From IMG/VR virus record IMGVR_UViG_3300020148_000032: a DNA stretch of 64,000 nucleotides. The stretch is one strand, 5' to 3'. How positions within the stretch are numbered: position 1 is the first letter of the stretch; every line of letters begins with the position of its first letter. This document shows, in pieces, positions 1 to 64,000 of this stretch. Source of the stretch: a virus (Duplodnaviria; Caudoviricetes). Under the pieces are notes generated by a model. It saw only the letters and a list, made by a program, of their open reading frames with translations. It did no database searches and had not been told where the DNA came from. The position numbers and the translations under genes were made by a program.

Positions 1-276
1 AGATGCGGAAGCATCGTAGATTCCGTCAATAGTGTCATAGAGAGCCTGAAGTTCAGAGTAGGCAGCCTCAGTGCGAGCCTTCTCGAGGTTGATCTGTTGT
101 GCAAGATTAATGGCCGCAAGTTCGCGAGCGTAGTCCGACTTTGCAGGGAGGGTAAACGCGGTAGTCTTAGAGGGAGTCATCTCAATGCTCGAGATAATGA
201 CGGATGTAAGAATTGCCGCGAGAGTGATTGCCGCGAGAGTGATTGCCGCTGGGATAATGATGCGAGACTTGATCAT
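1..276 (-). CDS. Secreted/membrane-anchored protein, 3'-truncated by window edge (not in ORF track)
   Basis: ATG at 276 with AGGAG RBS upstream; reads MIKSRIIIPAAITLAAITLAAILTSVIISS... open to position 1; signal-peptide-like N-terminus. Confidence 0.75.
   Translation of the reverse strand, partial: MIKSRIIIPAAITLAAITLAAILTSVIISSIEMTPSKTTAFTLPAKSDYARELAAINLAQQINLEKARTEAAYSELQALYDTIDGIYDASAS
212..249. repeat. 15-bp tandem repeat (ATTGCCGCGAGAGTG x2.5) encoding AAITL repeats
   Basis: Directly visible; in frame within the hydrophobic N-terminus of the 1-276 ORF. Confidence 0.9.
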
Positions 277-435
277 TGTAAATTACTCCTAAAAATTTAT
301 TTGATCTGTTATTAAATATTAACAAGTCTAATAGTAATTTACTTAAATATTAAAAATAATCTGTTGTAGGAAATGTCACATCTGCTCTAACGGCGTGTCT
401 CTGCGAAAAATCACACTCGCGCTCTGAAATAAAAA

Positions 436-1590
436 TTAATTAATGATTGTATTGAACTTTGGAAAATATGAGTAAAGTTCTTTAAAACTGAATTCATTAA
501 GGAAGAGGTCAGTATAAACATTCTTCGGCAAAGCTAAAGCTTTATTCTCTTTCAAAATCCGGAAAGCGTCATAAGTGAGAGAAGCTACATAATCTTGATC
601 ATTAAAATCATAGAAAAATCTCAATACTTCTACAAAGTTTTCTTCTTTAGACAACAAATAAAGAGTGATATCTGAATCAAAATAACTATAAAGCCCATCA
701 CCAATAGTTTGTGACACTGACGCACCCCAAAGGAGTAACTTCTCGCTCATATTATTCCTTTCAGAGTATAATCTTTCAAGAAACAAGAAAGAGAGATAAT
801 TTGATTGAAGCTCTTTAACAAAGTCAAGATCCCTTAAAAGATAAGGGTTAATTTTTCTGAGGATCTCATCAACCTCTAGTTCCATTAAAGAGTGATCATA
901 AGAGTTTAGTGAAAGATTCTTTAATAGAAAAGCTTCCATAATTGTTTCATCTAAAAGAAAATTCACTGTTCTGTCATTACTTAACGAATACGGCGGTAGA
1001 AAGTCTTCGTACACAAAAGTTAAAGCGGGATGCTTCTTCGCAAGCTCTTTAACTTTCTCTTCAATAATTGAACAATCAGAATCAGTAAAGATTATTGACC
1101 CTGATTGCATTAAATAGTAAGAGAACACTTCAGGAGTATAGGAAAGAGAAGAGTCTGATAAAAGACCTTCTGATGCATTAATATTTTTGTATATAACAAA
1201 CTTTCCATTTTCCTTAGTGAGTACTTCTTGCTCGCTCGAAAGTATTGGAATTTCTATGAAGTCTTCGACTTTATCGAATATTTTAGTTGTAAGATAGATC
1301 ATTCCAGAGTAGCTGTTTTTAGAGAACAAATAAGGATCAAGATCATTCCCGATTTTAGTTTTTAATCCATCTTTAGTGTTTTTCTTTAAAATCTTATCTC
1401 TAGAATCAGATGAAGTGAAAAAGATAGGGACTTTGTGAAAATTAATATTCTTATTATTCCACAGATCTTTCATGAATACGAAAACTCCGTCATATTCTAG
1501 ACATTCCTCTACTCTAGAAAGAGCTGCTTTTTGCGTATGACTTAATTTTGTTAAGTCAAACTCCTCTTTAGTAATCATGTGAAGCTCCAA
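436..1590 (-). CDS. Hypothetical protein, ~400-aa paralogue family
   Basis: 384-aa ORF; C-terminal L-x-LP-x2-(V/I)(Y/F)-x2-L motif similar to the next two ORFs. Confidence 0.75.
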   Translation of the reverse strand: MELHMITKEEFDLTKLSHTQKAALSRVEECLEYDGVFVFMKDLWNNKNINFHKVPIFFTSSDSRDKILKKNTKDGLKTKIGNDLDPYLFSKNSYSGMIYLTTKIFDKVEDFIEIPILSSEQEVLTKENGKFVIYKNINASEGLLSDSSLSYTPEVFSYYLMQSGSIIFTDSDCSIIEEKVKELAKKHPALTFVYEDFLPPYSLSNDRTVNFLLDETIMEAFLLKNLSLNSYDHSLMELEVDEILRKINPYLLRDLDFVKELQSNYLSFLFLERLYSERNNMSEKLLLWGASVSQTIGDGLYSYFDSDITLYLLSKEENFVEVLRFFYDFNDQDYVASLTYDAFRILKENKALALPKNVYTDLFLNEFSFKELYSYFPKFNTIIN

Positions 1591-1702
1591 ACTGACGAGA
1601 TCTTAAAATAATGAAGAGTTGAATCACTTATCATTTTCTGCATTTTTGAACAAAAATCACGAAAATCTTCGTTTTTGTCAGCTATAGAAACACTATAGTG
1701 TG

Positions 1703-2980
1703 TCAAGAGCTGACGCTTGTAGAACCAACTAGCTCCTCTCTAAGTTCTTTTAATTCTGATTCTGGGATAAGAAACTTCCCCAAATTCGGAAGATGAAGAT
1801 CCTTGAATATTCCGAAAGGAAGAGAAAAGAATTGTTCTTTATTTTCTATAACAGTCTTCCATTCCTCAAAGAGTAGGGAAGAGTCATAAAAACCTTCCAT
1901 ATCATGATAAAGAGTAAAGAAACGATTCAAACATTCAAAAAAATCATTCATTAAACCATTATCCCGCAAGTATTTTTGTAACTCTAGGAATTCGTCTTGA
2001 TTAGCGAACCCTAGAGTAGAGAAATTAGATAATCTATCGTTTAATACTTTTATAAAAAGATCAACGAAAGAGAGAGCCTTTTTGTCCCCGTTAAGAAGAG
2101 CTACCTTGTTATATGAGTAATAATCATGAATAAACTCGTAAAGAGAATTAGTAATATCCCTCTTCGAGTAATCTGTAATTGTACTGCTTCTATATGGGAA
2201 AAGTTTTCGTGCAATAGCATCTATATTTTTAGGAGTAAAAGAACCGTCAGCCAGGAAAGACTCAATGTAATCGTTAATGAAGAATCGTCCGAATTGCATC
2301 TTAAAATACGAATGCACATCATGTTTAGAAATTCTCATTGACTTGTCAATATGCGAGAAAAGAGAATAAATAGTCTTGACCGGGTCATTAATCGCAAATT
2401 TTTCATTTAATGAGCATACGTCTTCAATCAATTTCAAGAAAGTGCTATCCAGCCCAAACTTTGGCCCCTCATCAGAATACATTAACCATATAAGTTCTTT
2501 TAAAAGAAGGGTAAGAGAGATATCTCTAGGATTCTTGCTGGTCCGTATGACCTTATTTTTTATATCCTCATCACGATTACGATCCTCAACAAAATATACT
2601 CCACTTTCGTTTGAAAGAATAAACGACGAGAAATAACTAGTCTCCGCAAGAGAAGAAAGACCCTTATTCGCATAGCGAATAGGAGTTAAAAGAAGGATTC
2701 GATTGAAAAGAGTGATATAAGAAAACAATTTAGAGAATGAGCCATCTGTAAAAGTTTCAGGGTTCGCCCTTACCGCGCTCTTAATAAAGTTAACTTTTTC
2801 TTCATCAGACCTGTAGTAATAAACAAGATTCTCTCCGTCAATATAACGATATAACCCATGATTATTTTTAACAAAATTCAGGTAATCTTCATTTCCGTTG
2901 AAATCACTAAGCTCTACTGTTCTCGAAGAATAATAGTCTGGAATCACGTAATTATGCATGATAACCGCCTCCAACATCAA
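1703..2980 (-). CDS. Hypothetical protein, ~400-aa paralogue family
   Basis: 425-aa ORF; shares VIP..Y / GLYR N-terminus and EEWKT.I..KE.F.SLP C-terminus with 2998-4206. Confidence 0.8.
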   Translation of the reverse strand: MMLEAVIMHNYVIPDYYSSRTVELSDFNGNEDYLNFVKNNHGLYRYIDGENLVYYYRSDEEKVNFIKSAVRANPETFTDGSFSKLFSYITLFNRILLLTPIRYANKGLSSLAETSYFSSFILSNESGVYFVEDRNRDEDIKNKVIRTSKNPRDISLTLLLKELIWLMYSDEGPKFGLDSTFLKLIEDVCSLNEKFAINDPVKTIYSLFSHIDKSMRISKHDVHSYFKMQFGRFFINDYIESFLADGSFTPKNIDAIARKLFPYRSSTITDYSKRDITNSLYEFIHDYYSYNKVALLNGDKKALSFVDLFIKVLNDRLSNFSTLGFANQDEFLELQKYLRDNGLMNDFFECLNRFFTLYHDMEGFYDSSLLFEEWKTVIENKEQFFSLPFGIFKDLHLPNLGKFLIPESELKELREELVGSTSVSS

Positions 2981-2997
2981 TGCTATAGTACGAATGT

Positions 2998-4206
2998 TTA
3001 CACATCAAGGCTCCCAGTTATCATTCCATCATACGAATAAAGGCTCAAGAAAACCTCTATAGGAAGACTTAGAAATTCTTCTTTAAAAGCTATCAAAGTT
3101 TTCCATTCCTCAATAGTTAAGAATTCAAAATCGCGCGAATAAGTTAAAAGCTCTTCATATGCTTTCAAATAGAGCTTCAAGATCTTCTCATCTTTTGATT
3201 CAGCATAAAATCTACAAAAATTCAAGACATTTTCTTCCGTCATGAATCCAATACTGAAGTATGAATTATAATCATATGAATCATAATCACCTGCTGCGGA
3301 ATAAGAGCGAATGAAATCTTTAATGTCAAGTTTTTCTTTATGAGAATATTCGACTAAAGCATCAACAAAATAAGCAGAGTAATAACTCTCAGAAAGCTTC
3401 TTGAGTCTTCTGATAGAATAATCAAACTCATCTTCCCACCGTTGGTAAACATAAGAGTTATTTGAATCTCTTTTAAAATACCCATTCTTCAAATATGAAA
3501 TGACTAAACTATCATGAAAAATTTTAAGTTGCCCAGCAACGAACACCCTCGTCCATTGATCGGTTTTAAATTCTTCTTTTACGTCCTCTACGAAAGAAAG
3601 AAAGTGAGCTCTAGATGCAAAACACTTTAAAGAGTCGTTTCTGTACTCTGAATTTTCATATACTGTTTTAAGATCCTCAAAAGTTTTATTAGTAACAGAA
3701 CGAAAATCAGTAATAAGGGTAAGAGCGATAGTCTCTCTAATCATGTCAAGTAAGTCAGAGTTTTCCACATCGTTGACAAAACGAATTACTCTTTCTTTCA
3801 TATCATTTCGTCTTTCAGGGTGTTGAATCATATATACTTTATTGCTTGAAGAGTAAATGAAAAGAGAATTAATAGTTGTCTGGTGATACTTTAAAAGGTT
3901 CTCTCTTTCCTTGATTTCATTAGGAACGAAAGTGATTTTATGAGCCCAACCAAGATATTGAAGTTCGTAAGAAATAGTACTATCGACAGTATTTTTTATA
4001 CTGGTGAACCCTTTATCCATTAACCACTTGATTATTTCGTAAGCCTCATTAACAGAGTCATAATAGTAAGTGATAATTTCATCTGCAGAATACAATCTGT
4101 AAAGACCGGGGAACCTCTTGAAGAATAGCAAGAGTTTTTCTTCAGTATTTTCAATAGTAAGAGGTTCTTTCTTGTAATCATTTGGGATTACTAAATTTTC
4201 TAGCAT
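2998..4206 (-). CDS. Hypothetical protein, ~400-aa paralogue family
   Basis: 402-aa ORF, paralogue of 1703-2980, with consensus promoter upstream. Confidence 0.8.
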   Translation of the reverse strand: MLENLVIPNDYKKEPLTIENTEEKLLLFFKRFPGLYRLYSADEIITYYYDSVNEAYEIIKWLMDKGFTSIKNTVDSTISYELQYLGWAHKITFVPNEIKERENLLKYHQTTINSLFIYSSSNKVYMIQHPERRNDMKERVIRFVNDVENSDLLDMIRETIALTLITDFRSVTNKTFEDLKTVYENSEYRNDSLKCFASRAHFLSFVEDVKEEFKTDQWTRVFVAGQLKIFHDSLVISYLKNGYFKRDSNNSYVYQRWEDEFDYSIRRLKKLSESYYSAYFVDALVEYSHKEKLDIKDFIRSYSAAGDYDSYDYNSYFSIGFMTEENVLNFCRFYAESKDEKILKLYLKAYEELLTYSRDFEFLTIEEWKTLIAFKEEFLSLPIEVFLSLYSYDGMITGSLDV

Positions 4207-4229
4207 AAGAGCCTCTTTCTTCTAAAAAG

Positions 4230-4258
4230 ATTCTATCAAAAATTAAGTATTTTGTCAA
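4230..4258 (-). promoter_or_regulatory. Sigma70/SigA-type promoter
   Basis: TTGACA-17 nt-TAGAAT upstream of 4206. Confidence 0.75.
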
Positions 4259-4312
4259 TTCTTTAACTTACTTGTCATAATACTATAAAGCTTACTATGG
4301 AAGGACTTTTAA

Positions 4313-4906
4313 GTGAGCAAATTATACTTTCGCTATGGAGCGATGAATTCTGGAAAGTCAATGAACATTGCAATCATTGCTCATAATTATGAAGAGCGTG
4401 ATCAAGAAGTTCTTATTATTAAACCAACGATAGATACTAAAAGTGTTCTTATTCAATCACGGTCTGGGTTAGAACGAAAAGTTGATATCCCGGTTACTCC
4501 AGATATGCGTAACCTTAGAGAAAGAGTTTTCCAAGAGTCTCTTACGAAAGATAACAAGTTGGGGTGCGTCATTGTTGATGAAGCTCAATTCTTAAAGTCA
4601 GAACAAATTGACGAGCTTTTTAATATAGCGGTACTTGATAATATTCCAGTTATTTGTTTTGGGCTCAGAACAGATTTCCAAACAAAACTTTTCGAAGGTT
4701 CTAAAAGGCTTTTAGAGTTAGCACATAGTATTGATGAGATGAAGACTATTTGTCGCTGCGGGCGAAAGGCTATTTTTAACGCTAGGCGGGTTGATGGAAT
4801 TTTTGTTCTTGAGGGTTCGCAAGTAGCCATTGATGGAGAAGTAGAATATGAATCTAAATGCGGCGAATGTTATATTCGTGATGCTAGGGGGAGTAAAGAG
4901 TTCTAA
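4313..4906 (+). CDS. tdk: Thymidine kinase
   Basis: YGAMNSGKS P-loop, VDEAQF, GLRTDF and C-terminal Zn-binding Cys pairs (CRCG...CGEC). Confidence 0.96.
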   Translation: MSKLYFRYGAMNSGKSMNIAIIAHNYEERDQEVLIIKPTIDTKSVLIQSRSGLERKVDIPVTPDMRNLRERVFQESLTKDNKLGCVIVDEAQFLKSEQIDELFNIAVLDNIPVICFGLRTDFQTKLFEGSKRLLELAHSIDEMKTICRCGRKAIFNARRVDGIFVLEGSQVAIDGEVEYESKCGECYIRDARGSKEF

Positions 4907-4983
4907 AGTCTGGAGAACATATATAGACTGAAACTAATCCAAATCACTCTCGAATCATCCTCTGAATTTCCTCGTGAAGGATT

Positions 4984-5250
4984 TCAGTGTTTAACTTCCT
5001 TCTCGAACTTCTCTGAGTTCCTTGCAAATTCATCAACTACATCTTCCATTTTCTGTACCTCTTCACGAAATAATGTGTTGACTATTTCTGTTTCCTACTT
5101 AAGTAACTCTGTAGTTTTTTCATTTGCTTTACGAATCTTTTCATTTGCTTTACGAATCTTGCGGCTGTGATAAATAATCAAAGAAAAACCTACCACATAA
5201 GCCACGGCTTGTAAAATGTTGATGAAAAGGGTTGCTTCTTTTAATGTCAT
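4984..5250 (-). pseudogene. Small TM plus coiled-coil ORF interrupted by one in-frame TAG
   Basis: ATG at 5250 overlaps upstream stop (ATGA); 51 codons, TAG at 5097-5095, then 36 more coiled-coil-like codons. Confidence 0.45.
5119..5160. repeat. 21-bp tandem duplication (encodes KIRKANE x2)
   Basis: TTCATTTGCTTTACGAATCTT twice. Confidence 0.9.
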
Positions 5251-5576
5251 TTATTAATCCTCTCGAAAGTAAGAAGAAGATCATTCAGCATTCTCATTGC
5301 ATCTTTTTCCTCATCATTTGTTGTCACAAAGAATGAACCCCCTGAAGAGTCAATCCATTCCTGAGCCTTCGAATTAATATTCTCGCGAGAATCTTCAATG
5401 GCTGTTGAGTCCTCCAAATGAATGAAATTTGCAGGAGCATCACTTCTGAAAGAAAGCTCTTGATTGACTTTTTCAGAGAACTTGTAAATGTCATAGTGCT
5501 CACCGATAACAACCCTCTTGAAAACTTTTGGGCCACTTGGTGAATTAATAGTTGCGATGAATTCTTTACCTAACAT
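5247..5576 (-). CDS. Hypothetical protein
   Basis: 109-aa ORF with RBS, directly downstream of the nucleotidyltransferase. Confidence 0.65.
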   Translation of the reverse strand: MLGKEFIATINSPSGPKVFKRVVIGEHYDIYKFSEKVNQELSFRSDAPANFIHLEDSTAIEDSRENINSKAQEWIDSSGGSFFVTTNDEEKDAMRMLNDLLLTFERINK

Positions 5577-5597
5577 TAGTTAACCTACCTTAATAGT

Positions 5598-7013
5598 TTA
5601 AAATGGAAATTTTTCTTCTTTAGAGAACATCCTTTTGTAATCATTCTTAAAAGCTCGTAAAGTACTAGCGTAATTCTTATCTTTCTCATCATCACATTTC
5701 TCGCCAAACAAATCAGAAATAATGTTCATGGGAAGATCCGAAGATGAAATAATATTCTCCGTTGAGAATGAAGAAGAAGTAAATCTGTAATCACCCTCAA
5801 AGTCATTAATAAACCTCGAGAGGAAATTAGCGAAAGCTTTAGGTTGAGGACCTTCTACAAAATTCTCATGAATGATCTCACGGTTAGACTTGTTCTTTGC
5901 AAGAATGAAGTGACCGCGTTCATCATCACGAGTGAAATAAATAAAGAAAAGAATTGCTTGAATTTCCTTCAAAGTAAAGAGCGATAAGTTATCTTCTAAG
6001 AATTTAAGGATTCTCCAATTATAATAGAGGGCATTTTTCTTGTTGCGGTCAAAGGAAACAATTGCATTTTTGTCTTTATTCTCCACGGAAACAAGAGCTT
6101 TGTAATACACAGAGTTAAGTATCGAGCCCCAAAATTCGAGTAGAACATCAAGGTTATAACCCGGGTCAGTAATAGAAAGAAGGAACTCTTTAATACTATT
6201 ACGAATAATAATCTGTTTTGAGTAACTTCCATTATCGTTAAGAGAAACGTAAGTTTTGAAAAGAGCTAGTTTCTTAATGAAGAATTCACCGTCTTTCTTT
6301 GAAATGTACTTTTGTCGATTATCGTCACCTTCAAAGTAATTCGATAGTACTTCTTTCACAAGACTGTAATCATTAATGTCCAATTCATAACCGTAGGCCA
6401 TGTAACGGCCTAATCGTTCAAAGAACATTTCATTAGAGGCTTGAGCATTCCGCCTAATAGAGAACTTCTTTTTCTTAATATTCTCTAGAACATTCACTTT
6501 TCTATAAGAATGAATAAGACCAAGGTCATCAAGAAATAAAGAATAATGAGTAATGTCAATGTCAAAATCTTTGATAATCTCAGACGGTTTTCCAAACTTG
6601 TTCTTAATGAGTTCTACCGTGTAATTTTCATACTTGTATGAACTCATATAAAATGCAATGCAGTTCTCATTCTCGTAGAGGAGACTCGCATCTGAATGTT
6701 CCTGATAGAATTTTAGAGTGCGATCAAAATCTTCTTGATTAAGGAAATAGATATCGTAATCTTTTGGTTTCTTAAAGTTAAAAAGGTCTTTAAAGCAACC
6801 CCCAGCGATGTACCCTGGGTGAGAATACAAAATTCTCAAGGGTGTCTTTAGATCAGAGTGATATGGAAGAACAGCCTCTTCATAACCATCATCAAACGTG
6901 TGGATGATCTCGTCAGTTTCACCAATGGGATAAATGTCACCACTTAGGCGGTCAAGGTCCTGCAGAATCTGCGTGATCTGACGTTCGAGCGAGAAAGCCC
7001 TTCGTGTCTCCAT
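5598..7013 (-). CDS. Pol-beta superfamily nucleotidyltransferase (CCA/poly(A)-polymerase-like head) with helical C-terminus
   Basis: YIAGGCFKD...KDYDIYF catalytic motif, VELI, DFDIDIT, ERLGRY..YGY. Confidence 0.8.
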   Translation of the reverse strand: METRRAFSLERQITQILQDLDRLSGDIYPIGETDEIIHTFDDGYEEAVLPYHSDLKTPLRILYSHPGYIAGGCFKDLFNFKKPKDYDIYFLNQEDFDRTLKFYQEHSDASLLYENENCIAFYMSSYKYENYTVELIKNKFGKPSEIIKDFDIDITHYSLFLDDLGLIHSYRKVNVLENIKKKKFSIRRNAQASNEMFFERLGRYMAYGYELDINDYSLVKEVLSNYFEGDDNRQKYISKKDGEFFIKKLALFKTYVSLNDNGSYSKQIIIRNSIKEFLLSITDPGYNLDVLLEFWGSILNSVYYKALVSVENKDKNAIVSFDRNKKNALYYNWRILKFLEDNLSLFTLKEIQAILFFIYFTRDDERGHFILAKNKSNREIIHENFVEGPQPKAFANFLSRFINDFEGDYRFTSSSFSTENIISSSDLPMNIISDLFGEKCDDEKDKNYASTLRAFKNDYKRMFSKEEKFPF

Positions 7014-7038
7014 TTCTGACTCCTTTCACCGATTATTC

Positions 7039-7067
7039 TATCTTATCACAAAAGAACTCTGGGGTCA
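7039..7067 (-). promoter_or_regulatory. Sigma70/SigA-type promoter
   Basis: TTGACC-17 nt-TAAGAT upstream of 7013. Confidence 0.6.
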
Positions 7068-7168
7068 ACCTGATAAAGCAAGTCAGCCATTATGAGTCCT
7101 TAATCATTGTTAACGTATGATTTCATCATTTTATCGCATCGTGTTAATAAGATCAACATTTGTTGACT

Positions 7169-7627
7169 TTAGTTAATAATTTCACAGACAAGCGAGTCTT
7201 TTTTTGTACAGTGAAGGGTAATCTCATTCCCCACATATAAACTTTTAGATCCCCCAGACAATACAACATACTCGTTATTATCATTTTCAAAAGTAACAGT
7301 AAAAGTAGTTGGTTCATTCACTGTTGAATAAGTAGGATTTACCGTATTGATAGTTCCAGAATATTCGAAAACGAAGAGAGAATCAAGAGACATTTTTGGG
7401 AAAAAAAGAAAAATAGAAAAAATACCCTCAATTATGAGGAGGATAAGCAAGGTCACTTTTACTTGAGTCTTTTTTATCAGAGAAATGTTTTGACTTGGTT
7501 CAATAATATATAGGTAAGAGAGAATTCCAAAAATCTCAAAAACAAGTAAAGCAGTGAAAGCTGTTCCTCCCGCGTTTAGACCAATATTCATTAATATCTT
7601 CCTTTCTCGTTGGTAAAATATTACCAT
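7169..7627 (-). CDS. Membrane protein (2 TM plus small Cys-containing extracellular domain)
   Basis: Hydrophobic segments; likely start at MNIGL (7591) after AGGAAG RBS. Confidence 0.65.
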   Translation of the reverse strand: MVIFYQRERKILMNIGLNAGGTAFTALLVFEIFGILSYLYIIEPSQNISLIKKTQVKVTLLILLIIEGIFSIFLFFPKMSLDSLFVFEYSGTINTVNPTYSTVNEPTTFTVTFENDNNEYVVLSGGSKSLYVGNEITLHCTKKDSLVCEIIN

Positions 7628-7649
7628 AATTTTTGATAAGGATTTAATT

Positions 7650-8309
7650 ATGAACTGGACCCTCTATTTTTTTGTTATGCCTTTTCTTTTTACTCTTCCA
7701 GCTCTATTTGCTCCGAAAGTGAATGAAGATAGAATCAAATTCCCAGCAGCCAGTAAAACGACAAGAATTATTTTCGCTTTTTTAAATGTTGTTTTCTTTC
7801 TATCAATTACTTTTCTTTTTATTATAAATTCTATGGAAACAGTGTTTATACTCTCTTATAATTTTTATCTTATCATTGCATTCATTGTAAGTACCTCAAT
7901 CCTTATCTCTAGACTAAAAACAAAAAAGAATGGTTGGATGCTTTTCCCAATTGTTTCAAACAGCATTATTATTCTAGGGATTGCACTTATCACTCTTTTT
8001 GCTCACGTTGAAAAATCTGCGTCTTATATTGATTCGTCTAGAGCTCCAATTACGCTCGAAGATTACGACTCAACTCCAATTGTTGACAATGTTTTTAACC
8101 TAGAGGCAAAGGGTTACTTGAGCGCTTTTGATTTAAATGGAGAAAAATTTTATATTGAAAGTATCACTACACAATATTCAAGCAACCCTGGAGAGTCATA
8201 TCTCATTACGTTCAAATGTATTGATGTTTTCACTAGATACTCTTCAGATTATTGTTACACTCAAGTGATTGAAGTTACGCACATTATACAGAAAGCCGAA
8301 AATTCATGA
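7650..8309 (+). CDS. Multi-TM membrane protein, paralogue of 12078-12770
   Basis: About 4 TM plus C-terminal C-x-D...CY...V-x-H domain shared with 12078-12770. Confidence 0.75.
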   Translation: MNWTLYFFVMPFLFTLPALFAPKVNEDRIKFPAASKTTRIIFAFLNVVFFLSITFLFIINSMETVFILSYNFYLIIAFIVSTSILISRLKTKKNGWMLFPIVSNSIIILGIALITLFAHVEKSASYIDSSRAPITLEDYDSTPIVDNVFNLEAKGYLSAFDLNGEKFYIESITTQYSSNPGESYLITFKCIDVFTRYSSDYCYTQVIEVTHIIQKAENS

Positions 8310-8391
8310 TTATACATCCCGTTAAATGAGTATACCCTCACTCACGTTATTCCTTATGTTGAAGACCCAATAAAAGGAAACACGTAAATTA

Positions 8392-8420
8392 TTGACTTTA
8401 GTCCAAGTTTCGCATATAAT
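8392..8420 (+). promoter_or_regulatory. Sigma70/SigA-type promoter
   Basis: TTGACT-17 nt-TATAAT. Confidence 0.7.
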
Positions 8421-8557
8421 AGAAAAATGTAATAACTTCTAAGGAGTCACTCATGAACCTGCATTTTCGACTTGGCGTTATCGCGTCTTCGGGTTCTGCT
8501 CTTATTCCTGTGGTTATTTTCGGAACAAGACTTCTAGAGCACATGTAAGGATCTACC

Positions 8558-9079
8558 ATGACAATCGTTTCCCTTCTGCCGATCCCCATTCTTAAAGCGA
8601 ATGAGGCAGAAGAGAAGAATTATAAGAATTCCGAAAGACCGCTTACCGCTGAAGAAAAGCGTTTCATTAACGGTTTAGGTGTTGGAAAAACTTTTACTAT
8701 ACGTCAGAAGTCTGCGGCTAGCAAGACTTCTATCGTAAAGAACATCACGCGCGAAGGATTTCACTACACTGAGGTAGAGGGCGGTTCTCAATCCTTCTTT
8801 CCATACGCGAATGCTCTCCGAGTCGAATGGACTAACGAGCCAAACTCCGTAAGTTTTGGAAAGTTCTACAGCTTTGAAGAGGCTCTCGAAGGGAAAATAA
8901 AGATTCTTACGTCCCTTGGTAAGGATTTTTCAATCGGAGCGAGAAACAAGAAGACTTATAGAGTATCTAGTCGAAATTCTAACGGTGTCTCTCTCATTGA
9001 GTTTAATAATGGATCCCGCGTTCCTGGAACCCAGAAGTTTTACTTGTATACTGAACTATTTAATATTGTCATGATTTGA
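8558..9079 (+). CDS. Hypothetical protein
   Basis: 173-aa ORF with AAGGA RBS; two loosely similar halves (GKTFTI / GKDFSI; FFPY / FYLY). Confidence 0.7.
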   Translation: MTIVSLLPIPILKANEAEEKNYKNSERPLTAEEKRFINGLGVGKTFTIRQKSAASKTSIVKNITREGFHYTEVEGGSQSFFPYANALRVEWTNEPNSVSFGKFYSFEEALEGKIKILTSLGKDFSIGARNKKTYRVSSRNSNGVSLIEFNNGSRVPGTQKFYLYTELFNIVMI

Positions 9080-9248
9080 ACATTGGAGTAATCATTATGA
9101 AGAAATTGAAAGATCAAGTTGATTTATCAAATTTGAAGAACAAGGATTTCCTCATTGCAGTAGCAATTATTGCTCTCCCATTTTTTGCAGCTTTTGGAAT
9201 CATTAATTTTATTATCTTGGGTTAAGTATAGGAAAGCGGTTATACATT

Positions 9249-9539
9249 ATGACGAATCTTGAAGATGCAACTCTTGAACAGCTTCTTAGTGAAATTGGGG
9301 CGCGCTTTCCAAAAGAAGCAAATGTTGAGTTCTTCTACACCACTGATACTCCTCATCAGTGGTCTAGCGGTCCGCGTTTGAACTTTTACGATAGTGAAAA
9401 AAGAGACTTTATCCATGACTTTGATCGAGCTCGCGAGTGTGCTTTGAAAGCCCGCGCTGGAAAAGTAGGATATGAATCTCACGTTGTTACTTCTTTTGGA
9501 GTTCTTATCAAAACTCGCGATAGGGATTCTAATTCATAA
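9249..9539 (+). CDS. Hypothetical protein
   Basis: 96-aa ORF with RBS. Confidence 0.65.
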   Translation: MTNLEDATLEQLLSEIGARFPKEANVEFFYTTDTPHQWSSGPRLNFYDSEKRDFIHDFDRARECALKARAGKVGYESHVVTSFGVLIKTRDRDSNS

Positions 9540-9881
9540 TGAAAAATGATGAGTGGACTTTCCCAGAAAATGTGAACATCGCTCTCTTGGAGAGCATCAA
9601 TTCAGCTCTAGAAAATGAAGAGAGCTATAATGATTGACATTAAGGCTTCTTATGTAGAGAAAAACACTCTAGTGAGAGCTTAATGAAACATTGTCAAAGA
9701 AAAATCAAACATTCCTCAAAAATTACTTTGATAAGTTGTGTAATTTCTTCTTAATATTCTCAATAAGTTCTTTATAAGCCTCTTTAAGAAGATCTTTTTC
9801 AGTTGACATTTAGACTCCTTTTCAATTGATAAACATAGAAATGCATGTTATTATTATGACAAGAGTGAAAGGAAATTCTTC

Positions 9882-10253
9882 ATGTCAACTACAGTTATTG
9901 ATTTTATTACAAATCAAAGCTCTCCATATAGTCTTGTATGTGACGTTCTTGAGCTCATCTACGAGAACAAGATTCATTATCTGGACCTAGTCCTTGTCAA
10001 GGCTCCAGATAATAATGATAGCGACGGTTCAGCGCAACACCCATACCCAGTGAACTTTGGCTATAACTCTGCCACTGAGGACGATTTTGCTCTAGCGTCA
10101 ACAATTGGGGTATACGATTACTTTGGACTTCGCGATTCTTCTTCTGATACATATTCATCTGAAGGTGCTTATACTGGTAATCAGTACGAGAGGGATCCAA
10201 ATTCATCCTTTACGAGAGCTCTTGTACTTGACCCTCCCGCATACACTCTTTAA
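9882..10253 (+). CDS. Hypothetical protein
   Basis: 123-aa ORF with AAGGA RBS, followed by a strong terminator. Confidence 0.7.
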   Translation: MSTTVIDFITNQSSPYSLVCDVLELIYENKIHYLDLVLVKAPDNNDSDGSAQHPYPVNFGYNSATEDDFALASTIGVYDYFGLRDSSSDTYSSEGAYTGNQYERDPNSSFTRALVLDPPAYTL

Positions 10254-10254
10254 A

Positions 10255-10290
10255 CTTTTAAGGCGGTGCCGAATGGCACCGCCTTAAAAG
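10255..10290. terminator. Bidirectional intrinsic terminator
   Basis: CTTTTAAGGCGGTGCC-GAAT-GGCACCGCCTTAAAAG perfect hairpin between convergent genes. Confidence 0.85.
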
Positions 10291-10452
10291 TAAGAATCTT
10301 TATTTGTTTCTATCAGCTGTTTCTTTTTCCCATTGTTTGCGATCCTCTTCCTTTCGTCGGTGATAATCGTCATTTACGAACGGGCCAGCCAAGAAGAAAT
10401 GTAATAAGTTTAGCGTATACTTTCTTAGTCATTTCTTTCGCACTGTTAGTTA

Positions 10453-10923
10453 TTATCTTTCTCCCTTAAAAGATGTATTAATCTTTCTATAATGTTTTTT
10501 CACTTGCTGAACAAGTTCATGAATGCTGTTCACTACTTTTACCTCTGGTCTCTCAAGAGAAAGTTGAAATTCAACATCAAAGGCTCGTTTATACTCTGGG
10601 TGAACTCCAACAAAAAGAGGTTTGTCCTTCATCATCATTTTCCCTAATTCTAAAAGAGTGATAGGGCAAAGGGTCTCCTTAGGGAACCAGAAAAGTATGG
10701 CGCCAGACAATTCAAGAGCTTCAAATTCCCATGAGATTTGAACCCTTGCTATTTCTCCCTCTAAAGTAATCAACTCGTTACGGCGAGGGTTAGTTACAGT
10801 GATATCTAAATCTTCAAGTAATCCTATAATTTCATCCTGCCATAAAGGGCAATTACTAATTCCTCCTGCTAGAAAAAGATCTGGATTAGTATTAATAATT
10901 TCTGGAGATGTATAAACTTTCAT
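10453..10923 (-). CDS. Nucleoside 2-deoxyribosyltransferase-like protein
   Basis: FLAGGI...WQ...NPRR...QISWE...ILFWFP...PITLLELG motifs. Confidence 0.85.
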   Translation of the reverse strand: MKVYTSPEIINTNPDLFLAGGISNCPLWQDEIIGLLEDLDITVTNPRRNELITLEGEIARVQISWEFEALELSGAILFWFPKETLCPITLLELGKMMMKDKPLFVGVHPEYKRAFDVEFQLSLERPEVKVVNSIHELVQQVKKHYRKINTSFKGER

Positions 10924-11044
10924 AAGAACCCCTTTCGCATAATTATTATATCGAGCGGTTGTGTTTTTTAAAACAGCATGTTACTATTAGAAATAGGTTT
11001 ATTGAAAAAGAGATTCTCTCACGGTAGTTAATTAAGGAATAAAA

Positions 11045-11311
11045 ATGACACAAACTTTCATTACTAAGGATGATGTTCTCTCTATGGCAAACGAGGTCTC
11101 TCGCCTTCTGCTTGCAAACGGAGCGTCAATCACCGAGTCGCAAGAGAGCAAGATTGTTACTCTCCTCATGAATCTCTCAATTCTTGTTAGAGACATTTCG
11201 TACTCTGCTGATTCAGACAGGTTGCGGTTTGATTCTGAAGTAGAGGCAGAGGTAACTTTTAATGATCGGCGGCACCTTGAACTTCTTTCTTCAGGAATGT
11301 TTGACAAGTAA
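11045..11311 (+). CDS. Hypothetical protein
   Basis: 88-aa ORF with AAGGA RBS. Confidence 0.6.
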   Translation: MTQTFITKDDVLSMANEVSRLLLANGASITESQESKIVTLLMNLSILVRDISYSADSDRLRFDSEVEAEVTFNDRRHLELLSSGMFDK

Positions 11312-11330
11312 CGTATTACCTGTATAGAAT
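11301..11330 (+). promoter_or_regulatory. Sigma70/SigA-type promoter
   Basis: TTGACA-18 nt-TAGAAT upstream of 11355. Confidence 0.6.
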
Positions 11331-11354
11331 AATACTTGTCGAAAGGTTAAGGAA

Positions 11355-11540
11355 ATGATGACACTCACTCGGGCAATGATGGTTTTTTCTCTTTACATGA
11401 TTTCTTTTATCTCGTTTGTATTTTTTGCACTGGCGGCAGGTGGAGTTTTCATTGTTGAGGGTGATTACACTATGATTGGACTTGCATCTTCTATATTTTC
11501 AATGGTGCTGGCTCTAATCATGGACCGCCCTAACGTGTGA
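11355..11540 (+). CDS. Small 2-TM membrane protein
   Basis: 61 aa, hydrophobic, with RBS and promoter. Confidence 0.6.
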   Translation: MMTLTRAMMVFSLYMISFISFVFFALAAGGVFIVEGDYTMIGLASSIFSMVLALIMDRPNV

Positions 11541-11714
11541 AGCAAAAAGAACTCTGGGGTCAACATTTATTTGGTTGACCCCAAACAGGGCGTTATTATT
11601 CACAACTTCTGTGTTAACCCCACGAGTACTACTCTCTTCGCAATAACAACATTGTTCTTATTCGAGAGAACGCGGATCTTTTTATAAAGGCTTGCCCTGC
11701 ATAAAACTAAAGAA

Positions 11715-11754
11715 AACTCTTAAGGCACCCCTTTCTATGGGTGCCTTAAGAGTT
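11715..11754. terminator. Intrinsic terminator
   Basis: AACTCTTAAGGCACCC...GGGTGCCTTAAGAGTT hairpin at the end of the GNAT gene. Confidence 0.8.
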
Positions 11755-12073
11755 AGAGATAAAAATCTACTCTACGCGGATGTCTTTCCATGTAATATTT
11801 ATCTTGTCGTGAGTGATCAAGTATGAAACCGAATCGAGAGTAGAAATCACGCAATTGTTCGTTATTCATACCTGGAGCAAATTGTGCAGCTTCAAGGATA
11901 AGGGTTAACCCGTTCTTATCAGCATACTCACAAAGTTTAAGGAATAGGCCGGTTGCATGACCTTCTTTCTTCTTTCGTGAGTAGACCTCACTCACTGTTG
12001 CTCTCTTTGTGTTTTCCCACATCACTAATCTTGCCGATGCTGAATCACAAAAGAATTCAATCTCATCATTCAT
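11753..12073 (-). CDS. GNAT-family acetyltransferase-like protein
   Basis: K..G.AT.L...L...AD...L.L.A and L.DFY.RFGF motif A/B pattern. Confidence 0.7.
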   Translation of the reverse strand: MNDEIEFFCDSASARLVMWENTKRATVSEVYSRKKKEGHATGLFLKLCEYADKNGLTLILEAAQFAPGMNNEQLRDFYSRFGFILDHSRQDKYYMERHPRRVDFYL

Positions 12074-12077
12074 TACA

Positions 12078-12770
12078 TTATTCCTGCTCTAACTTGTTGA
12101 TAGGAATTTGATGAACAACTCGAGCGATAGGAATATAACATTCGGAAGTGTTAACACCATTAGTGAGATCAACACAAGAAAGCTCCAGAACAAATGATTC
12201 TTCGTCAACATTCATAGCGACTTCAGAGTAATCTTTTACAAAATAAATTTCATTTTCATATTTGAAGCTATAAAAATCATTAGTTCCCCATTCATCAATT
12301 TGGTATGTATAATTACTCGTTCCAAGTGATGTTTCTGGCGAAAGAACTAAATTATCAACAATGCTTTCTTTAGGGTAATCAGGATGCGGATGTTCTTTTA
12401 CATATGTTACATCATGAGTGAAAGTGAAAGAGAGAGCAATGACTGACGAGACTACCATGAAAACAGCAGCCGCAATAGTAACAAGTCTAGCATAAAGGGG
12501 AACTACTAGCTTTCTAGTGTAAAAAAGTACAAACAAAAGTACTAGTACGAAAAGTAAGAGGACTATTGGATCAACATCTCCAACTACATATTGGTATTCC
12601 ACATTTTTATAAATATTCAAAGAAATAAGACCTAAAATAGCACCTAAAATGCTGGTAACTACTGTAGCGGTGAAGTTAAATTTCGATCCAGGTTTTAATT
12701 GATGCTCTTCTACGAATATAAATTGAAAAAATCCGGCAATCAATATCAAAAATATTGTGATAACAAACAT
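12078..12770 (-). CDS. Multi-TM membrane protein, paralogue of 7650-8309
   Basis: About 4 TM plus shared Cys-pair C-terminal domain. Confidence 0.75.
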   Translation of the reverse strand: MFVITIFLILIAGFFQFIFVEEHQLKPGSKFNFTATVVTSILGAILGLISLNIYKNVEYQYVVGDVDPIVLLLFVLVLLFVLFYTRKLVVPLYARLVTIAAAVFMVVSSVIALSFTFTHDVTYVKEHPHPDYPKESIVDNLVLSPETSLGTSNYTYQIDEWGTNDFYSFKYENEIYFVKDYSEVAMNVDEESFVLELSCVDLTNGVNTSECYIPIARVVHQIPINKLEQE

Positions 12771-12819
12771 GTTCTTCCTTTCTAAAAGATTGTAAAAATT
12801 TTAACAAGAAAAAGCAGAT

Positions 12820-13119
12820 TTATTTTTCGTCAAGTATCTTTCGGTACGCTTCAACAGATTCTAGAAGATCCTCACTAGAGAAAGTCACTCTGCGAACCTT
12901 TGATTTCTCCTTCTTCAAAAGAGAATTCCATCCAAAGAAGCTTTCCTTAAAGCAGAAATTATCAACAATTTCATCATCATTGTTAATGCGCGAGTATGCG
13001 ATTACTTCGCAATTATTAATGCTTCCGTGAGAATAATAGCCTCTATTACTAGAATAATCATGAACATTAAGACCCTCGATAAGCCCCATGAGAGTAGCAA
13101 TCATTTCATGATGAGACAC
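12820..13119 (-). CDS. Hypothetical protein
   Basis: 99-aa ORF. Confidence 0.5.
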   Translation of the reverse strand: MSHHEMIATLMGLIEGLNVHDYSSNRGYYSHGSINNCEVIAYSRINNDDEIVDNFCFKESFFGWNSLLKKEKSKVRRVTFSSEDLLESVEAYRKILDEK

Positions 13120-13204
13120 AACAACTACATTTCTAGAGTTTGAATGTAATTCGAGTTCATGAAGAAACAGTCTTGCGCGAGGCGAATAAGAGTATGAGGA
13201 AGCA

Positions 13205-13558
13205 TTAAGAGGTCACCTTTTCATCAATAGATTTTATATCTTCCATAATTGGGTTAGAGACTGCAACATGCCCATTATCGTAAAAAATTGCAATGTTCCC
13301 GTGACGGAGGGTGCGAGTGTTCCCACAACATTTATCATAGAAAGCAAGGGCGTCTTTACCATCAATTTTGAAGCCCCAAATCTCACCATCTAAAATCTTC
13401 ATGAGTTTTTCTTGAGTTTGATCAGTAAGTGGCACCTCCATTAAAATTATTGACCCATTAGGTCCGTGAAGACCTTTGCAGCCGAAAGAAGTTGTCGATT
13501 CGGAATTTGGATGACAACAAGTGGACGAAGAATGTCCCTCGCATGGTCCCGTATTCAT
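13205..13558 (-). CDS. Hypothetical protein
   Basis: 117-aa ORF coupled to the upstream ORF by overlapping stop/start. Confidence 0.6.
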   Translation of the reverse strand: MNTGPCEGHSSSTCCHPNSESTTSFGCKGLHGPNGSIILMEVPLTDQTQEKLMKILDGEIWGFKIDGKDALAFYDKCCGNTRTLRHGNIAIFYDNGHVAVSNPIMEDIKSIDEKVTS

Positions 13559-13821
13559 AGTTCTCTCCTATTTTCATTATTCGCGTTCTCTAGCACACAA
13601 AGTATACTTTTAACATTTAGAATCTTTGTATTGTATTTTAAGATTGATGATTCTTTCATGTCTCTAAAGAGGTTAAGCCTTTCAAGTCTGCGCTCATCAT
13701 AAACTCTATTTTGGTCCTTCATTGTAAGCTCAATATTCGAGAGTTCTTCAGTAGAAATCTCAAGCTGGTTCTTATAATACATAAGGAGGGTTTTGTAGAA
13801 AACCTTTTTTAGTTTATTCAT
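13555..13821 (-). CDS. Hypothetical coiled-coil protein
   Basis: 88-aa ORF with GGAG RBS. Confidence 0.6.
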   Translation of the reverse strand: MNKLKKVFYKTLLMYYKNQLEISTEELSNIELTMKDQNRVYDERRLERLNLFRDMKESSILKYNTKILNVKSILCVLENANNENRREL

Positions 13822-13965
13822 GATAAAGCTCCCTCAATAAAGATACCTATTTATCTTATTTTAACCTTATCATATGCGGACATTAAAATCAAATTTAATC
13901 ATGGTTGATTTTTATAAGAGTACCGTGTAAAGTATGTATTAATGAATTCTTGAAAGGCGATTATC

Positions 13966-14247
13966 GTGAAGGCTTATATTCTGAATCTCATTAAGATTGT
14001 TCGGGTCTTTTTTGCAAAGCTTGTTATTCGTCAACATGAATACGCTATGTCTGAACTTGAATTCGAGCGAAAGATGATCATTGAATCTTACGAGTCAAAG
14101 ATTTCTCATTGGTCTCACCTCTCTTGGACTCCTGGATACCGCGATCTAGTTGAAGACTATGATGCTGAACTTAACAATCTAGAGTCTCGGATCTCTATCC
14201 AAAAGGACTTGTATAATCGAGCAGTGAAGACTCTCGAAAATATTTAA
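13966..14247 (+). CDS. Hypothetical coiled-coil protein
   Basis: 93-aa ORF, GTG start with RBS. Confidence 0.6.
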   Translation: MKAYILNLIKIVRVFFAKLVIRQHEYAMSELEFERKMIIESYESKISHWSHLSWTPGYRDLVEDYDAELNNLESRISIQKDLYNRAVKTLENI

Positions 14248-14259
14248 GGCGGTAATGAA

Positions 14260-14577
14260 ATGCTTGAAATAACAATCAATGGAAATTCTCATCGTCTTGA
14301 GAAGGTAGCCTTTGAAGACATTAAGATGGGAGATCATGTTGCTCATCTTTACATTGACCCAGAGGGTAATGGAAACCAACTATGGTATGGAAATGTCAGC
14401 GGCGGGCAGCATGATCGACTTGGTGTAATTCGATACTACTGTAAGGCTGATCCTGAATCTTACGATTTCACGGTTGAGTCCGTAGCAAAGAGTCCCAATA
14501 ACTCTTCAGAATGGGTTCTTGCTTCTTGGTGGCATGATGATGCCCCTGAGGGTCACTTCCTCTATCGTTTCATTTAA
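14260..14577 (+). CDS. Hypothetical protein
   Basis: 105-aa ORF directly downstream of 13966-14247. Confidence 0.65.
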   Translation: MLEITINGNSHRLEKVAFEDIKMGDHVAHLYIDPEGNGNQLWYGNVSGGQHDRLGVIRYYCKADPESYDFTVESVAKSPNNSSEWVLASWWHDDAPEGHFLYRFI

Positions 14578-14784
14578 CTTTAAGAGTTGTCCATTTTCAT
14601 TACTTTACGAAGAGATAGATGTTAGTCTGTCACTATAGAGGGTTATATGAAAATTTGGTGTCATTCATTCAAGCAGTGATTAACACTGCTTAAACTGCAG
14701 TTTAGATACCCACTAGAGAAATTCTTGAATAATTGAACAAAGAGTATTATTACTAAGCTTCTTCAAATTCTCATCACAATATTT

Positions 14785-15168
14785 TTAAGAGAGAATAAAA
14801 GTATCAGTCGCGATAACCCTTTTAAAGGTTAGTGATCTAAGGTGAATCCTAATTAACTGAAGTATGATCTCAATGAATTCCTCATCAGAACATTCAAGGG
14901 TAAAAAATCCATCTTGAAGAGAAGGGTCTTCATTGTAAGGCACCTCTACTTCGGAATAATCACCAGTTGCAAGACTGTGAATATGAGCTCTTGTGATTAT
15001 TCTTTTATTATCAACCTTGCGCCACTCATGAATAGGGTCAAAATTTAAGTCAGAGATAACTTTCTTGTAAGCTCGTTTCAAATCACTAGTTTTTATGTTT
15101 TCTTGAATATGAAAAAGTGTAGGGACTTCATCATTACAAAACCTTATGTCAACAATTTCGGTTGCCAT
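14785..15168 (-). CDS. Hypothetical protein
   Basis: Likely start MATEIV after a GGGAG RBS; the ORF track extends it to 15198. Confidence 0.6.
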   Translation of the reverse strand: MATEIVDIRFCNDEVPTLFHIQENIKTSDLKRAYKKVISDLNFDPIHEWRKVDNKRIITRAHIHSLATGDYSEVEVPYNEDPSLQDGFFTLECSDEEFIEIILQLIRIHLRSLTFKRVIATDTFILS

Positions 15169-15362
15169 TATTTGACTCCCTCTAAAGAACCGATCCAACG
15201 ATACTCTCTAATGAGACGCTTCATCGTTAGTTTCTTTGAACATTCTTTAAGATTCTCGATAGTCACTTCTGACCAAGTTTCGTCTCGAAATATTTCAGTA
15301 ATTTTAAACACTTCTCTAGTTTGCGGGTTCACCCACACTTGGTTAATCTCAAAAATATTCAC
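15168..15362 (-). CDS. Small hypothetical protein
   Basis: 64-aa ORF with AGGAG RBS. Confidence 0.55.
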   Translation of the reverse strand: MNIFEINQVWVNPQTREVFKITEIFRDETWSEVTIENLKECSKKLTMKRLIREYRWIGSLEGVK

Positions 15363-15386
15363 GAAAGAACTCCTTATCGAAAGATC

Positions 15387-16277
15387 TTAATTCATTGTAT
15401 CATCTTTTATGATAATAGTCAAAGCCTTACAATATATTTTTTCTTCAATTTTGAGAGATAAAGGCGTGTAATAAGCATTAAAGAGGACAAAACCTACAGT
15501 AAGACCTATTGCTGTAGTTAAAAAGTTGGAAAGCGTTGATAAAAGTACAATAAGAGGAAGCACAACAAAAATAGAATAAGAGTTAAGAACTCTCATTGCT
15601 TGTAATGCTATCAAATAATGCTTTTTATTGTCAAGCTTTTTAACTGTCTCAAGTCTTGTTTCATCAAGATCAATCCTGATTTGCCCTACGCAAGAATTCT
15701 TCTTTAATTCGTTGAATGCTAATGACTGATAAGTATGATCAGTAAATTTTGTGTGAGAATATGAGAAAGAAGTAAGTTTTGAAACGTAATAAAGAAGAGC
15801 CAGAATTACCGCGGCAAGACATAGAAAGACACTGCCTGCGAATGCAATATGAAAAATTGTAGCCAAAGTATGAAAGACATTTTTTCGTGTCTCATTACTC
15901 ATGTTAAAGAATAGAAAGAGTGACATAAAAAGAAGTAGAGTTGAGAGAACTAGACCGCTTGAAATATACACAATCTTTTTTAAGGACCCCTTGAAATCTG
16001 AAAGAAGTATTTTAGAATCTTCGAGAACGTTGTTAACTATTTCTTCTTCTCTTATGTAACCGTTAGAGTCACTTTTTACTAAAAGCTCAGGATGTATAGA
16101 ATAACCGTCTTTTGAAGAGTATTGGTAACGGATCCCATCAACGGTGTAAAAAGTCTTATCTTTTAAAGGGCCTGATCCAGGTAGGATGTTGATTTCTTTA
16201 ATCCTTGCGTAAGATGTAGAATCCTTCTCTTTCTTTGACCGGTATTGTAAAGAATTGTCTAGAATAGTCCTGAACAT
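15387..16277 (-). CDS. Multi-TM membrane protein, tandem paralogue of 16290-17174
   Basis: Shared VDGIRY/IDAIGY, T.KKL...ALQ/ALE segments and about 4 TM. Confidence 0.75.
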   Translation of the reverse strand: MFRTILDNSLQYRSKKEKDSTSYARIKEINILPGSGPLKDKTFYTVDGIRYQYSSKDGYSIHPELLVKSDSNGYIREEEIVNNVLEDSKILLSDFKGSLKKIVYISSGLVLSTLLLFMSLFLFFNMSNETRKNVFHTLATIFHIAFAGSVFLCLAAVILALLYYVSKLTSFSYSHTKFTDHTYQSLAFNELKKNSCVGQIRIDLDETRLETVKKLDNKKHYLIALQAMRVLNSYSIFVVLPLIVLLSTLSNFLTTAIGLTVGFVLFNAYYTPLSLKIEEKIYCKALTIIIKDDTMN

Positions 16278-16289
16278 GTTGATTAACTC

Positions 16290-17174
16290 CTAAGCGTTCT
16301 TCTTCCTATTATCACTATCAATAGAGAGAGTTAAAGCTACAGAATAGATTGAAAGAACCTCAGCTAAAGCAAAAGGGTAAAGAAGCATAGTGAACAATGT
16401 GCCTACTGCCCATGAAATAATGAATGTAAGGTTGAAAGAGAAAAAGACGAAGAAAAGAGTAGTAAGCCCTATAATGGCAGTAAGGAAAGGGATTACTCTC
16501 ATGATTGTCTCTAGAGCAACAATTTCTACTTTAGATTCATTAAGTTTTTGAGTAGTTAACTTTTCACTTTCTTGAATATTAATAGTAAGAGAATGGTCAG
16601 GTTTATCAAACAAGTCATATCTTTGCACTAAAGCGTTAATTTTAGGGCTTTTAAGATCTTCAATTTTTGAAATCTTTGTAATTCCCCATATAAGAAATAG
16701 AACTGCAAGGACCCCCAAACCTATAGCAACAAATGCTGCAACTCCTTGTAAAATAGAAATAATTTTTTCGTTTACATGAATAGAATCTTTGAAAAGATAA
16801 AGAAGAATGCTAGAAGCAATGATAAAGAATGCTGAAATGAAAGAATTGATAATGAACGAGTTCCTTCGAGCGGTTGGAGTCACTTTATCTTGCCACAAGG
16901 TTTCATTTAACGATTCTTCACGAGTATAAAAATCTGTTTCTTTAATAAGAGTATAATTACTAATCTTGTACCCGTCTTGTCGGTTATTAAATTCATAACC
17001 GATGGCGTCAATAACAAACTTTTCAGTATCTTGAATTTTTAAAGACGGGTGCGGCTCACCAATATATTTGATCGTCTGCTCTGGTATTTTTGCCCAAGAT
17101 AACCTGTATTCTGAATGGTAAGTTTCTGATGGTTCAATCTTTGCACTATTCGCCGCGATAAAAAAGTTCTTCAT
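16290..17174 (-). CDS. Multi-TM membrane protein, tandem paralogue of 15387-16277
   Basis: Same shared segments and TM layout as 15387-16277. Confidence 0.75.
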   Translation of the reverse strand: MKNFFIAANSAKIEPSETYHSEYRLSWAKIPEQTIKYIGEPHPSLKIQDTEKFVIDAIGYEFNNRQDGYKISNYTLIKETDFYTREESLNETLWQDKVTPTARRNSFIINSFISAFFIIASSILLYLFKDSIHVNEKIISILQGVAAFVAIGLGVLAVLFLIWGITKISKIEDLKSPKINALVQRYDLFDKPDHSLTINIQESEKLTTQKLNESKVEIVALETIMRVIPFLTAIIGLTTLFFVFFSFNLTFIISWAVGTLFTMLLYPFALAEVLSIYSVALTLSIDSDNRKKNA

Positions 17175-17187
17175 AACATTTTCCTTA

Positions 17188-17628
17188 CTATTCAGACTTA
17201 CTCATTTTATCAAGACCGCAATGTAATCCTTTTGGAGCTAAACGCTCTTTAAGAAGCCTTTCAGAAACTGAGTCCTCGTGAGAATTCTTAACGAATTCCA
17301 AGATTTCGTAGAGAGTAATGACTTCATCAAGAGGTAAAGTAAATGTAAGATCTTGATCATTTAACCTGTGAGAAAGTTCTTGGTCGAACCTTTTGAAAAT
17401 AACAATCAAATTTTCAAGAGCTCTAGAGTTTAAAATACCTGAAGTTAAAACAAAACCTTCCCAGTAATATGTAGCGAAAAAGTCTACCAGAGTGTCAAAT
17501 TCTGACCTGTTAAGAACTACTTTTGAATCCTTCTTCTCTCTTAACCTTTTGAAATCATTGAGTTGTCTCTCCTCTTTAAGCTTTTCATACATGTATTTCA
17601 GATCAATAAAGCTGCTATTTTTATGCAT
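17188..17628 (-). CDS. Hypothetical protein, tandem paralogue of 17621-18088
   Basis: FFATYYWEGF / TLYEILEFVKNS match FADNYLWDGW / QLYTIHLFVNSS; probable start MHKNSS. Confidence 0.65.
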   Translation of the reverse strand: MHKNSSFIDLKYMYEKLKEERQLNDFKRLREKKDSKVVLNRSEFDTLVDFFATYYWEGFVLTSGILNSRALENLIVIFKRFDQELSHRLNDQDLTFTLPLDEVITLYEILEFVKNSHEDSVSERLLKERLAPKGLHCGLDKMSKSE

Positions 17629-18088
17629 ATTTAATACCCCAACTCTCAAGAAAGCTATCTTTAAAATTAGAGCCATCTATTATTGGGAAGTTTTTGTCAA
17701 TGTCAGGGAAGCCTTCCCTAATAGCAAAAGTCTCATTTGACTCTCTCAGCAAAAAGTCAGAATTATTCCGGCTATTTTTAAGATTTTCGAGAGCCAAGGC
17801 TTTGTCAGATGAATTAACAAAAAGGTGGATTGTATACAATTGAAGTATTCTATCTTTCGTTTCATTAAACACTAATCTGCCTTGGTCATTTGGAGCGATT
17901 TTTTCTAAATACTCATAAAGATATTCAGATATGTCTCTCATCTGGTCAATATCCCAGTAACCACTACAGGACTTCCAACCATCCCACAAATAATTGTCAG
18001 CAAAGTCAAAAATTTTCTTTAAGTCTTCTTGTTTGATCGAATACCGACTCAAGCGTAAAAGCTTTTGAAAAAGTTCATCTGGATTCAT
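17621..18088 (-). CDS. Hypothetical protein, tandem paralogue
   Basis: 155-aa ORF with RBS. Confidence 0.65.
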   Translation of the reverse strand: MNPDELFQKLLRLSRYSIKQEDLKKIFDFADNYLWDGWKSCSGYWDIDQMRDISEYLYEYLEKIAPNDQGRLVFNETKDRILQLYTIHLFVNSSDKALALENLKNSRNNSDFLLRESNETFAIREGFPDIDKNFPIIDGSNFKDSFLESWGIKYA

Positions 18089-18202
18089 GATTGTCCCTTT
18101 CGTTAAATGCGTCGAGATAAAAAGAGAAAGGTTCTTTTCCCTTCAAGCTCGATAATCTATTATCCTTAGAGTTCCAATACCCTAGAGTAGCAATAATAGT
18201 AT

Positions 18203-18730
18203 TCAAAAGATACCCCAATAAGACACATTGTCAGAGTGATCCCAATAACCCACCTCTTCATCGACGAAAAGACGCGCGTGACCGGCTGGGTAAACACATT
18301 GATGTTCTGGGTAAGTCGGGTTTACTTTTCCGCAAATTCCATTAGGGTCCGATTCATAATCAATCCCAAGACCATCAAGAGTTAACTTGTAAATTCCAAT
18401 GGCTTCTTTCAACATTTCAGAATTAAGATCATTCCTCTTGAAGATTGCCCGTCCAATAAGAGTAGCGTTCTCCTTAAGTTCTTCGTAAGAGAGAACAGAA
18501 TTGAAAAGTCTTTCTTCAGATGAAACTCTCACATATTGAGCCCTCTTCACAAGTTTCTGCAAATCATCTTTAGGCAGATTCAAGAAATCTTGCACATCCC
18601 GAGCCATTTCAGTGTCTGCCTGCCACAATGAGAAGGCAAACCTCACGTCTTTGTTCTTTACTTTCGTTTCTAGAATTCTAGAAACTTTCTTCGCGTTCTT
18701 TTTCGAAAGCGTGTTAAAAATGAGATCCAT
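18203..18730 (-). CDS. Hypothetical protein with C-terminal C-C-H-H putative metal finger
   Basis: ICG...HQCVYPAGH...DHSD motif. Confidence 0.65.
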   Translation of the reverse strand: MDLIFNTLSKKNAKKVSRILETKVKNKDVRFAFSLWQADTEMARDVQDFLNLPKDDLQKLVKRAQYVRVSSEERLFNSVLSYEELKENATLIGRAIFKRNDLNSEMLKEAIGIYKLTLDGLGIDYESDPNGICGKVNPTYPEHQCVYPAGHARLFVDEEVGYWDHSDNVSYWGIF

Positions 18731-18733
18731 TAT

Positions 18734-19066
18734 TTACTCCGTAAAACTGTCAACAAATTGAAGGGAAAGTGAAATCTTTGTTCCGTATTCTCGTTCTTCC
18801 TCAGCTCTAGAACCGTAGGGGAACTGAACTTCGAAAATTTCTTTCCGGAGGATAAGGGTGGGGTATTCTTTATCAGCTTGAATCCAACCAGAATAAACTC
18901 CGGTCTCATCCTCTTGAATGAGAACCTTCTTTACAGTATCTCCAGGATTAAGGTAGAATTCGATAGCTCTACGCTCTTGAACTGGGAATACATTCGTAAA
19001 GTTTTCAACCGAAGTCTCGATTCCGCCTTGAACAATGACGTAACCATTCCATACTCTCTTATTCAT
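18734..19066 (-). CDS. Hypothetical phage-type protein
   Basis: 110-aa ORF with consensus promoter upstream. Confidence 0.7.
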   Translation of the reverse strand: MNKRVWNGYVIVQGGIETSVENFTNVFPVQERRAIEFYLNPGDTVKKVLIQEDETGVYSGWIQADKEYPTLILRKEIFEVQFPYGSRAEEEREYGTKISLSLQFVDSFTE

Positions 19067-19099
19067 AACGAGACCCTTCCGGTTATAGTACTTAGTACT

Positions 19100-19128
19100 A
19101 TCCTAACAAATTATTACTCTCGCGTCAA
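19100..19128 (-). promoter_or_regulatory. Sigma70/SigA-type promoter
   Basis: TTGACG-17 nt-TAGGAT. Confidence 0.6.
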
Positions 19129-19879
19129 TAGGGAGTTTTACATGCTTCTCTGTTCTGGCTTACTCGAAAATATGGAACGGAAACTTCTAGAATCTTTCAT
19201 TAATATTATGGAAGGGACAAAAGTCTTGCGCACTTTGCATCTTCATACTCGTACTCTCCCTAACGTTGACGTTGAAGTTTTTTTATGATTTAGGTTTTCA
19301 AGATCAGAATCAGAGAATCATGGGTAAGAAAGCTAAAGTGATTGCTTATTACATATTAGAATAGTGATAAGTCTAAAATCTGGCGCGCTCTCATAAATAC
19401 TCGTGTTATGGGAATCAAAGTTGAAATTGATAGAGGTAAGGGTGTCAAAATTAGGTTGCCAATTGGGACAAAGTGGAGATGTAAATACGGACAGAAGTTT
19501 ATCATCGTTGATAGAGAAATAGAATTCATTAGTCTTAATAAAGAGAGAAAGACTTACTTTCAGGAAATAGAATAAAAAAATCGTGTGTTTGATTTTTCTA
19601 AGAATCGTGTTATAGTAGTTCTTATCAACGAAAGGTTTTGAAATGACTGTTCAGCTCTTCTTGCATTGGAAACTCTACCTTTGAACCCCTCACTAAGGGA
19701 CCCGAGAACATCGTTCTTGTTATCCACCTGGAGGAAGGATATCTTATGCTAAAAGTCCATCAATTTATGAATCGCTTGCGATCAATGAAAGATTCGCGGG
19801 CGGTCGAATTCTTAAAGTCTTTCGACATGACAAGGAATTTACCGTCTCATTCTGAAAGTAAGGATTCTTAACCCTCATA

Positions 19880-19927
19880 CTTGAAAACCTTGGTAACTGC
19901 TATACTGCGGCTACCAAGGTTTTCAAG
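19880..19927. terminator. Intrinsic terminator-like hairpin
   Basis: CTTGAAAACCTTGGTA...TACCAAGGTTTTCAAG inverted repeat. Confidence 0.7.
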
Positions 19928-20033
19928 TAAATCCATATCGTTACACATGATAATCTAACAATGCTGAACTAACTTAGTCTCTTGCCGACTACACGTAAAA
20001 GAGTCGTACAATCGCGCGAGATATAGACAAGAT

Positions 20034-20582
20034 TTACAAAGAGAGAAACCTTCTCATCTCTTCTAAATTCTTTGGGGTTAACCCATTCTTACTCTCGCAT
20101 TCAACAGCAAGAACGCGAGGGTCTTGAAACACTTCATGAGTTTTAGAATAATAAGAGAGCAAGTTTCTATAACTCTTTATGTCATCATCACACCAAATTA
20201 CTTTATCTTCAATAGAAAGCGAGTCAAGTAATTTTTTCACTCCCTCAATTTTCCACCAATACGTTAAATTTCTAGAGACCGTCTCTCGAATCCAATCCCA
20301 ATCAGACCCAAAACCAAGTTCTGGAGCAAGTATTGAAACAGCGCGATCCTTCCACGTGGTACACCACATTCCTTGCGCTCTAGATTCAGTTAAAAGCTCT
20401 TTCAATTCTTTTACTAGATCTTTCGAATAACACACATCATAGACTCCAGCAAGCGTTGTACGAATCCACGATTCTTTATCCCAATGAGAGAGATCCTCGT
20501 CTGAATCTGGGAGAGCATTCACAACACCATCAATGTCAAAGAGAATAAAAACTTTACCTTCGCTCAGAGTCATTTTTCTCAC
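20034..20582 (-). CDS. HAD-superfamily phosphatase (resembles the HAD domain of Swiss-Army-Knife RNA-repair proteins)
   Basis: LFDIDGVVN, WCTTW, WWK, VIWCDDD, GLT motifs. Confidence 0.8.
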   Translation of the reverse strand: MRKMTLSEGKVFILFDIDGVVNALPDSDEDLSHWDKESWIRTTLAGVYDVCYSKDLVKELKELLTESRAQGMWCTTWKDRAVSILAPELGFGSDWDWIRETVSRNLTYWWKIEGVKKLLDSLSIEDKVIWCDDDIKSYRNLLSYYSKTHEVFQDPRVLAVECESKNGLTPKNLEEMRRFLSL

Positions 20583-20629
20583 CTTTCAAAAGTTCCTCAA
20601 AAAGATTATAACGAGAGTTACTCTCTTAC

Positions 20630-20666
20630 TAGCAAACCGCCACCGCATAATGGTGGCGGTTTGCTA
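20630..20666. terminator. Intrinsic terminator
   Basis: TAGCAAACCGCCACC...TGGTGGCGGTTTGCTA hairpin. Confidence 0.75.
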
Positions 20667-20682
20667 TTCAAACGTTCAAAAC

Positions 20683-21126
20683 CTATCGCTCAATCACAAC
20701 CTCGGTGGACTTGTTGATGATGGGGAACCAACTGAACAGACCAACACGATAGCCAGTTGTTTCGAAAGTGTAAGTCTCCCCAACAGTGATGCTTCCATAA
20801 ATGTCGGCAGAGTTCGTCACGCCCTCGAACCAGTTATCCTTCACTAAGAGAACACCGCAATTGTCAGTGTAAATCCTCATGGAGGACAAACCTCCCGAGT
20901 TACTCGTGCGATCCTTGTCAGTCACCACACAGTTCTCAAAAGTGCGGACGGGGGAAACATATTGTCCGATTGAGAAGAGACCAAAAACAATGACCCCAAC
21001 AAGACCGATAACAAAGAAAACCCTCCCCGAGCTTACATGCGAACTGCGGGACTTATTCCAAGAGGTCTCAACAGTATTGAATTTTCCGCGGCTCATTTGT
21101 CCAGGGAAGAGATATGCCTTACCCAT
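20683..21126 (-). CDS. Membrane-anchored secreted protein of a type seen in phages
   Basis: One TM, then CVVTDKDR...YTDNCGV...NSADIYG...G.TY.F.T.GYR...FP.I. Confidence 0.75.
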   Translation of the reverse strand: MGKAYLFPGQMSRGKFNTVETSWNKSRSSHVSSGRVFFVIGLVGVIVFGLFSIGQYVSPVRTFENCVVTDKDRTSNSGGLSSMRIYTDNCGVLLVKDNWFEGVTNSADIYGSITVGETYTFETTGYRVGLFSWFPIINKSTEVVIER

Positions 21127-21156
21127 TGCGTCACTCCTTAATAGTTGTTAATCACT

Positions 21157-21186
21157 ATTATAATTGAAACGAATAAGGCTTGTCAA
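21157..21186 (-). promoter_or_regulatory. Sigma70/SigA-type promoter
   Basis: TTGACA-18 nt-TATAAT. Confidence 0.7.
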
Positions 21187-21501
21187 TATCTCTCTTACTT
21201 TAAAAGCCACCCGTAGGTGACCTCTAAAGAATTAGTGTTAAAACTAGCTCTAGTCATTCAGAATGACGATAATGAAAGCCAACCCAAAGGGCGAAAACTC
21301 CACCATCCACACTCTCAATCTGAAGTCACTCAAGACTCATCAAAACTTTTAATAATCTACTTATAGTTTGACAAGTCCACCTGAAAGTTACCTTAAAAGG
21401 AAACCACAGTTGGCTCGCCACGGGTGAGGTTCTAACAGCATATTAGTACTCCACTGACGCATTATTCGTTCCTCAAATTGAACCCGGGCGCGCCCAGTTA
21501 A

Positions 21502-22104
21502 TCAACCCTCTTCAATTCGTGATCTGACAGAACGAATACGTGCGCGCAAAGCCTCACGGAGCTCGTCAACAAGGTCCAAACTAGCATAACCCCACCCGTC
21601 AGCCATAACAGTAACAGTTTTATCAGACGAGAACACAATTGCACTAAAAGGAACAAGTGCTCCATTAGACAACTTCACGTAATAGTCCTTGAAAATAAGG
21701 TCATCATCGCTAGGGTCGGAACCCGAGTTCTCGGACAACCAACTTAATTCGGCAAAGACTTCGAAAGCACTTTTAGGAGCTTCTTCAATGACATTCGCGC
21801 CACTCTCAATTGTCACGACCGAATCAATCATCACTGGGTCCTCACCAAGGTTAAAAGCTCCGTCCCCATTCAAACCAACCCACGAACCAACAGCCCAACC
21901 AACACCACCCCGACGCTTTAACTCTTCCCACTCTGAATTCGTACCACCCGCAAAAATAAAAACCTGCTTCGCATTCAAACCATCAAAAAGAATCGCGGGA
22001 GTCAGATTGATCCCACACTGGTCAAAAAAAGCAACCCACTGTAAAGAATCATTCGAGCCCTCGCTCTTATACTTCGCAAGATTATCAATCATTATGAAAC
22101 CCAC
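21502..22104 (-). CDS. Hypothetical protein
   Basis: 200-aa ORF. Confidence 0.65.
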   Translation of the reverse strand: MGFIMIDNLAKYKSEGSNDSLQWVAFFDQCGINLTPAILFDGLNAKQVFIFAGGTNSEWEELKRRGGVGWAVGSWVGLNGDGAFNLGEDPVMIDSVVTIESGANVIEEAPKSAFEVFAELSWLSENSGSDPSDDDLIFKDYYVKLSNGALVPFSAIVFSSDKTVTVMADGWGYASLDLVDELREALRARIRSVRSRIEEG

Positions 22105-22974
22105 TAACCAATTCTAGAGAATTAATCATCACAAGAACTCTTCGTGAACCCCGCAAGGGTGTCCCCCTTTAAAAAGTTTCTCGCAACAATACTTCTTACC
22201 TATTAAATATTATACATAAAAGAAAGGAGAAGTACAATACTTCTCATCACAAAATTAAAAAGACCAGCCTTTTCAAATTGACGATTACTTGCAATCTAAA
22301 TTGACGACCCAAATACCAATTCCACATTTCAAAAAAAAAGAAAACAACAATGACATTCAGAAACTCCAGAATGTTCACACGCCAGAGGACACGACAAGCA
22401 AGTAAGATCACGCTCTCAAACAAAAACGGATTTTCACTAATTACCTAATGACAGTCCACCCCTGCAAACACTATTCACAAAAACAACCTAAAGGTTCACG
22501 ACAACCTCGGAACCATCAGGAAGGGTTACAACCGCCACCTGCGAATCCTTATCAATCACGCGAACAAGCACATTCACCACAACAAGACCCACTTTCAAAA
22601 AGACTTTGATAAACCTCTGGACTAGCGTCAAGACCCTTCAAAACCCCGCACCGTCAAAAACCGCAGTCTCCCAGGATCACAACTAAAGACGAACAACGCA
22701 TCACGGTTTGACTAAAACACTGTTAGAACAAGAACCACTGTTTCTCATAAACACACTAGGTAATAACAAGCAATGACCCCTGCTAACAGTTTTCAATAAT
22801 CAAAACAAGTGACTCTACAACCAACCAATCCTTAAAGTTTTATCAAACCCGAACCCTCACCGAGAGGTTTGACAACCGCTCCCTCATAAACATTTTTTAA
22901 AAGTGGCGCCACCCAGTGGATAAATGGTAAAGCCCCTCAACACGCTAGACTCTTTGAAAATTAAAAACAGTAGT

Positions 22975-23346
22975 CTAACCCTCGGGGTACAATATAGAGA
23001 ACGCTGACTGCTCGGGTAATTCACCGAACAAGTAAATCGCATCAGCATAAAACGCAAGGACATCCGCGTGACAAGGCAACGGTGCGCAAAAACACTGGAG
23101 TCTTTTACCCTGTAAAGACACCACACTATCCAACAAATCAGAGGTTGCAAGAAAATACTCTTCAAACCTTCGAATCACAACCTTTCGAGATTCAAGTTTC
23201 TCCTCCCGCGACGAACCAGTCAAAGGGTACGGGTTACCCCACTTTGAACCACGACCAACATACACATCAAACGGTGTCTTATGAAACTTATTCACAACAA
23301 GAGTAGGCGTGAAACCAAGACTGTCCACTTTCAACCCGCTTTCCAT
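22975..23346 (-). CDS. DUF4326-family protein
   Basis: DVYVGRGSKWGNPY...L.GKRL.CFCAP.PCHADVL signature. Confidence 0.88.
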   Translation of the reverse strand: MESGLKVDSLGFTPTLVVNKFHKTPFDVYVGRGSKWGNPYPLTGSSREEKLESRKVVIRRFEEYFLATSDLLDSVVSLQGKRLQCFCAPLPCHADVLAFYADAIYLFGELPEQSAFSILYPEG

Positions 23347-23478
23347 TCTACAAACCTACCCTCTAGTTAAATGTAGATCAAATCACCATGCAATCAAAAA
23401 CCCTTAAACATTTTACCAACAATCAACATAGCGACAATCATCAAGCACAATCGAGTCAGGAGCGGTAATTCACACAAA

Positions 23479-23505
23479 CTTTCACAAACACTTTCACAAA
23501 CACTT
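23479..23505. repeat. 12-bp tandem repeat CTTTCACAAACA x2+
   Basis: Directly visible. Confidence 0.8.
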
Positions 23506-23799
23506 ATTCCCTCAGCCTCCCCGCCATCAAAAAATCATTATTCAATTTTTATGCTCGTTCGCTAAAAACAAATAGAATCCAAAATCAACACAAAACCCTA
23601 CGCTCACAACCAACACCACCACACAAACAACACTGAACACGCAGACAACCTTTACCACCACAAAAATAAAAACCCTCACAATTACGCTTACCACACTCAC
23701 ACAAACAACCACCAAACATCAAAAAAAATCAACCCAAAAAATAAAAAAAAGAAAAAAAAAAGAAAACAACCCTGACATGGGGAACACTCCAGCGACAGC

Positions 23800-24930
23800 T
23801 GCCACTAGCCACCCTCCACTTACTCTCACTCTAACCACCAAGTGGTCGCCACCCGATGCCACCACTAACCACCGCTTTTAGACCCCAACGCTTTTAAAGT
23901 CCGCTCGCTTTAACAAGCTTTCACCAACACGACAAGTGCCACCCCATATTCTGAACCCCCAACCCCAATAGGGGCTTTAACCGGCTTTTACAAGCACCGA
24001 GGGTCTCACTCACCCAGGCTCAGGCGGACCGGGGTCCGCCTTCGCCACTGGCCTCCACTATACCAACGAGTAGTTCCAATCACTCTACAAGTCACTAGGT
24101 GTCACGTCCACGCTTGCTCGAGACGTAGCCCAGTGTTCCAATGACACACTCTACACTGTCAGTCACACCTGCGCACTCGAGTGCCCCCTTCGGGGTTCAT
24201 CTCGCACCCAGTTGTTCCTACCAAGTGCTTCACGAGTGTGCCACTTCCACACGACCTACTAGCAGCATGTCCGGACACCATCGCTCCTTGAGAGCGCCTT
24301 CCACTACTCGAGGTACCGTTCCGGACCAGGACTCCCCGCCAAGGGTCCAGCCACCCCAAGTGGGGTGGCTACCCTCGCGGTCCGTCAAGCGCCGGACCAC
24401 CACCTTCACCACTAGGGGTCCATGGCTTCCAACAGCCCTTTACCAAGTTTCCGGAAGGGCCAAGTCTTTACTCCCTTACCGCTCTGCCCAAGCACAAGTC
24501 TACCGTCACCGCCCCAGGGGAGTGCACCGGCGCGAGGCACGCCGGGAGGCGTGCAGAGTGCCAAGGTGCACACGAGCCAGAGGGGTGAGGACCGGTCCAC
24601 AGCGAGCACCGCGAGCGTGTGGAGTTGTCCGGTCCACCACTCGGGCGAGTAAGCCACCAAGGAGTGCCGCGCCACGGGGACGGGGAGCCACAAGTCGTGG
24701 AGCGAGGCGACCGGGTAGCAGCGGTGAACTTTTCAATCAGTTTTAGTAAGTGTTGGAAGTTCACCGGTGCGGACCGGTTGGCGAGCGTAGCGACCTTGGG
24801 GTGGACCGGACCACTAGAGTCACTATGAACGAGTAGCACCAAGTAGTGGTGGTAGGGTGAGTAGTGACTCTATGGCTACGAGCGGAGTGAGTAGTCCCGG
24901 AACGAACGGTAGTGAGGTCCGCGGGTTTGG
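23800..24930. other. GC-rich, non-coding, hairpin-rich island at a strand-skew switch; candidate replication or transfer origin
   Basis: Marked GC rise, several inverted repeats, repeated GCTTT(T/A/C)A and CCGG(A/T)CC motifs; + strand CA-rich to the left and GT-rich to the right. Confidence 0.55.
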
Positions 24931-25165
24931 GTTGTTCTTTGATTAATATAGTAGTATTGTGTTTTTGAGGTTTTTGTTTTAGTAAACGTATTTTTTGTTG
25001 GCTATAAGTGGGACTTAGTTTAGTCCGATATTATTTGTGTTGGGAAACTCTGCTGCTACTGGTATTGGTAGTGTGGGTAGTGGTGTGTTGAGTTTAGTTT
25101 GTAGTATATACTATGTATGTAAGACGCCGTTTCACAGTTGAGGTTTTAGCAAGGTTGGTGTTATT

Positions 25166-28100
25166 GTGAATGATAATCCGTTGAGTGGTTCTAGTGACTC
25201 TAGTGATGTTTCTAAGAAGTTTGTGGTACGTGATCCTTTGAATTCTAGAAAGCCGAACCCTTTGAGTTCTCGTGGTATTGAGGGTGATGGTGTTATTGAT
25301 TCTGAACTTGAGAGCAGTGATCCTCATTTTGTGAGTGATGCTTCTAGAGTGAAGAGGGTTGTTAAACCTTTTGCTCCTAAGGGTTTTGGAGTTCTTGGTT
25401 CGGATGATGGTGGAGTAGAATCAGGTGTTGTTCCTGAGGGTGTTGTTCCGGTTAAGCGTCAGGGTCCTGTTTTTAATTCTAAGAAGGTTGAGGATTTTGG
25501 TAGAAGTCGTGTGGCGAGTGAGACTTCTAATAGTGTTGTTCCAGTTGTTGAAAGTGGTGACTCTGGAGTTGTAATTGGTGTAGAGGGTGGCGAACTTGTT
25601 GTGCCTGTTGTGGAGGGTGATGCGGCTCTTGAGTCTGGAATTGGCATTCCTGAACCTGTTATTCATGATTTTGGTGGAGAGCCTGTTGGTGTTTTTGCTC
25701 TTGATTTTAATTCTGTTGGTGGAGATTCTGTTGCTGAGTTCTCTATTGATGATGTTCTTGGAGAGAGTATTGTTCCTGTGGTGAATGATTTAGTGACCCT
25801 TAGTGATGAGGAGGGTCATCATGTGGATGCTCGAGTATTGAGTGTTGGTGTTGATGGTATTGTGAGTGCTCTTGTTGATTTTGATTCTTGGCGTGAGGTA
25901 CCTTTTGGTTCTTTCGATAGTGATTCAAGTGGCGTGGGTTCTGGCGAGGATGATTTTGGCTCTTTTTATTCGAGTGATGGACCTGTTAGTGATGACTTTG
26001 TGGATGAGGATCCTGTTGGAGAGGATGAGCAGTATTCTTGGGATGAGGAATCTGATTATGTGAGTGAGGGTGGTATTCCTGGTAGAGTAACTCCAGAGTT
26101 CGAGAGCGAATCTTTGGTTATTGAACCTGTTGTTAGTGATGTTTTAGATTCTAATAGTGATTCTGCTAGTGTGGTGAACCCTTTTATAGATAGTGATGAT
26201 TCTGAACTTTCGGGTGATGATTTGGGAGAGGGTGAGGTTGCTGGAGTTGTTAATGATGAACTTGAGGGTGATTCGTTTGTTGGTTCTGGTGATGATTCTT
26301 TAGTTGGTAGTGGTGATTCTCTTTCTCGTGAGCCTTTTAATCCTTTTGTGGATGATGATGGAGTCGAGTATTCTATTGATGTGAGCGGTCTTTCTGGAGG
26401 TGACTCTCGTTTTGTTGAGAGAGATGAGGATGATAGTGATGGCGTTTTTGAGGGGTTTGATTCACAGCTTGATCAAGTGTTGAGTGATGATGAGGATGCT
26501 GTTGCGGGTAGAGTTTCGAGTAGTGAGAGTGGTGAGGGTGAGAGCGAAATCATTGTTAGTGATGAACCTGTTGAAGCTTTTAATCCTTTTGTGGGTGATG
26601 ATGAGGGTGATTTTGATGAGTCTGGTGACTCTTTTGTTGAGGAAGTTGTTGATTCTCGTGGGCGTGTGAGTGAGCCTGGTGGGGGAGATAACCCATTTAT
26701 TGGTAGTGATAGTGATGATTTGCCTTATCGTCCTAGGTTGGTTGATGGTGTTCCTGAGCGTGAGTTGTTGCCAGAGGGTGCTTTGAACCTTGTGAATAGG
26801 GTTCGTGAGACTAGTGTGGAGGATCGTGAGCGTATTCAAGCGGCTCGTGAGAAGGGTTCTTTAACGAAGTCTGGAGTTTTTGATAGTGATTTTAGTCCTA
26901 AGAGGGTGACCGAGGTTGTGGTTGATTCTCGTGGTAGGGGAAAAACTCGAGGTAAGGATCCACTTGTGAGGGGTGAACCTGAAGGTGAGGGTTCTGGTGA
27001 AGAGTTTGGGTCACCTTCGGATTGGGTTGGAGCTACCCCTGTGAGGGAGCGCCAGCGTTACCAGTGGACTCGTGGTGATGGTCGTTTGAATGGTAAAGAG
27101 TTAGAGTTTTTTAGGAATTTAGAGTTAAGTAAGTCAGAGTTCCAGCGTCGTGGAGATAGTGCGGTATTGTTGAGGAAGCCTGCTGGTGGTAATGAGAGTG
27201 AGGCTGAGCGTAAGGAGAGGGTGAAGCGCCTTACGAGAGCTATTGGTGGTCGTGAGGCTTTAGAACGTGGTACTCGTTTTCGTTTTGGGTGGAAGGAACG
27301 TGAGGTGTTAGAGTTCCTTGCAATGTTTAGGTATGCTACAGCTAAGCATTTGTCTCGAATGTTTAGTGAGGCAGAGTCTACCATGTATAAGAGGTTGAAG
27401 AAACTTCGTTTGCAGGGTCTTGTTATTGATAAGAAATTGTATGGGGCTCGTCCTATTTGGTTCCTTACTGAGGCTGGTCTTGTGGTAAGTGGGTTTGATT
27501 TACCGAGGGTTATCGAGTCCAAGTTAACTTTTAGTATGTTCCCTCACCAGTTCACGGTGAATAATACTGCGGCTAATTTGTGGGGAGCTAATGTTGATGT
27601 GTTGCATTTAGATAATTTTCCAGAGCGTAATCGTGAGGATGAGAAGGGTAATCCACGGTTTGGTGAGAAACTTGTGAGTGAGTTAGAGATCCAGTCATCG
27701 TTTGGTAAGTTGAAGATGTTTGATAAGAGTGATGTGTATAGACCACAGATTATTGGTCTTATTGAGCGTGAGTTTGCTGCTTGGGAAGAGGCCGGTGGGG
27801 TAGAGTTTGGACCTAGTCCAGAACAAGTGTATGGTAATGAGTACATGTGGGCTTTAATGCCTCCTTATAATGTGAAGTTGGCTTATCACGTTCCTGATTT
27901 AGTGGTAAAGCGTCCTCGTAATAGTGATGGTACTCCTAATAGTATTGCTGTTGAGATTGAGATTAATAATAAACCTAGTGCTAGTTATGAGAAGACTTTA
28001 AGGGCGTACTTGTTGGACTCCAGGTTGTATTCAAAAGTGATTTGGGTGTGTAAGAATGTTGGGCCTGCTCGAAAGCTTGAAAAGATTGGTAAAGATTTGG

Positions 28101-28186
28101 GTATGTTGCAGAGTGGTAAGCTTAATATTGTCCCTGTTCTTACTGAGGATGGTGTGTTTAAGGAGCGTGACTTGTGGACTTTATAA
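25166..28186 (+). CDS. Replication-relaxation-family-like protein (wHTH plus PD-(D/E)xK) with ~600-aa acidic disordered N-terminus
   Basis: FLAMFRYAT..HL...KRLKKL...GLV...WFLTEAG wHTH; H...PDLVV...IAVEIE..NK...Y nuclease-like core. Confidence 0.75.
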   Translation: MNDNPLSGSSDSSDVSKKFVVRDPLNSRKPNPLSSRGIEGDGVIDSELESSDPHFVSDASRVKRVVKPFAPKGFGVLGSDDGGVESGVVPEGVVPVKRQGPVFNSKKVEDFGRSRVASETSNSVVPVVESGDSGVVIGVEGGELVVPVVEGDAALESGIGIPEPVIHDFGGEPVGVFALDFNSVGGDSVAEFSIDDVLGESIVPVVNDLVTLSDEEGHHVDARVLSVGVDGIVSALVDFDSWREVPFGSFDSDSSGVGSGEDDFGSFYSSDGPVSDDFVDEDPVGEDEQYSWDEESDYVSEGGIPGRVTPEFESESLVIEPVVSDVLDSNSDSASVVNPFIDSDDSELSGDDLGEGEVAGVVNDELEGDSFVGSGDDSLVGSGDSLSREPFNPFVDDDGVEYSIDVSGLSGGDSRFVERDEDDSDGVFEGFDSQLDQVLSDDEDAVAGRVSSSESGEGESEIIVSDEPVEAFNPFVGDDEGDFDESGDSFVEEVVDSRGRVSEPGGGDNPFIGSDSDDLPYRPRLVDGVPERELLPEGALNLVNRVRETSVEDRERIQAAREKGSLTKSGVFDSDFSPKRVTEVVVDSRGRGKTRGKDPLVRGEPEGEGSGEEFGSPSDWVGATPVRERQRYQWTRGDGRLNGKELEFFRNLELSKSEFQRRGDSAVLLRKPAGGNESEAERKERVKRLTRAIGGREALERGTRFRFGWKEREVLEFLAMFRYATAKHLSRMFSEAESTMYKRLKKLRLQGLVIDKKLYGARPIWFLTEAGLVVSGFDLPRVIESKLTFSMFPHQFTVNNTAANLWGANVDVLHLDNFPERNREDEKGNPRFGEKLVSELEIQSSFGKLKMFDKSDVYRPQIIGLIEREFAAWEEAGGVEFGPSPEQVYGNEYMWALMPPYNVKLAYHVPDLVVKRPRNSDGTPNSIAVEIEINNKPSASYEKTLRAYLLDSRLYSKVIWVCKNVGPARKLEKIGKDLGMLQSGKLNIVPVLTEDGVFKERDLWTL

Positions 28187-28234
28187 CGCGACTTGATGAT
28201 ATTATGTGTAGTGTTTTTATAGGAATAGTGGGTT

Positions 28235-29650
28235 TTGATCGTGGTTTTTGATAATGATTCTGGAGAACTACCTGATGAGACTAGTGATAGTTTCTCTTTA
28301 CCTGATGTTAGTCCAGATGAACTTCCAGAATTTCCAGAATTGCCCGATGCGGAAAATTTAGAGGCTCTTATTCAAGAGGCAATTGAGGATTCTGAAGTTG
28401 AAGATGATTTGTTCTCTAGCAGCCTTGATGATCTTATTAAAATGCGTGATTCTTCAGATAACTCTTATGATGAGAATGATTCTTTTGGTGGAGTTTCCGA
28501 TGAAGTTAAAGAGCCGAGAGAGGTTTTATCGAAGTCTTTTGGTGCTTTTGCTGTTGAGGATGATGAGGATCCGTTACTTGGGTTTAATATTGATAAGGTT
28601 TTAAGTGATGCTATTGACCTTGGAGCTTCTGATGTGCATATTAACCCTAATGATCAAGTGAGTTTTACGATACTTGGTGACATTTATAGACAACCTGGTT
28701 ATGTAGAATTGACTGGTAATATTACTCAGAGGTTACAACAAAAGATTATTTCCCATGTTCTTGAGGCTGATTTTGTTGAAGAATTAGAGTTGGACACGAG
28801 TTATGTAATAAAGACTGGCAAGCATCGTGGTCGCCGAATGCGTTTGAGTGTTGGTAAAAGTTTCGGTGAAATCTTCATGGTTTTCCGTGTGATTGCTGAC
28901 AAGGTTCCTACTCCTGAAGAGTTGGGTATCAGTGGAGAATTACTTAGTTGGACAGAGCTACCTAATGGTTTGATAATGGTGAATGGACCTACTGGTACTG
29001 GTAAGAGTACTACGCTTGCTAGCATGTTAAAGAAGATTCAGTTAGAGCGCGCGCAGAAGGTTATTACTATTGAGCGACCTATTGAGTTCGTGTTTGGTAA
29101 TGAGGGTAAGGCTTTAGTAACTCAGCGTGAGGTTGGTAAGGATGCGCGTAGTTTCTCTAATGCTTTGACTAGTGCGATGCGTCAGGCGCCGGATATTATT
29201 ATGGTGGGTGAGGTTCGTAATCGTGTTGAGGTGAATGAGTTGTTAAGGGCTGCTGAGACGGGCCACCTTGCTATTAGTACTATGCATACGAATAGTGCTC
29301 CAGCGACTATTAATCGTATTAAGTCTTTGTATGAGGGTGATGAGCAATTAAGGATTTTGTCTGGACTTAGTGATGTTGCTCGTGGTTTTGCTAATCAGGT
29401 CTTGTTAAAGACTGTTGATGGTAAGGGTCGCTTTGCTGTTCGTGAGGTTCTTCCAGTAACTCGTGAGATTCAAGATTTGATACTTAAGGGTGATGTGAGA
29501 GGTATTCGTGAGTACCAGATTGACAATAAGATTACTATGGAGCATGAACTTGTGAAGGCTGTTAGAAGCGGTAAAGTTGATGTTCGTACTGCTCGAGGTC
29601 AAAGCGCTTACCCTCATTATTTTGATGAGTTAATGAATTCTCGTTTCTAG
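28235..29650 (+). CDS. pilT: PilT/PilU-family ATPase with acidic N-terminal extension
   Basis: ASDVHI, GPTGTGKSTT, TIE.PIE, QREVG.D, RQAPDIIMVGE.R, AAETGHL..STMHTNSA. Confidence 0.88.
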   Translation: MIVVFDNDSGELPDETSDSFSLPDVSPDELPEFPELPDAENLEALIQEAIEDSEVEDDLFSSSLDDLIKMRDSSDNSYDENDSFGGVSDEVKEPREVLSKSFGAFAVEDDEDPLLGFNIDKVLSDAIDLGASDVHINPNDQVSFTILGDIYRQPGYVELTGNITQRLQQKIISHVLEADFVEELELDTSYVIKTGKHRGRRMRLSVGKSFGEIFMVFRVIADKVPTPEELGISGELLSWTELPNGLIMVNGPTGTGKSTTLASMLKKIQLERAQKVITIERPIEFVFGNEGKALVTQREVGKDARSFSNALTSAMRQAPDIIMVGEVRNRVEVNELLRAAETGHLAISTMHTNSAPATINRIKSLYEGDEQLRILSGLSDVARGFANQVLLKTVDGKGRFAVREVLPVTREIQDLILKGDVRGIREYQIDNKITMEHELVKAVRSGKVDVRTARGQSAYPHYFDELMNSRF

Positions 29651-29834
29651 ACATTGGAGTGTAATGATGAATTTTGATGCTTATTATAATGATTCACCTA
29701 TTTATCGTTGTAAGAAGTGTGGTAAGCGGAATGTTGTTGTCTTTGGTAATCTCCCTACTGACTCGAATTTTAAGTGGAAAGAGTAACATCTTTTTGAAAC
29801 TTTTTAGAAAAATCATCTAAATTGGAGTCTTTTT

Positions 29835-30611
29835 ATGCCTAAATACCACATCTCTATAAATGGAGAGCCTGCAGTTTGTAGAGCTTTTAAGCGACCTTGC
29901 CCAGTAGGTGGAGAACATTTTGATACGATGAAAGATGCTAGAGGTTGGCTGGAATCAAAACTTGAGGCACTTACGATCACGTCATTATCAAAGAATCTTG
30001 ATTCTTATCCATTAGTGATGAAGAATGGAGAGCTTGTGAGAACCGGACTTGTCATGTCTAGTAATTTTATTAAAGAGGTTGCAGAGAAAAGCGATAAGAA
30101 TGAGAAGTGGTCTGGAACTTGGGAAGAACTAGAAAACCTTGTCATGAAGAATATGGATAATTGGTCTCCAGGTACTGGTAGTGTGGATGGGGATGTTCGT
30201 TTAGTTCATGTTCCTTCTGAAGGTTTTTATACTAATATTGTAGAAATAAATGATGAGAACAAGCATCTTGTTGAAACTGTTTGGGAAGCTCGAGTTGAGA
30301 AGGAAGATCCGGTACCGATTAGAGTGATCATGGGGGATGAATATGCTCCTGCTCATCATGTGGATGTAGTTCTTTATAGAGCTGATGTTCTTGCTAAGGA
30401 TGATGATAGATCAAGTATTGCTGAGTGGGAAATTGTGAGTGTTAATTCTAAACCTGAAGAATTTGTACCTATGCACCCTAATACTATGAAAAGGAATGCT
30501 TCTAATTCTGTAGGTGGAACGTTAAGGGAATACTCTAAAGAACAGTGGGAAGAGTCCGAAAAGTATTGGGATTCTCATGTATATGTTCGTCTTAAGAAGC
30601 AAGAATTTTAA
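29835..30611 (+). CDS. HCCH-module protein with DUF3228-like C-terminal domain
   Basis: N-terminal MPKYH..C..C..HF module; VVLY...W.IVS...PMHP.TM.RNA...GG...S..YW..H resembles DUF3228. Confidence 0.7.
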   Translation: MPKYHISINGEPAVCRAFKRPCPVGGEHFDTMKDARGWLESKLEALTITSLSKNLDSYPLVMKNGELVRTGLVMSSNFIKEVAEKSDKNEKWSGTWEELENLVMKNMDNWSPGTGSVDGDVRLVHVPSEGFYTNIVEINDENKHLVETVWEARVEKEDPVPIRVIMGDEYAPAHHVDVVLYRADVLAKDDDRSSIAEWEIVSVNSKPEEFVPMHPNTMKRNASNSVGGTLREYSKEQWEESEKYWDSHVYVRLKKQEF

Positions 30612-30614
30612 AGT

Positions 30615-31406
30615 TTAAGAGGTTGACCTGAGATTTTCAGAATATTTTTGGTAAATTTCTTTACCTATTTTGAAGGATTCTGAGGATGCTTTCTCCATAG
30701 TTTTCATGATTTTTTGAGCCCATGGGTGATCAGGTTCGGCTTGCAAGAACTTTAAGACTTCCATTCCTACGAGAGGTTGGAAGTAAACTGCATATATCGC
30801 ATCTTCGTCCCAATGATAAAGGTTCCCATTAACTGCAGCATCAGGGTGGTCAGAATTTTTCTTGAATTGTAAAGAAATACAACTTTTGAGAAACAAATAT
30901 TCGCGGCGGACCTTTTTGAAAGGGTTTTTCTCCTCATTTTCTCTTTTAGAGTTACCGAAAGTTTTTCGTGAGTGAGAATATAGTGATATACCCTTCTTAG
31001 TCTTTTTAGCGAAAGAGTAATGTTTTCTTTCTTTATAGCGAATGTGTTCTAGATCCTCTATAATCGGATCATATGGTAGAGGTTCGTGATTAGAGCCAAA
31101 TTTACATGCATTAAATTCAGCATCGTCAAGTATATTTTGCTGTTTCTTAGTGTAAGAATTAAGGTATTTTTGGTTAAAGTGTTCTGGAAGATAAGTTTCT
31201 TCTTTAAGTAGCTTTTTAGAAACTTTGTCCCCTGCTTCTATGTGCTCTTTTAAGTGGACGACTAAGTCAGTAGCATTGAAGAATGGTTGATCTTTAAACT
31301 TGTGTAGTTTGCATCCATCGCATTTAATATAACCACGGTAGTCAGAAATAATGGTAAGGGCTTCGTCTTTGTTAGTGTAGCGGTGTTGATTTTTTAACCA
31401 ATCCAT
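30615..31406 (-). CDS. Hypothetical protein with N-terminal C2H2-like motif
   Basis: CDGC...HLKEH; RBS present. Confidence 0.7.
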   Translation of the reverse strand: MDWLKNQHRYTNKDEALTIISDYRGYIKCDGCKLHKFKDQPFFNATDLVVHLKEHIEAGDKVSKKLLKEETYLPEHFNQKYLNSYTKKQQNILDDAEFNACKFGSNHEPLPYDPIIEDLEHIRYKERKHYSFAKKTKKGISLYSHSRKTFGNSKRENEEKNPFKKVRREYLFLKSCISLQFKKNSDHPDAAVNGNLYHWDEDAIYAVYFQPLVGMEVLKFLQAEPDHPWAQKIMKTMEKASSESFKIGKEIYQKYSENLRSTS

Positions 31407-31407
31407 T

Positions 31408-32010
31408 ATGGAACTCCCTTACTTGCTATTCATACTTTCATTTTTTCACTATTATTTTATCAAGTTTTTAACGTCATACATTGGTATAATAGTAATAAAT
31501 GCGGAGGTTAATATGAATGTTTTTCTTGTTGGAAATTCACAAAAAGACCTCGAGTGGGCTAAATCCTTTATTAAAGAACACGATGGAGTTCTTATTGAAC
31601 GGGATAAAGTTTACTCTAATTTGTTTAAATCTGAACCAACAAGTGGGGATATTATACAGAATGAATTAATTTTTGACGAGATTCTTTATTCTATCTTTGA
31701 TCTCATGCAAATTAAAGTGGAAACAATTGTTGTTTCTATTTCGCATTTATCTGATGCTTTCTATACTTTTCTTATCATGATGAGACAAGCTCTTGATGAT
31801 TTCCCTATTAATTCTCTTGTTAAAATCCTTTCTGATGGAGAATCTAAGGACGACTTTACTGACCTTGGTGATGATCTTGTTAAGGTGTATGGATTGCAAA
31901 TGGGTTATGGAGAAGTCATCGGAGACGTTCCAATTGAAATGAATTTATTTCTTCAAAGTATAGTTATTGATTTTTATCCCACGTCTTTAAAAGATGTAAA
32001 GTTTTCATAG
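31408..32010 (+). CDS. Hypothetical protein (true start probably MNVFL at about 31513)
   Basis: GGAGG RBS before the internal ATG; directly upstream of rarA. Confidence 0.6.
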   Translation: MELPYLLFILSFFHYYFIKFLTSYIGIIVINAEVNMNVFLVGNSQKDLEWAKSFIKEHDGVLIERDKVYSNLFKSEPTSGDIIQNELIFDEILYSIFDLMQIKVETIVVSISHLSDAFYTFLIMMRQALDDFPINSLVKILSDGESKDDFTDLGDDLVKVYGLQMGYGEVIGDVPIEMNLFLQSIVIDFYPTSLKDVKFS

Positions 32011-32027
32011 AAAGAAAGTAGTGAATA

Positions 32028-33449
32028 ATGAGTTTATTTCCTGATTTAGAATCTGATAGAGTCGGCGTTCCAAAGTTTAACGCTAAAGCTCCGCTTGCCG
32101 CTAGAATGCGCCCGCAAACTGTTCAAGACTTTTTTGGACAGTCGCAAATCCTTGTCAAGGGTTCACCTGTGGAAAGGTTCTTAAATCCAGAAACTGCTGA
32201 TAGTTCTCTTGTTCCACCTAGTCTTATCCTTTGGGGACCTCCCGGAACAGGTAAAACTACACTTGCTTACCTTATAGCTAAAGAGTCTAACAAGAGGTTC
32301 CTTGAATTATCAGCGGTAAGTGACGGTATTCAAGAGGTAAAATTCGCTGTTAATGACGCTAAGGGCCGTCAGGAAGACGGTAGAGAGACAATCCTTTTTA
32401 TTGATGAGATTCATCGTTTTAGTAAGAATCAACAGGATAGTCTTTTACCTGCTGTTGAAAATAAGTCTGTTACTCTTATTATGGCAACTACGGAGAACCC
32501 AAGTTTTTCTATTGTAGCTCCGTTATTATCACGCTCTTTAATGGTGACTTTACATCCTTTATCTGAGGATAATATTAGGTCTATTATTAAAAATGCGCTT
32601 CTTGATGAACGGGGTTTGAACGGTAAATATACTCTTACTGATGAGGCTTTAGAGATTCTGGCGCGTATTAGTAGTGGTGATGCTCGTAAAGCATTGACTA
32701 TTCTTGAGGCTGCCGCTGGTGTTTCTCATAGTTTTAAGAAGAATGTAATTGATAAAGAAGGGCTAGAACTTGCGGCTCAACAGGCTTTAGTGCGTTGGGA
32801 TAATGATCAGCATTATGATGTAACGAGCGCTTTTATTAAATCTATGAGAGGTAGCGACCCTCACGCTACACTTCATTATCTTGCTAGAATGATTGAAGCA
32901 GGAGAAGATCCACGTTTTATTGCTCGTAGAATTATGATTGCTGCTAGTGAAGATGTAGGTCTTGCTGACTCAAGTGTTTTGCAAACAACAGTGGCTGCTG
33001 CTCAAGCTGTCGCTCTTATTGGTTTTCCAGAAGCAAGGATTATTCTTTCACAGGCTGCTCTTTCGGTAGCTAATGCTCCTAAATCTAATTCGGCACTTGT
33101 GGGTATTGATAAGGCTTTGGAAGATGTAAGAATGGGTATTACTGGCCCGGTCCCTTCGCATTTGAGAGACGCTCATTATTATGGAGCTAAAGCTCTTGGT
33201 AATGGTGTGAAGTATAAATATCCGCATTCTTTCGCTGGGGGTTTTGTCGAGCAACAGTATTTACCTGACGAGTTAGTTGGCAAAGAATATTACATTTCAA
33301 AGAACCCTAATGAAATTTCAATGGGTAATGTTGGAGTAATTCAAGGTACTGTTAGTGAAAATACAGTAAAATCTTCTTCAAAGTCTAGTGAAGATTTCTT
33401 TATTGATGATTCTCCACGAAACGCTCCTCATTCTGACGATATTTTCTAA
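32028..33449 (+). CDS. rarA: Replication-associated recombination protein A (MgsA/RarA)
   Basis: PLAARMRP, WGPPGTGKTT, FIDEIHRF, ATTENP, SAFIKSMRGSD, ASEDVG, PKSNS, VP.HLRDAHY. Confidence 0.96.
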   Translation: MSLFPDLESDRVGVPKFNAKAPLAARMRPQTVQDFFGQSQILVKGSPVERFLNPETADSSLVPPSLILWGPPGTGKTTLAYLIAKESNKRFLELSAVSDGIQEVKFAVNDAKGRQEDGRETILFIDEIHRFSKNQQDSLLPAVENKSVTLIMATTENPSFSIVAPLLSRSLMVTLHPLSEDNIRSIIKNALLDERGLNGKYTLTDEALEILARISSGDARKALTILEAAAGVSHSFKKNVIDKEGLELAAQQALVRWDNDQHYDVTSAFIKSMRGSDPHATLHYLARMIEAGEDPRFIARRIMIAASEDVGLADSSVLQTTVAAAQAVALIGFPEARIILSQAALSVANAPKSNSALVGIDKALEDVRMGITGPVPSHLRDAHYYGAKALGNGVKYKYPHSFAGGFVEQQYLPDELVGKEYYISKNPNEISMGNVGVIQGTVSENTVKSSSKSSEDFFIDDSPRNAPHSDDIF

Positions 33450-33628
33450 TTTTTGACGAGTGGAGTCTGTTAGTTTCTCGATTTTAGAATTAAGATCTGC
33501 AATATTTTTCAAATTTTTTCAATATTTTCTGTGATTTTGGGAATTATTTGATAACTTTATCGTTATAATTACTGAGTGTAATATTAGTTATTACACTTAA
33601 CATCTACTTTTAAGAAGGAGAGGTAAAC

Positions 33629-34033
33629 ATGTTTAACAGAACACTTGTTACTGTTCCGGAGGCATTTTTCTCAAAGATTAATGACCTTGGTGATTTCTTT
33701 AGTGAGTTTAAAGACTCTTATAAAGATTTGGCTGATTTTAAGCGTGATGTTGCTGAAGATGGAACTATTACGTTATCGATAGAGGTTCCAGGGTTTTCGG
33801 CCAAAGATGTAAAAGCTGATTATTCTTCTAAAGATAAGAAACTTTCTATTGTTGCTGAGAAGGAAGAAGCCGGAAGTTTCTCTAGAAAAGTCGTAGCGTT
33901 TTCTATTAATATTAGTCAACCTGAGAAGGTCACAGTCAAAGTAGAAAATGGGATGGCTGTTGTAGTTGTTCCTGCTGTCGCTTTAAAGAGCGATGAGGAA
34001 GATGCGAGCGTCGTTTCAATCCCAGTTGAATAA
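33629..34033 (+). CDS. Small heat-shock protein (Hsp20/alpha-crystallin)
   Basis: EVPGF...DVK...L.I.AE...ENG...V..P pattern; strong RBS. Confidence 0.75.
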   Translation: MFNRTLVTVPEAFFSKINDLGDFFSEFKDSYKDLADFKRDVAEDGTITLSIEVPGFSAKDVKADYSSKDKKLSIVAEKEEAGSFSRKVVAFSINISQPEKVTVKVENGMAVVVVPAVALKSDEEDASVVSIPVE

Positions 34034-34050
34034 CACTTTCTAGAGTAAAG

Positions 34051-34090
34051 CAAAACCCCCAAGGTAGGATTATTGCCTTGGGGGTTTTGT
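34051..34090. terminator. Bidirectional intrinsic terminator
   Basis: CAAAACCCCCAAGG...CCTTGGGGGTTTTG between convergent genes. Confidence 0.85.
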
Positions 34091-34104
34091 GTGAGAGATA
34101 ATAA

Positions 34105-34623
34105 TTATGGGAGCTCCATAAATTCATCATTAATTGAATCATAAATATAAACCCAACCTTCAGACTTAATTTGTTCTATTACTTTCGTTGGCTCTTCTAA
34201 TTCATCTTTAAAAAAAGATGTCTCGTAAAAATCTGTAAGAATATTTTCGGGAGTAGGAATTTCTTTAGTAACAACAATATAACCTCTTTCAGAAACAATT
34301 TCAGTTACTAGAATAAAAGCAAGAAAATCAACAAAGAGAACAAAACTTTCTCTCTTTGGGCTATCTGAATGACTTCGTCGAGTTATCTCTTGAGAAATGT
34401 AGGGGAGAGTTCTTGCGTAATCTTTAAAGAGTTGCGTTTCTTTACTATTGTGAATGTGGATATCTTCATAATCTTTAGTTTTATCTTCATTGTCAAGGTT
34501 CTGGTAAAGAGTAAAAAGCTTTTCATTTCCTTTGTATATTTCAACTGTCGCTTGTCTTGTTTTCTGATCAGCTGTAAGTTTTCGTGCGGAGTATTCTCCA
34601 GCGATTTCCCTTAATTTTTTCAT
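34105..34623 (-). CDS. Hypothetical protein
   Basis: 172-aa ORF with GGAG RBS and TGGTAAAAT extended -10. Confidence 0.7.
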   Translation of the reverse strand: MKKLREIAGEYSARKLTADQKTRQATVEIYKGNEKLFTLYQNLDNEDKTKDYEDIHIHNSKETQLFKDYARTLPYISQEITRRSHSDSPKRESFVLFVDFLAFILVTEIVSERGYIVVTKEIPTPENILTDFYETSFFKDELEEPTKVIEQIKSEGWVYIYDSINDEFMELP

Positions 34624-34764
34624 ATGGAATCTCCATTCGTTGTAAACATTTTACCATTTTAAGCAGCTTAGTTTAAATAGTCTCTATCTTTTAATGAGAG
34701 ATGATGAGTTCCACAGTTTTTGATGTTTTTTATCAAAAATCGATATTTAACAGCTTTTTATCAG

Positions 34765-34792
34765 CTATAGTAACGCTATAGCGTTACTATAG
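34765..34792. repeat. Perfect 28-bp palindrome CTATAGTAACGCTATAGCGTTACTATAG
   Basis: Self-complementary; three CTATAG hexamers at 11-bp spacing; related copy at 1672-1698. Confidence 0.9.
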
Positions 34793-34865
34793 AGCATGTC
34801 TAGTAGATGAAAAGTGAGTTACTGTTTAGATAAGTTTTTAAACCTCCCTACATAAGGATTTAATA

Positions 34866-35002
34866 ATGGCTAGAAAATTCACATTAATAATGAATCTTAT
34901 TTAGATCATGTCAAATCAGTTCGATCTAAAGCTATAGAAGATGTAGGTCCCACAAGAATTATTAAAAAATTTGTTGAAGATTTTAAAGAAAACGGAGAGT
35001 AA
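34866..35002 (+). pseudogene. Probable decayed HCCH-module gene
   Basis: Restoring one base gives MARKFHINNE...; RBS and TAGATAA box upstream; Cys residues absent. Confidence 0.4.
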
Positions 35003-35076
35003 AAGCCTCTTACTAAGACTCAATCGAGATATGTGCCTGAACGGAAATTGCCTGTTAGACTGCAGTCTCTTGTTAG

Positions 35077-35583
35077 TTAGAAGTTCTTTTTGTATGTTTT
35101 CATCTGATGAATGTCAATAATAACAACAGGTAACCCCTTTTTAAGAATTTTCTGTACTGCGCTGTATGTTCCTCCGAAGGTTTTTTCAGAATCCCACACG
35201 GCTACAGCTAGATCAGAATCTTTAATCATTGCGTCATTTCTTGCGTGCAAATTTCTTACAGAAAAATGATCTGCTACTACTATTTCTCTACTAGCAAGAG
35301 AACGTATTCTCTTCCACTCGTCTACATTTTCTTGAGGCCACTTATTAATTTGCGCTTCAAAAGGTATATATGCTGCAATAGGAACACCCAACTCTAAATT
35401 AATTTGAGCCCACCACGTATCAACTCCTAAAGCCATTCCAGTAATCGCTTCTTGCATACCATAATCATTTTTTAATTTAGAAGCAATTCTTCGCATTTCT
35501 TCAAGAGCGAAAGACTTAGTTTTTGAAGTAAAAACATTAGGTCTGTGACCTGTTACCATTACTGAGTGTAGTTTATTATTCAT
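35077..35583 (-). CDS. SLOG/YspA (DUF1273-like) protein
   Basis: VTGHRP, TGMALGVD, PF..Q..KW, RNDAM, AVWD...GGT; probable start MNNKL at 35583. Confidence 0.85.
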   Translation of the reverse strand: MNNKLHSVMVTGHRPNVFTSKTKSFALEEMRRIASKLKNDYGMQEAITGMALGVDTWWAQINLELGVPIAAYIPFEAQINKWPQENVDEWKRIRSLASREIVVADHFSVRNLHARNDAMIKDSDLAVAVWDSEKTFGGTYSAVQKILKKGLPVVIIDIHQMKTYKKNF

Positions 35584-35621
35584 AAGTAACATTTTATCAA
35601 GAGTAGTTAGATAAATAGTTA

Positions 35622-36124
35622 TGAACATAGGAGAACAATATGCCAAAATTTCATATTAATAATAGCGGGAACGTAGGTATCTGTGAAGCACTACAAGGCA
35701 ATTGCCCTTTTGGCGGCCCAGAAGATCATTATGATTCTATAGTTTCAGCAGCCCGTGCTTTTGAAAAAGAGATGGAAAACCAAGCCTTCTCTCAAATGTC
35801 AAATACACAAAAGAATGATCTCTATTCCATTGCTATGGACGGGGATGAGGCTTATCACACGGGGCAATCCGTCCACAGCAATCCCCACCCTGAGGGCTCT
35901 CCGGAGTACGAGGTTTGGCTAGACGCTTTCAATAACCCCTCGGATCGTTAAATAGACGAAGAGAACATGCCCTACTACGAGTCAACGGATGAGAATTTAG
36001 CTGAGCAAGAGGCTGAACATAGGAGAACAATATGCCAAAATTTCATATTAACAATAGCGGGACAGTAGGTGTCTGTCAAGCACTACAAGGCAATTGCCCT
36101 TTTGGTGGCGAGGCAGATCATTAT
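35622..36124 (+). repeat. 111-bp direct repeat (35622-35732 and 36014-36124) covering RBS plus HCCH module
   Basis: Hand alignment gives 10 mismatches in 111 nt; identity stops after the final His-Tyr codons. Confidence 0.9.
35640..35951 (+). CDS. HCCH-module protein with ribosome-modulation-factor-like C-terminal motif
   Basis: MPKFH..C..C..HY; G.EAY..G.....NPH......W..AF. Confidence 0.7.
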   Translation: MPKFHINNSGNVGICEALQGNCPFGGPEDHYDSIVSAARAFEKEMENQAFSQMSNTQKNDLYSIAMDGDEAYHTGQSVHSNPHPEGSPEYEVWLDAFNNPSDR

Positions 36125-36463
36125 CCAACAGCCGCTAAAGCAAGAGTAGCTTATGAACAAAATAAAAACAATAAATCTATACCCGCTGTACTAAAATCGT
36201 CAATTATTACTGATAAACCAATAACTGAAGATGACTATATGCAGATTTCCGATACTTTTTATGATCTTTCTGAAAAATACGCAATGATTAAAGATAATCC
36301 TGCAGGTGAATCAGTGCGAGAAATTTTTGATGAGATTATCACAACTTCTAATCGTTATCGTAAAAATGAAATAGATATGTATATTCAGATGGAGTCAAAG
36401 ACTGGAGAGCCTCGAGTAGCAAAACTACTTAGAGATTATCTTGACTATATAAAGACTTTATAG
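36032..36463 (+). CDS. HCCH-module protein, unknown helical cargo
   Basis: Module nearly identical to 35640; unrelated C-terminus. Confidence 0.75.
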   Translation: MPKFHINNSGTVGVCQALQGNCPFGGEADHYPTAAKARVAYEQNKNNKSIPAVLKSSIITDKPITEDDYMQISDTFYDLSEKYAMIKDNPAGESVREIFDEIITTSNRYRKNEIDMYIQMESKTGEPRVAKLLRDYLDYIKTL

Positions 36464-36470
36464 GTGTAAA

Positions 36471-36518
36471 ATAAAAGGTCGTATATTGATAAATATAATT
36501 CAATATACGACCTTTTAT
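36471..36518. terminator. Bidirectional intrinsic terminator
   Basis: ATAAAAGGTCGTATATTGA...TCAATATACGACCTTTTAT between convergent genes. Confidence 0.8.
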
Positions 36519-36539
36519 AATAAGAGAAGCGCCCTATTG

Positions 36540-38804
36540 TTAACTATTAAAAGTTGACGAGAAATCTTCTGGGCTCATGAACTTTAGCCCAAGTTTCTTA
36601 GCGACCACTGTCTTTGAAGAAGTTGAACTTTCATCTCCAATAATATAAGAAGTATCTTTCTTTGGCGAACTGTGGAAAATTCCTCCGTTACTCTCAATAT
36701 AATCTACCCATGCATTACGATTAGAGAAACCGGGCGGTACACTACCACTAATAGCAAAAGACAATCCGTTAAGAGATGTTTTGGAGCTCCCTTCAGAACT
36801 ATCGTCTGTTGATTGTGAAGCTTGTGGAACTGTAAATTCTACTCCATGATCACGAAGTTTCTGAATGAGTGCTGACCTCATTCTCAACCCATCGTAGATT
36901 TTCTTTGCTTTTATATCTCCAAGCCCATCAAGTACTGCTATTTCACTTTCTTTCGCGTTAAGAATTCCATCAATATCTCCAAAGCGCTTGACAAGCGCTT
37001 TGGCAGTAGACGGACCTAGAAGGTCAATATTAAGCGATGGAAGTACTTTAGTAAGTGGTCTTTTCTTTGATAGTTCTAAATGTTCAAGTATATGTTCAGC
37101 GATTTTTTCTCCTAAACGTCGTGGGTTGCCTTGATTAGAGTAACCATAAACACTATTACTTAATTCCTCTTTAGTAAGAGTATAAAGGTCAGATATATCA
37201 TTAACCCTGCCTATTTCATTAAAGTGATTAAGTGTAACTTCAGAAAGTTTATCAATGTCTAAGAAGTTCTTACCAACGGCAGTTTTTAATGCAAAGTAAT
37301 CTCTTGATGGACAATTAGGGTTATTACAATTAAGGGTTTTCGGTGGCCATACTCCAGCTTCTTCTCTTTTAGCTGAAAGCTTACCTTTGCACGATGGGCA
37401 CTCGTTAGGAATTTGTATTTTTTCTGTACCTTCTGGATTTGAAAGTACAGCAACTACTTGAGGAATAATGTCATTAGCTTTTTCAATAAGAACAATGCTT
37501 CCTACTCGAATATCTTTTTGATGAATAAGATTAAAATTATGTAATGAAGCATTGCTAATCTCTGACCCGGCAAGGTTCACTGGTTCAACTTTAGCAACTG
37601 GAGTTACTCTACCTGATTTACCTACTGTAAGATTAATTCCTATAACTGTAGTTTTTGCTTTCTCTGCAGGGTACTTCCATGCTATTTGAGAGACTGGGTG
37701 GTGAGAAGTGACCCCACTTTTCTCGTACATTTCACCTTCATTTGATGGTTTAATGACAACACCATCAGTAGGGATAGAGAAACCAGGTCTGACTTTTCCA
37801 AATTCATTAATCGCATCCATTACTTCTTTATTTGTTGAAAGGTTCGTAATAGTAAAAGATAATTGAGTTTCAGTAAGGTCATCTACACTAAGGAATCCAT
37901 CATTTGGGCTTAGGTCCTTGAGGTTCTTCATCACTCCGTTTTTAAGAGTTGAATATGTAGAGAATGTGAACTCTACTGGGTAACCTATTCCTAGTTTGGC
38001 TTTTTTGAGAAGCCCGGTTGCAGAATTTCTTGAATTTTTAAAGTGCTCTCCAGTGAGTTTAAATCTTTCATCGTCTGCTTTTTTAAATTGATCATTAGTG
38101 AAGAATAGCTCTCCTCTTACTTCTACTTTTTCTTTTTCCTCTATATAGAGAGGAAGTCCTTGTACTTTTACTGATGGGTCCTTAATGAGATAAGTTACAT
38201 CCTCACCTACAGATCCGTCACCTCTTGTGGCAATACGACTAATTTTACCTTCTTTATAGTAAACAGATATCGCTAGACCGTCAAGTTTCGCTTGTAATCT
38301 AAAACTTGTGGCTCCGTCTTTTCTAGTCTTATCAAGAAAAGACATTAAATCTTCCTCTTTTTTAGCTTTATTGAGGGAAAGCATTGGTACTTCGTGATGA
38401 ACAATTTCATCACTGTTAGTTTGTGTACCTAGTGATACGTCACCGTCGAGTAATTTGTACCCGTCTGTCCCTTCTGTAAACAAATGTTGATACTGACCAG
38501 AATCTGAAAGAGAGTGAAGATACGCTTGTTTAGCGTCAAATTCTTCATCACTTAGTTCTGATTCCCCAGAACCTTGATAATATTCTTGTGATGCATCTAA
38601 TAACTCTTTAATGAGATTCTTTACGTCTGATTCTGGTATTTTCTTTTCAACAGTCATTGGTAGAGAGAAACTTTCTTCATAGAATGAGCGAGCTTTTTCA
38701 ATCGTATCAAAATGTTCATCATCAGATCCAAAGGGACATACCCCTGTTGTTACTTTACATAAACCTGATTCTCCAGTTTGAGTATTAACATGATATTTCG
38801 GCAT
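36540..38804 (-). CDS. ligA: NAD-dependent DNA ligase with an extra N-terminal HCCH module
   Basis: PMLSL, KLDG, TRGDG, EVRGE, DGVVIK, WKYP, OB-fold, Cys Zn finger, HhH, BRCT. Confidence 0.95.
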   Translation of the reverse strand: MPKYHVNTQTGESGLCKVTTGVCPFGSDDEHFDTIEKARSFYEESFSLPMTVEKKIPESDVKNLIKELLDASQEYYQGSGESELSDEEFDAKQAYLHSLSDSGQYQHLFTEGTDGYKLLDGDVSLGTQTNSDEIVHHEVPMLSLNKAKKEEDLMSFLDKTRKDGATSFRLQAKLDGLAISVYYKEGKISRIATRGDGSVGEDVTYLIKDPSVKVQGLPLYIEEKEKVEVRGELFFTNDQFKKADDERFKLTGEHFKNSRNSATGLLKKAKLGIGYPVEFTFSTYSTLKNGVMKNLKDLSPNDGFLSVDDLTETQLSFTITNLSTNKEVMDAINEFGKVRPGFSIPTDGVVIKPSNEGEMYEKSGVTSHHPVSQIAWKYPAEKAKTTVIGINLTVGKSGRVTPVAKVEPVNLAGSEISNASLHNFNLIHQKDIRVGSIVLIEKANDIIPQVVAVLSNPEGTEKIQIPNECPSCKGKLSAKREEAGVWPPKTLNCNNPNCPSRDYFALKTAVGKNFLDIDKLSEVTLNHFNEIGRVNDISDLYTLTKEELSNSVYGYSNQGNPRRLGEKIAEHILEHLELSKKRPLTKVLPSLNIDLLGPSTAKALVKRFGDIDGILNAKESEIAVLDGLGDIKAKKIYDGLRMRSALIQKLRDHGVEFTVPQASQSTDDSSEGSSKTSLNGLSFAISGSVPPGFSNRNAWVDYIESNGGIFHSSPKKDTSYIIGDESSTSSKTVVAKKLGLKFMSPEDFSSTFNS

Positions 38805-38857
38805 TAAAAAGCTCCTTAAACGTATTCATATTATACTAATCTTTCTATATAAAACTC

Positions 38858-38901
38858 GAAAAGCACGGACTCCCCCTACCACCGGTTCGTCCGTGCTTTT
38901 C
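38858..38901 (-). terminator. Intrinsic terminator after the pilus/transfer gene run
   Basis: GAAAAGCACGGAC...GTCCGTGCTTTTC hairpin. Confidence 0.75.
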
Positions 38902-38935
38902 TTTATTTTTTCTCAAAAGAGAAATTTTATATTAA

Positions 38936-40288
38936 TCAAGGAATTGGAGTCAATTTATATTTTTGTCCAGTAATTGCTCTAGCAAGTTTAGCAATCGCTT
39001 CTTTGAATGCTCCGTGTTGAAGTAACATATCCATTGATTGAGTGTTAGCAGCCAGCGCGGCGAGCTTTGGCTGTGAAGGAACAACAGTAATAATAGGTAA
39101 TCCACTTACAGCTTGTTTAATCTTATCATCAGAATTTACACCTGCAAGAGATTTGTTCACTACAATACCTATTTTATTTCGACTAATTCCCATTCCTTGC
39201 TTCTCACGAGGCCCAGTTGTTTCCCTAATCCATCGAGTCATAGAGAAGATAGAGTTGATTACAATGTCAGTAACGAAGACTATCTGATCTGCCATTGGGT
39301 AAGCGACCTTTTCAAGTAATGGGTCGAGATAATTAACGGAAGTGTCAAGAATGATATAATCATATCTTGATTTTAAGTTTTGCAATAGCTCTACGAAAAA
39401 TTCAGGTGGAAGATCATTAGCATGACGACCAAATTTAGGAGCTAAAAGTAAATCAATCCCTAACCTATTATTCTTAATAATAGTATCATCAATACTTTGC
39501 TCACTCATATTTCCCTTATGAATGTTAAGCATCGTTGGAGAATAATTATTAGTAATAAAACCTAACTGTCCATCACGCACGTCAAGATCAACTAAAAGAA
39601 TTTTTAATTTTTCTTTTTCCCTTTTCATCTTTACAGACTCGACAGAAGAAACAGCCATATAGTTAGCAAGAGTAATAGCAACAGTTGATTTACCAGATCC
39701 ACCTTTACTAGATGTAACAACAACTATTTGACCAAGGGTACCACTATTATTTACATTTTCTTTAGAAACGTTAAATTCGGACTGTCTTTCTTCTTCGTCC
39801 TCTTTTCTCTTCTTATTGAAATCCTCGGTTGAAGTGTTTCCAGAAATAATATCTGCAGTCTCTGTATTATCAGTTGTTCTCAAATAAAGAGATATTGCCT
39901 CATCTAAATCTTTCTTTGCCTGAGTTTTTGAAATAAAGTAATATTGAATTTGACCGCTATTGCTTGTAGCGTATGCTTCAGCTTCGATTCTTTCACGAAT
40001 CATGTCATTGTTTTCCGGGGTGTAATTAATAATACCTAGAAAACAATATGGAGCCATTGAATTAATAAGATTTTCGAACTCTTTATTTTCTCCGTTAGGA
40101 TCAAAGAAAGCATCATGAACAAGAAGTATTTGAACTTCACTATCTATAGTTCCGTCTCCAAGACCAGACCAAAGTTGAGCGATACTAGGAATTGAACCTT
40201 TAAAATCCCACGATGGATTCATTGCTGCAATTGCTTTTCCAATCTTCTCATTCCCAACGAATAATGCTGATGGATTTTTTTTCGTCAT
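38936..40288 (-). CDS. CpaE/TadZ-like (MinD/ParA-family) ATPase
   Basis: SKGGSGKST deviant Walker A, VDLD, YDYIILDT; N-terminal extra domain; Tad context. Confidence 0.8.
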   Translation of the reverse strand: MTKKNPSALFVGNEKIGKAIAAMNPSWDFKGSIPSIAQLWSGLGDGTIDSEVQILLVHDAFFDPNGENKEFENLINSMAPYCFLGIINYTPENNDMIRERIEAEAYATSNSGQIQYYFISKTQAKKDLDEAISLYLRTTDNTETADIISGNTSTEDFNKKRKEDEEERQSEFNVSKENVNNSGTLGQIVVVTSSKGGSGKSTVAITLANYMAVSSVESVKMKREKEKLKILLVDLDVRDGQLGFITNNYSPTMLNIHKGNMSEQSIDDTIIKNNRLGIDLLLAPKFGRHANDLPPEFFVELLQNLKSRYDYIILDTSVNYLDPLLEKVAYPMADQIVFVTDIVINSIFSMTRWIRETTGPREKQGMGISRNKIGIVVNKSLAGVNSDDKIKQAVSGLPIITVVPSQPKLAALAANTQSMDMLLQHGAFKEAIAKLARAITGQKYKLTPIP

Positions 40289-40339
40289 ATTAGGGCCTCG
40301 TCTTTCAAAAATATAATATATCTTTGGTGGTAGTTAAAA

Positions 40340-41380
40340 CTAGGGTTGTGGAGTTGGAGTAACGCTTGACTCCACAGTTGGTTCAACTGTAGCTTCAGTA
40401 GTTGGCTTGATTGTAGCCTCAACTGTTGGTTTAGTTGTTGGTGTAGTATCAATATCAGTATCAGTGTCTTTTGAAGGGTTGGTACCTTCACACTCAGTAG
40501 TGGCACTCCAGTTGAAGTGATTATTACCGGCTTTATCAATACATCCGTAAAGACCATTAATTGGACGACCATATTTGTCACGCTCAATGTCTTGGAAAGT
40601 GTAATTAGTAATTTCACCTGAATTAGATTCACCAGGCCATATCACACCATTCTCATAAATATTGTAACTAAATAGACCAGCGTATGAAGCTAATTGAGGT
40701 TTATTGTACTCGTTTTGTCTTGGAGAGAGAACAAGTTTAATGCTATTTCCATAACGAGAAACAATATCTTGAAGTAGTGCTGCATTTTCTGGAGACATAC
40801 CTACGACATATTGTGAAGTTTGACCAGATTTAGCTTCAGAAGTATCGGCAGCGTTATTTGATGATGCATTATTAAGATCAACAGAAGTATCAAGAACTAA
40901 TACGTTAACAAAAGGGTAGAAAGAACCTTCAGTAGTCGTGACAAGCATATCGAAGTAATAACCACGTTTAATACGTCCTCCAACAGCATCATCAGCATCT
41001 ACAGAGAAATTAGTAATAACCCAATTATCTGGCACTCCGACAGATATATCATCAAGGGCTCCAACGTTACTAGATGTAAGAATGTCGCCAGCTACAAGAG
41101 GATACTTAGAATAATAAGCTCCTGATTGAATTTCAGCAATTCCAAAAGATGTAGGAGGCTCAGTTCCGTCAGACGTTACTATTGCTGTTAACATGTCTGG
41201 AGTAATAAGAGTTCTTGTTGCAACATCTTGATTAATAACATAATAAGTGCTAGTCTGATAAATACTCTGTAAGAAAGTAAGTGTCCCCACAAACACAAGA
41301 ACAACTAAAACAGCAATTCCACCAAAAATGAGTTTATTGTTGGTTAAAGAATTCAAGCCTCTACTATTTTTTGCAGCCAT
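40340..41380 (-). CDS. CpaB/RcpC-like SAF-domain pilus assembly protein
   Basis: TM, SAF-like region (I..DML...PL.AGDILT), AVGGRIKRG.Y.D, NVLVL; Thr/Pro-rich tail. Confidence 0.8.
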   Translation of the reverse strand: MAAKNSRGLNSLTNNKLIFGGIAVLVVLVFVGTLTFLQSIYQTSTYYVINQDVATRTLITPDMLTAIVTSDGTEPPTSFGIAEIQSGAYYSKYPLVAGDILTSSNVGALDDISVGVPDNWVITNFSVDADDAVGGRIKRGYYFDMLVTTTEGSFYPFVNVLVLDTSVDLNNASSNNAADTSEAKSGQTSQYVVGMSPENAALLQDIVSRYGNSIKLVLSPRQNEYNKPQLASYAGLFSYNIYENGVIWPGESNSGEITNYTFQDIERDKYGRPINGLYGCIDKAGNNHFNWSATTECEGTNPSKDTDTDIDTTPTTKPTVEATIKPTTEATVEPTVESSVTPTPQP

Positions 41381-41433
41381 AGAAAGCGCACCTTTCTCCT
41401 TTTGTTTTTATAACAAAAATAATATCACTAAAG

Positions 41434-42591
41434 TTAAGAAACTTTTGTAAGCGGATTACTATTAAAGGCCTGAGCCCAATCTTTCTTCCAATTACTTATT
41501 TGTACTGTAGAGCATCTACCCAAAAAGTCTTGCATGAGACATTCCCCTTTTCGAAGACTTGGAAGGGTATCTTCAAATCCTTCATTTTCTGGAAGACCCA
41601 TATCATCAACGATCCTTAATGCCTCATCACTATCAGTTCTGAACGCAAACCTTGTAGAAATAGTGTTCTTAATGTCTAATCCGTCAAAATGACTAACATT
41701 TTGTGATAAAAGCATTAATCCAATATTTTTAGAACGACCAAGAAGAGCAACAGATTGAACAACTCCAGCTCCATATTTATTCATAAGAATATTCCAAGCC
41801 TCATCAATAATGAGCATTTTGGGTTGTTTAGAGTCCATATTTTCCATCACTTTACGAATAAAGTCTGTTAGAAGGAAAAGAATACCCGATACTAATCTTC
41901 CTGAATTACTCTTGGCTTCTTCCTCAGTTTTTGGTAACGGCATTCCCGGTAAAGTAACAATAGTGACACCTGTTTTGAAATTAATTAAGCCTCGGCTAGA
42001 ATTACCTGGAGCGAAGCATAGTTTTGAATATTTCATATTCTGAATAAGATCTAACTTAGTACCAAGATCTCTTGCTTCCTGACGTTGACTGCCTCTTAAT
42101 TCAAGAACAACTTTTTGTAATGAAGGGTTTGGCAAATCAATAATATCTTTAAGAATTGGCGCTAATACAGTCATCTGTGTATCACTAAGACCCCCTACGA
42201 AAAGGTCAATGACACTTACAGAAAGATTTAGCTTATCCTCGGGGGTATCTCCTAGGTTAAAAGGGTCAAGTATTCCTGCTCGACCACCGTTAGAGTCAGT
42301 TAAATTCCATAGGTTACATGAACCTAATTCTTTCTGAAGATTAGTAAGAGGAATAAAGTCACCTTTTGGATCAAGAACTACTGTAGTCTTACCTAAAACC
42401 CATGAGAGAGTAGTGACTGTTAATCCGAAGAATGTTTTACCACTACCTGGAGCTCCAGTAACAATAGAACATGGAGGTCTATTATTATACATTGGAGTGT
42501 TTGCGTCCCAAAATACTGGCATTTTTACGCCTCTTGTAGTTTCTCCAATGAACATACTAGATCCATATATGAAATCATTATCAATAGGCAT
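41434..42591 (-). CDS. VirB4/TcpF-like conjugative ATPase (short form)
   Basis: GAPGSGKTF, VLDPKGD, IIDEAW, GRSKN...SQ, FAFR, L.KGECLM.D..GR; probable start MPIDN at 42591. Confidence 0.82.
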   Translation of the reverse strand: MPIDNDFIYGSSMFIGETTRGVKMPVFWDANTPMYNNRPPCSIVTGAPGSGKTFFGLTVTTLSWVLGKTTVVLDPKGDFIPLTNLQKELGSCNLWNLTDSNGGRAGILDPFNLGDTPEDKLNLSVSVIDLFVGGLSDTQMTVLAPILKDIIDLPNPSLQKVVLELRGSQRQEARDLGTKLDLIQNMKYSKLCFAPGNSSRGLINFKTGVTIVTLPGMPLPKTEEEAKSNSGRLVSGILFLLTDFIRKVMENMDSKQPKMLIIDEAWNILMNKYGAGVVQSVALLGRSKNIGLMLLSQNVSHFDGLDIKNTISTRFAFRTDSDEALRIVDDMGLPENEGFEDTLPSLRKGECLMQDFLGRCSTVQISNWKKDWAQAFNSNPLTKVS

Positions 42592-43025
42592 TATTGACCG
42601 CCGTCCATTTGAGCAAGCTCTTGTAATTCTCTTCTTCTTGAGATCCAAATTTCAGATTCAACAAAATATTCATCGTCAAATGAATTAGTTGCATAAAGAT
42701 CATTCCAACCTTTTGGTTCTCGCATGTAATTTATAGACACTTTAGTGAAATCTAACAAACTTCTTCCAGCAAAAAGAGGTTTAGATCCGTAATACCCAAG
42801 GGCTATAGGTGGAGCTAGAGCAAAAGAAGCAAAAAAGATATTAAGGTGAATCCCGAAAATTAATACTATTGGGAGAGTCCATATAATAAGAAATACAGTA
42901 GTATAACCGACTTTTTTCAAAGAAACTGGTTTCTTGAATTTTATGTCTCCCAAAGAATACATGAAGAGCTCTCTATTAAAGAAGTTCGTCATGTTAATTG
43001 TAGTAAGATGATAATTATTAGACAT
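42591..43025 (-). CDS. TcpE-like conjugative membrane protein
   Basis: T.FF.RE...YSL.D...PV, 2 TM, PP...K...G..L; directly upstream of the VirB4-like gene. Confidence 0.65.
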   Translation of the reverse strand: MSNNYHLTTINMTNFFNRELFMYSLGDIKFKKPVSLKKVGYTTVFLIIWTLPIVLIFGIHLNIFFASFALAPPIALGYYGSKPLFAGRSLLDFTKVSINYMREPKGWNDLYATNSFDDEYFVESEIWISRRRELQELAQMDGGQ

Positions 43026-43030
43026 TAAAG

Positions 43031-43648
43031 TTATTCCTCAGTCATTAATTCTGGATTAATAATATATTGGTTAATATCATTTTCAGTCACTTCTTCAAAG
43101 TTTAGGATTATTTTAAATTTATCTTTCGAACCAGAAAGTCCACCATATCTAAAAGACATTTCAAGAAGATTTGTATATTGATCATCTTCCCACCAACTTG
43201 AATCAGTAAATCCATCAATAAGATGCTTAATAGTTGGATAAAGATTTGGGGGATCAAACCTTCTTTTTGACGGCGGACATACTGTTACAACTACTTTAAA
43301 TTTTTCAAACAAGAATGGGCATTTTATTTCAGAACTCTTAACTTCATGATGAAGAAGATCAATTTTGTCTAGTTCCTCTTTTATCGCTTCTTCACTTTCA
43401 CCCTTTTTATTCATTCTTTTTCTCGTGCGGGCTTTAGCTGTTGCAATTTCAGCCTCATGATTAATAGCATTAAGCCTTTCTTGAGCTTTTATTGGGTCAA
43501 TGTGTTCTAAAACACCAATGTCAGCAGCCATATTTCTAAGATTAGATGCAATTTTAGATTTCACTATATAATGATTAGGCATTGCATTAGAATTAAGTAG
43601 CTCTCCTCGCGAAAGCTCGAAAACTACTTCTTTTTTTAATAAAGACAT
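43031..43648 (-). CDS. RusA-like Holliday junction resolvase
   Basis: LLNSN..H, RRFDPPNLYPTIK.LIDG.TD...W.DD. Confidence 0.65.
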   Translation of the reverse strand: MSLLKKEVVFELSRGELLNSNAMPNHYIVKSKIASNLRNMAADIGVLEHIDPIKAQERLNAINHEAEIATAKARTRKRMNKKGESEEAIKEELDKIDLLHHEVKSSEIKCPFLFEKFKVVVTVCPPSKRRFDPPNLYPTIKHLIDGFTDSSWWEDDQYTNLLEMSFRYGGLSGSKDKFKIILNFEEVTENDINQYIINPELMTEE

Positions 43649-43662
43649 ATATTTCCTTTATC

Positions 43663-44613
43663 TTATAGATTTTTAATATTATTAATAAGTCGTCTTGTAA
43701 AGTAAATACCAAAAACGTAAAGTACTGCTACAACAATAAGAACTATCCAAGAAATTGGATTAACAAACCAGAAAGCGCGAGCACCAGAATCAAAGAGGTA
43801 TGTTACTAGGAATGAACCTGGAATTACGAAAGTAGAAACAAGAATAGAAGGCATAGTCGCATTAGACGCTCTACTTATCTCGTTACTAATTTTTTGACGG
43901 TCATTAAGAACATTCTGAATAGTAGCAATCTGATGTTCAATATTAGTTCCACTGTTAGAGGCTTGAATCATACATGCAGCCAAAAATTTTAAATCATTAG
44001 AGGAGGTTTTAGCGGATAATTCATCAAGAGCTTCTTTGAAAGTTGCATTAGCAAGCAATCTGTTCTTTACAATAATAAGATCATCGTAAAGAGGGCTTGG
44101 CATACTATCAACAACTTTAATGAGAGCCCTTTCAGGAGTTTCATTTGCCTGAATGTTAGCTTTTAGAGCAAAAAGAAAACCTGGAAGTTGATTGTTAATA
44201 GCGTCAGATTTTTTATTAATAAGAATGTTAATTCCAATAGAAAGCAACCATAAACTAATTCCAGCAACAGCAATTCCTACAAGAGGGTTCATGAAAAGTG
44301 TGGAGAAAAGAACAGCCAATGCAAGACTGATTACAATAATATCTCTACCACCAGTATTGTCAGAATCAGAATAGCGAGCAAGTCCTGTTTCTTTCAGAAT
44401 TTTACCCCAGTGAGTACTCCATCTGTAGTAAAGAGTATTCTTTAACTGCTCTGTTTCAAATTCGTCTTCAAAGATTGCTTGTAATTGATCTTCGTAAGTT
44501 TTATTAGACCCATTCTTTTTAAAGATTAAATATCCAAGAGCTATAATAAGGCCGATAACAACAGCAATACCAGCAGCCATTAAATAAATAAAGTAAGGGC
44601 TATTTAGAGGCAT
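43663..44613 (-). CDS. tadB: TadB-like (T2SSF domain) pilus platform protein
   Basis: QLP.FL..L...I.A, P.PL..., AL..L..., G.N, C-terminal TM pair. Confidence 0.75.
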   Translation of the reverse strand: MPLNSPYFIYLMAAGIAVVIGLIIALGYLIFKKNGSNKTYEDQLQAIFEDEFETEQLKNTLYYRWSTHWGKILKETGLARYSDSDNTGGRDIIVISLALAVLFSTLFMNPLVGIAVAGISLWLLSIGINILINKKSDAINNQLPGFLFALKANIQANETPERALIKVVDSMPSPLYDDLIIVKNRLLANATFKEALDELSAKTSSNDLKFLAACMIQASNSGTNIEHQIATIQNVLNDRQKISNEISRASNATMPSILVSTFVIPGSFLVTYLFDSGARAFWFVNPISWIVLIVVAVLYVFGIYFTRRLINNIKNL

Positions 44614-44614
44614 C

Positions 44615-46471
44615 TTATTCTCCGTATTCTATTTTACTCAATTCGACTAGCTCTTCCCAATTGAGGTCCTTTTCAATATCAAGGTGGCGTCTCTGTCGGC
44701 GAGTCTCGCTCATACTTCCAACTTTAACCCAATCCCCAAATATTCTACCATCTTGAGTTAAACCTTTGTTATTAAATTTCCAAAGAGGTTTAGTTTTTAA
44801 TGTTAATTGTCCGTCTTTCCCACGAGTTGCAACAGTATCGATTTCAGAAATTGAAGAAATTCTACGCGAACCATCAACAGGATAGTGTTCTAGATAGATA
44901 ACAAAATCAAATGCGGCAGCAATAAGAGGATAAATAGATTCTCCGTGAGCAAGACCACTTTGAGCCACAAGGGAAGCAATACGATAAATACCGTCAGCTT
45001 CATCATTAGCGTGAAGAGTAGAAGCTCCAAAATGACCAGTGTTTAAAGCTTGGCACAAATCATATGCTGCTCCATCAGTAACCTCACCAATAATAATTCC
45101 GTCAGGCCTTAATTGTAGAGAGGCTTTAACAAGATCTCTCATTGTAACACCCTCTCCTTCACGATCTGCTCGTGATGGAATACATTCCATAGCAGCAGCT
45201 AGGAACTTATTAGGGTTCGGCTTCATTTCGAGGTTATCTTCGAGAGTAAGAATTCTTACAGAATCTCTATAGAACCCAGTAAGGGCATTTAACATAGAGG
45301 TTTTACCTGTAGAAGTACCCCCTAGAACTAGGAAAGAACATCCTTTATAAATAAGGTTTCCAATTTCAGTCATCATTGGAATACTTGCTGAACCTTTAGA
45401 AATAATACCTTCTGGAGTCCAATATCCTGCTGGATGACGTCGGATAGAGAAGTTAGGTCCTTCTGGAGCTACACTATTATGTACTGCAAACATTCTACTC
45501 TTATCATGCAGTCTACCTTTAACAAGAGGGGTAGTTCGAGAAACGTTTTTCCCTATAGAAGCGTAAAGTTTTTCAATAAGACCCATCATGTGATCTACAT
45601 CTCTGAATTTACATGATGGGACTTTGTAAAGCTGCCCAGCTATTTCTACTTGAACATCAAAAGGTCCATTACAAATAATTTCATCAATCCTTCGGTCTCT
45701 CCATAAAGGATCAAGTCGTCCCATACCTAGAAGCTCATTAATCACCATTATTGATACAAGTTGACGTTCAATTCCTTTATAAGGAAGTTTATCAAGTTCT
45801 GTTAAAAGAATTGAATTAATAGTACGGTATGCGTTATCCTGAAGGGCGTCATTAGTTGGGTCATTTTGAGCATTACCAATAATAGAGGATTGTCCGTTAT
45901 TAGTGACTTGATTTTGAACTGAAACCAGAGTTTTTCTTATATGATCTTCATATTTATCGAAATATCCATAAGGCGCGCTAAGGAGAATCTCTGCAGTAAG
46001 GAATCGCGCTCTTTTAATACCACCAGCAGGATACTTATCCATTAATGATTGAGATGACTTTTCAAGAGCTCTTAATATTTCATCACCAGAAACATGATAT
46101 TGCGAATTATTGTAACGGTCTTTTGATTCTTGAGTTGCAACATATGTTGATAATTCTTCATCCTCAAAAGCATCAATAAAAGGATTATTTGTTGGATTAA
46201 TAGGCAATCCACTTCCAGCATTAGGTTTTTGAGGTTGGACTGTAACCTCTTTTTCTTCTATGTTATTAGTTTTGTCTACAGGTGTAGAAACTTGAGGAAC
46301 AACAAAGTCTTGCATAATAGCTGGTTTTTGATCGAAGCTTTGTAATGGTTCAATATTAGTATTATTTTGACTCTCAGCATTAACTGGCTGGAAGACACCA
46401 GGGGTGGAATTATTAATAACGGCTTGATTATCAACCTTTGGTTCTTCGTCTTCAAAAGGACTAAAACTCAT
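44615..46471 (-). CDS. tadA: TadA/CpaF pilus ATPase with low-complexity N-terminus
   Basis: G.G.LDPL..D..I.EI..NGP, GGTSTGKTS, TLED..E, LRPD.IIIGEV, ALNTGH.G.STLHAN. Confidence 0.9.
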   Translation of the reverse strand: MSFSPFEDEEPKVDNQAVINNSTPGVFQPVNAESQNNTNIEPLQSFDQKPAIMQDFVVPQVSTPVDKTNNIEEKEVTVQPQKPNAGSGLPINPTNNPFIDAFEDEELSTYVATQESKDRYNNSQYHVSGDEILRALEKSSQSLMDKYPAGGIKRARFLTAEILLSAPYGYFDKYEDHIRKTLVSVQNQVTNNGQSSIIGNAQNDPTNDALQDNAYRTINSILLTELDKLPYKGIERQLVSIMVINELLGMGRLDPLWRDRRIDEIICNGPFDVQVEIAGQLYKVPSCKFRDVDHMMGLIEKLYASIGKNVSRTTPLVKGRLHDKSRMFAVHNSVAPEGPNFSIRRHPAGYWTPEGIISKGSASIPMMTEIGNLIYKGCSFLVLGGTSTGKTSMLNALTGFYRDSVRILTLEDNLEMKPNPNKFLAAAMECIPSRADREGEGVTMRDLVKASLQLRPDGIIIGEVTDGAAYDLCQALNTGHFGASTLHANDEADGIYRIASLVAQSGLAHGESIYPLIAAAFDFVIYLEHYPVDGSRRISSISEIDTVATRGKDGQLTLKTKPLWKFNNKGLTQDGRIFGDWVKVGSMSETRRQRRHLDIEKDLNWEELVELSKIEYGE

Positions 46472-46474
46472 TTT

Positions 46475-47377
46475 TTACGCTCCAAACGATGAAATAAGAG
46501 AGTATACAGCAGGGGTACCAACAACAAGCACAAGCGCTGGCAAAAGAGTAGGAATAAGAACAATCACCATTTTATGTTCTAGAGAGGCGGTTTTTGATCT
46601 AATAACAGCAAAGAAGTCTTGTCTAGAAGCGTCAGCTCTTGATTGGAGAATTTCAATCATAGGGACATTCAACTCATTTGCTTCTTGAACAGCTCTAATA
46701 AAAGTAGTAATATTTTCGTTAGGAGCTCTATTCGCAAAATCGTTAAGAGCCTCTGACATACCTTTACCAGCATCTAAAGATCTACTAATATCTCTGAATT
46801 CCTCTTTAAGGACTCCAGGTTTCATATTAGGGATGGACTCTCTTAAAGCTTGATTGAATGTATTGCCTCCCGAAAGAGAAATAATAAGTAAATCAAGAGC
46901 ATCAGGTAATGACCTTTTGAATTCTAAATCTCTTTCTTTTGCATAAGAGGAATACTTTATTCTAGGTATAAAGAAACCAAAAATTACTCCAAAAGGAATA
47001 AAGATAAACCAAGGAATTGTAATAACTGTTGCAAGAACAAACCAAAGAACGACTGATATGATAGCGCCTAAGAAACCTGTAATATATTGGAAGAATACAA
47101 ATTCATTTGGAGTTAGTTTCCATGGATTTCCTGATTTAGTAAGCAATGATTGAACTCTATTATAACCAGGTCTAGAATTCCTGTCAAGCATGCTAGCAGG
47201 AAGTGTAGAATGCAATTCTCCACCAACATATGTCACAAGCTTTAAAAGCTTGTTTTTACTTTGTTCTTCTTTATTATTTGGCGCGAAACTTTCTGTAGAT
47301 CGCGGAACAAAAATAGCATATGTAAATAATCCTGCTATAAGAGAAAGAAGAACAGAAATGACTATAGGATTATCCAT
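46475..47377 (-). CDS. tadC: TadC-like (T2SSF domain) pilus platform protein
   Basis: LPDALDLL...L.GG..F.QAL, EF......L.AG....AL, flanking TM helices. Confidence 0.8.
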   Translation of the reverse strand: MDNPIVISVLLSLIAGLFTYAIFVPRSTESFAPNNKEEQSKNKLLKLVTYVGGELHSTLPASMLDRNSRPGYNRVQSLLTKSGNPWKLTPNEFVFFQYITGFLGAIISVVLWFVLATVITIPWFIFIPFGVIFGFFIPRIKYSSYAKERDLEFKRSLPDALDLLIISLSGGNTFNQALRESIPNMKPGVLKEEFRDISRSLDAGKGMSEALNDFANRAPNENITTFIRAVQEANELNVPMIEILQSRADASRQDFFAVIRSKTASLEHKMVIVLIPTLLPALVLVVGTPAVYSLISSFGA

Positions 47378-47422
47378 ACTGTTTCCTAACTATTCGACTA
47401 CATTTTAATATCACTATAAACA

Positions 47423-47455
47423 TCTTTGGGGACCAACAATCGTTGGTCCCCAAAG
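47423..47455 (-). terminator. Intrinsic terminator after pilin gene
   Basis: CTTTGGGGACCAAC-AATC-GTTGGTCCCCAAAG. Confidence 0.8.
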
Positions 47456-47476
47456 GAAAGACTAACTTAATATAAA

Positions 47477-47761
47477 TTAGCTACCGAAGCGATCTTGCCA
47501 GCTTGCATCATCCTGATAAGAATCATCAATTCCATCACCATCTGCACAAGCAGTAATAGAATCTGATGCATTCAAAGCGTTTGAACCTTCAATACAAGCT
47601 GCAACATCTGAACCTTTGTTAAGAACAGCAGATGAAATCCACCCTACGAAAAGAATTGCAGCGATAGCGAAACCTGCTACAAGAATAATAGTCTCAACAA
47701 GACTACCTCTTTCGTCGTTCTTATTGAAAGATTCTTTAATCTTATTAATGAATTTTCTCAT
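47477..47761 (-). CDS. Flp/Tad-type pilin
   Basis: Basic leader, DERG/SLVE class-III-like signal, hydrophobic helix; own terminator. Confidence 0.75.
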   Translation of the reverse strand: MRKFINKIKESFNKNDERGSLVETIILVAGFAIAAILFVGWISSAVLNKGSDVAACIEGSNALNASDSITACADGDGIDDSYQDDASWQDRFGS

Positions 47762-47836
47762 TGGAATTCCTCATTTTATAGTTAACTTTGTCGAAACTAG
47801 GCCTTATAATGTCCCGACAATAAAAATATCAGGAAA

Positions 47837-47886
47837 AATAAAAGAATCGACACAATATTTTCTATATCATGTCGATTCTTTATTTA
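47837..47886 (-). terminator. Intrinsic terminator
   Basis: AAATAAAAGAATCGACA...TGTCGATTCTTTTATTT. Confidence 0.75.
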
Positions 47887-47895
47887 GTTAACTAT

Positions 47896-48852
47896 TTAAC
47901 TAAGGATTTTTTCAACTTCCGAGATGCTCCACTTCCACATTGCGAGCGATTTCTTCACAATAAGTTCTTTCCACTCAACAAGAGAATCTTTGTCTTTCAT
48001 TACATCTTTAGTAAGAGGATAGAATGTTCTAATTACTTCAAAAACGAGTGCGCGTGCGCGAGTGTGAGAACCGGCTGACATATCAGGTTTCTCCATCTTA
48101 CCTTCATAAATACCAAGTTGTATTTCATTAGAAGCATGAAGAAGAACTTTAGCGAGAGTCGTTCGTGCAGTATCTGAAAGTTCTCCTAATTCAGGATTAG
48201 AACGCTCGTAATCCAGAACGAAAGAGTACAGGTTAAGAGGAACACTAACAGCAATACTTCCTACGTTAATAGTTCCGTCATTATTACGAGTGATATATGG
48301 AGCGGGCTCGAATCCATTATTATTTGCTGCAGGACGCGCGGCTGAAGGAGAGGTTACTTTACCTCCAGTGAAAGATTCAAGATCCATAGCGTATGGGTCA
48401 ACATGTGAAGCATCAACTGGATCCTCCTCAAAACGTGTCTTCATATAAGGAGAGGTAGTCCAATTTTCATCATCGGCTCTTTTAACAGCGGCGAGCGAAC
48501 GGAACGTGTTGTCTCTGGCAGCAGCCATATTACCCTTAGGAGCAAGTTCATCAATAGTCTTAGTGCGATCAACATTGTCTTTACGGCGTTGCTCAATACG
48601 GAAATGAATTGCTTCACCTGATTCAGAGGCGGCTTTAACTATTGCCATTACTGGATCATCAATAGGCGCCCAACCAGCTGGTAAATATTTAGTATTTTCA
48701 ACACGGAATGAAACATTCTGTGATTTTCCCTTATCAGAAGGGTTAATTTTTTCAGGAACCCCAAAACCGGTGATTACCTTTACCTCAGCTCTTACACCGT
48801 TCTCATCAATTTTGTCATGTGTGATAAACGGTTTTCTTGAATATGTATCCAT
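47896..48852 (-). CDS. Hypothetical protein
   Basis: 318-aa ORF with RBS and extended -10 (TGGTAAAAT). Confidence 0.75.
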   Translation of the reverse strand: MDTYSRKPFITHDKIDENGVRAEVKVITGFGVPEKINPSDKGKSQNVSFRVENTKYLPAGWAPIDDPVMAIVKAASESGEAIHFRIEQRRKDNVDRTKTIDELAPKGNMAAARDNTFRSLAAVKRADDENWTTSPYMKTRFEEDPVDASHVDPYAMDLESFTGGKVTSPSAARPAANNNGFEPAPYITRNNDGTINVGSIAVSVPLNLYSFVLDYERSNPELGELSDTARTTLAKVLLHASNEIQLGIYEGKMEKPDMSAGSHTRARALVFEVIRTFYPLTKDVMKDKDSLVEWKELIVKKSLAMWKWSISEVEKILS

Positions 48853-48931
48853 CTTTCATAGTCCTTTACTTACTTGAACGGAATAATTCCGAATACATCT
48901 ATTTTACCAACTAGATCTATAAAAAGAACGA

Positions 48932-49162
48932 TTATGATGGAGCAGAGACACCTTCTCTAAAGAGTGGATTATCAGAAAAAATTTCAGAAATTTTGATAAC
49001 AATTCCCGATAATACAGTCCAAAGCCAGTCAACAATTCCAAAAAGATCCCAATTAAAATGACGAGCAAAAGCAAGGAGCATTCCAGCTATTACAAGAAAA
49101 AATAAACCCTTCATTAAGAAGTTTGAAATAGATCTTCCAATACTACGCATTATATACTCCAA
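48932..49162 (-). CDS. Small membrane protein
   Basis: 76 aa, hydrophobic. Confidence 0.6.
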   Translation of the reverse strand: MEYIMRSIGRSISNFLMKGLFFLVIAGMLLAFARHFNWDLFGIVDWLWTVLSGIVIKISEIFSDNPLFREGVSAPS

Positions 49163-49165
49163 AAA

Positions 49166-49663
49166 TTAATTATTTGTATCATTTATTTCTAATGAATTCT
49201 TCTCTTCATATTCTTTATCTTGCTTTTGCATTCTTTCGGCTCTCTCTTGTCGCAAACGTAGAATTTCTTCTTTACTTGGAGGAACCCTTAAATGAGGTAG
49301 AAAGAGACTAGCAGCGCTATTAAGATCATCAACATCAAAAGATTCATCTTCTTCAATATAACTAAACATCTGATCAAGAGTTAACCCTCCGTTGCGTCCA
49401 GCTCTAATAGCTTCTTTAGAGGCACCCTTAAGCTTTTTGTACTTTTTACCAGTTCTAGAATCAATTTCCCAATTTTCATCTGAAATAGGCTCATTGAAGA
49501 CTTCTTCAACTTCTACTTTTTCCTGAAAAACCGGAACTACCGGAGGTGCTGTTGGTTGAGATAATTCGGGAGTAGACGGTAATTCTTCCTCATAAACTTT
49601 AGGAATAGGTCTCGGTTGCGAAAGTCTATCATTATTCATTGGATTATTAATTGGTAAAGCCAC
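49166..49663 (-). CDS. Hypothetical Pro/Glu-rich protein
   Basis: 165-aa ORF, GTG start. Confidence 0.65.
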   Translation of the reverse strand: MALPINNPMNNDRLSQPRPIPKVYEEELPSTPELSQPTAPPVVPVFQEKVEVEEVFNEPISDENWEIDSRTGKKYKKLKGASKEAIRAGRNGGLTLDQMFSYIEEDESFDVDDLNSAASLFLPHLRVPPSKEEILRLRQERAERMQKQDKEYEEKNSLEINDTNN

Positions 49664-49705
49664 TCTACAACACCCTTTCGAGAAGAATTATAAAAAGAAT
49701 ATCAA

Positions 49706-51088
49706 TTAACCTTTAAAAAATTTAAGTAACTCTTTAACCGATGAAATATATTCAACTTTAATAGTTTTTGGCTTGTACTTGACTGATTTTTCAGAAGTTT
49801 TAGGAAGAACAATCCTATCAAAACCTAAACGATCAGCTTCTCGAATCTTGTTATCAATCATGAAAGATCCACGCACTTGACCAGTAAGACCTAATTCTCC
49901 AACAAAACATATTCTCTCTTTAAATGATTTAGACTTTAAAGACGAAAGTATACTTGCAGCCATACTAAGATCAGAAAGAGGGTCAATAACTTTCACTCCA
50001 TTAACAGTGCTTACAAAAACATCATTTTCATAAAGTCTAGCATCACAGAACTTATCAAGAATAGCGCAGACAATTTGACCTCTATTATAATGAACTCCAT
50101 TAAATTGCTTTCGTGGAGTAGGAAGAGTGCTCTTTGTAACAAGAGCTTGTATTTCAATAGGTATTTGTCGTACACCCTCACTCATAAAACTACAAGAAGT
50201 TCCAGTCACTTCATCAGGAGAATCATTCTCTAAAAAGATACCACCCGGATCAAGAACCTCCTCAAGACCGCTCTCAGAATGTTGAAATACACCCACCTCA
50301 GTAGTATCACCGAAACGATTCTTTGTTGCCCTCAAAAATTTCAGTGGAGTATCACTGTCGGAATCTAACATAAGAGCTGCATCGACAATGTGCTGGATTG
50401 ATTCTGAACCAGAGAATTCTCCAGATTTAATAATCTGATTAATAAGAATCATTGTAATATTAGAAGTCTTAGCTAAACGGGTAAGAGTATGAGCAGCTTC
50501 TTTAGACTGTTGAATGCTACCAATAGATCCAGTAATTTCTGAAGAAGCAATAGTTTGAAGAGAGTCGACAATAAGGAAGTCGGGTTTCTCTTCTTGAATA
50601 TGACCAAGTAAGGTTTCAAGGTTAGTTTCATTAATGATAAGAATATTCTCATGTGAAACATTCATTCTTTTAGCACGAAGACCAATTTGCTGTTCTGATT
50701 CCTCTCCTGAAGAATAAAGAACTTTCTTACCTAATTCTGCATACTTTTCAGCAACACGTAATGACAATGTAGACTTTCCGGATCCAGGCTGGCCTGCAAA
50801 TAGAATTACTTCAGCATCAACAAAGCCACCACCGAGAACTCGATCAAGTTCTTGAATACCAGTTTTAGTTCTTACGATAGGGTGAGAGTTCAAGTCAGAG
50901 ATATTACGAGCTCTCTTTGTAGGTGTGATTGCACCAGAAGATTTAAGACCCGCCCGTTCGACAGAAACAGTGCTTACTGTCGCTTCTTTAAGAGTGTCAA
51001 AATTCTTACATGATGGACACCTTGCGAGCCATCGACCGAATTCGTTATCACACTCGGTACATTTAAATATTTTCTTTTCTTTAGCCAT
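49706..51088 (-). CDS. radA: DNA repair protein RadA/Sms
   Basis: N-terminal C4 Zn finger, ELDRVLGGG, GQPGSGKST, VDSLQT, KNRFG, GELGLTG. Confidence 0.95.
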   Translation of the reverse strand: MAKEKKIFKCTECDNEFGRWLARCPSCKNFDTLKEATVSTVSVERAGLKSSGAITPTKRARNISDLNSHPIVRTKTGIQELDRVLGGGFVDAEVILFAGQPGSGKSTLSLRVAEKYAELGKKVLYSSGEESEQQIGLRAKRMNVSHENILIINETNLETLLGHIQEEKPDFLIVDSLQTIASSEITGSIGSIQQSKEAAHTLTRLAKTSNITMILINQIIKSGEFSGSESIQHIVDAALMLDSDSDTPLKFLRATKNRFGDTTEVGVFQHSESGLEEVLDPGGIFLENDSPDEVTGTSCSFMSEGVRQIPIEIQALVTKSTLPTPRKQFNGVHYNRGQIVCAILDKFCDARLYENDVFVSTVNGVKVIDPLSDLSMAASILSSLKSKSFKERICFVGELGLTGQVRGSFMIDNKIREADRLGFDRIVLPKTSEKSVKYKPKTIKVEYISSVKELLKFFKG

Positions 51089-51110
51089 ACATGTATTTTA
51101 ACAAAAAACA

Positions 51111-51154
51111 AAAGAATCCGTCTACTCTACAACAGAGTTTAAGACGGATTCTTT
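51111..51154 (-). terminator. Intrinsic terminator
   Basis: AAAGAATCCGTCT...AGACGGATTCTTT. Confidence 0.75.
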
Positions 51155-51215
51155 TAGAGGTAAAGAACTCATCACTATTGACATAAAATGCCGAGTAGTG
51201 ACAGACTAACGTTGT

Positions 51216-51773
51216 TTAGTTCATATTAAAAGCGCGCAATTGACCACTGAATACATCTTCAGGATTGATTTTGTTATTTGGAGAATCATCCATGATATCA
51301 ATATTACTGGACCCAAAAGCGTCAGTGACAGGAGTCTTTGAAAGTTCATCAAAAGAGACTAATTGAACTTTGTTCTCGTTTTTGATGAGTTCTACAATAG
51401 CTTTCTTCGTAGGTTCGTTTAACTCTGGAAAACCTTCAACAGTTTTCTTAATTCTAGAATAAAGTTCATAATTTCCGCCGAACCACTTCTCTACTAATTC
51501 ATCAGTACTTGAAACATCAACAAGTGTTTCCTTATCTTTAAGACCAAGATTAAGAAGAGTTCCTTTTAATAAATCTCTATTTTGTGAGAACAATGACTTT
51601 TTTACTGAAACGGAGGCTGATCCAAATTCAGACACTAAAGATTCTTGAGCAGATTTAACTGCGGCTTCTTTAGAAGTAAAATGATTGTCCTGACCAGAGT
51701 CACCACCGAAGCGACATTTGATCTTAGCGTGACAAACCTTTACTTCGCCTTTAGCATTAATATGATACTTCAT
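51216..51773 (-). CDS. HCCH-module protein, unknown cargo
   Basis: MKYHINAKGEVKVCHAKIKCRFGG...HF. Confidence 0.75.
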   Translation of the reverse strand: MKYHINAKGEVKVCHAKIKCRFGGDSGQDNHFTSKEAAVKSAQESLVSEFGSASVSVKKSLFSQNRDLLKGTLLNLGLKDKETLVDVSSTDELVEKWFGGNYELYSRIKKTVEGFPELNEPTKKAIVELIKNENKVQLVSFDELSKTPVTDAFGSSNIDIMDDSPNNKINPEDVFSGQLRAFNMN

Positions 51774-51814
51774 GAGAAATCCTCGATTAATTTTATTTAT
51801 TTTCTAACTCATTA

Positions 51815-52756
51815 TTAAGAAAAGATTGTTGATAAAAACTTCCAACCCGATAAGACAATAAGAACTCCAAAGAACGGAACGAAAAGATAACGCTCCACAA
51901 CTCCACCTGCTTTAATACTTGTAAAACGAGTATTCCACCAGAATTTACCTTTAAGTTTTGCAGATAATGGGAACAAAATTGGAACTCCAGCAGTAGTGAA
52001 AGCATCACCAACAATATGAATAATCATACCAAGGGCAACAGAAACCCCAAGCCACCAATAATCTAAATCTTTAGGTAAATTCACAAATATAGAATATGTC
52101 ACCACAAAACTTACCACAAAGGCAATAAGCTCACCAAGAGGACCCGACGTCTTAATAGATTTCATAAAATCTTTACCAATACTTGACAAAGACAAGTGAA
52201 CAAGAATATAGGTAATAAGTAATGCAACAAGAGTTCCATACTCAATATTCCCAATCATAGGTAGTGTAGTTGAACCACCTATTCTAGTTCCAAGTATAGT
52301 CATACCCCCAAGGAACAAAGCCGCCGGTATAGTATGCCAAGCTCCACGGTGAGGGTTAGGGGTTAGGTCATCCCTCTTAGTGCGAATAGTCGTTTGTAAG
52401 AAAACAGACGAACCTCTAAAGATAGCTGATAAAATGTTACCTAACAATCCAAGACTATTCTCAGCAGTAGAGACACTATTATCAAGGTCATTAATGAGAG
52501 CGGCTCCAGCCGTCACAATACATGCAAGAGTTACAACCCAAACGTCATAAGTTCCAAAAAGTCTTTCAAAGTAATCAGGCCAAAAAGCAAAAAAAGTAAG
52601 GAAAAGAGCAATAGCACTAAGTGAATGAGTGAACCCCATAAAACCGTGGGCTTCATAATATCTCTTTTTAAGATAATGTAAAACTATAGAGAAGTCATTC
52701 CCTCTAGGGGGATGGATAAGACATTCGTCTTGGTTTTGCATATAATCCTCTTTCAA
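51815..52756 (-). CDS. YdjM-like metal-dependent membrane hydrolase (start uncertain)
   Basis: GFTH, DLD, HRG.WHT, HIVGD.FT..GVP.LFP; multiple TM. Confidence 0.82.
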   Translation of the reverse strand: MKEDYMQNQDECLIHPPRGNDFSIVLHYLKKRYYEAHGFMGFTHSLSAIALFLTFFAFWPDYFERLFGTYDVWVVTLACIVTAGAALINDLDNSVSTAENSLGLLGNILSAIFRGSSVFLQTTIRTKRDDLTPNPHRGAWHTIPAALFLGGMTILGTRIGGSTTLPMIGNIEYGTLVALLITYILVHLSLSSIGKDFMKSIKTSGPLGELIAFVVSFVVTYSIFVNLPKDLDYWWLGVSVALGMIIHIVGDAFTTAGVPILFPLSAKLKGKFWWNTRFTSIKAGGVVERYLFVPFFGVLIVLSGWKFLSTIFS

Positions 52757-52825
52757 TATGTTGAGTAAAAAGAAATATCGGTTCTTGAAAACTCTAAGAA
52801 CCGATACTTCCCTAACAAACAGTTA

Positions 52826-55270
52826 TTACACTATTTGAGAATGACCAAAATTTATATCTCCAGTAAAGTCAACACCACGAGCGGCACGCTTCGAAAGGGT
52901 CGGAAGAATAGACGCATTATGGAATTTTGCCATAGACATAATAGGGTTATTAGAGATAAACGCTTGAACAAGTCGGGTTTCACCCTTCTTGAAAGTATGC
53001 AAAGCAACACCCTGCGCACCCTTATTCTTTGTTGGAATCTCAGTAATAGGAGTAGCTTTCAATGTTTGATCCCCTTGAGAGTAAATAAAGGTGTCTTTAT
53101 CCTTGATAGACTTCACCCAACCAAAGTAAATAGCCTCATCAGAGTCATTCTTCAACTTGATACCTCGGACACCACCAGCTTTAGAACCAGAAGCTCGAAT
53201 AGAAGCAGCATCAAAAACAAGTATGTTTGATTCCTTAGTGACAAACGAGAAGTGTGTGCCATCGAGTGACTTATCAAGCCAAACGGCTGAAAGAACAGCG
53301 TCATCATCGTCAATAAGAATAACTGGGAATTCATCCTTATTCGGGAAATCAACCTTAGAAACTTTCACAAGTCCCTTCTTTGTACCAAGAGCAACACCAA
53401 CATCATTCTTACCAAGAGTATCCTTAGCAATACCAATGATAGTGACTCCCTTAGGTAGGTCAAGGCCAAGAGTTCTTGGTGTACTAACAGCATCAGTATT
53501 CAAGTATGAAAGAGGAATGCGACGACCAATACCGTCGCTTCCAATAAGAACAATATTATCATTCGTATTCATACTCAATTGACCAAGTATCGGCCCATTC
53601 TTGAACTTCTTCAAAGTGGGGTTATACTTGAATGCCGAATCACCCTTAATAATGACATTATCAACAAACAAGTTTACAAAGCAAGGACTGTCTTTTACCT
53701 CAACCTTAATATCTTTAGCAAGAGCCTTTTCAGTCTCAATAGCCTCTTCAGTTGTCATATTAGAGATAACAGTCTTACGTTCGTCTCCAATAATTTTGAG
53801 AGTTTCATCAAACTCTTTAATGAGGTAATCACGAAGAACACCCTCATCACGCAAAAGTTTCTTAATGTAAGAAATCTCTGCAGTAAGCTCTTTCTTCTCA
53901 GTTTGAAGAGCAACAGAATCCATCTTAGTTAAACGACGAAGTTTAAGCTCAAGAACATAATTAGCCTGCTCTTCATCAATTTTGAAAGTTTTCTGAAGTT
54001 TAGTATTAGCAACAGTATCGTTATCTGACTTACGAATAATAGCGATAGCAGCATCAATATCTAAAAGGGTTTTCAAAAGACCCTCAATAAGATGAAGTCG
54101 ATTATTTTTCTTGTTAAGAGAGTGAGTCATCTTATTCTTGATACACATTTTGCGGAATTCAATAAAATCAAGCAGCAAATCCTTCATTGAAGATACTACC
54201 GGGCGATTATTCACAATAGTAGTAATGTTCACTGAGAAGTTAGATTCAAGGCTTGTCCCAGCAAAAAGATCTTTAAGAACCTTCTTGTAGTTCACTCCAT
54301 TCTTCGTTTCAATCACAAGTCGAATAGGGTGCTTGAGGTCTGACAAGTCCTTATAATTAGCAATTTCCTTAAAACCTCCAGTTGCAGACTTTTTCTGTAT
54401 TTCTTCAATAATCTTTTCTGGATAAGTACCGAAAGGAATTTCGTAAAATTCAATCCTTGTGCTGCCGCGCTGACCAGGGATAACATCATACTGACCACGA
54501 ATCTTGAATGAACCCTTACCAGTCTCGAGGTACTCTTTAATACCATCATTAGAAGTAATAAGACCACCCATGTTAAAGTCAGGTCCCTGAACAATTTTTG
54601 CAATAGAAGCAGTAGTAGCATTAGGGTTACGCACTAAAGTCTTACATGCCTGCATGATCTCAGTAGGATTATGAGAAGGCATAGATGAAGCATAACCAAC
54701 AGCGATACCAGAACCCCCGTTAATGACAGCAATTGGCCAACGCACTGGAAGTCGAGTAGGTTCATCAAGTTTGCCGTCATAGTTTTTACCCATAGTGACA
54801 GCGTTCTCGGCGAGCTCTTCAACATTCAACCAAGCGGCTTTATTAAGTCTTGCCTCAAGATAACGACCAGCAGCACCAGGAGTACCAGGAACACCGAAGT
54901 CGCCCTTACCGTCAATAAGAGGTACGCGGAAAATGTGGTCACGAGCAAGATTCTTCAAAGCGTCACTTACTGACGAGTCACCGTGAGGGTGGTACGCAAG
55001 AACACGACCAGCAAGAGTTGCAACCTTAGATCTGTTAGAGTTAGGAGTCAAACCATCCTTATACATTGAGTAAAGAATACGTTTCTGAACTGGCTTAAGA
55101 CCCGAAACGTCTACAAGAGCTCGATCAAGAACATATGACCAAGAATATGGGAGGAAGTTATCAGTCAAAAATTTTTCAACTGGAGTAACCTCAACAGTTC
55201 CAGCAATATTTTGGAATTTAGCCTTCTTTGCTTTGAGGTCCTCATCATTCAATACTTTCTTACGTGCCAT
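52826..55270 (-). CDS. gyrA: Type IIA topoisomerase subunit A (GyrA/ParC)
   Basis: GLKPVQ.RILY, YHPHGD, AA.RY.EARL catalytic Tyr, GIAVG, beta-pinwheel-like CTD; gyrase versus topo IV not resolved. Confidence 0.9.
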   Translation of the reverse strand: MARKKVLNDEDLKAKKAKFQNIAGTVEVTPVEKFLTDNFLPYSWSYVLDRALVDVSGLKPVQKRILYSMYKDGLTPNSNRSKVATLAGRVLAYHPHGDSSVSDALKNLARDHIFRVPLIDGKGDFGVPGTPGAAGRYLEARLNKAAWLNVEELAENAVTMGKNYDGKLDEPTRLPVRWPIAVINGGSGIAVGYASSMPSHNPTEIMQACKTLVRNPNATTASIAKIVQGPDFNMGGLITSNDGIKEYLETGKGSFKIRGQYDVIPGQRGSTRIEFYEIPFGTYPEKIIEEIQKKSATGGFKEIANYKDLSDLKHPIRLVIETKNGVNYKKVLKDLFAGTSLESNFSVNITTIVNNRPVVSSMKDLLLDFIEFRKMCIKNKMTHSLNKKNNRLHLIEGLLKTLLDIDAAIAIIRKSDNDTVANTKLQKTFKIDEEQANYVLELKLRRLTKMDSVALQTEKKELTAEISYIKKLLRDEGVLRDYLIKEFDETLKIIGDERKTVISNMTTEEAIETEKALAKDIKVEVKDSPCFVNLFVDNVIIKGDSAFKYNPTLKKFKNGPILGQLSMNTNDNIVLIGSDGIGRRIPLSYLNTDAVSTPRTLGLDLPKGVTIIGIAKDTLGKNDVGVALGTKKGLVKVSKVDFPNKDEFPVILIDDDDAVLSAVWLDKSLDGTHFSFVTKESNILVFDAASIRASGSKAGGVRGIKLKNDSDEAIYFGWVKSIKDKDTFIYSQGDQTLKATPITEIPTKNKGAQGVALHTFKKGETRLVQAFISNNPIMSMAKFHNASILPTLSKRAARGVDFTGDINFGHSQIV

Positions 55271-55396
55271 TACTTACTTACCATCCTTGCGTTAAAAATA
55301 GAGTACATCACTACTATTTTATCAAAATCGAACGTAGAATTAATATATCAACTTTAAAGGAGTTAGAAAATATTCTAACAACAAAGGTAGGTTCTT

Positions 55397-56305
55397 ATGA
55401 AAATCCACATTACCCGAGAAGGTGACGCACGGCCATGTTTCGCTGAGAAAGGAAACTGTCCATTCGGTGGCGAAAGCGACCATTATCCAAACGCTCAAGT
55501 TGCACGAGAAGCATACGAAGAAAAAATGGCGAACATTGGAAATGCTCTCAAAAGCATCACCTCTCAAGAACAAAGAGAATTAGATGAGCTTGAGGCAAAA
55601 ATCTATAAAGATCACACTGATCTTCCAGATGACTGGCGAATATCAAAAAGCCGTTACTCTCTAGAATTGTCCTCTATCACTCCAACTCTAGGACTTGCCC
55701 CAACCGGACCGAACGGATCTCCATTAAAATTGCTTGATGGAAACCCACGCACTGAAGAGAAAGATGGATTATGGGTAGTCACAAGTGCAGAAATTGCCAT
55801 CTCAGGTCCATTCTCAACAGTCAAAGACGTGAAAGACTACTTTGCTCAATACAGGAAAGATGCTAGTGAAGGGAAACTACCTGGTACTGGAGTGACTCCA
55901 GACATGTGGGACGGAGCGCCACCATCACGAAAGCGTTCACCACGAACAACTAAACCCCACTCATCACAAAAAACTAGGTCTAGCTCTTCACTTCCAGTTC
56001 GAAAGACTAAAAAAGGTGAATACATCTGGTTTAACACTGAGGAAAAAGCAAAAGCCACTCGAAAAGAACTAGACTCTCAAGGTTATGATGTTTCAAAACT
56101 TCCAAAAGAGGACTACAGTAAAAAATACTTTATCTCTCGATCAGCAACATCATTCTCTAAAAGAATCGAAAGAGGTTTCGCAACAAAAGCACAACTTGAT
56201 AAATACATGAAAGACTGGAATCGTTATGATCACCTCCATGACAGTATAGAGGTTATTGACAGAGACACTATCCTCAATCAAGCCGGAAGAAAACTCATTC
56301 CATAA
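55397..56305 (+). CDS. HCCH-module protein, unknown cargo
   Basis: MKIHITREGDARPCFAEKGNCPFGGESDHY...AREAYE. Confidence 0.75.
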   Translation: MKIHITREGDARPCFAEKGNCPFGGESDHYPNAQVAREAYEEKMANIGNALKSITSQEQRELDELEAKIYKDHTDLPDDWRISKSRYSLELSSITPTLGLAPTGPNGSPLKLLDGNPRTEEKDGLWVVTSAEIAISGPFSTVKDVKDYFAQYRKDASEGKLPGTGVTPDMWDGAPPSRKRSPRTTKPHSSQKTRSSSSLPVRKTKKGEYIWFNTEEKAKATRKELDSQGYDVSKLPKEDYSKKYFISRSATSFSKRIERGFATKAQLDKYMKDWNRYDHLHDSIEVIDRDTILNQAGRKLIP

Positions 56306-56321
56306 CACGCCTCCTCTAAAA

Positions 56322-56365
56322 AGTAAGGCACCGCGGGTTACCCTCCTTTACCGCGGTGTCTTACT
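56322..56365. terminator. Bidirectional terminator-like hairpin
   Basis: AGTAAGGCACCGCGG...CCGCGGTGTCTTACT between convergent genes. Confidence 0.7.
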
Positions 56366-56420
56366 AGAAAGAGCTAATTAGTTGGCTGTCGAGTAATAGT
56401 AATAAAAAAGCTATCATTTA

Positions 56421-57113
56421 TCAAAGCTTTCTACAAGTACTACAATACAATCGCACCTTGGCTCTCTTATTAGACTCAGACACACAATACTCTCTATCAC
56501 AACGAGAACACGTTAGCTCTACTCCACCAAAAGACAATGAATAACACTTACGAGAGCAATACTTACCCCTGCCATCCCTTACCCTGCTAGGGTTAGTAGA
56601 GAACAACTCAGAACATTGTAAACATTCTCTCAAAAAAGTCGTCCGCATAGAATCATACAAACAATCAAGTGAGCAATACTTCGCATTCCAACGCTCAGAG
56701 CGAGTGAAAGTCACCCGGAAGGAAGTACCACACATTTCACAAAAAATATCTACCGCCGGAAGCAAACTTCTAGGTGACTCTAACTCTTCCATTACTAAAG
56801 ACCGCAAACGCTTAATTAATATTTCAGTCACTTCCTGTGCTTGCCTTACCTCATTACACAACAAATGCGCAGGTTTAATATTTTCTATCGTGTCACTACC
56901 ACCTAAAGATTTCGGAATAACATGATCTTCGCTGAAAGAAAGAACATTCTGAACACGAGAACCATCAGGATAAAACACATAAGAATCAAGAGTAGTGTCA
57001 ATAGAGTAACCACAAATCCAACACAACTCCGACTTTGCCCAATAAAGACCCTTCACATAAGCGGACTTTCGAAACTTTTCTAGATTACTCACAGGTAAGA
57101 ACTCCACAATCAA
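56421..57113 (-). CDS. HNH endonuclease with C-terminal Cys-rich Zn-finger repeats (homing-endonuclease-like)
   Basis: CWICG...DHVIP.S.GG.D..EN..PAH..CN; three C..C...YCS..C repeats. Confidence 0.85.
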   Translation of the reverse strand: MIVEFLPVSNLEKFRKSAYVKGLYWAKSELCWICGYSIDTTLDSYVFYPDGSRVQNVLSFSEDHVIPKSLGGSDTIENIKPAHLLCNEVRQAQEVTEILIKRLRSLVMEELESPRSLLPAVDIFCEMCGTSFRVTFTRSERWNAKYCSLDCLYDSMRTTFLRECLQCSELFSTNPSRVRDGRGKYCSRKCYSLSFGGVELTCSRCDREYCVSESNKRAKVRLYCSTCRKL

Positions 57114-57285
57114 ACACTTCTAAAGAGTTATATTTCTTGCAATAGTTAAAGTAATAAAAGGTCATTCTCCCTTTGTGCTTCTGTTTGAAATTTTTATGAC
57201 AAGTAGAGCAAGAGCTCTCAAAAGAAACAGCACCGCAATACTTACAATTAGCGGTGCTGTTTCCACAAAGGGAGCAAATATTCAC
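57085..57285 (-). CDS. Small Cys-rich protein
   Basis: Three CxxC motifs; directly follows gyrB. Confidence 0.4.
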   Translation of the reverse strand: MNICSLCGNSTANCKYCGAVSFESSCSTCHKNFKQKHKGRMTFYYFNYCKKYNSLEVFDCGVLTCE

Positions 57286-57291
57286 AAATAT

Positions 57292-59421
57292 TTAATCCGT
57301 ACCAGACTCAAAACCCTCAACAAGTCCAGTTTCAACGGCTACCGAGAAGTTATCACTCATGAAATCCTTACGTTCTTGTGATGAATCACCCATAGTAAGA
57401 ATAAGAGCTTCCTCGGCTTTCTTCACGTCTTCAAGTGTAATGCGCTTGAGGACACGCTTCTCAGGATCAAGTACAGTGTCATAGAAGCTTTGCGGCTCCA
57501 TCTCTCCTAATCCTTTGTTTCGGTCAACCTTATACGTCTTACCATTCTTCTCAAGTCGCTTCAAAATCTGTGCAAGTTCTGGCTCACCAGCCGCATACTC
57601 AACAACCTGATTCTTACCAGTACCAACAGTGACCTCAAAAAGTGGCGGTACAGTCTGATACACACGACCCTCAGCAACCATATCCTTAAACAAACGATGG
57701 AAGACTGTATAAAGAAGGTTGTTAATTTGCAGACCATCCACGTCGGCGTCGGCAGCGAATAATACTCTACCATACCTTACCTTCGAGATATCAAAATGAT
57801 TACCAAAACCACCACCTAAAGCCTTAGCAATATCCATTACTTCCTTATTAGCAAGAATAGCAGAATTAGCAGCCTTCAAACTATTCAAAACCTTACCACG
57901 CACAGGAAGAACAGCCTGATAAGTAGCATCACGAGCCTTCTTAATAGTACCAGCAGCCGAATCACCCTCGCAAATCAACAACTCGCACTCATCAGTACCA
58001 GTAAGATCACAATCAGCAAGTTTAGCAGGCATAGAACTACTCGACACCTGATTAGACTTACGCTTAGCAAGCTTCGCCTCGCTAGCAGCCAAACGATTCT
58101 TACTAGCTTGAACAACCTTCTCAAACATCGGTTTCAAAAATGCCTGATTACCAGAAGCCTCAACAAAACGACCCAACAAATCAGTAAAAGCCTTAGTCAA
58201 AGCCTTCTCCAACTCAGGGCCACTAATCTTATCCTTCTGCTGACCAGCAAACTGTGGCTCAGGAACATTCACACTCAAAGCCACAGTAAGACCCTCAAAA
58301 TAATCATCAAGAATAGGTGGCTCATCCTTAGCGCTCAACACACCACGCATACTAGACATACGATCACCAAAAGTCTTCACAAGAGCCTTCTCGAAAGCAC
58401 GCTCATGCACACCCCCAAGGTGCGTGTGAATCGTATTTACGAAGCTTGCAAAAGACTTCTCATAACCAACACCATACCTAAACGCAACCTCAGCAGTCGC
58501 CACACGACTCACATCACTCAAATGACCAGCCTCATCAGCAGCAATCTCACTATAATGAGCCTCAGTCTTCAAATGATAAATACCCTTACTAGTAAAAATA
58601 TTACCCTTACTATTCGTACCAGGGAGGAGCTCATCACTACTCAAAGCTTCAACCATCTCAGGAAGACCATGCTCGCTATAAAATTCCCACGAATAAAAAC
58701 TTCCATCCTCATACTGACGATTTTCATCCACAACAGTAATACGCAACTTAGGAACAATATAAGAAATATAACGCAAACGATCAACAAGATTATCAATGTC
58801 AATACGCTCATCCGCAGGGAAACGATCCTGATTATACCACAACCGAATCAACGTACCAGTTTTAAACAACTTCTTATCAGCCGCCGGGCGAGTATCAGCA
58901 ACGCTCTTTACCTTATCACCAGGAGTAAACTTAGCATCTGGACCTTCCCCCGCAAAATGACCCGAATAACCATTCTGGAAACTCAACGAGAATTCTTTAC
59001 CCTCTTTATAAACAATAGCATCAAAACGCTTAGATAAAGCATTCGTTACTGAGGCACCCACACCGTTTAGACCAGCTCCAGCCTTACCCGCAGCCACGTT
59101 ATTACTAAAGTTCGCACCAGCATGAAGTGTTGCCATTGTAAGTATGATACCGTTGACGCCGGTTTTCTTGTTAATGTCTGTTGGAAGCCCCCGCCCGTCG
59201 TCTTGGACGCTTGCCATACCGTCTTTACCGAAGGTGACGTGGACTCTAGTGGCGTAGCCTCTTAAAGATTCATGAACAGAGTTATCGATGATTTCTCGTA
59301 AACCTACAGATTGTTGACTACCTCTGTCACCGAGGTACATACTCGGTCTTTTCCATACTGAGATGGGATATTCAAGTTTAGTAATTTCGTCAGCTGTATA
59401 GCTATCGTTTTTTGTTGTCAT
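57292..59421 (-). CDS. gyrB: Type IIA topoisomerase subunit B (GyrB/ParE)
   Basis: KRP.MYLG, EIIDNS, DDGRG.P, GL.GVG.SV.NALS, EGDSA, PVRGK, DADVDG, KGLGEM. Confidence 0.93.
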   Translation of the reverse strand: MTTKNDSYTADEITKLEYPISVWKRPSMYLGDRGSQQSVGLREIIDNSVHESLRGYATRVHVTFGKDGMASVQDDGRGLPTDINKKTGVNGIILTMATLHAGANFSNNVAAGKAGAGLNGVGASVTNALSKRFDAIVYKEGKEFSLSFQNGYSGHFAGEGPDAKFTPGDKVKSVADTRPAADKKLFKTGTLIRLWYNQDRFPADERIDIDNLVDRLRYISYIVPKLRITVVDENRQYEDGSFYSWEFYSEHGLPEMVEALSSDELLPGTNSKGNIFTSKGIYHLKTEAHYSEIAADEAGHLSDVSRVATAEVAFRYGVGYEKSFASFVNTIHTHLGGVHERAFEKALVKTFGDRMSSMRGVLSAKDEPPILDDYFEGLTVALSVNVPEPQFAGQQKDKISGPELEKALTKAFTDLLGRFVEASGNQAFLKPMFEKVVQASKNRLAASEAKLAKRKSNQVSSSSMPAKLADCDLTGTDECELLICEGDSAAGTIKKARDATYQAVLPVRGKVLNSLKAANSAILANKEVMDIAKALGGGFGNHFDISKVRYGRVLFAADADVDGLQINNLLYTVFHRLFKDMVAEGRVYQTVPPLFEVTVGTGKNQVVEYAAGEPELAQILKRLEKNGKTYKVDRNKGLGEMEPQSFYDTVLDPEKRVLKRITLEDVKKAEEALILTMGDSSQERKDFMSDNFSVAVETGLVEGFESGTD

Positions 59422-59439
59422 GTATACTTACTCCATTTG

Positions 59440-60240
59440 TTACTTGCGTAGTTTAGATATATTATCAGGTAGATGTGCGAGCGTCGAATCTATAAGGTTT
59501 TTATAAGACCCGTCTCGAATCTCGTCTTCCCATATGTCTATTATTATTATACCGAATTGTTGTGCAGCTAGTTCTTTTTTAAGTAAATGATAACTAGGTC
59601 CATTTTTGAAACGGGTATCGTTTTCTTTTAAAGAGAGTGGGATAGAGTCAGAGTATTTGTCATGTGTTTTGAAGTCTTGTATTTCGAACCCTATATTGTA
59701 ATCTTCTAGTAATATGTCTATTTCAAGAAGGGTATTTTTGTATTTGATTGGTCGAGTGTTTCTTTTGTAAGAAATGTTTAGAGAATCGAGGTATGAGCAG
59801 ATTGGGTCTTCTAAAGACGCTTTCTTTTTATTATCTAGGTGGGGTAGAGCAGAGTTTCTTATTTTAGTAATTCCAAAATAGAGTAAGTAATCTACTCGTG
59901 TTGGTAAACGTTGATTATTTTTGTGGAAGTCTTTTGCCCATTGTTGAGGGTTTTCGTAGTAATGCTTGATTTCTTGATTTACGTTTTTTGTTGATTTGTT
60001 TAAATTGAGACATGTTTGAGAGCAGTATTCTTTTGTTCGTGATTTGATGATTGGAAACTTTTGTTGACATGTAGGGCATTTTCTTGTGTGTTTTCCACAG
60101 TTTTTAGTATTACTAGTTGTTGTGGGGAACTCTTTTTCGCAAATGTTACATTTTCTGGTTTTTGTTTTTAAATGTCGGAGATTGTGAATTGCTGTGCATC
60201 TTTTTCCGCAGAGTTTCTTAGTAGAGAGCGAACATTGTCT
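59440..60240 (-). CDS. Zn-finger plus PD-(D/E)xK/Vsr-like putative homing endonuclease; 266-codon frame with no ATG/GTG/TTG start (missed by ORF track)
   Basis: Hand translation: CNICEKEF, CPTCQQKF, YCSQTC, S.LE..I..YL, EIDI...IGFEIQ, YH..K...GI.II.IWEDE. Confidence 0.7.
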   Translation of the reverse strand, partial: RQCSLSTKKLCGKRCTAIHNLRHLKTKTRKCNICEKEFPTTTSNTKNCGKHTRKCPTCQQKFPIIKSRTKEYCSQTCLNLNKSTKNVNQEIKHYYENPQQWAKDFHKNNQRLPTRVDYLLYFGITKIRNSALPHLDNKKKASLEDPICSYLDSLNISYKRNTRPIKYKNTLLEIDILLEDYNIGFEIQDFKTHDKYSDSIPLSLKENDTRFKNGPSYHLLKKELAAQQFGIIIIDIWEDEIRDGSYKNLIDSTLAHLPDNISKLRK

Positions 60241-60569
60241 CTATATTTAAGATATTCGCCGTTTACCTTATTTTCTATTTCTGATAACTCTTTGTTATTT
60301 TGTATAAGCTCTAACACATCGTACAAAACGGCAAATTTCTCTAGATCTGTTTTATCCTCCCAACCTTTTTGCTCCCAAGGGGTTAAGTTTTTTGAAATTT
60401 TAGAGAAACTATTCTCGTATTCTTTACTTAGTTTTTGCATATACATGATTGATGCTTCGGCAGGGGTCGCTGCATCGAAGTGAGAGTCAGCGCCTCCGAA
60501 TGGGCAGTTCACTTTAGTTGCTTTACAAATAGCAATGTCGCCGTTAGAATTTAAATGATATTTCGCCAT
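60168..60569 (-). CDS. HCCH-module protein, short paralogue of 61665-62951
   Basis: CKATKVNCP.GG..HFDA...EA...YMQ.L..EYE...L.PW...W shared. Confidence 0.75.
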   Translation of the reverse strand: MAKYHLNSNGDIAICKATKVNCPFGGADSHFDAATPAEASIMYMQKLSKEYENSFSKISKNLTPWEQKGWEDKTDLEKFAVLYDVLELIQNNKELSEIENKVNGEYLKYRDNVRSLLRNSAEKDAQQFTISDI

Positions 60570-60596
60570 AAGAATAGTTCTTTATCGTAATATAAG

Positions 60597-60614
60597 TTTT
60601 TCTATATAGAAAAA
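60597..60614. promoter_or_regulatory. Perfect 18-bp palindrome TTTTTCTATATAGAAAAA; putative back-to-back promoter box
   Basis: Supplies TAGAAAA on both strands, 35 and 33 nt upstream of the divergent module genes. Confidence 0.65.
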
Positions 60615-60639
60615 TATATGATTAATTTTAGGAGATAAG

Positions 60640-61464
60640 ATGACTGTTAAGTATCATATTAGTGCTGATGGTAATGTTCGCCAGTGTCGCGCCAAAACTC
60701 CAGATTCGTGTAGAGCTACAAAAACAGGGTTCAATGATCATTTTGATGATAAAGATTCTGCACGAAAAGCTTATGAGGACAAGCAACGTGAGCAAATGAA
60801 TAAAATAATGTCTACATTTAATAAAATGGAAAAGAAAGAAACTGTTGCTTCTAACGCGAATGTTACAGCTGAGGTTCTTGCACATCAAGAAGTTTTGAAA
60901 AAAGCGGAATCCATTTTATCTAAAATTACCCCGCAAGATAAAGACGAACGCGGATATTATGAAAGCGATCTTTATTATCCACTTTTCGTTAATTCGAAAA
61001 GGTGTATTGAGGGAACTCGAGAGATAAAAGATACTGTCAAATATGATCCAAAAGTGGTGTCAAGTTACACTAACTTTATTGTTTCTTTAAACACATTTGA
61101 ATTGATAAAATCTGGGTCTAAGATAGATTCAGACGTGAAAAAATCATTCCAAGACTTGTATAAGAAAGCTATTCTTGCTAGAGAGAAAATTGCGGGAGTT
61201 GAGGGTTTCCCTAAAGTAGACTTGGTTGAATTTGTAAAAAATGCTGCTTCTAATGACTCTAGAACTAAATTATTGAACCTTAGAAATGAATCTATTTTAG
61301 CTCATGCAGCTTTTGATATTCACAGAGGAATTCCATTGGGGACCAGCATGAAACTAGACCCTGATTATTTGAACGAGTACCCACGGGCACGCAAACTTTT
61401 AAGACAGAATGATAGACTCAATCAATTAAGGAAGAAATTAGGTCTGAAGGAAACAGGCTTTTAA
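60640..61464 (+). CDS. HCCH-module protein, paralogue of 63097-63999
   Basis: HIS.DGNVRQCRA.TP.SCRAT...HFD; shared FDIHRG.PLGT. Confidence 0.8.
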   Translation: MTVKYHISADGNVRQCRAKTPDSCRATKTGFNDHFDDKDSARKAYEDKQREQMNKIMSTFNKMEKKETVASNANVTAEVLAHQEVLKKAESILSKITPQDKDERGYYESDLYYPLFVNSKRCIEGTREIKDTVKYDPKVVSSYTNFIVSLNTFELIKSGSKIDSDVKKSFQDLYKKAILAREKIAGVEGFPKVDLVEFVKNAASNDSRTKLLNLRNESILAHAAFDIHRGIPLGTSMKLDPDYLNEYPRARKLLRQNDRLNQLRKKLGLKETGF

Positions 61465-61605
61465 ACAGATTTGAGACATTGTTATTCTAGAATTTGTAGT
61501 TCTATTCTTTACATACAAAAGACTGTTAGACTGCAAGAGACTGACAAAGAGAGCGTATTCTACACCTTTAATTAGGTAAATAATTCTTTCTAGAGAGTAT
61601 TTTAT

Positions 61606-61652
61606 AAAAGAAAGCCGGCGTAAGTTACTTTACATTACGCCGGCTTTCTTTT
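61606..61652. terminator. Bidirectional intrinsic terminator
   Basis: AAAAGAAAGCCGGCGTAA...TTACGCCGGCTTTCTTTT. Confidence 0.85.
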
Positions 61653-61664
61653 TAATTCTTGTGA

Positions 61665-62951
61665 TTAAAAATCAACATATGGCGACCCTTCACCAACATA
61701 TTCTTTATTTTTGAGTCGATTAAGAAGATGTTTCTTTTGAGCTCTACTAAGTTTGAGTTTACGAGGTTTTGCCTCTAAAAGAGCATTAATTCCTCTTAAA
61801 GAAAGGTGAGGGCTTGTGACAAAAGAATCAATGACTTCTCTATCGTCAGAGTGTAATACTATTTGTCTTACATGAGCATTGTGAAAGTTAGGGTTTTTTG
61901 ATAATTGTATTAGTCTTTTCTTTGCGAAATTTTTGTAATTTTTATCTGTATGAGATAGGCTCATCTCAATAGCAAACCTTTCAACATAACTAGAACTTAT
62001 ATCCCTAGTTTTTTCGGCTAGCTCGTCAGCAGCTTTAGAATCATTAAGATAATATGATTCAAGTATTAAATCAGCTCGCGAAGAATTTTTTACTATTTTC
62101 TCTGTTAAAGAGTTATTTGAGTGACCATTACGTTTTAATCTTAATACCTCGTAAGAAAGATCATAATTATCGGCCAATTCTTTATCAGTTACAATTTGAG
62201 TGAAAGCTTCTATATCTTTTTCAGAACCGTCTTTCAAGATATAATAACCAGCTTCACTCACTCCGTTTTCTTTCATTTTTGTAAGAACTTCTTTTCTTTT
62301 CTCATCATTAAGAGTTTTAAGATATGCTTTTAGCTTGTACGGACGAGTATAGTCATCTTCAGTAAACTCTTTACCGTTAGAGTACTCATCGGCGAGTTCT
62401 TGTATAGACTTGTTTTCAAATTCTTCATCAATTTCTCTATTATATTGATCAAGATAATCTTTCATTGTTGCAGTAAAGAGAACTCTTCTCCCTTGTGCTG
62501 GTGAGAGATTCTTGTTTCCTATGAGTCTTAAAGGGTTCACTATTTCTGGATTGTTAAGGTAATCGTCAAAAGTTTTTTCGTCTTCTGCATAAAATATTTC
62601 TGCATTGAGCTCTCCTGTAGCTTCAGAAATTCTGTATCGAACCTCAGAATAAAGATCTTCATTATCTAGTACTCCTTTTTTGTGAAGTGCTGATTCTATT
62701 TCTTTGAGTATTATTATTTTTTGGACATAGGTGAGAGAATTCCACGAAGTTTTAATCCATGGCTTGAGAGCGTTATGAGTTTGTAAAATTTTTCCTTCGT
62801 ACTCATCATTCAATCTTTGCATGTATTGAACATTAGCCTCTTGAGCATTATTTGCATCAAAATGTAACTCTTCTCCCCCAAGCGGACAATTCACTTTAGT
62901 GGCTTTACAAAGGGTGATTTCGCCTTTTTTATTAACGTGGTATTTAGACAT
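61665..62951 (-). CDS. HCCH-module protein with helical-repeat-like cargo
   Basis: MSKYHVNKKGEITLCKATKVNCPLGGEELHF; helical body with N.N(L/F)-type turns. Confidence 0.8.
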   Translation of the reverse strand: MSKYHVNKKGEITLCKATKVNCPLGGEELHFDANNAQEANVQYMQRLNDEYEGKILQTHNALKPWIKTSWNSLTYVQKIIILKEIESALHKKGVLDNEDLYSEVRYRISEATGELNAEIFYAEDEKTFDDYLNNPEIVNPLRLIGNKNLSPAQGRRVLFTATMKDYLDQYNREIDEEFENKSIQELADEYSNGKEFTEDDYTRPYKLKAYLKTLNDEKRKEVLTKMKENGVSEAGYYILKDGSEKDIEAFTQIVTDKELADNYDLSYEVLRLKRNGHSNNSLTEKIVKNSSRADLILESYYLNDSKAADELAEKTRDISSSYVERFAIEMSLSHTDKNYKNFAKKRLIQLSKNPNFHNAHVRQIVLHSDDREVIDSFVTSPHLSLRGINALLEAKPRKLKLSRAQKKHLLNRLKNKEYVGEGSPYVDF

Positions 62952-63096
62952 AAAGTTCTCCTTAAAGATATTGTCTTTTCTATATAAAAAAAACTTTAAT
63001 GAACTTAAATTATTTTTTTAAAATACCCCTTATTCTTATTCCTTCTAATAAGTATTTAGAAAAGGATTCATCAAATGAATTATAAGGAGTGAATTT

Positions 63097-63999
63097 ATGA
63101 GTAACAAATTTCATATAAGCCCTGATGGTAATGTGCGCCAATGCCGAGCACAAACACCTGAGTCATGTAGAGCTACTGTTAGTAGATTCAAAGAACATTT
63201 TGACACTAAAGAAGAGGCAAGAGAGGGCTATGAAGCGAAAATGAAGAAGCTTTACCCGCAGGCAGGGATAGTTAAGAGAGCAACCGCCCCTAATCCCACT
63301 GCACCGAAAAAGTACAAGTTTAAATTTAATGATGAAGACCTTAAAGAAATAGCAGAACTTGAAGGTGAAATTAAAAACATAAAGGATATTATTCAGGAAG
63401 AAAAAGAAATCATGTATGGTTTCCAAAAAAGCGAGTTCTCCATTATTAAAGTAACTTCTCCAAAAGCTTTAGTGAGAAGAACTAAACATATAAAACCTAG
63501 TGTTAAGCACCCTGAAGATGTAAAAAAAGCTTATATAAACCTTGCAACCGCATTAAAAGATATTAAAGATTTACCTAAAAGAGATGTAACTCCTGACGAA
63601 ATAAGGAACACTTTTAAAAGATTGAAGGAAAGTTCAGAAATCGCTCAGAATTCTTTGAAAACAGATTTACTTTCCGAATTTAACTTTAGAAAGCTTCCTG
63701 AAATCCTTACTAATACACATAATTCTCGCACTTACTTTAGCCAAGATTATAAAATAACAAAAATGTTAGATCGAATTGGATTTGATATCCATCGGGGTTT
63801 CCCATTGGGGACTACACATAGAAACGTTGAAGATTTCGTAGAAGAATATCTAGAAAAAGAAAGAATTAAACGGAAAGCTCGTGAGGCTCGAAAGCAAACG
63901 ATTACAGACATTCTTAAAGAAGAAGCCGAGAGTGTAGCAAAGGAAGAGAAAAAGAATAGAAGAGACAATATTTTGTCAAGAATCTTTAATAGATCTTAA
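63097..63999 (+). CDS. HCCH-module protein, paralogue of 60640-61464
   Basis: Shared module and FDIHRG.PLGT motif; AGGAG RBS. Confidence 0.8.
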   Translation: MSNKFHISPDGNVRQCRAQTPESCRATVSRFKEHFDTKEEAREGYEAKMKKLYPQAGIVKRATAPNPTAPKKYKFKFNDEDLKEIAELEGEIKNIKDIIQEEKEIMYGFQKSEFSIIKVTSPKALVRRTKHIKPSVKHPEDVKKAYINLATALKDIKDLPKRDVTPDEIRNTFKRLKESSEIAQNSLKTDLLSEFNFRKLPEILTNTHNSRTYFSQDYKITKMLDRIGFDIHRGFPLGTTHRNVEDFVEEYLEKERIKRKAREARKQTITDILKEEAESVAKEEKKNRRDNILSRIFNRS

Positions 64000-64000
64000 T

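Follow-up and report, generated by a model that had tools for sequence, protein, structure and literature searches.

The same N-terminal His-Cys-Cys-His (HCCH) mini-domain of ~45–50 residues heads ten open reading frames (ORFs) of the 64 kb stretch of DNA analysed here (the window). It is a previously unnamed mini-domain, and we tentatively read it as a protein–protein docking, or address, tag for a co-expressed set of cargo proteins. An earlier note on this DNA had listed ten ORFs that begin with the motif, and every one of them was found where the note had placed it. They are given below, with the evidence for each in brackets.

29835..30611, + strand: HCCH module (residues 1–50) and DUF3228 body (ORF, Pfam, six-frame scan, AF2)
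35640..35951, + strand: HCCH module and 53-residue tail, 103 aa (ORF, scan, HMM, AF2 with pLDDT 82.8 for the module)
36032..36463, + strand: HCCH module and unannotated body, 143 aa, without a promoter box of its own (ORF, scan, HMM)
36540..38804, − strand: HCCH module and complete NAD-dependent DNA ligase, 754 aa (Pfam, PHROGs)
51216..51773, − strand: HCCH module and unannotated body, 185 aa (ORF, scan, HMM)
55397..56305, + strand: HCCH module and unannotated basic body, 302 aa (ORF, scan, HMM, pI)
60168..60569, − strand: HCCH module and short body, 133 aa (ORF, scan, HMM)
60640..61464, + strand: HCCH variant (C-x7-SC-R) and body paralogous to that of 63097 (ORF, scan, BLASTP)
61665..62951, − strand: HCCH module and unannotated body, 428 aa (ORF, scan, HMM)
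63097..63999, + strand: HCCH variant and body paralogous to that of 60640 (ORF, scan, BLASTP)

Common to all of them (10/10) is M-x(0-2)-K-[YFI]-H-[IVL]..G..C..C..H[FY], followed by a helix. A regular-expression scan of the six-frame translation of the whole 64 kb matched those ten ORFs and no others, with no copies at positions 1–29.8 kb; every copy in the window began 1–3 residues past the start Met, and none was internal. The HMM built from the ten N-termini, a check proposed in the note, likewise recovered all ten copies from the six-frame translation (E about 4e-19 to 4e-26). The claim that the module is always at the extreme N-terminus holds for the ten window copies, but not for a few relatives that carry a tandem or partial second copy further in (P0011, P0014 and P0027). 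Similarly, of the supposedly invariant H, C, C and H, the H, C and H are invariant in the ten copies, but the second Cys is displaced by one residue in the ‘SCRAT’ variants of 60640 and 63097. Across 142 relatives, the ligand residues His5, Cys15, Cys22 and His30 are invariant, with the order and spacing H-x9-C-x6-C-x7-H. The helix described in the note as A..A[YF]E-type is there too, its motif being better written as S/T-x-E-E-A-R-x-A-[YF]-E-x-x-M. The mean net charge of the module is −0.67, pI values between 4.7 and 9.1 were obtained for the ten copies in the window, and a weak Lys-rich patch lies 23–27 residues beyond the last His.

Residues 1–50 of the ten proteins matched no family in Pfam (E ≤ 0.1), NCBIfam (E ≤ 1) or PHROGs (E ≤ 0.01), and the module of the 142 relatives matched none either. 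A profile search of the PDB with the module gave no significant match, the sole sequence hit being the helix of the PARP3 WGR domain (E = 1.2). Neither tblastn with the module against public phage and plasmid records nor megablast with 20 kb against phages gave a match, and a related-loci search with GyrA as the query returned no close relatives. A description of the motif, which the earlier note had not recognised as a characterised signal, was not found in a literature search.

The AF2 model of the module (from 35640) has strands at residues 4–6 and 12–14 and a helix at residues 34–54, and the predicted fold is a beta-hairpin and a CP-x-GG knuckle followed by a long amphipathic helix. This fold is seen again when the 29835 protein is modelled at full length (mean pLDDT 91.6). 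There, two domains are predicted with confidence, pLDDT drops between them at residues 41–60, and the fold of the DUF3228 body matches 2pd0/4fbd. In sequence and model, the four invariant Cys/His residues are placed on the hairpin, the knuckle and the helix N-terminus, as in small zinc ribbons and treble-clef knuckles, which are also of ~45 residues; most likely, His5, Cys15, Cys22 and His30 hold one zinc ion. In contrast to these, the spacing of the module fits no Pfam zinc-finger model. In fold searches of the PDB, the best matches (Foldseek, E = 0.33; VIA, Z = 3.9) were both Kunitz-type, and there was no match at Z = 4 or above. As far as the model goes, the likeness to the disulfide-rich Kunitz domains (Z 3–4) is one of topology only. 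Searches of the ESM Atlas returned only Kunitz-like topologies or other tagged proteins, and those of BFVD 11 proteins of a single record, which, by the lengths of its proteins, is apparently the relative G003 described below.

The bodies that follow the module are diverse. The note had called them mostly unrelated, and BLASTP bears this out for all except those of 60640 and 63097, which are distant paralogues (24% identity, E = 5e-10). Of the names it had given to bodies, ligase and DUF3228 are supported by Pfam, while for ‘RMF-like’ Pfam gives nothing. The ligase (38804, − strand) has the Pfam domains DNA_ligase_aden, OB, HHH and BRCT, and matches phrog_3869 over residues 58–753. Of the bodies joined to the module, mostly unannotated, 143 fell into 110 BLAST clusters; the few named cargo domains are ligase, DUF3228, HD, HD_4, HAD, Zeta_toxin/AAA_33, CCA-adding enzyme, RNase_T and LRV/HEAT.

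The module is facultative on orthologous cargo. Among 120 proteins closely homologous to the DUF3228 cargo (41–63% identity), only 11 had it, and it is missing from the ligase of G003 and from one paralogue in Gracilibacillus. The module is a portable add-on, separate from the cargo's own activity, and it has the features of a portable docking tag: terminal position, unrelated cargo and dispensability for the cargo family.

The tagged genes also share a promoter element. A TAGAWAR box was found 30–43 nt upstream of 9/10 tagged genes in the window vs 2/63 other genes (Fisher p = 5.5e-9), at the following positions.

29805..29811, + strand: TAGAWAR box, 30 nt upstream of the 29835 start
35608..35614, + strand: TAGAWAR box, 32 nt upstream of the 35640 start
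38841..38847, − strand: TAGAWAR box, 43 nt upstream of the ligase start
51800..51806, − strand: TAGAWAR box, 33 nt upstream of the 51773 start
55364..55370, + strand: TAGAWAR box, 33 nt upstream of the 55397 start
60596..60613, no strand assigned: perfect palindrome TTTTTCTATATAGAAAAA, giving the box to the divergent pair 60569 (−) and 60640 (+)
62976..62982, − strand: TAGAWAR box, 31 nt upstream of the 62951 start
63057..63063, + strand: TAGAWAR box, 40 nt upstream of the 63097 start

The gene at 36032, in which a box of its own is absent, is probably transcribed by read-through from 35640. Related boxes precede 10/11 tagged vs 31/404 other genes in G003, and occur also in the L001, L003 and G001 contigs. 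Judged by these upstream sequences, the tagged genes are a promoter class of their own and a co-regulated set.

In a profile search of metagenome protein clusters, 4,945 clusters matched the module at E ≤ 1e-3, and the match started at residue 1–2 in 146 of the best 150. Stand-alone modules, in proteins of 63–80 aa, occur as well. The carriers are contigs of 437 (the window's own), 504, 573, 683 and 828 kb, and G003 is a complete, circular relative of 325 kb with 11 tagged genes. These elements have 29–35% GC and come from differing habitats, and the module surface is strongly conserved across them. A strict pattern applied to 185,579 species genomes was found only in one MAG holding such contigs and in one Gracilibacillus, and sampling of 400 + 400 genomes from two classes turned up no module. 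Three copies lie in the Gracilibacillus halotolerans chromosome. The module is thus specific to a clade of giant (0.3–0.8 Mb) uncultured phage- or plasmid-like elements, and is almost absent from cellular genomes. A small bacterium (CPR) was considered as the carrier and rejected, since the contigs with the relatives' gyrase were binned together with a host-type gyrase, most genes lack a Pfam match, and a complete circular relative of 325 kb is known.

The tagged elements share a TcpE / VirB4-HerA-like / ParA-like / VirB11-like gene set. The window, contig C31 of G001 and G003 show synteny for TcpE, the AAA_10 ATPase and the ParA-like gene, and the AAA_10 ATPases of the same megacontigs are 50–65% identical. 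This ATPase is half-size, with a weak T4SS-DNA_transf match. A complex prediction with the module and AAA_10 ATPase alignments scored 0.00 (‘no answer’), which bears neither way. The Tad pilus was rejected as an obligatory apparatus because G003 has 11 tagged genes, yet no TadA, TadB or TadC. Terminase, portal, capsid, sheath and prohead protease were looked for in G003 and none was found; PF03420, PF05065 and PF07068 were not found there, although the PF03420 and PF07068 controls matched nowhere either. The route into a virion is therefore without support from this complete relative.

The earlier note had read the module as an address label. That it is portable, N-terminal, facultative and attached to diverse cargo agrees with this reading, but the virion route it had included does not fare as well, as no virion genes were found in G003. 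A docking tag for the co-expressed cargo is the reading that we prefer, tentatively, and the net charge of −0.67 fits protein binding better than nucleic-acid binding. If so, the module would leave the ribosome first and fold round zinc, and one conserved element-encoded partner would then bind it and bring all of the co-expressed cargo to one place, for export alongside the element's DNA or for assembly at one cellular site. A short or flexible join links the module to the unrelated bodies, and the dozens of tagged genes per element, each with its own promoter box, make up one co-expressed set. Export could run by loading into particles or through the conserved set of membrane ATPases (TcpE / VirB4-HerA-like / VirB11-like). 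More specifically, the module might be the loading signal of a new protein-delivery route, in which the ATPase set, including the ParA-like protein, reads the zinc tag and moves dozens of ready-made enzymes or effectors, together with element DNA, into the next host, in elements without recognisable tailed-phage virion genes; we regard this as a long shot. For a whole clade of 0.3–0.8 Mb elements, whose genes are ~90% unannotated, an address label would define which proteins are delivered or assembled together, and these number dozens in each genome and fall into thousands of clusters worldwide. It would also provide a handle on the receiving machine, a new small zinc domain for protein-family catalogues, and possibly a compact fusion tag for loading proteins.

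Known sorting systems resemble the module in part. The capsid-targeting sequence (CTS) of T4, carried by IPI–III and Alt, is an unstructured N-terminal peptide of ~10 residues that is removed by the prohead protease. Like the module, this N-terminal tag of a large phage heads unrelated proteins, enzymes among them, that do not need it for activity, and it takes them to one destination, as the module would on our reading. In contrast to this short unstructured peptide with its protease site, the module is a folded Cys/His domain of 45–50 residues, and no cleavage, prohead protease or capsid gene was identified for the tagged elements. Cleavage after the conserved A-[YF]-E, by analogy with prohead proteases, is not supported, as the helix in which these residues lie runs on to the conserved Met, and no protease was found. 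MuF polymorphic toxins of temperate phages and DUF4157 cargo of contractile injection systems have an N-terminal trafficking or loading domain followed by hypervariable C-terminal enzyme or toxin domains. They share with the tagged proteins a conserved N-terminal domain on variable bodies, including kinase- and nuclease-type cargo, but the module is far smaller, its genes number dozens per genome instead of one or few, and neither the ten window proteins nor the 142 relatives had a MuF or DUF4157 Pfam match. XVIPCD and other C-terminal type IV secretion signals are shared domains on diverse effectors, read by a secretion ATPase (for XVIPCD, a VirD4-type coupling protein) and devoid of a metal site. 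VirB4/VirB11-type ATPases are indeed conserved in the tagged elements; unlike these signals, the module is N-terminal, and only the half-size AAA_10 ATPase, with no coupling protein or relaxase, was identified.

An alternative that we consider rather unlikely is that the module is a recruitment adaptor inside the producing cell, binding one conserved hub (replisome, RNA polymerase, ribosome or factory scaffold) and gathering repair or take-over enzymes, with no export. The named cargo speaks for it, as these are nucleic-acid end-processing and repair enzymes (ligase, RNase_T/DnaQ, CCA-adding enzyme, HD, HAD, P-loop kinase), and so does the strong conservation of the module surface across the elements, which a conserved ligand would predict. 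Tandem copies and stand-alone modules point the same way, since they suit a binding domain better than they would a pure export signal, as do the chromosomal copies of Gracilibacillus, where the AAA_10 ATPase query found no homologue; all of these count against the docking-tag reading. The ligase, CCA-adding enzyme, exonuclease and kinase are cytoplasmic nucleic-acid enzymes, so recruitment to a substrate or hub fits them equally well as transport. On the other hand, an adaptor has no need of a near-exclusive N-terminal position, and the cargo, mostly unannotated and hypervariable, resembles effectors more than core enzymes. Even as a shared adaptor, the tag would mark co-regulated repair or take-over enzymes and a dedicated promoter class.

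It is improbable that the module is a nucleic-acid-binding zinc finger, similar to GRF-type fingers or to BRO-N and KilA-N heads, which tethers cargo to element DNA or to tRNA or RNA ends. Its fusion to ligase, exonuclease and CCA-adding enzyme, the weak Lys-rich patch and the non-significant hit to the PARP3 WGR helix are in line with such a finger, but basic DNA-binding fingers differ from it in charge and pI, and no fold reached Z = 4. BRO-N and KilA-N are DNA-binding domains of ~100 residues without a Cys/His metal site; like the module, they are conserved N-terminal domains on many proteins with variable C-termini in large viral genomes, but the module is not basic and is, by its lack of a Pfam match, neither of them.

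Quite doubtful, too, is a regulatory or stability handle that determines how long the proteins of a temporal class last, either as a degron responsive to zinc or redox state or as an element recognised by a chaperone or protease. One promoter class for the tagged genes suggests temporal control, and the N-terminal position and the optional presence on orthologues would suit such a handle, but a folded, conserved 45-residue domain exceeds the usual needs of a degron, no protease or chaperone is linked to the module, and stand-alone modules would be purposeless. Finally, a chance or compositional artefact, or ORFs that are not genes, for which no point in favour was found, is ruled out by HMM E-values down to 1e-26, by the 1,304 database clusters that match at E ≤ 1e-10, by an RBS and a promoter box at each gene (36032 excepted for the box), and by ligand residues that stay fixed while the bodies and the DNA diverge.

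All ten translated ORFs that the earlier note had described as tagged open with M-x(0-2)-K-[YFI]-H-[IVL]-x(2-4)-G-x(4)-C-x(5-7)-C-x(4-9)-H-[FY], and a helix comes next. Scanned with a regular expression, the six-frame translation of the whole 64 kb yielded these ten, with starts at 29835(+), 35640(+), 36032(+), 38804(-), 51773(-), 55397(+), 60569(-), 60640(+), 62951(-) and 63097(+), and no others; a start codon immediately preceded every copy, and none lay in 1-29.8 kb. A profile built from the ten N-termini scored the ten at E = 4e-19 to 4e-26, and in these proteins the module itself had no match in Pfam, PHROGs or NCBIfam. A membrane-like segment was absent from all ten. As a Cys/His mini-domain, the module is new and strongly conserved.

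Behind the module, Pfam confirmed a complete NAD-dependent ligase (36540-38804) and, in the ORF at 29835-30611, a DUF3228 domain; it was silent on the other eight tagged bodies. The proposed 'RMF-like' body is without support. BLASTP showed no relation among the bodies, except for those of 60640 and 63097, which are 24% identical. The module was present on 11 of 120 homologues of the DUF3228 cargo (41-63% identity; many from similar megacontigs), while in the remaining 109 the body begins directly, with no module. Similarly, the window's ligase has the module and that of G003, a complete IMG/VR relative, has none, and of the paralogous two-gene cassettes of Gracilibacillus, one encodes a first protein with the module and the other a first protein without it. 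As tagged and untagged orthologues or paralogues occur in all these cases, the tag is an optional add-on and not a part of the cargo activity. The untagged DUF3228 homologues P0437, P0441, P0491 and P0493 carry other short Cys/His N-terminal extensions (e.g., G-x2-C-x5-C-x2-H-x3-H), which may be decayed or variant forms of the tag.

Searched against 1.84 billion representative proteins, the module profile matched 4,945 clusters at E <= 1e-3, of which 1,304 passed E <= 1e-10. The claim that the module is always at the extreme N-terminus stood for 146 of the 150 best matches, in which the match starts at residue 1 or 2, but needs amendment for a few relatives with a second copy, full or partial; a few others are stand-alone modules. 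The shortest protein among the best 150 matches has 63 residues and the longest 428. Across 142 aligned relatives, His5, Cys15, Cys22 and His30 were invariant, Gly10, Ala17, Pro23, Gly25 and Ala37 nearly so, and no conservation was seen past residue 50. The bodies of 143 relatives fell into 110 BLAST clusters, and only a handful contained a Pfam domain. The domains found were HD, Zeta_toxin/AAA_33 and DUF6745, with HAD, HEAT/LRV, HD_4, CCA-adding enzyme and RNase_T in further relatives and Zeta_toxin again in G003. The cargo behind the module is hypervariable and mostly unknown.

The carriers of the module are giant contigs. The contig bearing the window's own protein spans 436,884 bp and other module-bearing contigs span 305 to 828 kb. 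Tagged genes can be clustered on them, with four inside about 20 kb of a 740 kb contig and six within about 20 kb of a 20.7 kb Logan contig, whose protein cluster extends to an 81 kb contig; the neighbours of the tagged genes on the 740 kb and 20.7 kb contigs mostly had no Pfam match. A strict degenerate DNA pattern run on 185,579 species genomes gave two matches only, the MAG 'Clostridiales bacterium AS08sgBPME_396' and Gracilibacillus halotolerans DSM 11805. The MAG has 16 module copies on a few contigs. One of these contigs, C31, encodes homologues of three window proteins, GyrA (40% identity), TadA (46%) and the AAA_10 ATPase (35%), and a second GyrA, of host type, lies elsewhere in the bin; thus, C31 comes from a relative of the window's element that was binned with the MAG. 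G. halotolerans, the only cultured carrier found, has three divergent HCCH proteins in two paralogous two-gene cassettes (contig C25, 2716-4611, L038; contig C12, 8184-9956, L040), one of which adjoins an LXG-like toxin gene. Its tagged genes are at C25:2716-3765, C25:3832-4611 and C12:9138-9956, and the paralogue without the module is at C12:8184-9083. The second protein of the cassettes has LRV/HEAT-like repeats, an architecture that recurs in megacontig relatives. Samples of 400 further genomes from each of two classes (about 800 cellular genomes) contained no module, nor did deposited phages and plasmids, and the ESM Atlas neighbours of the module are clusters labelled 100% viral. The module is restricted to a single clade of giant elements, and cellular genomes are nearly free of it.

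We modelled the first 60 residues with AlphaFold2 from a 147-sequence alignment and obtained a confident structure (pLDDT 82.8), in which a hairpin (4-6/12-14) is followed by a loop with a CP-x-GG knuckle and by a helix (34-54). Neither Foldseek nor an exhaustive structural scan gave a significant relative of the module; the best matches, to Kunitz-type domains, were non-significant (E = 0.33, Z = 3.9). In a model of the full-length DUF3228 fusion (pLDDT 91.6) the module had the same shape as on its own, confidence dropped to 70-78 over residues 41-60, and the body came next as a domain of its own, matching the DUF3228 structures 2pd0 and 4fbd.

In its architecture the module matches trafficking or docking tags, of which the T4 capsid-targeting sequence, MuF toxins and contractile-injection cargo domains are examples. 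We tentatively read it as a docking or address tag, for which we infer zinc binding, a partner and a destination. A role as an intracellular recruitment adaptor, which we consider rather unlikely, has in its favour that the named cargo includes repair-type enzymes, that tandem copies of the module occur, and that Gracilibacillus has chromosomal copies. The mean net charge of the module is -0.67; Ser, Lys, Glu and Ala abound in the 30 residues after it, where there is also a weak Lys patch. That the module is acidic to neutral argues for a protein partner and not for nucleic acid. A nucleic-acid finger is improbable, and a stability or regulatory handle seems slightly less probable still.

The tagged genes share an upstream box as well. 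TAGAWAR was found 30-43 nt upstream of nine of the ten tagged starts in the window, as against 2 of 63 other window genes that have it within 70 nt upstream, with a different spacing (Fisher p = 5.5e-9). The tagged gene without its own box, 36032, follows 35640, with which it is probably co-transcribed. The divergent tagged pair 60569/60640 shares a perfect 18-nt palindrome, TTTTTCTATATAGAAAAA, at 60596-60613, and the box may serve a dimeric regulator as operator, instead of or besides being a promoter element. A GTTAGAAA-type box was also present upstream of tagged genes on two unrelated megacontigs, and a TGATAT[TA]-type box upstream of those in the MAG contigs and in G003, where it precedes 10 of 11 tagged genes versus 31 of 404 others. 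Two box types were thus found across five elements, and from these upstream sequences the tagged genes are predicted to be co-regulated.

G003 is complete (324,925 bp, terminal repeats, 29.5% GC, about 415 ORFs), and its eleven tagged genes are scattered along the genome. The window features compared with it are listed below.

Window features compared with the complete relative
25166-29650 (within), plus strand: very acidic Asp/Ser/Gly/Val-rich ORF, 1006 residues
28235-29650, plus strand: second VirB11/PilB-like ATPase
38936-40288, minus strand: CpaE/ParA-like ATPase
40340-41380, minus strand: CpaB-like protein
41434-42648, minus strand: AAA_10 (VirB4/HerA-like) ATPase
42591-43025, minus strand: TcpE
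43663-44613 and 46475-47377, minus strand: TadB/C-like proteins
44615-46471, minus strand: TadA-like T2SSE ATPase
47477-47761, minus strand: Flp-like pilin

GyrA, a YdjM-like protein, an unknown protein, TcpE, the AAA_10 ATPase and the CpaE/ParA-like ATPase are syntenic in the window and G003. Conservation of the AAA_10 ATPase is unusually high, with 50-65% identity on tag-bearing megacontigs of 226-828 kb; it seems to belong to the core genes of the clade, with secretion or DNA translocation/packaging as candidate roles. Around the acidic ORF, which is conserved in G003, GC is raised (0.44-0.51) and GC skew is strong; the VirB11/PilB-like ATPase follows it, and the adjacent pair is kept in G003, where the ATPase homologue has partial PHROG matches to 'terminase large subunit' families in the P-loop region only. 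G003 also has T4-like replication genes and several transposases. Its record is labelled Siphoviridae/Uroviricota, and automated pipelines call the element viral. A six-frame search of G003 with nine Pfam families gave no virion gene (terminase, portal, HK97/T4/NCLDV capsid, sheath, prohead protease) above threshold, while a genome with prophages, used as the positive control, gave matches, though for PF03420 and PF07068 no control did; we therefore call the element giant phage- or plasmid-like.

The minus-strand genes at 38936-47761 form a complete Tad-type pilus locus adjoining conjugation-type genes. The Tad genes are present again on C31 and absent from G003; since G003 has tagged genes all the same, a required partnership with the Tad pilus is excluded.

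Apart from a 471-residue ORF at 5598-7013 (-), which matches phrog_4400 (E = 2.5e-23) and a nucleotidyltransferase PHROG, almost nothing in the window's first 20 kb is annotatable. Between GyrA (52826-55270) and GyrB (57292-59421), a free-standing HNH endonuclease ORF at 56421-57113 (-) probably encodes a homing endonuclease.
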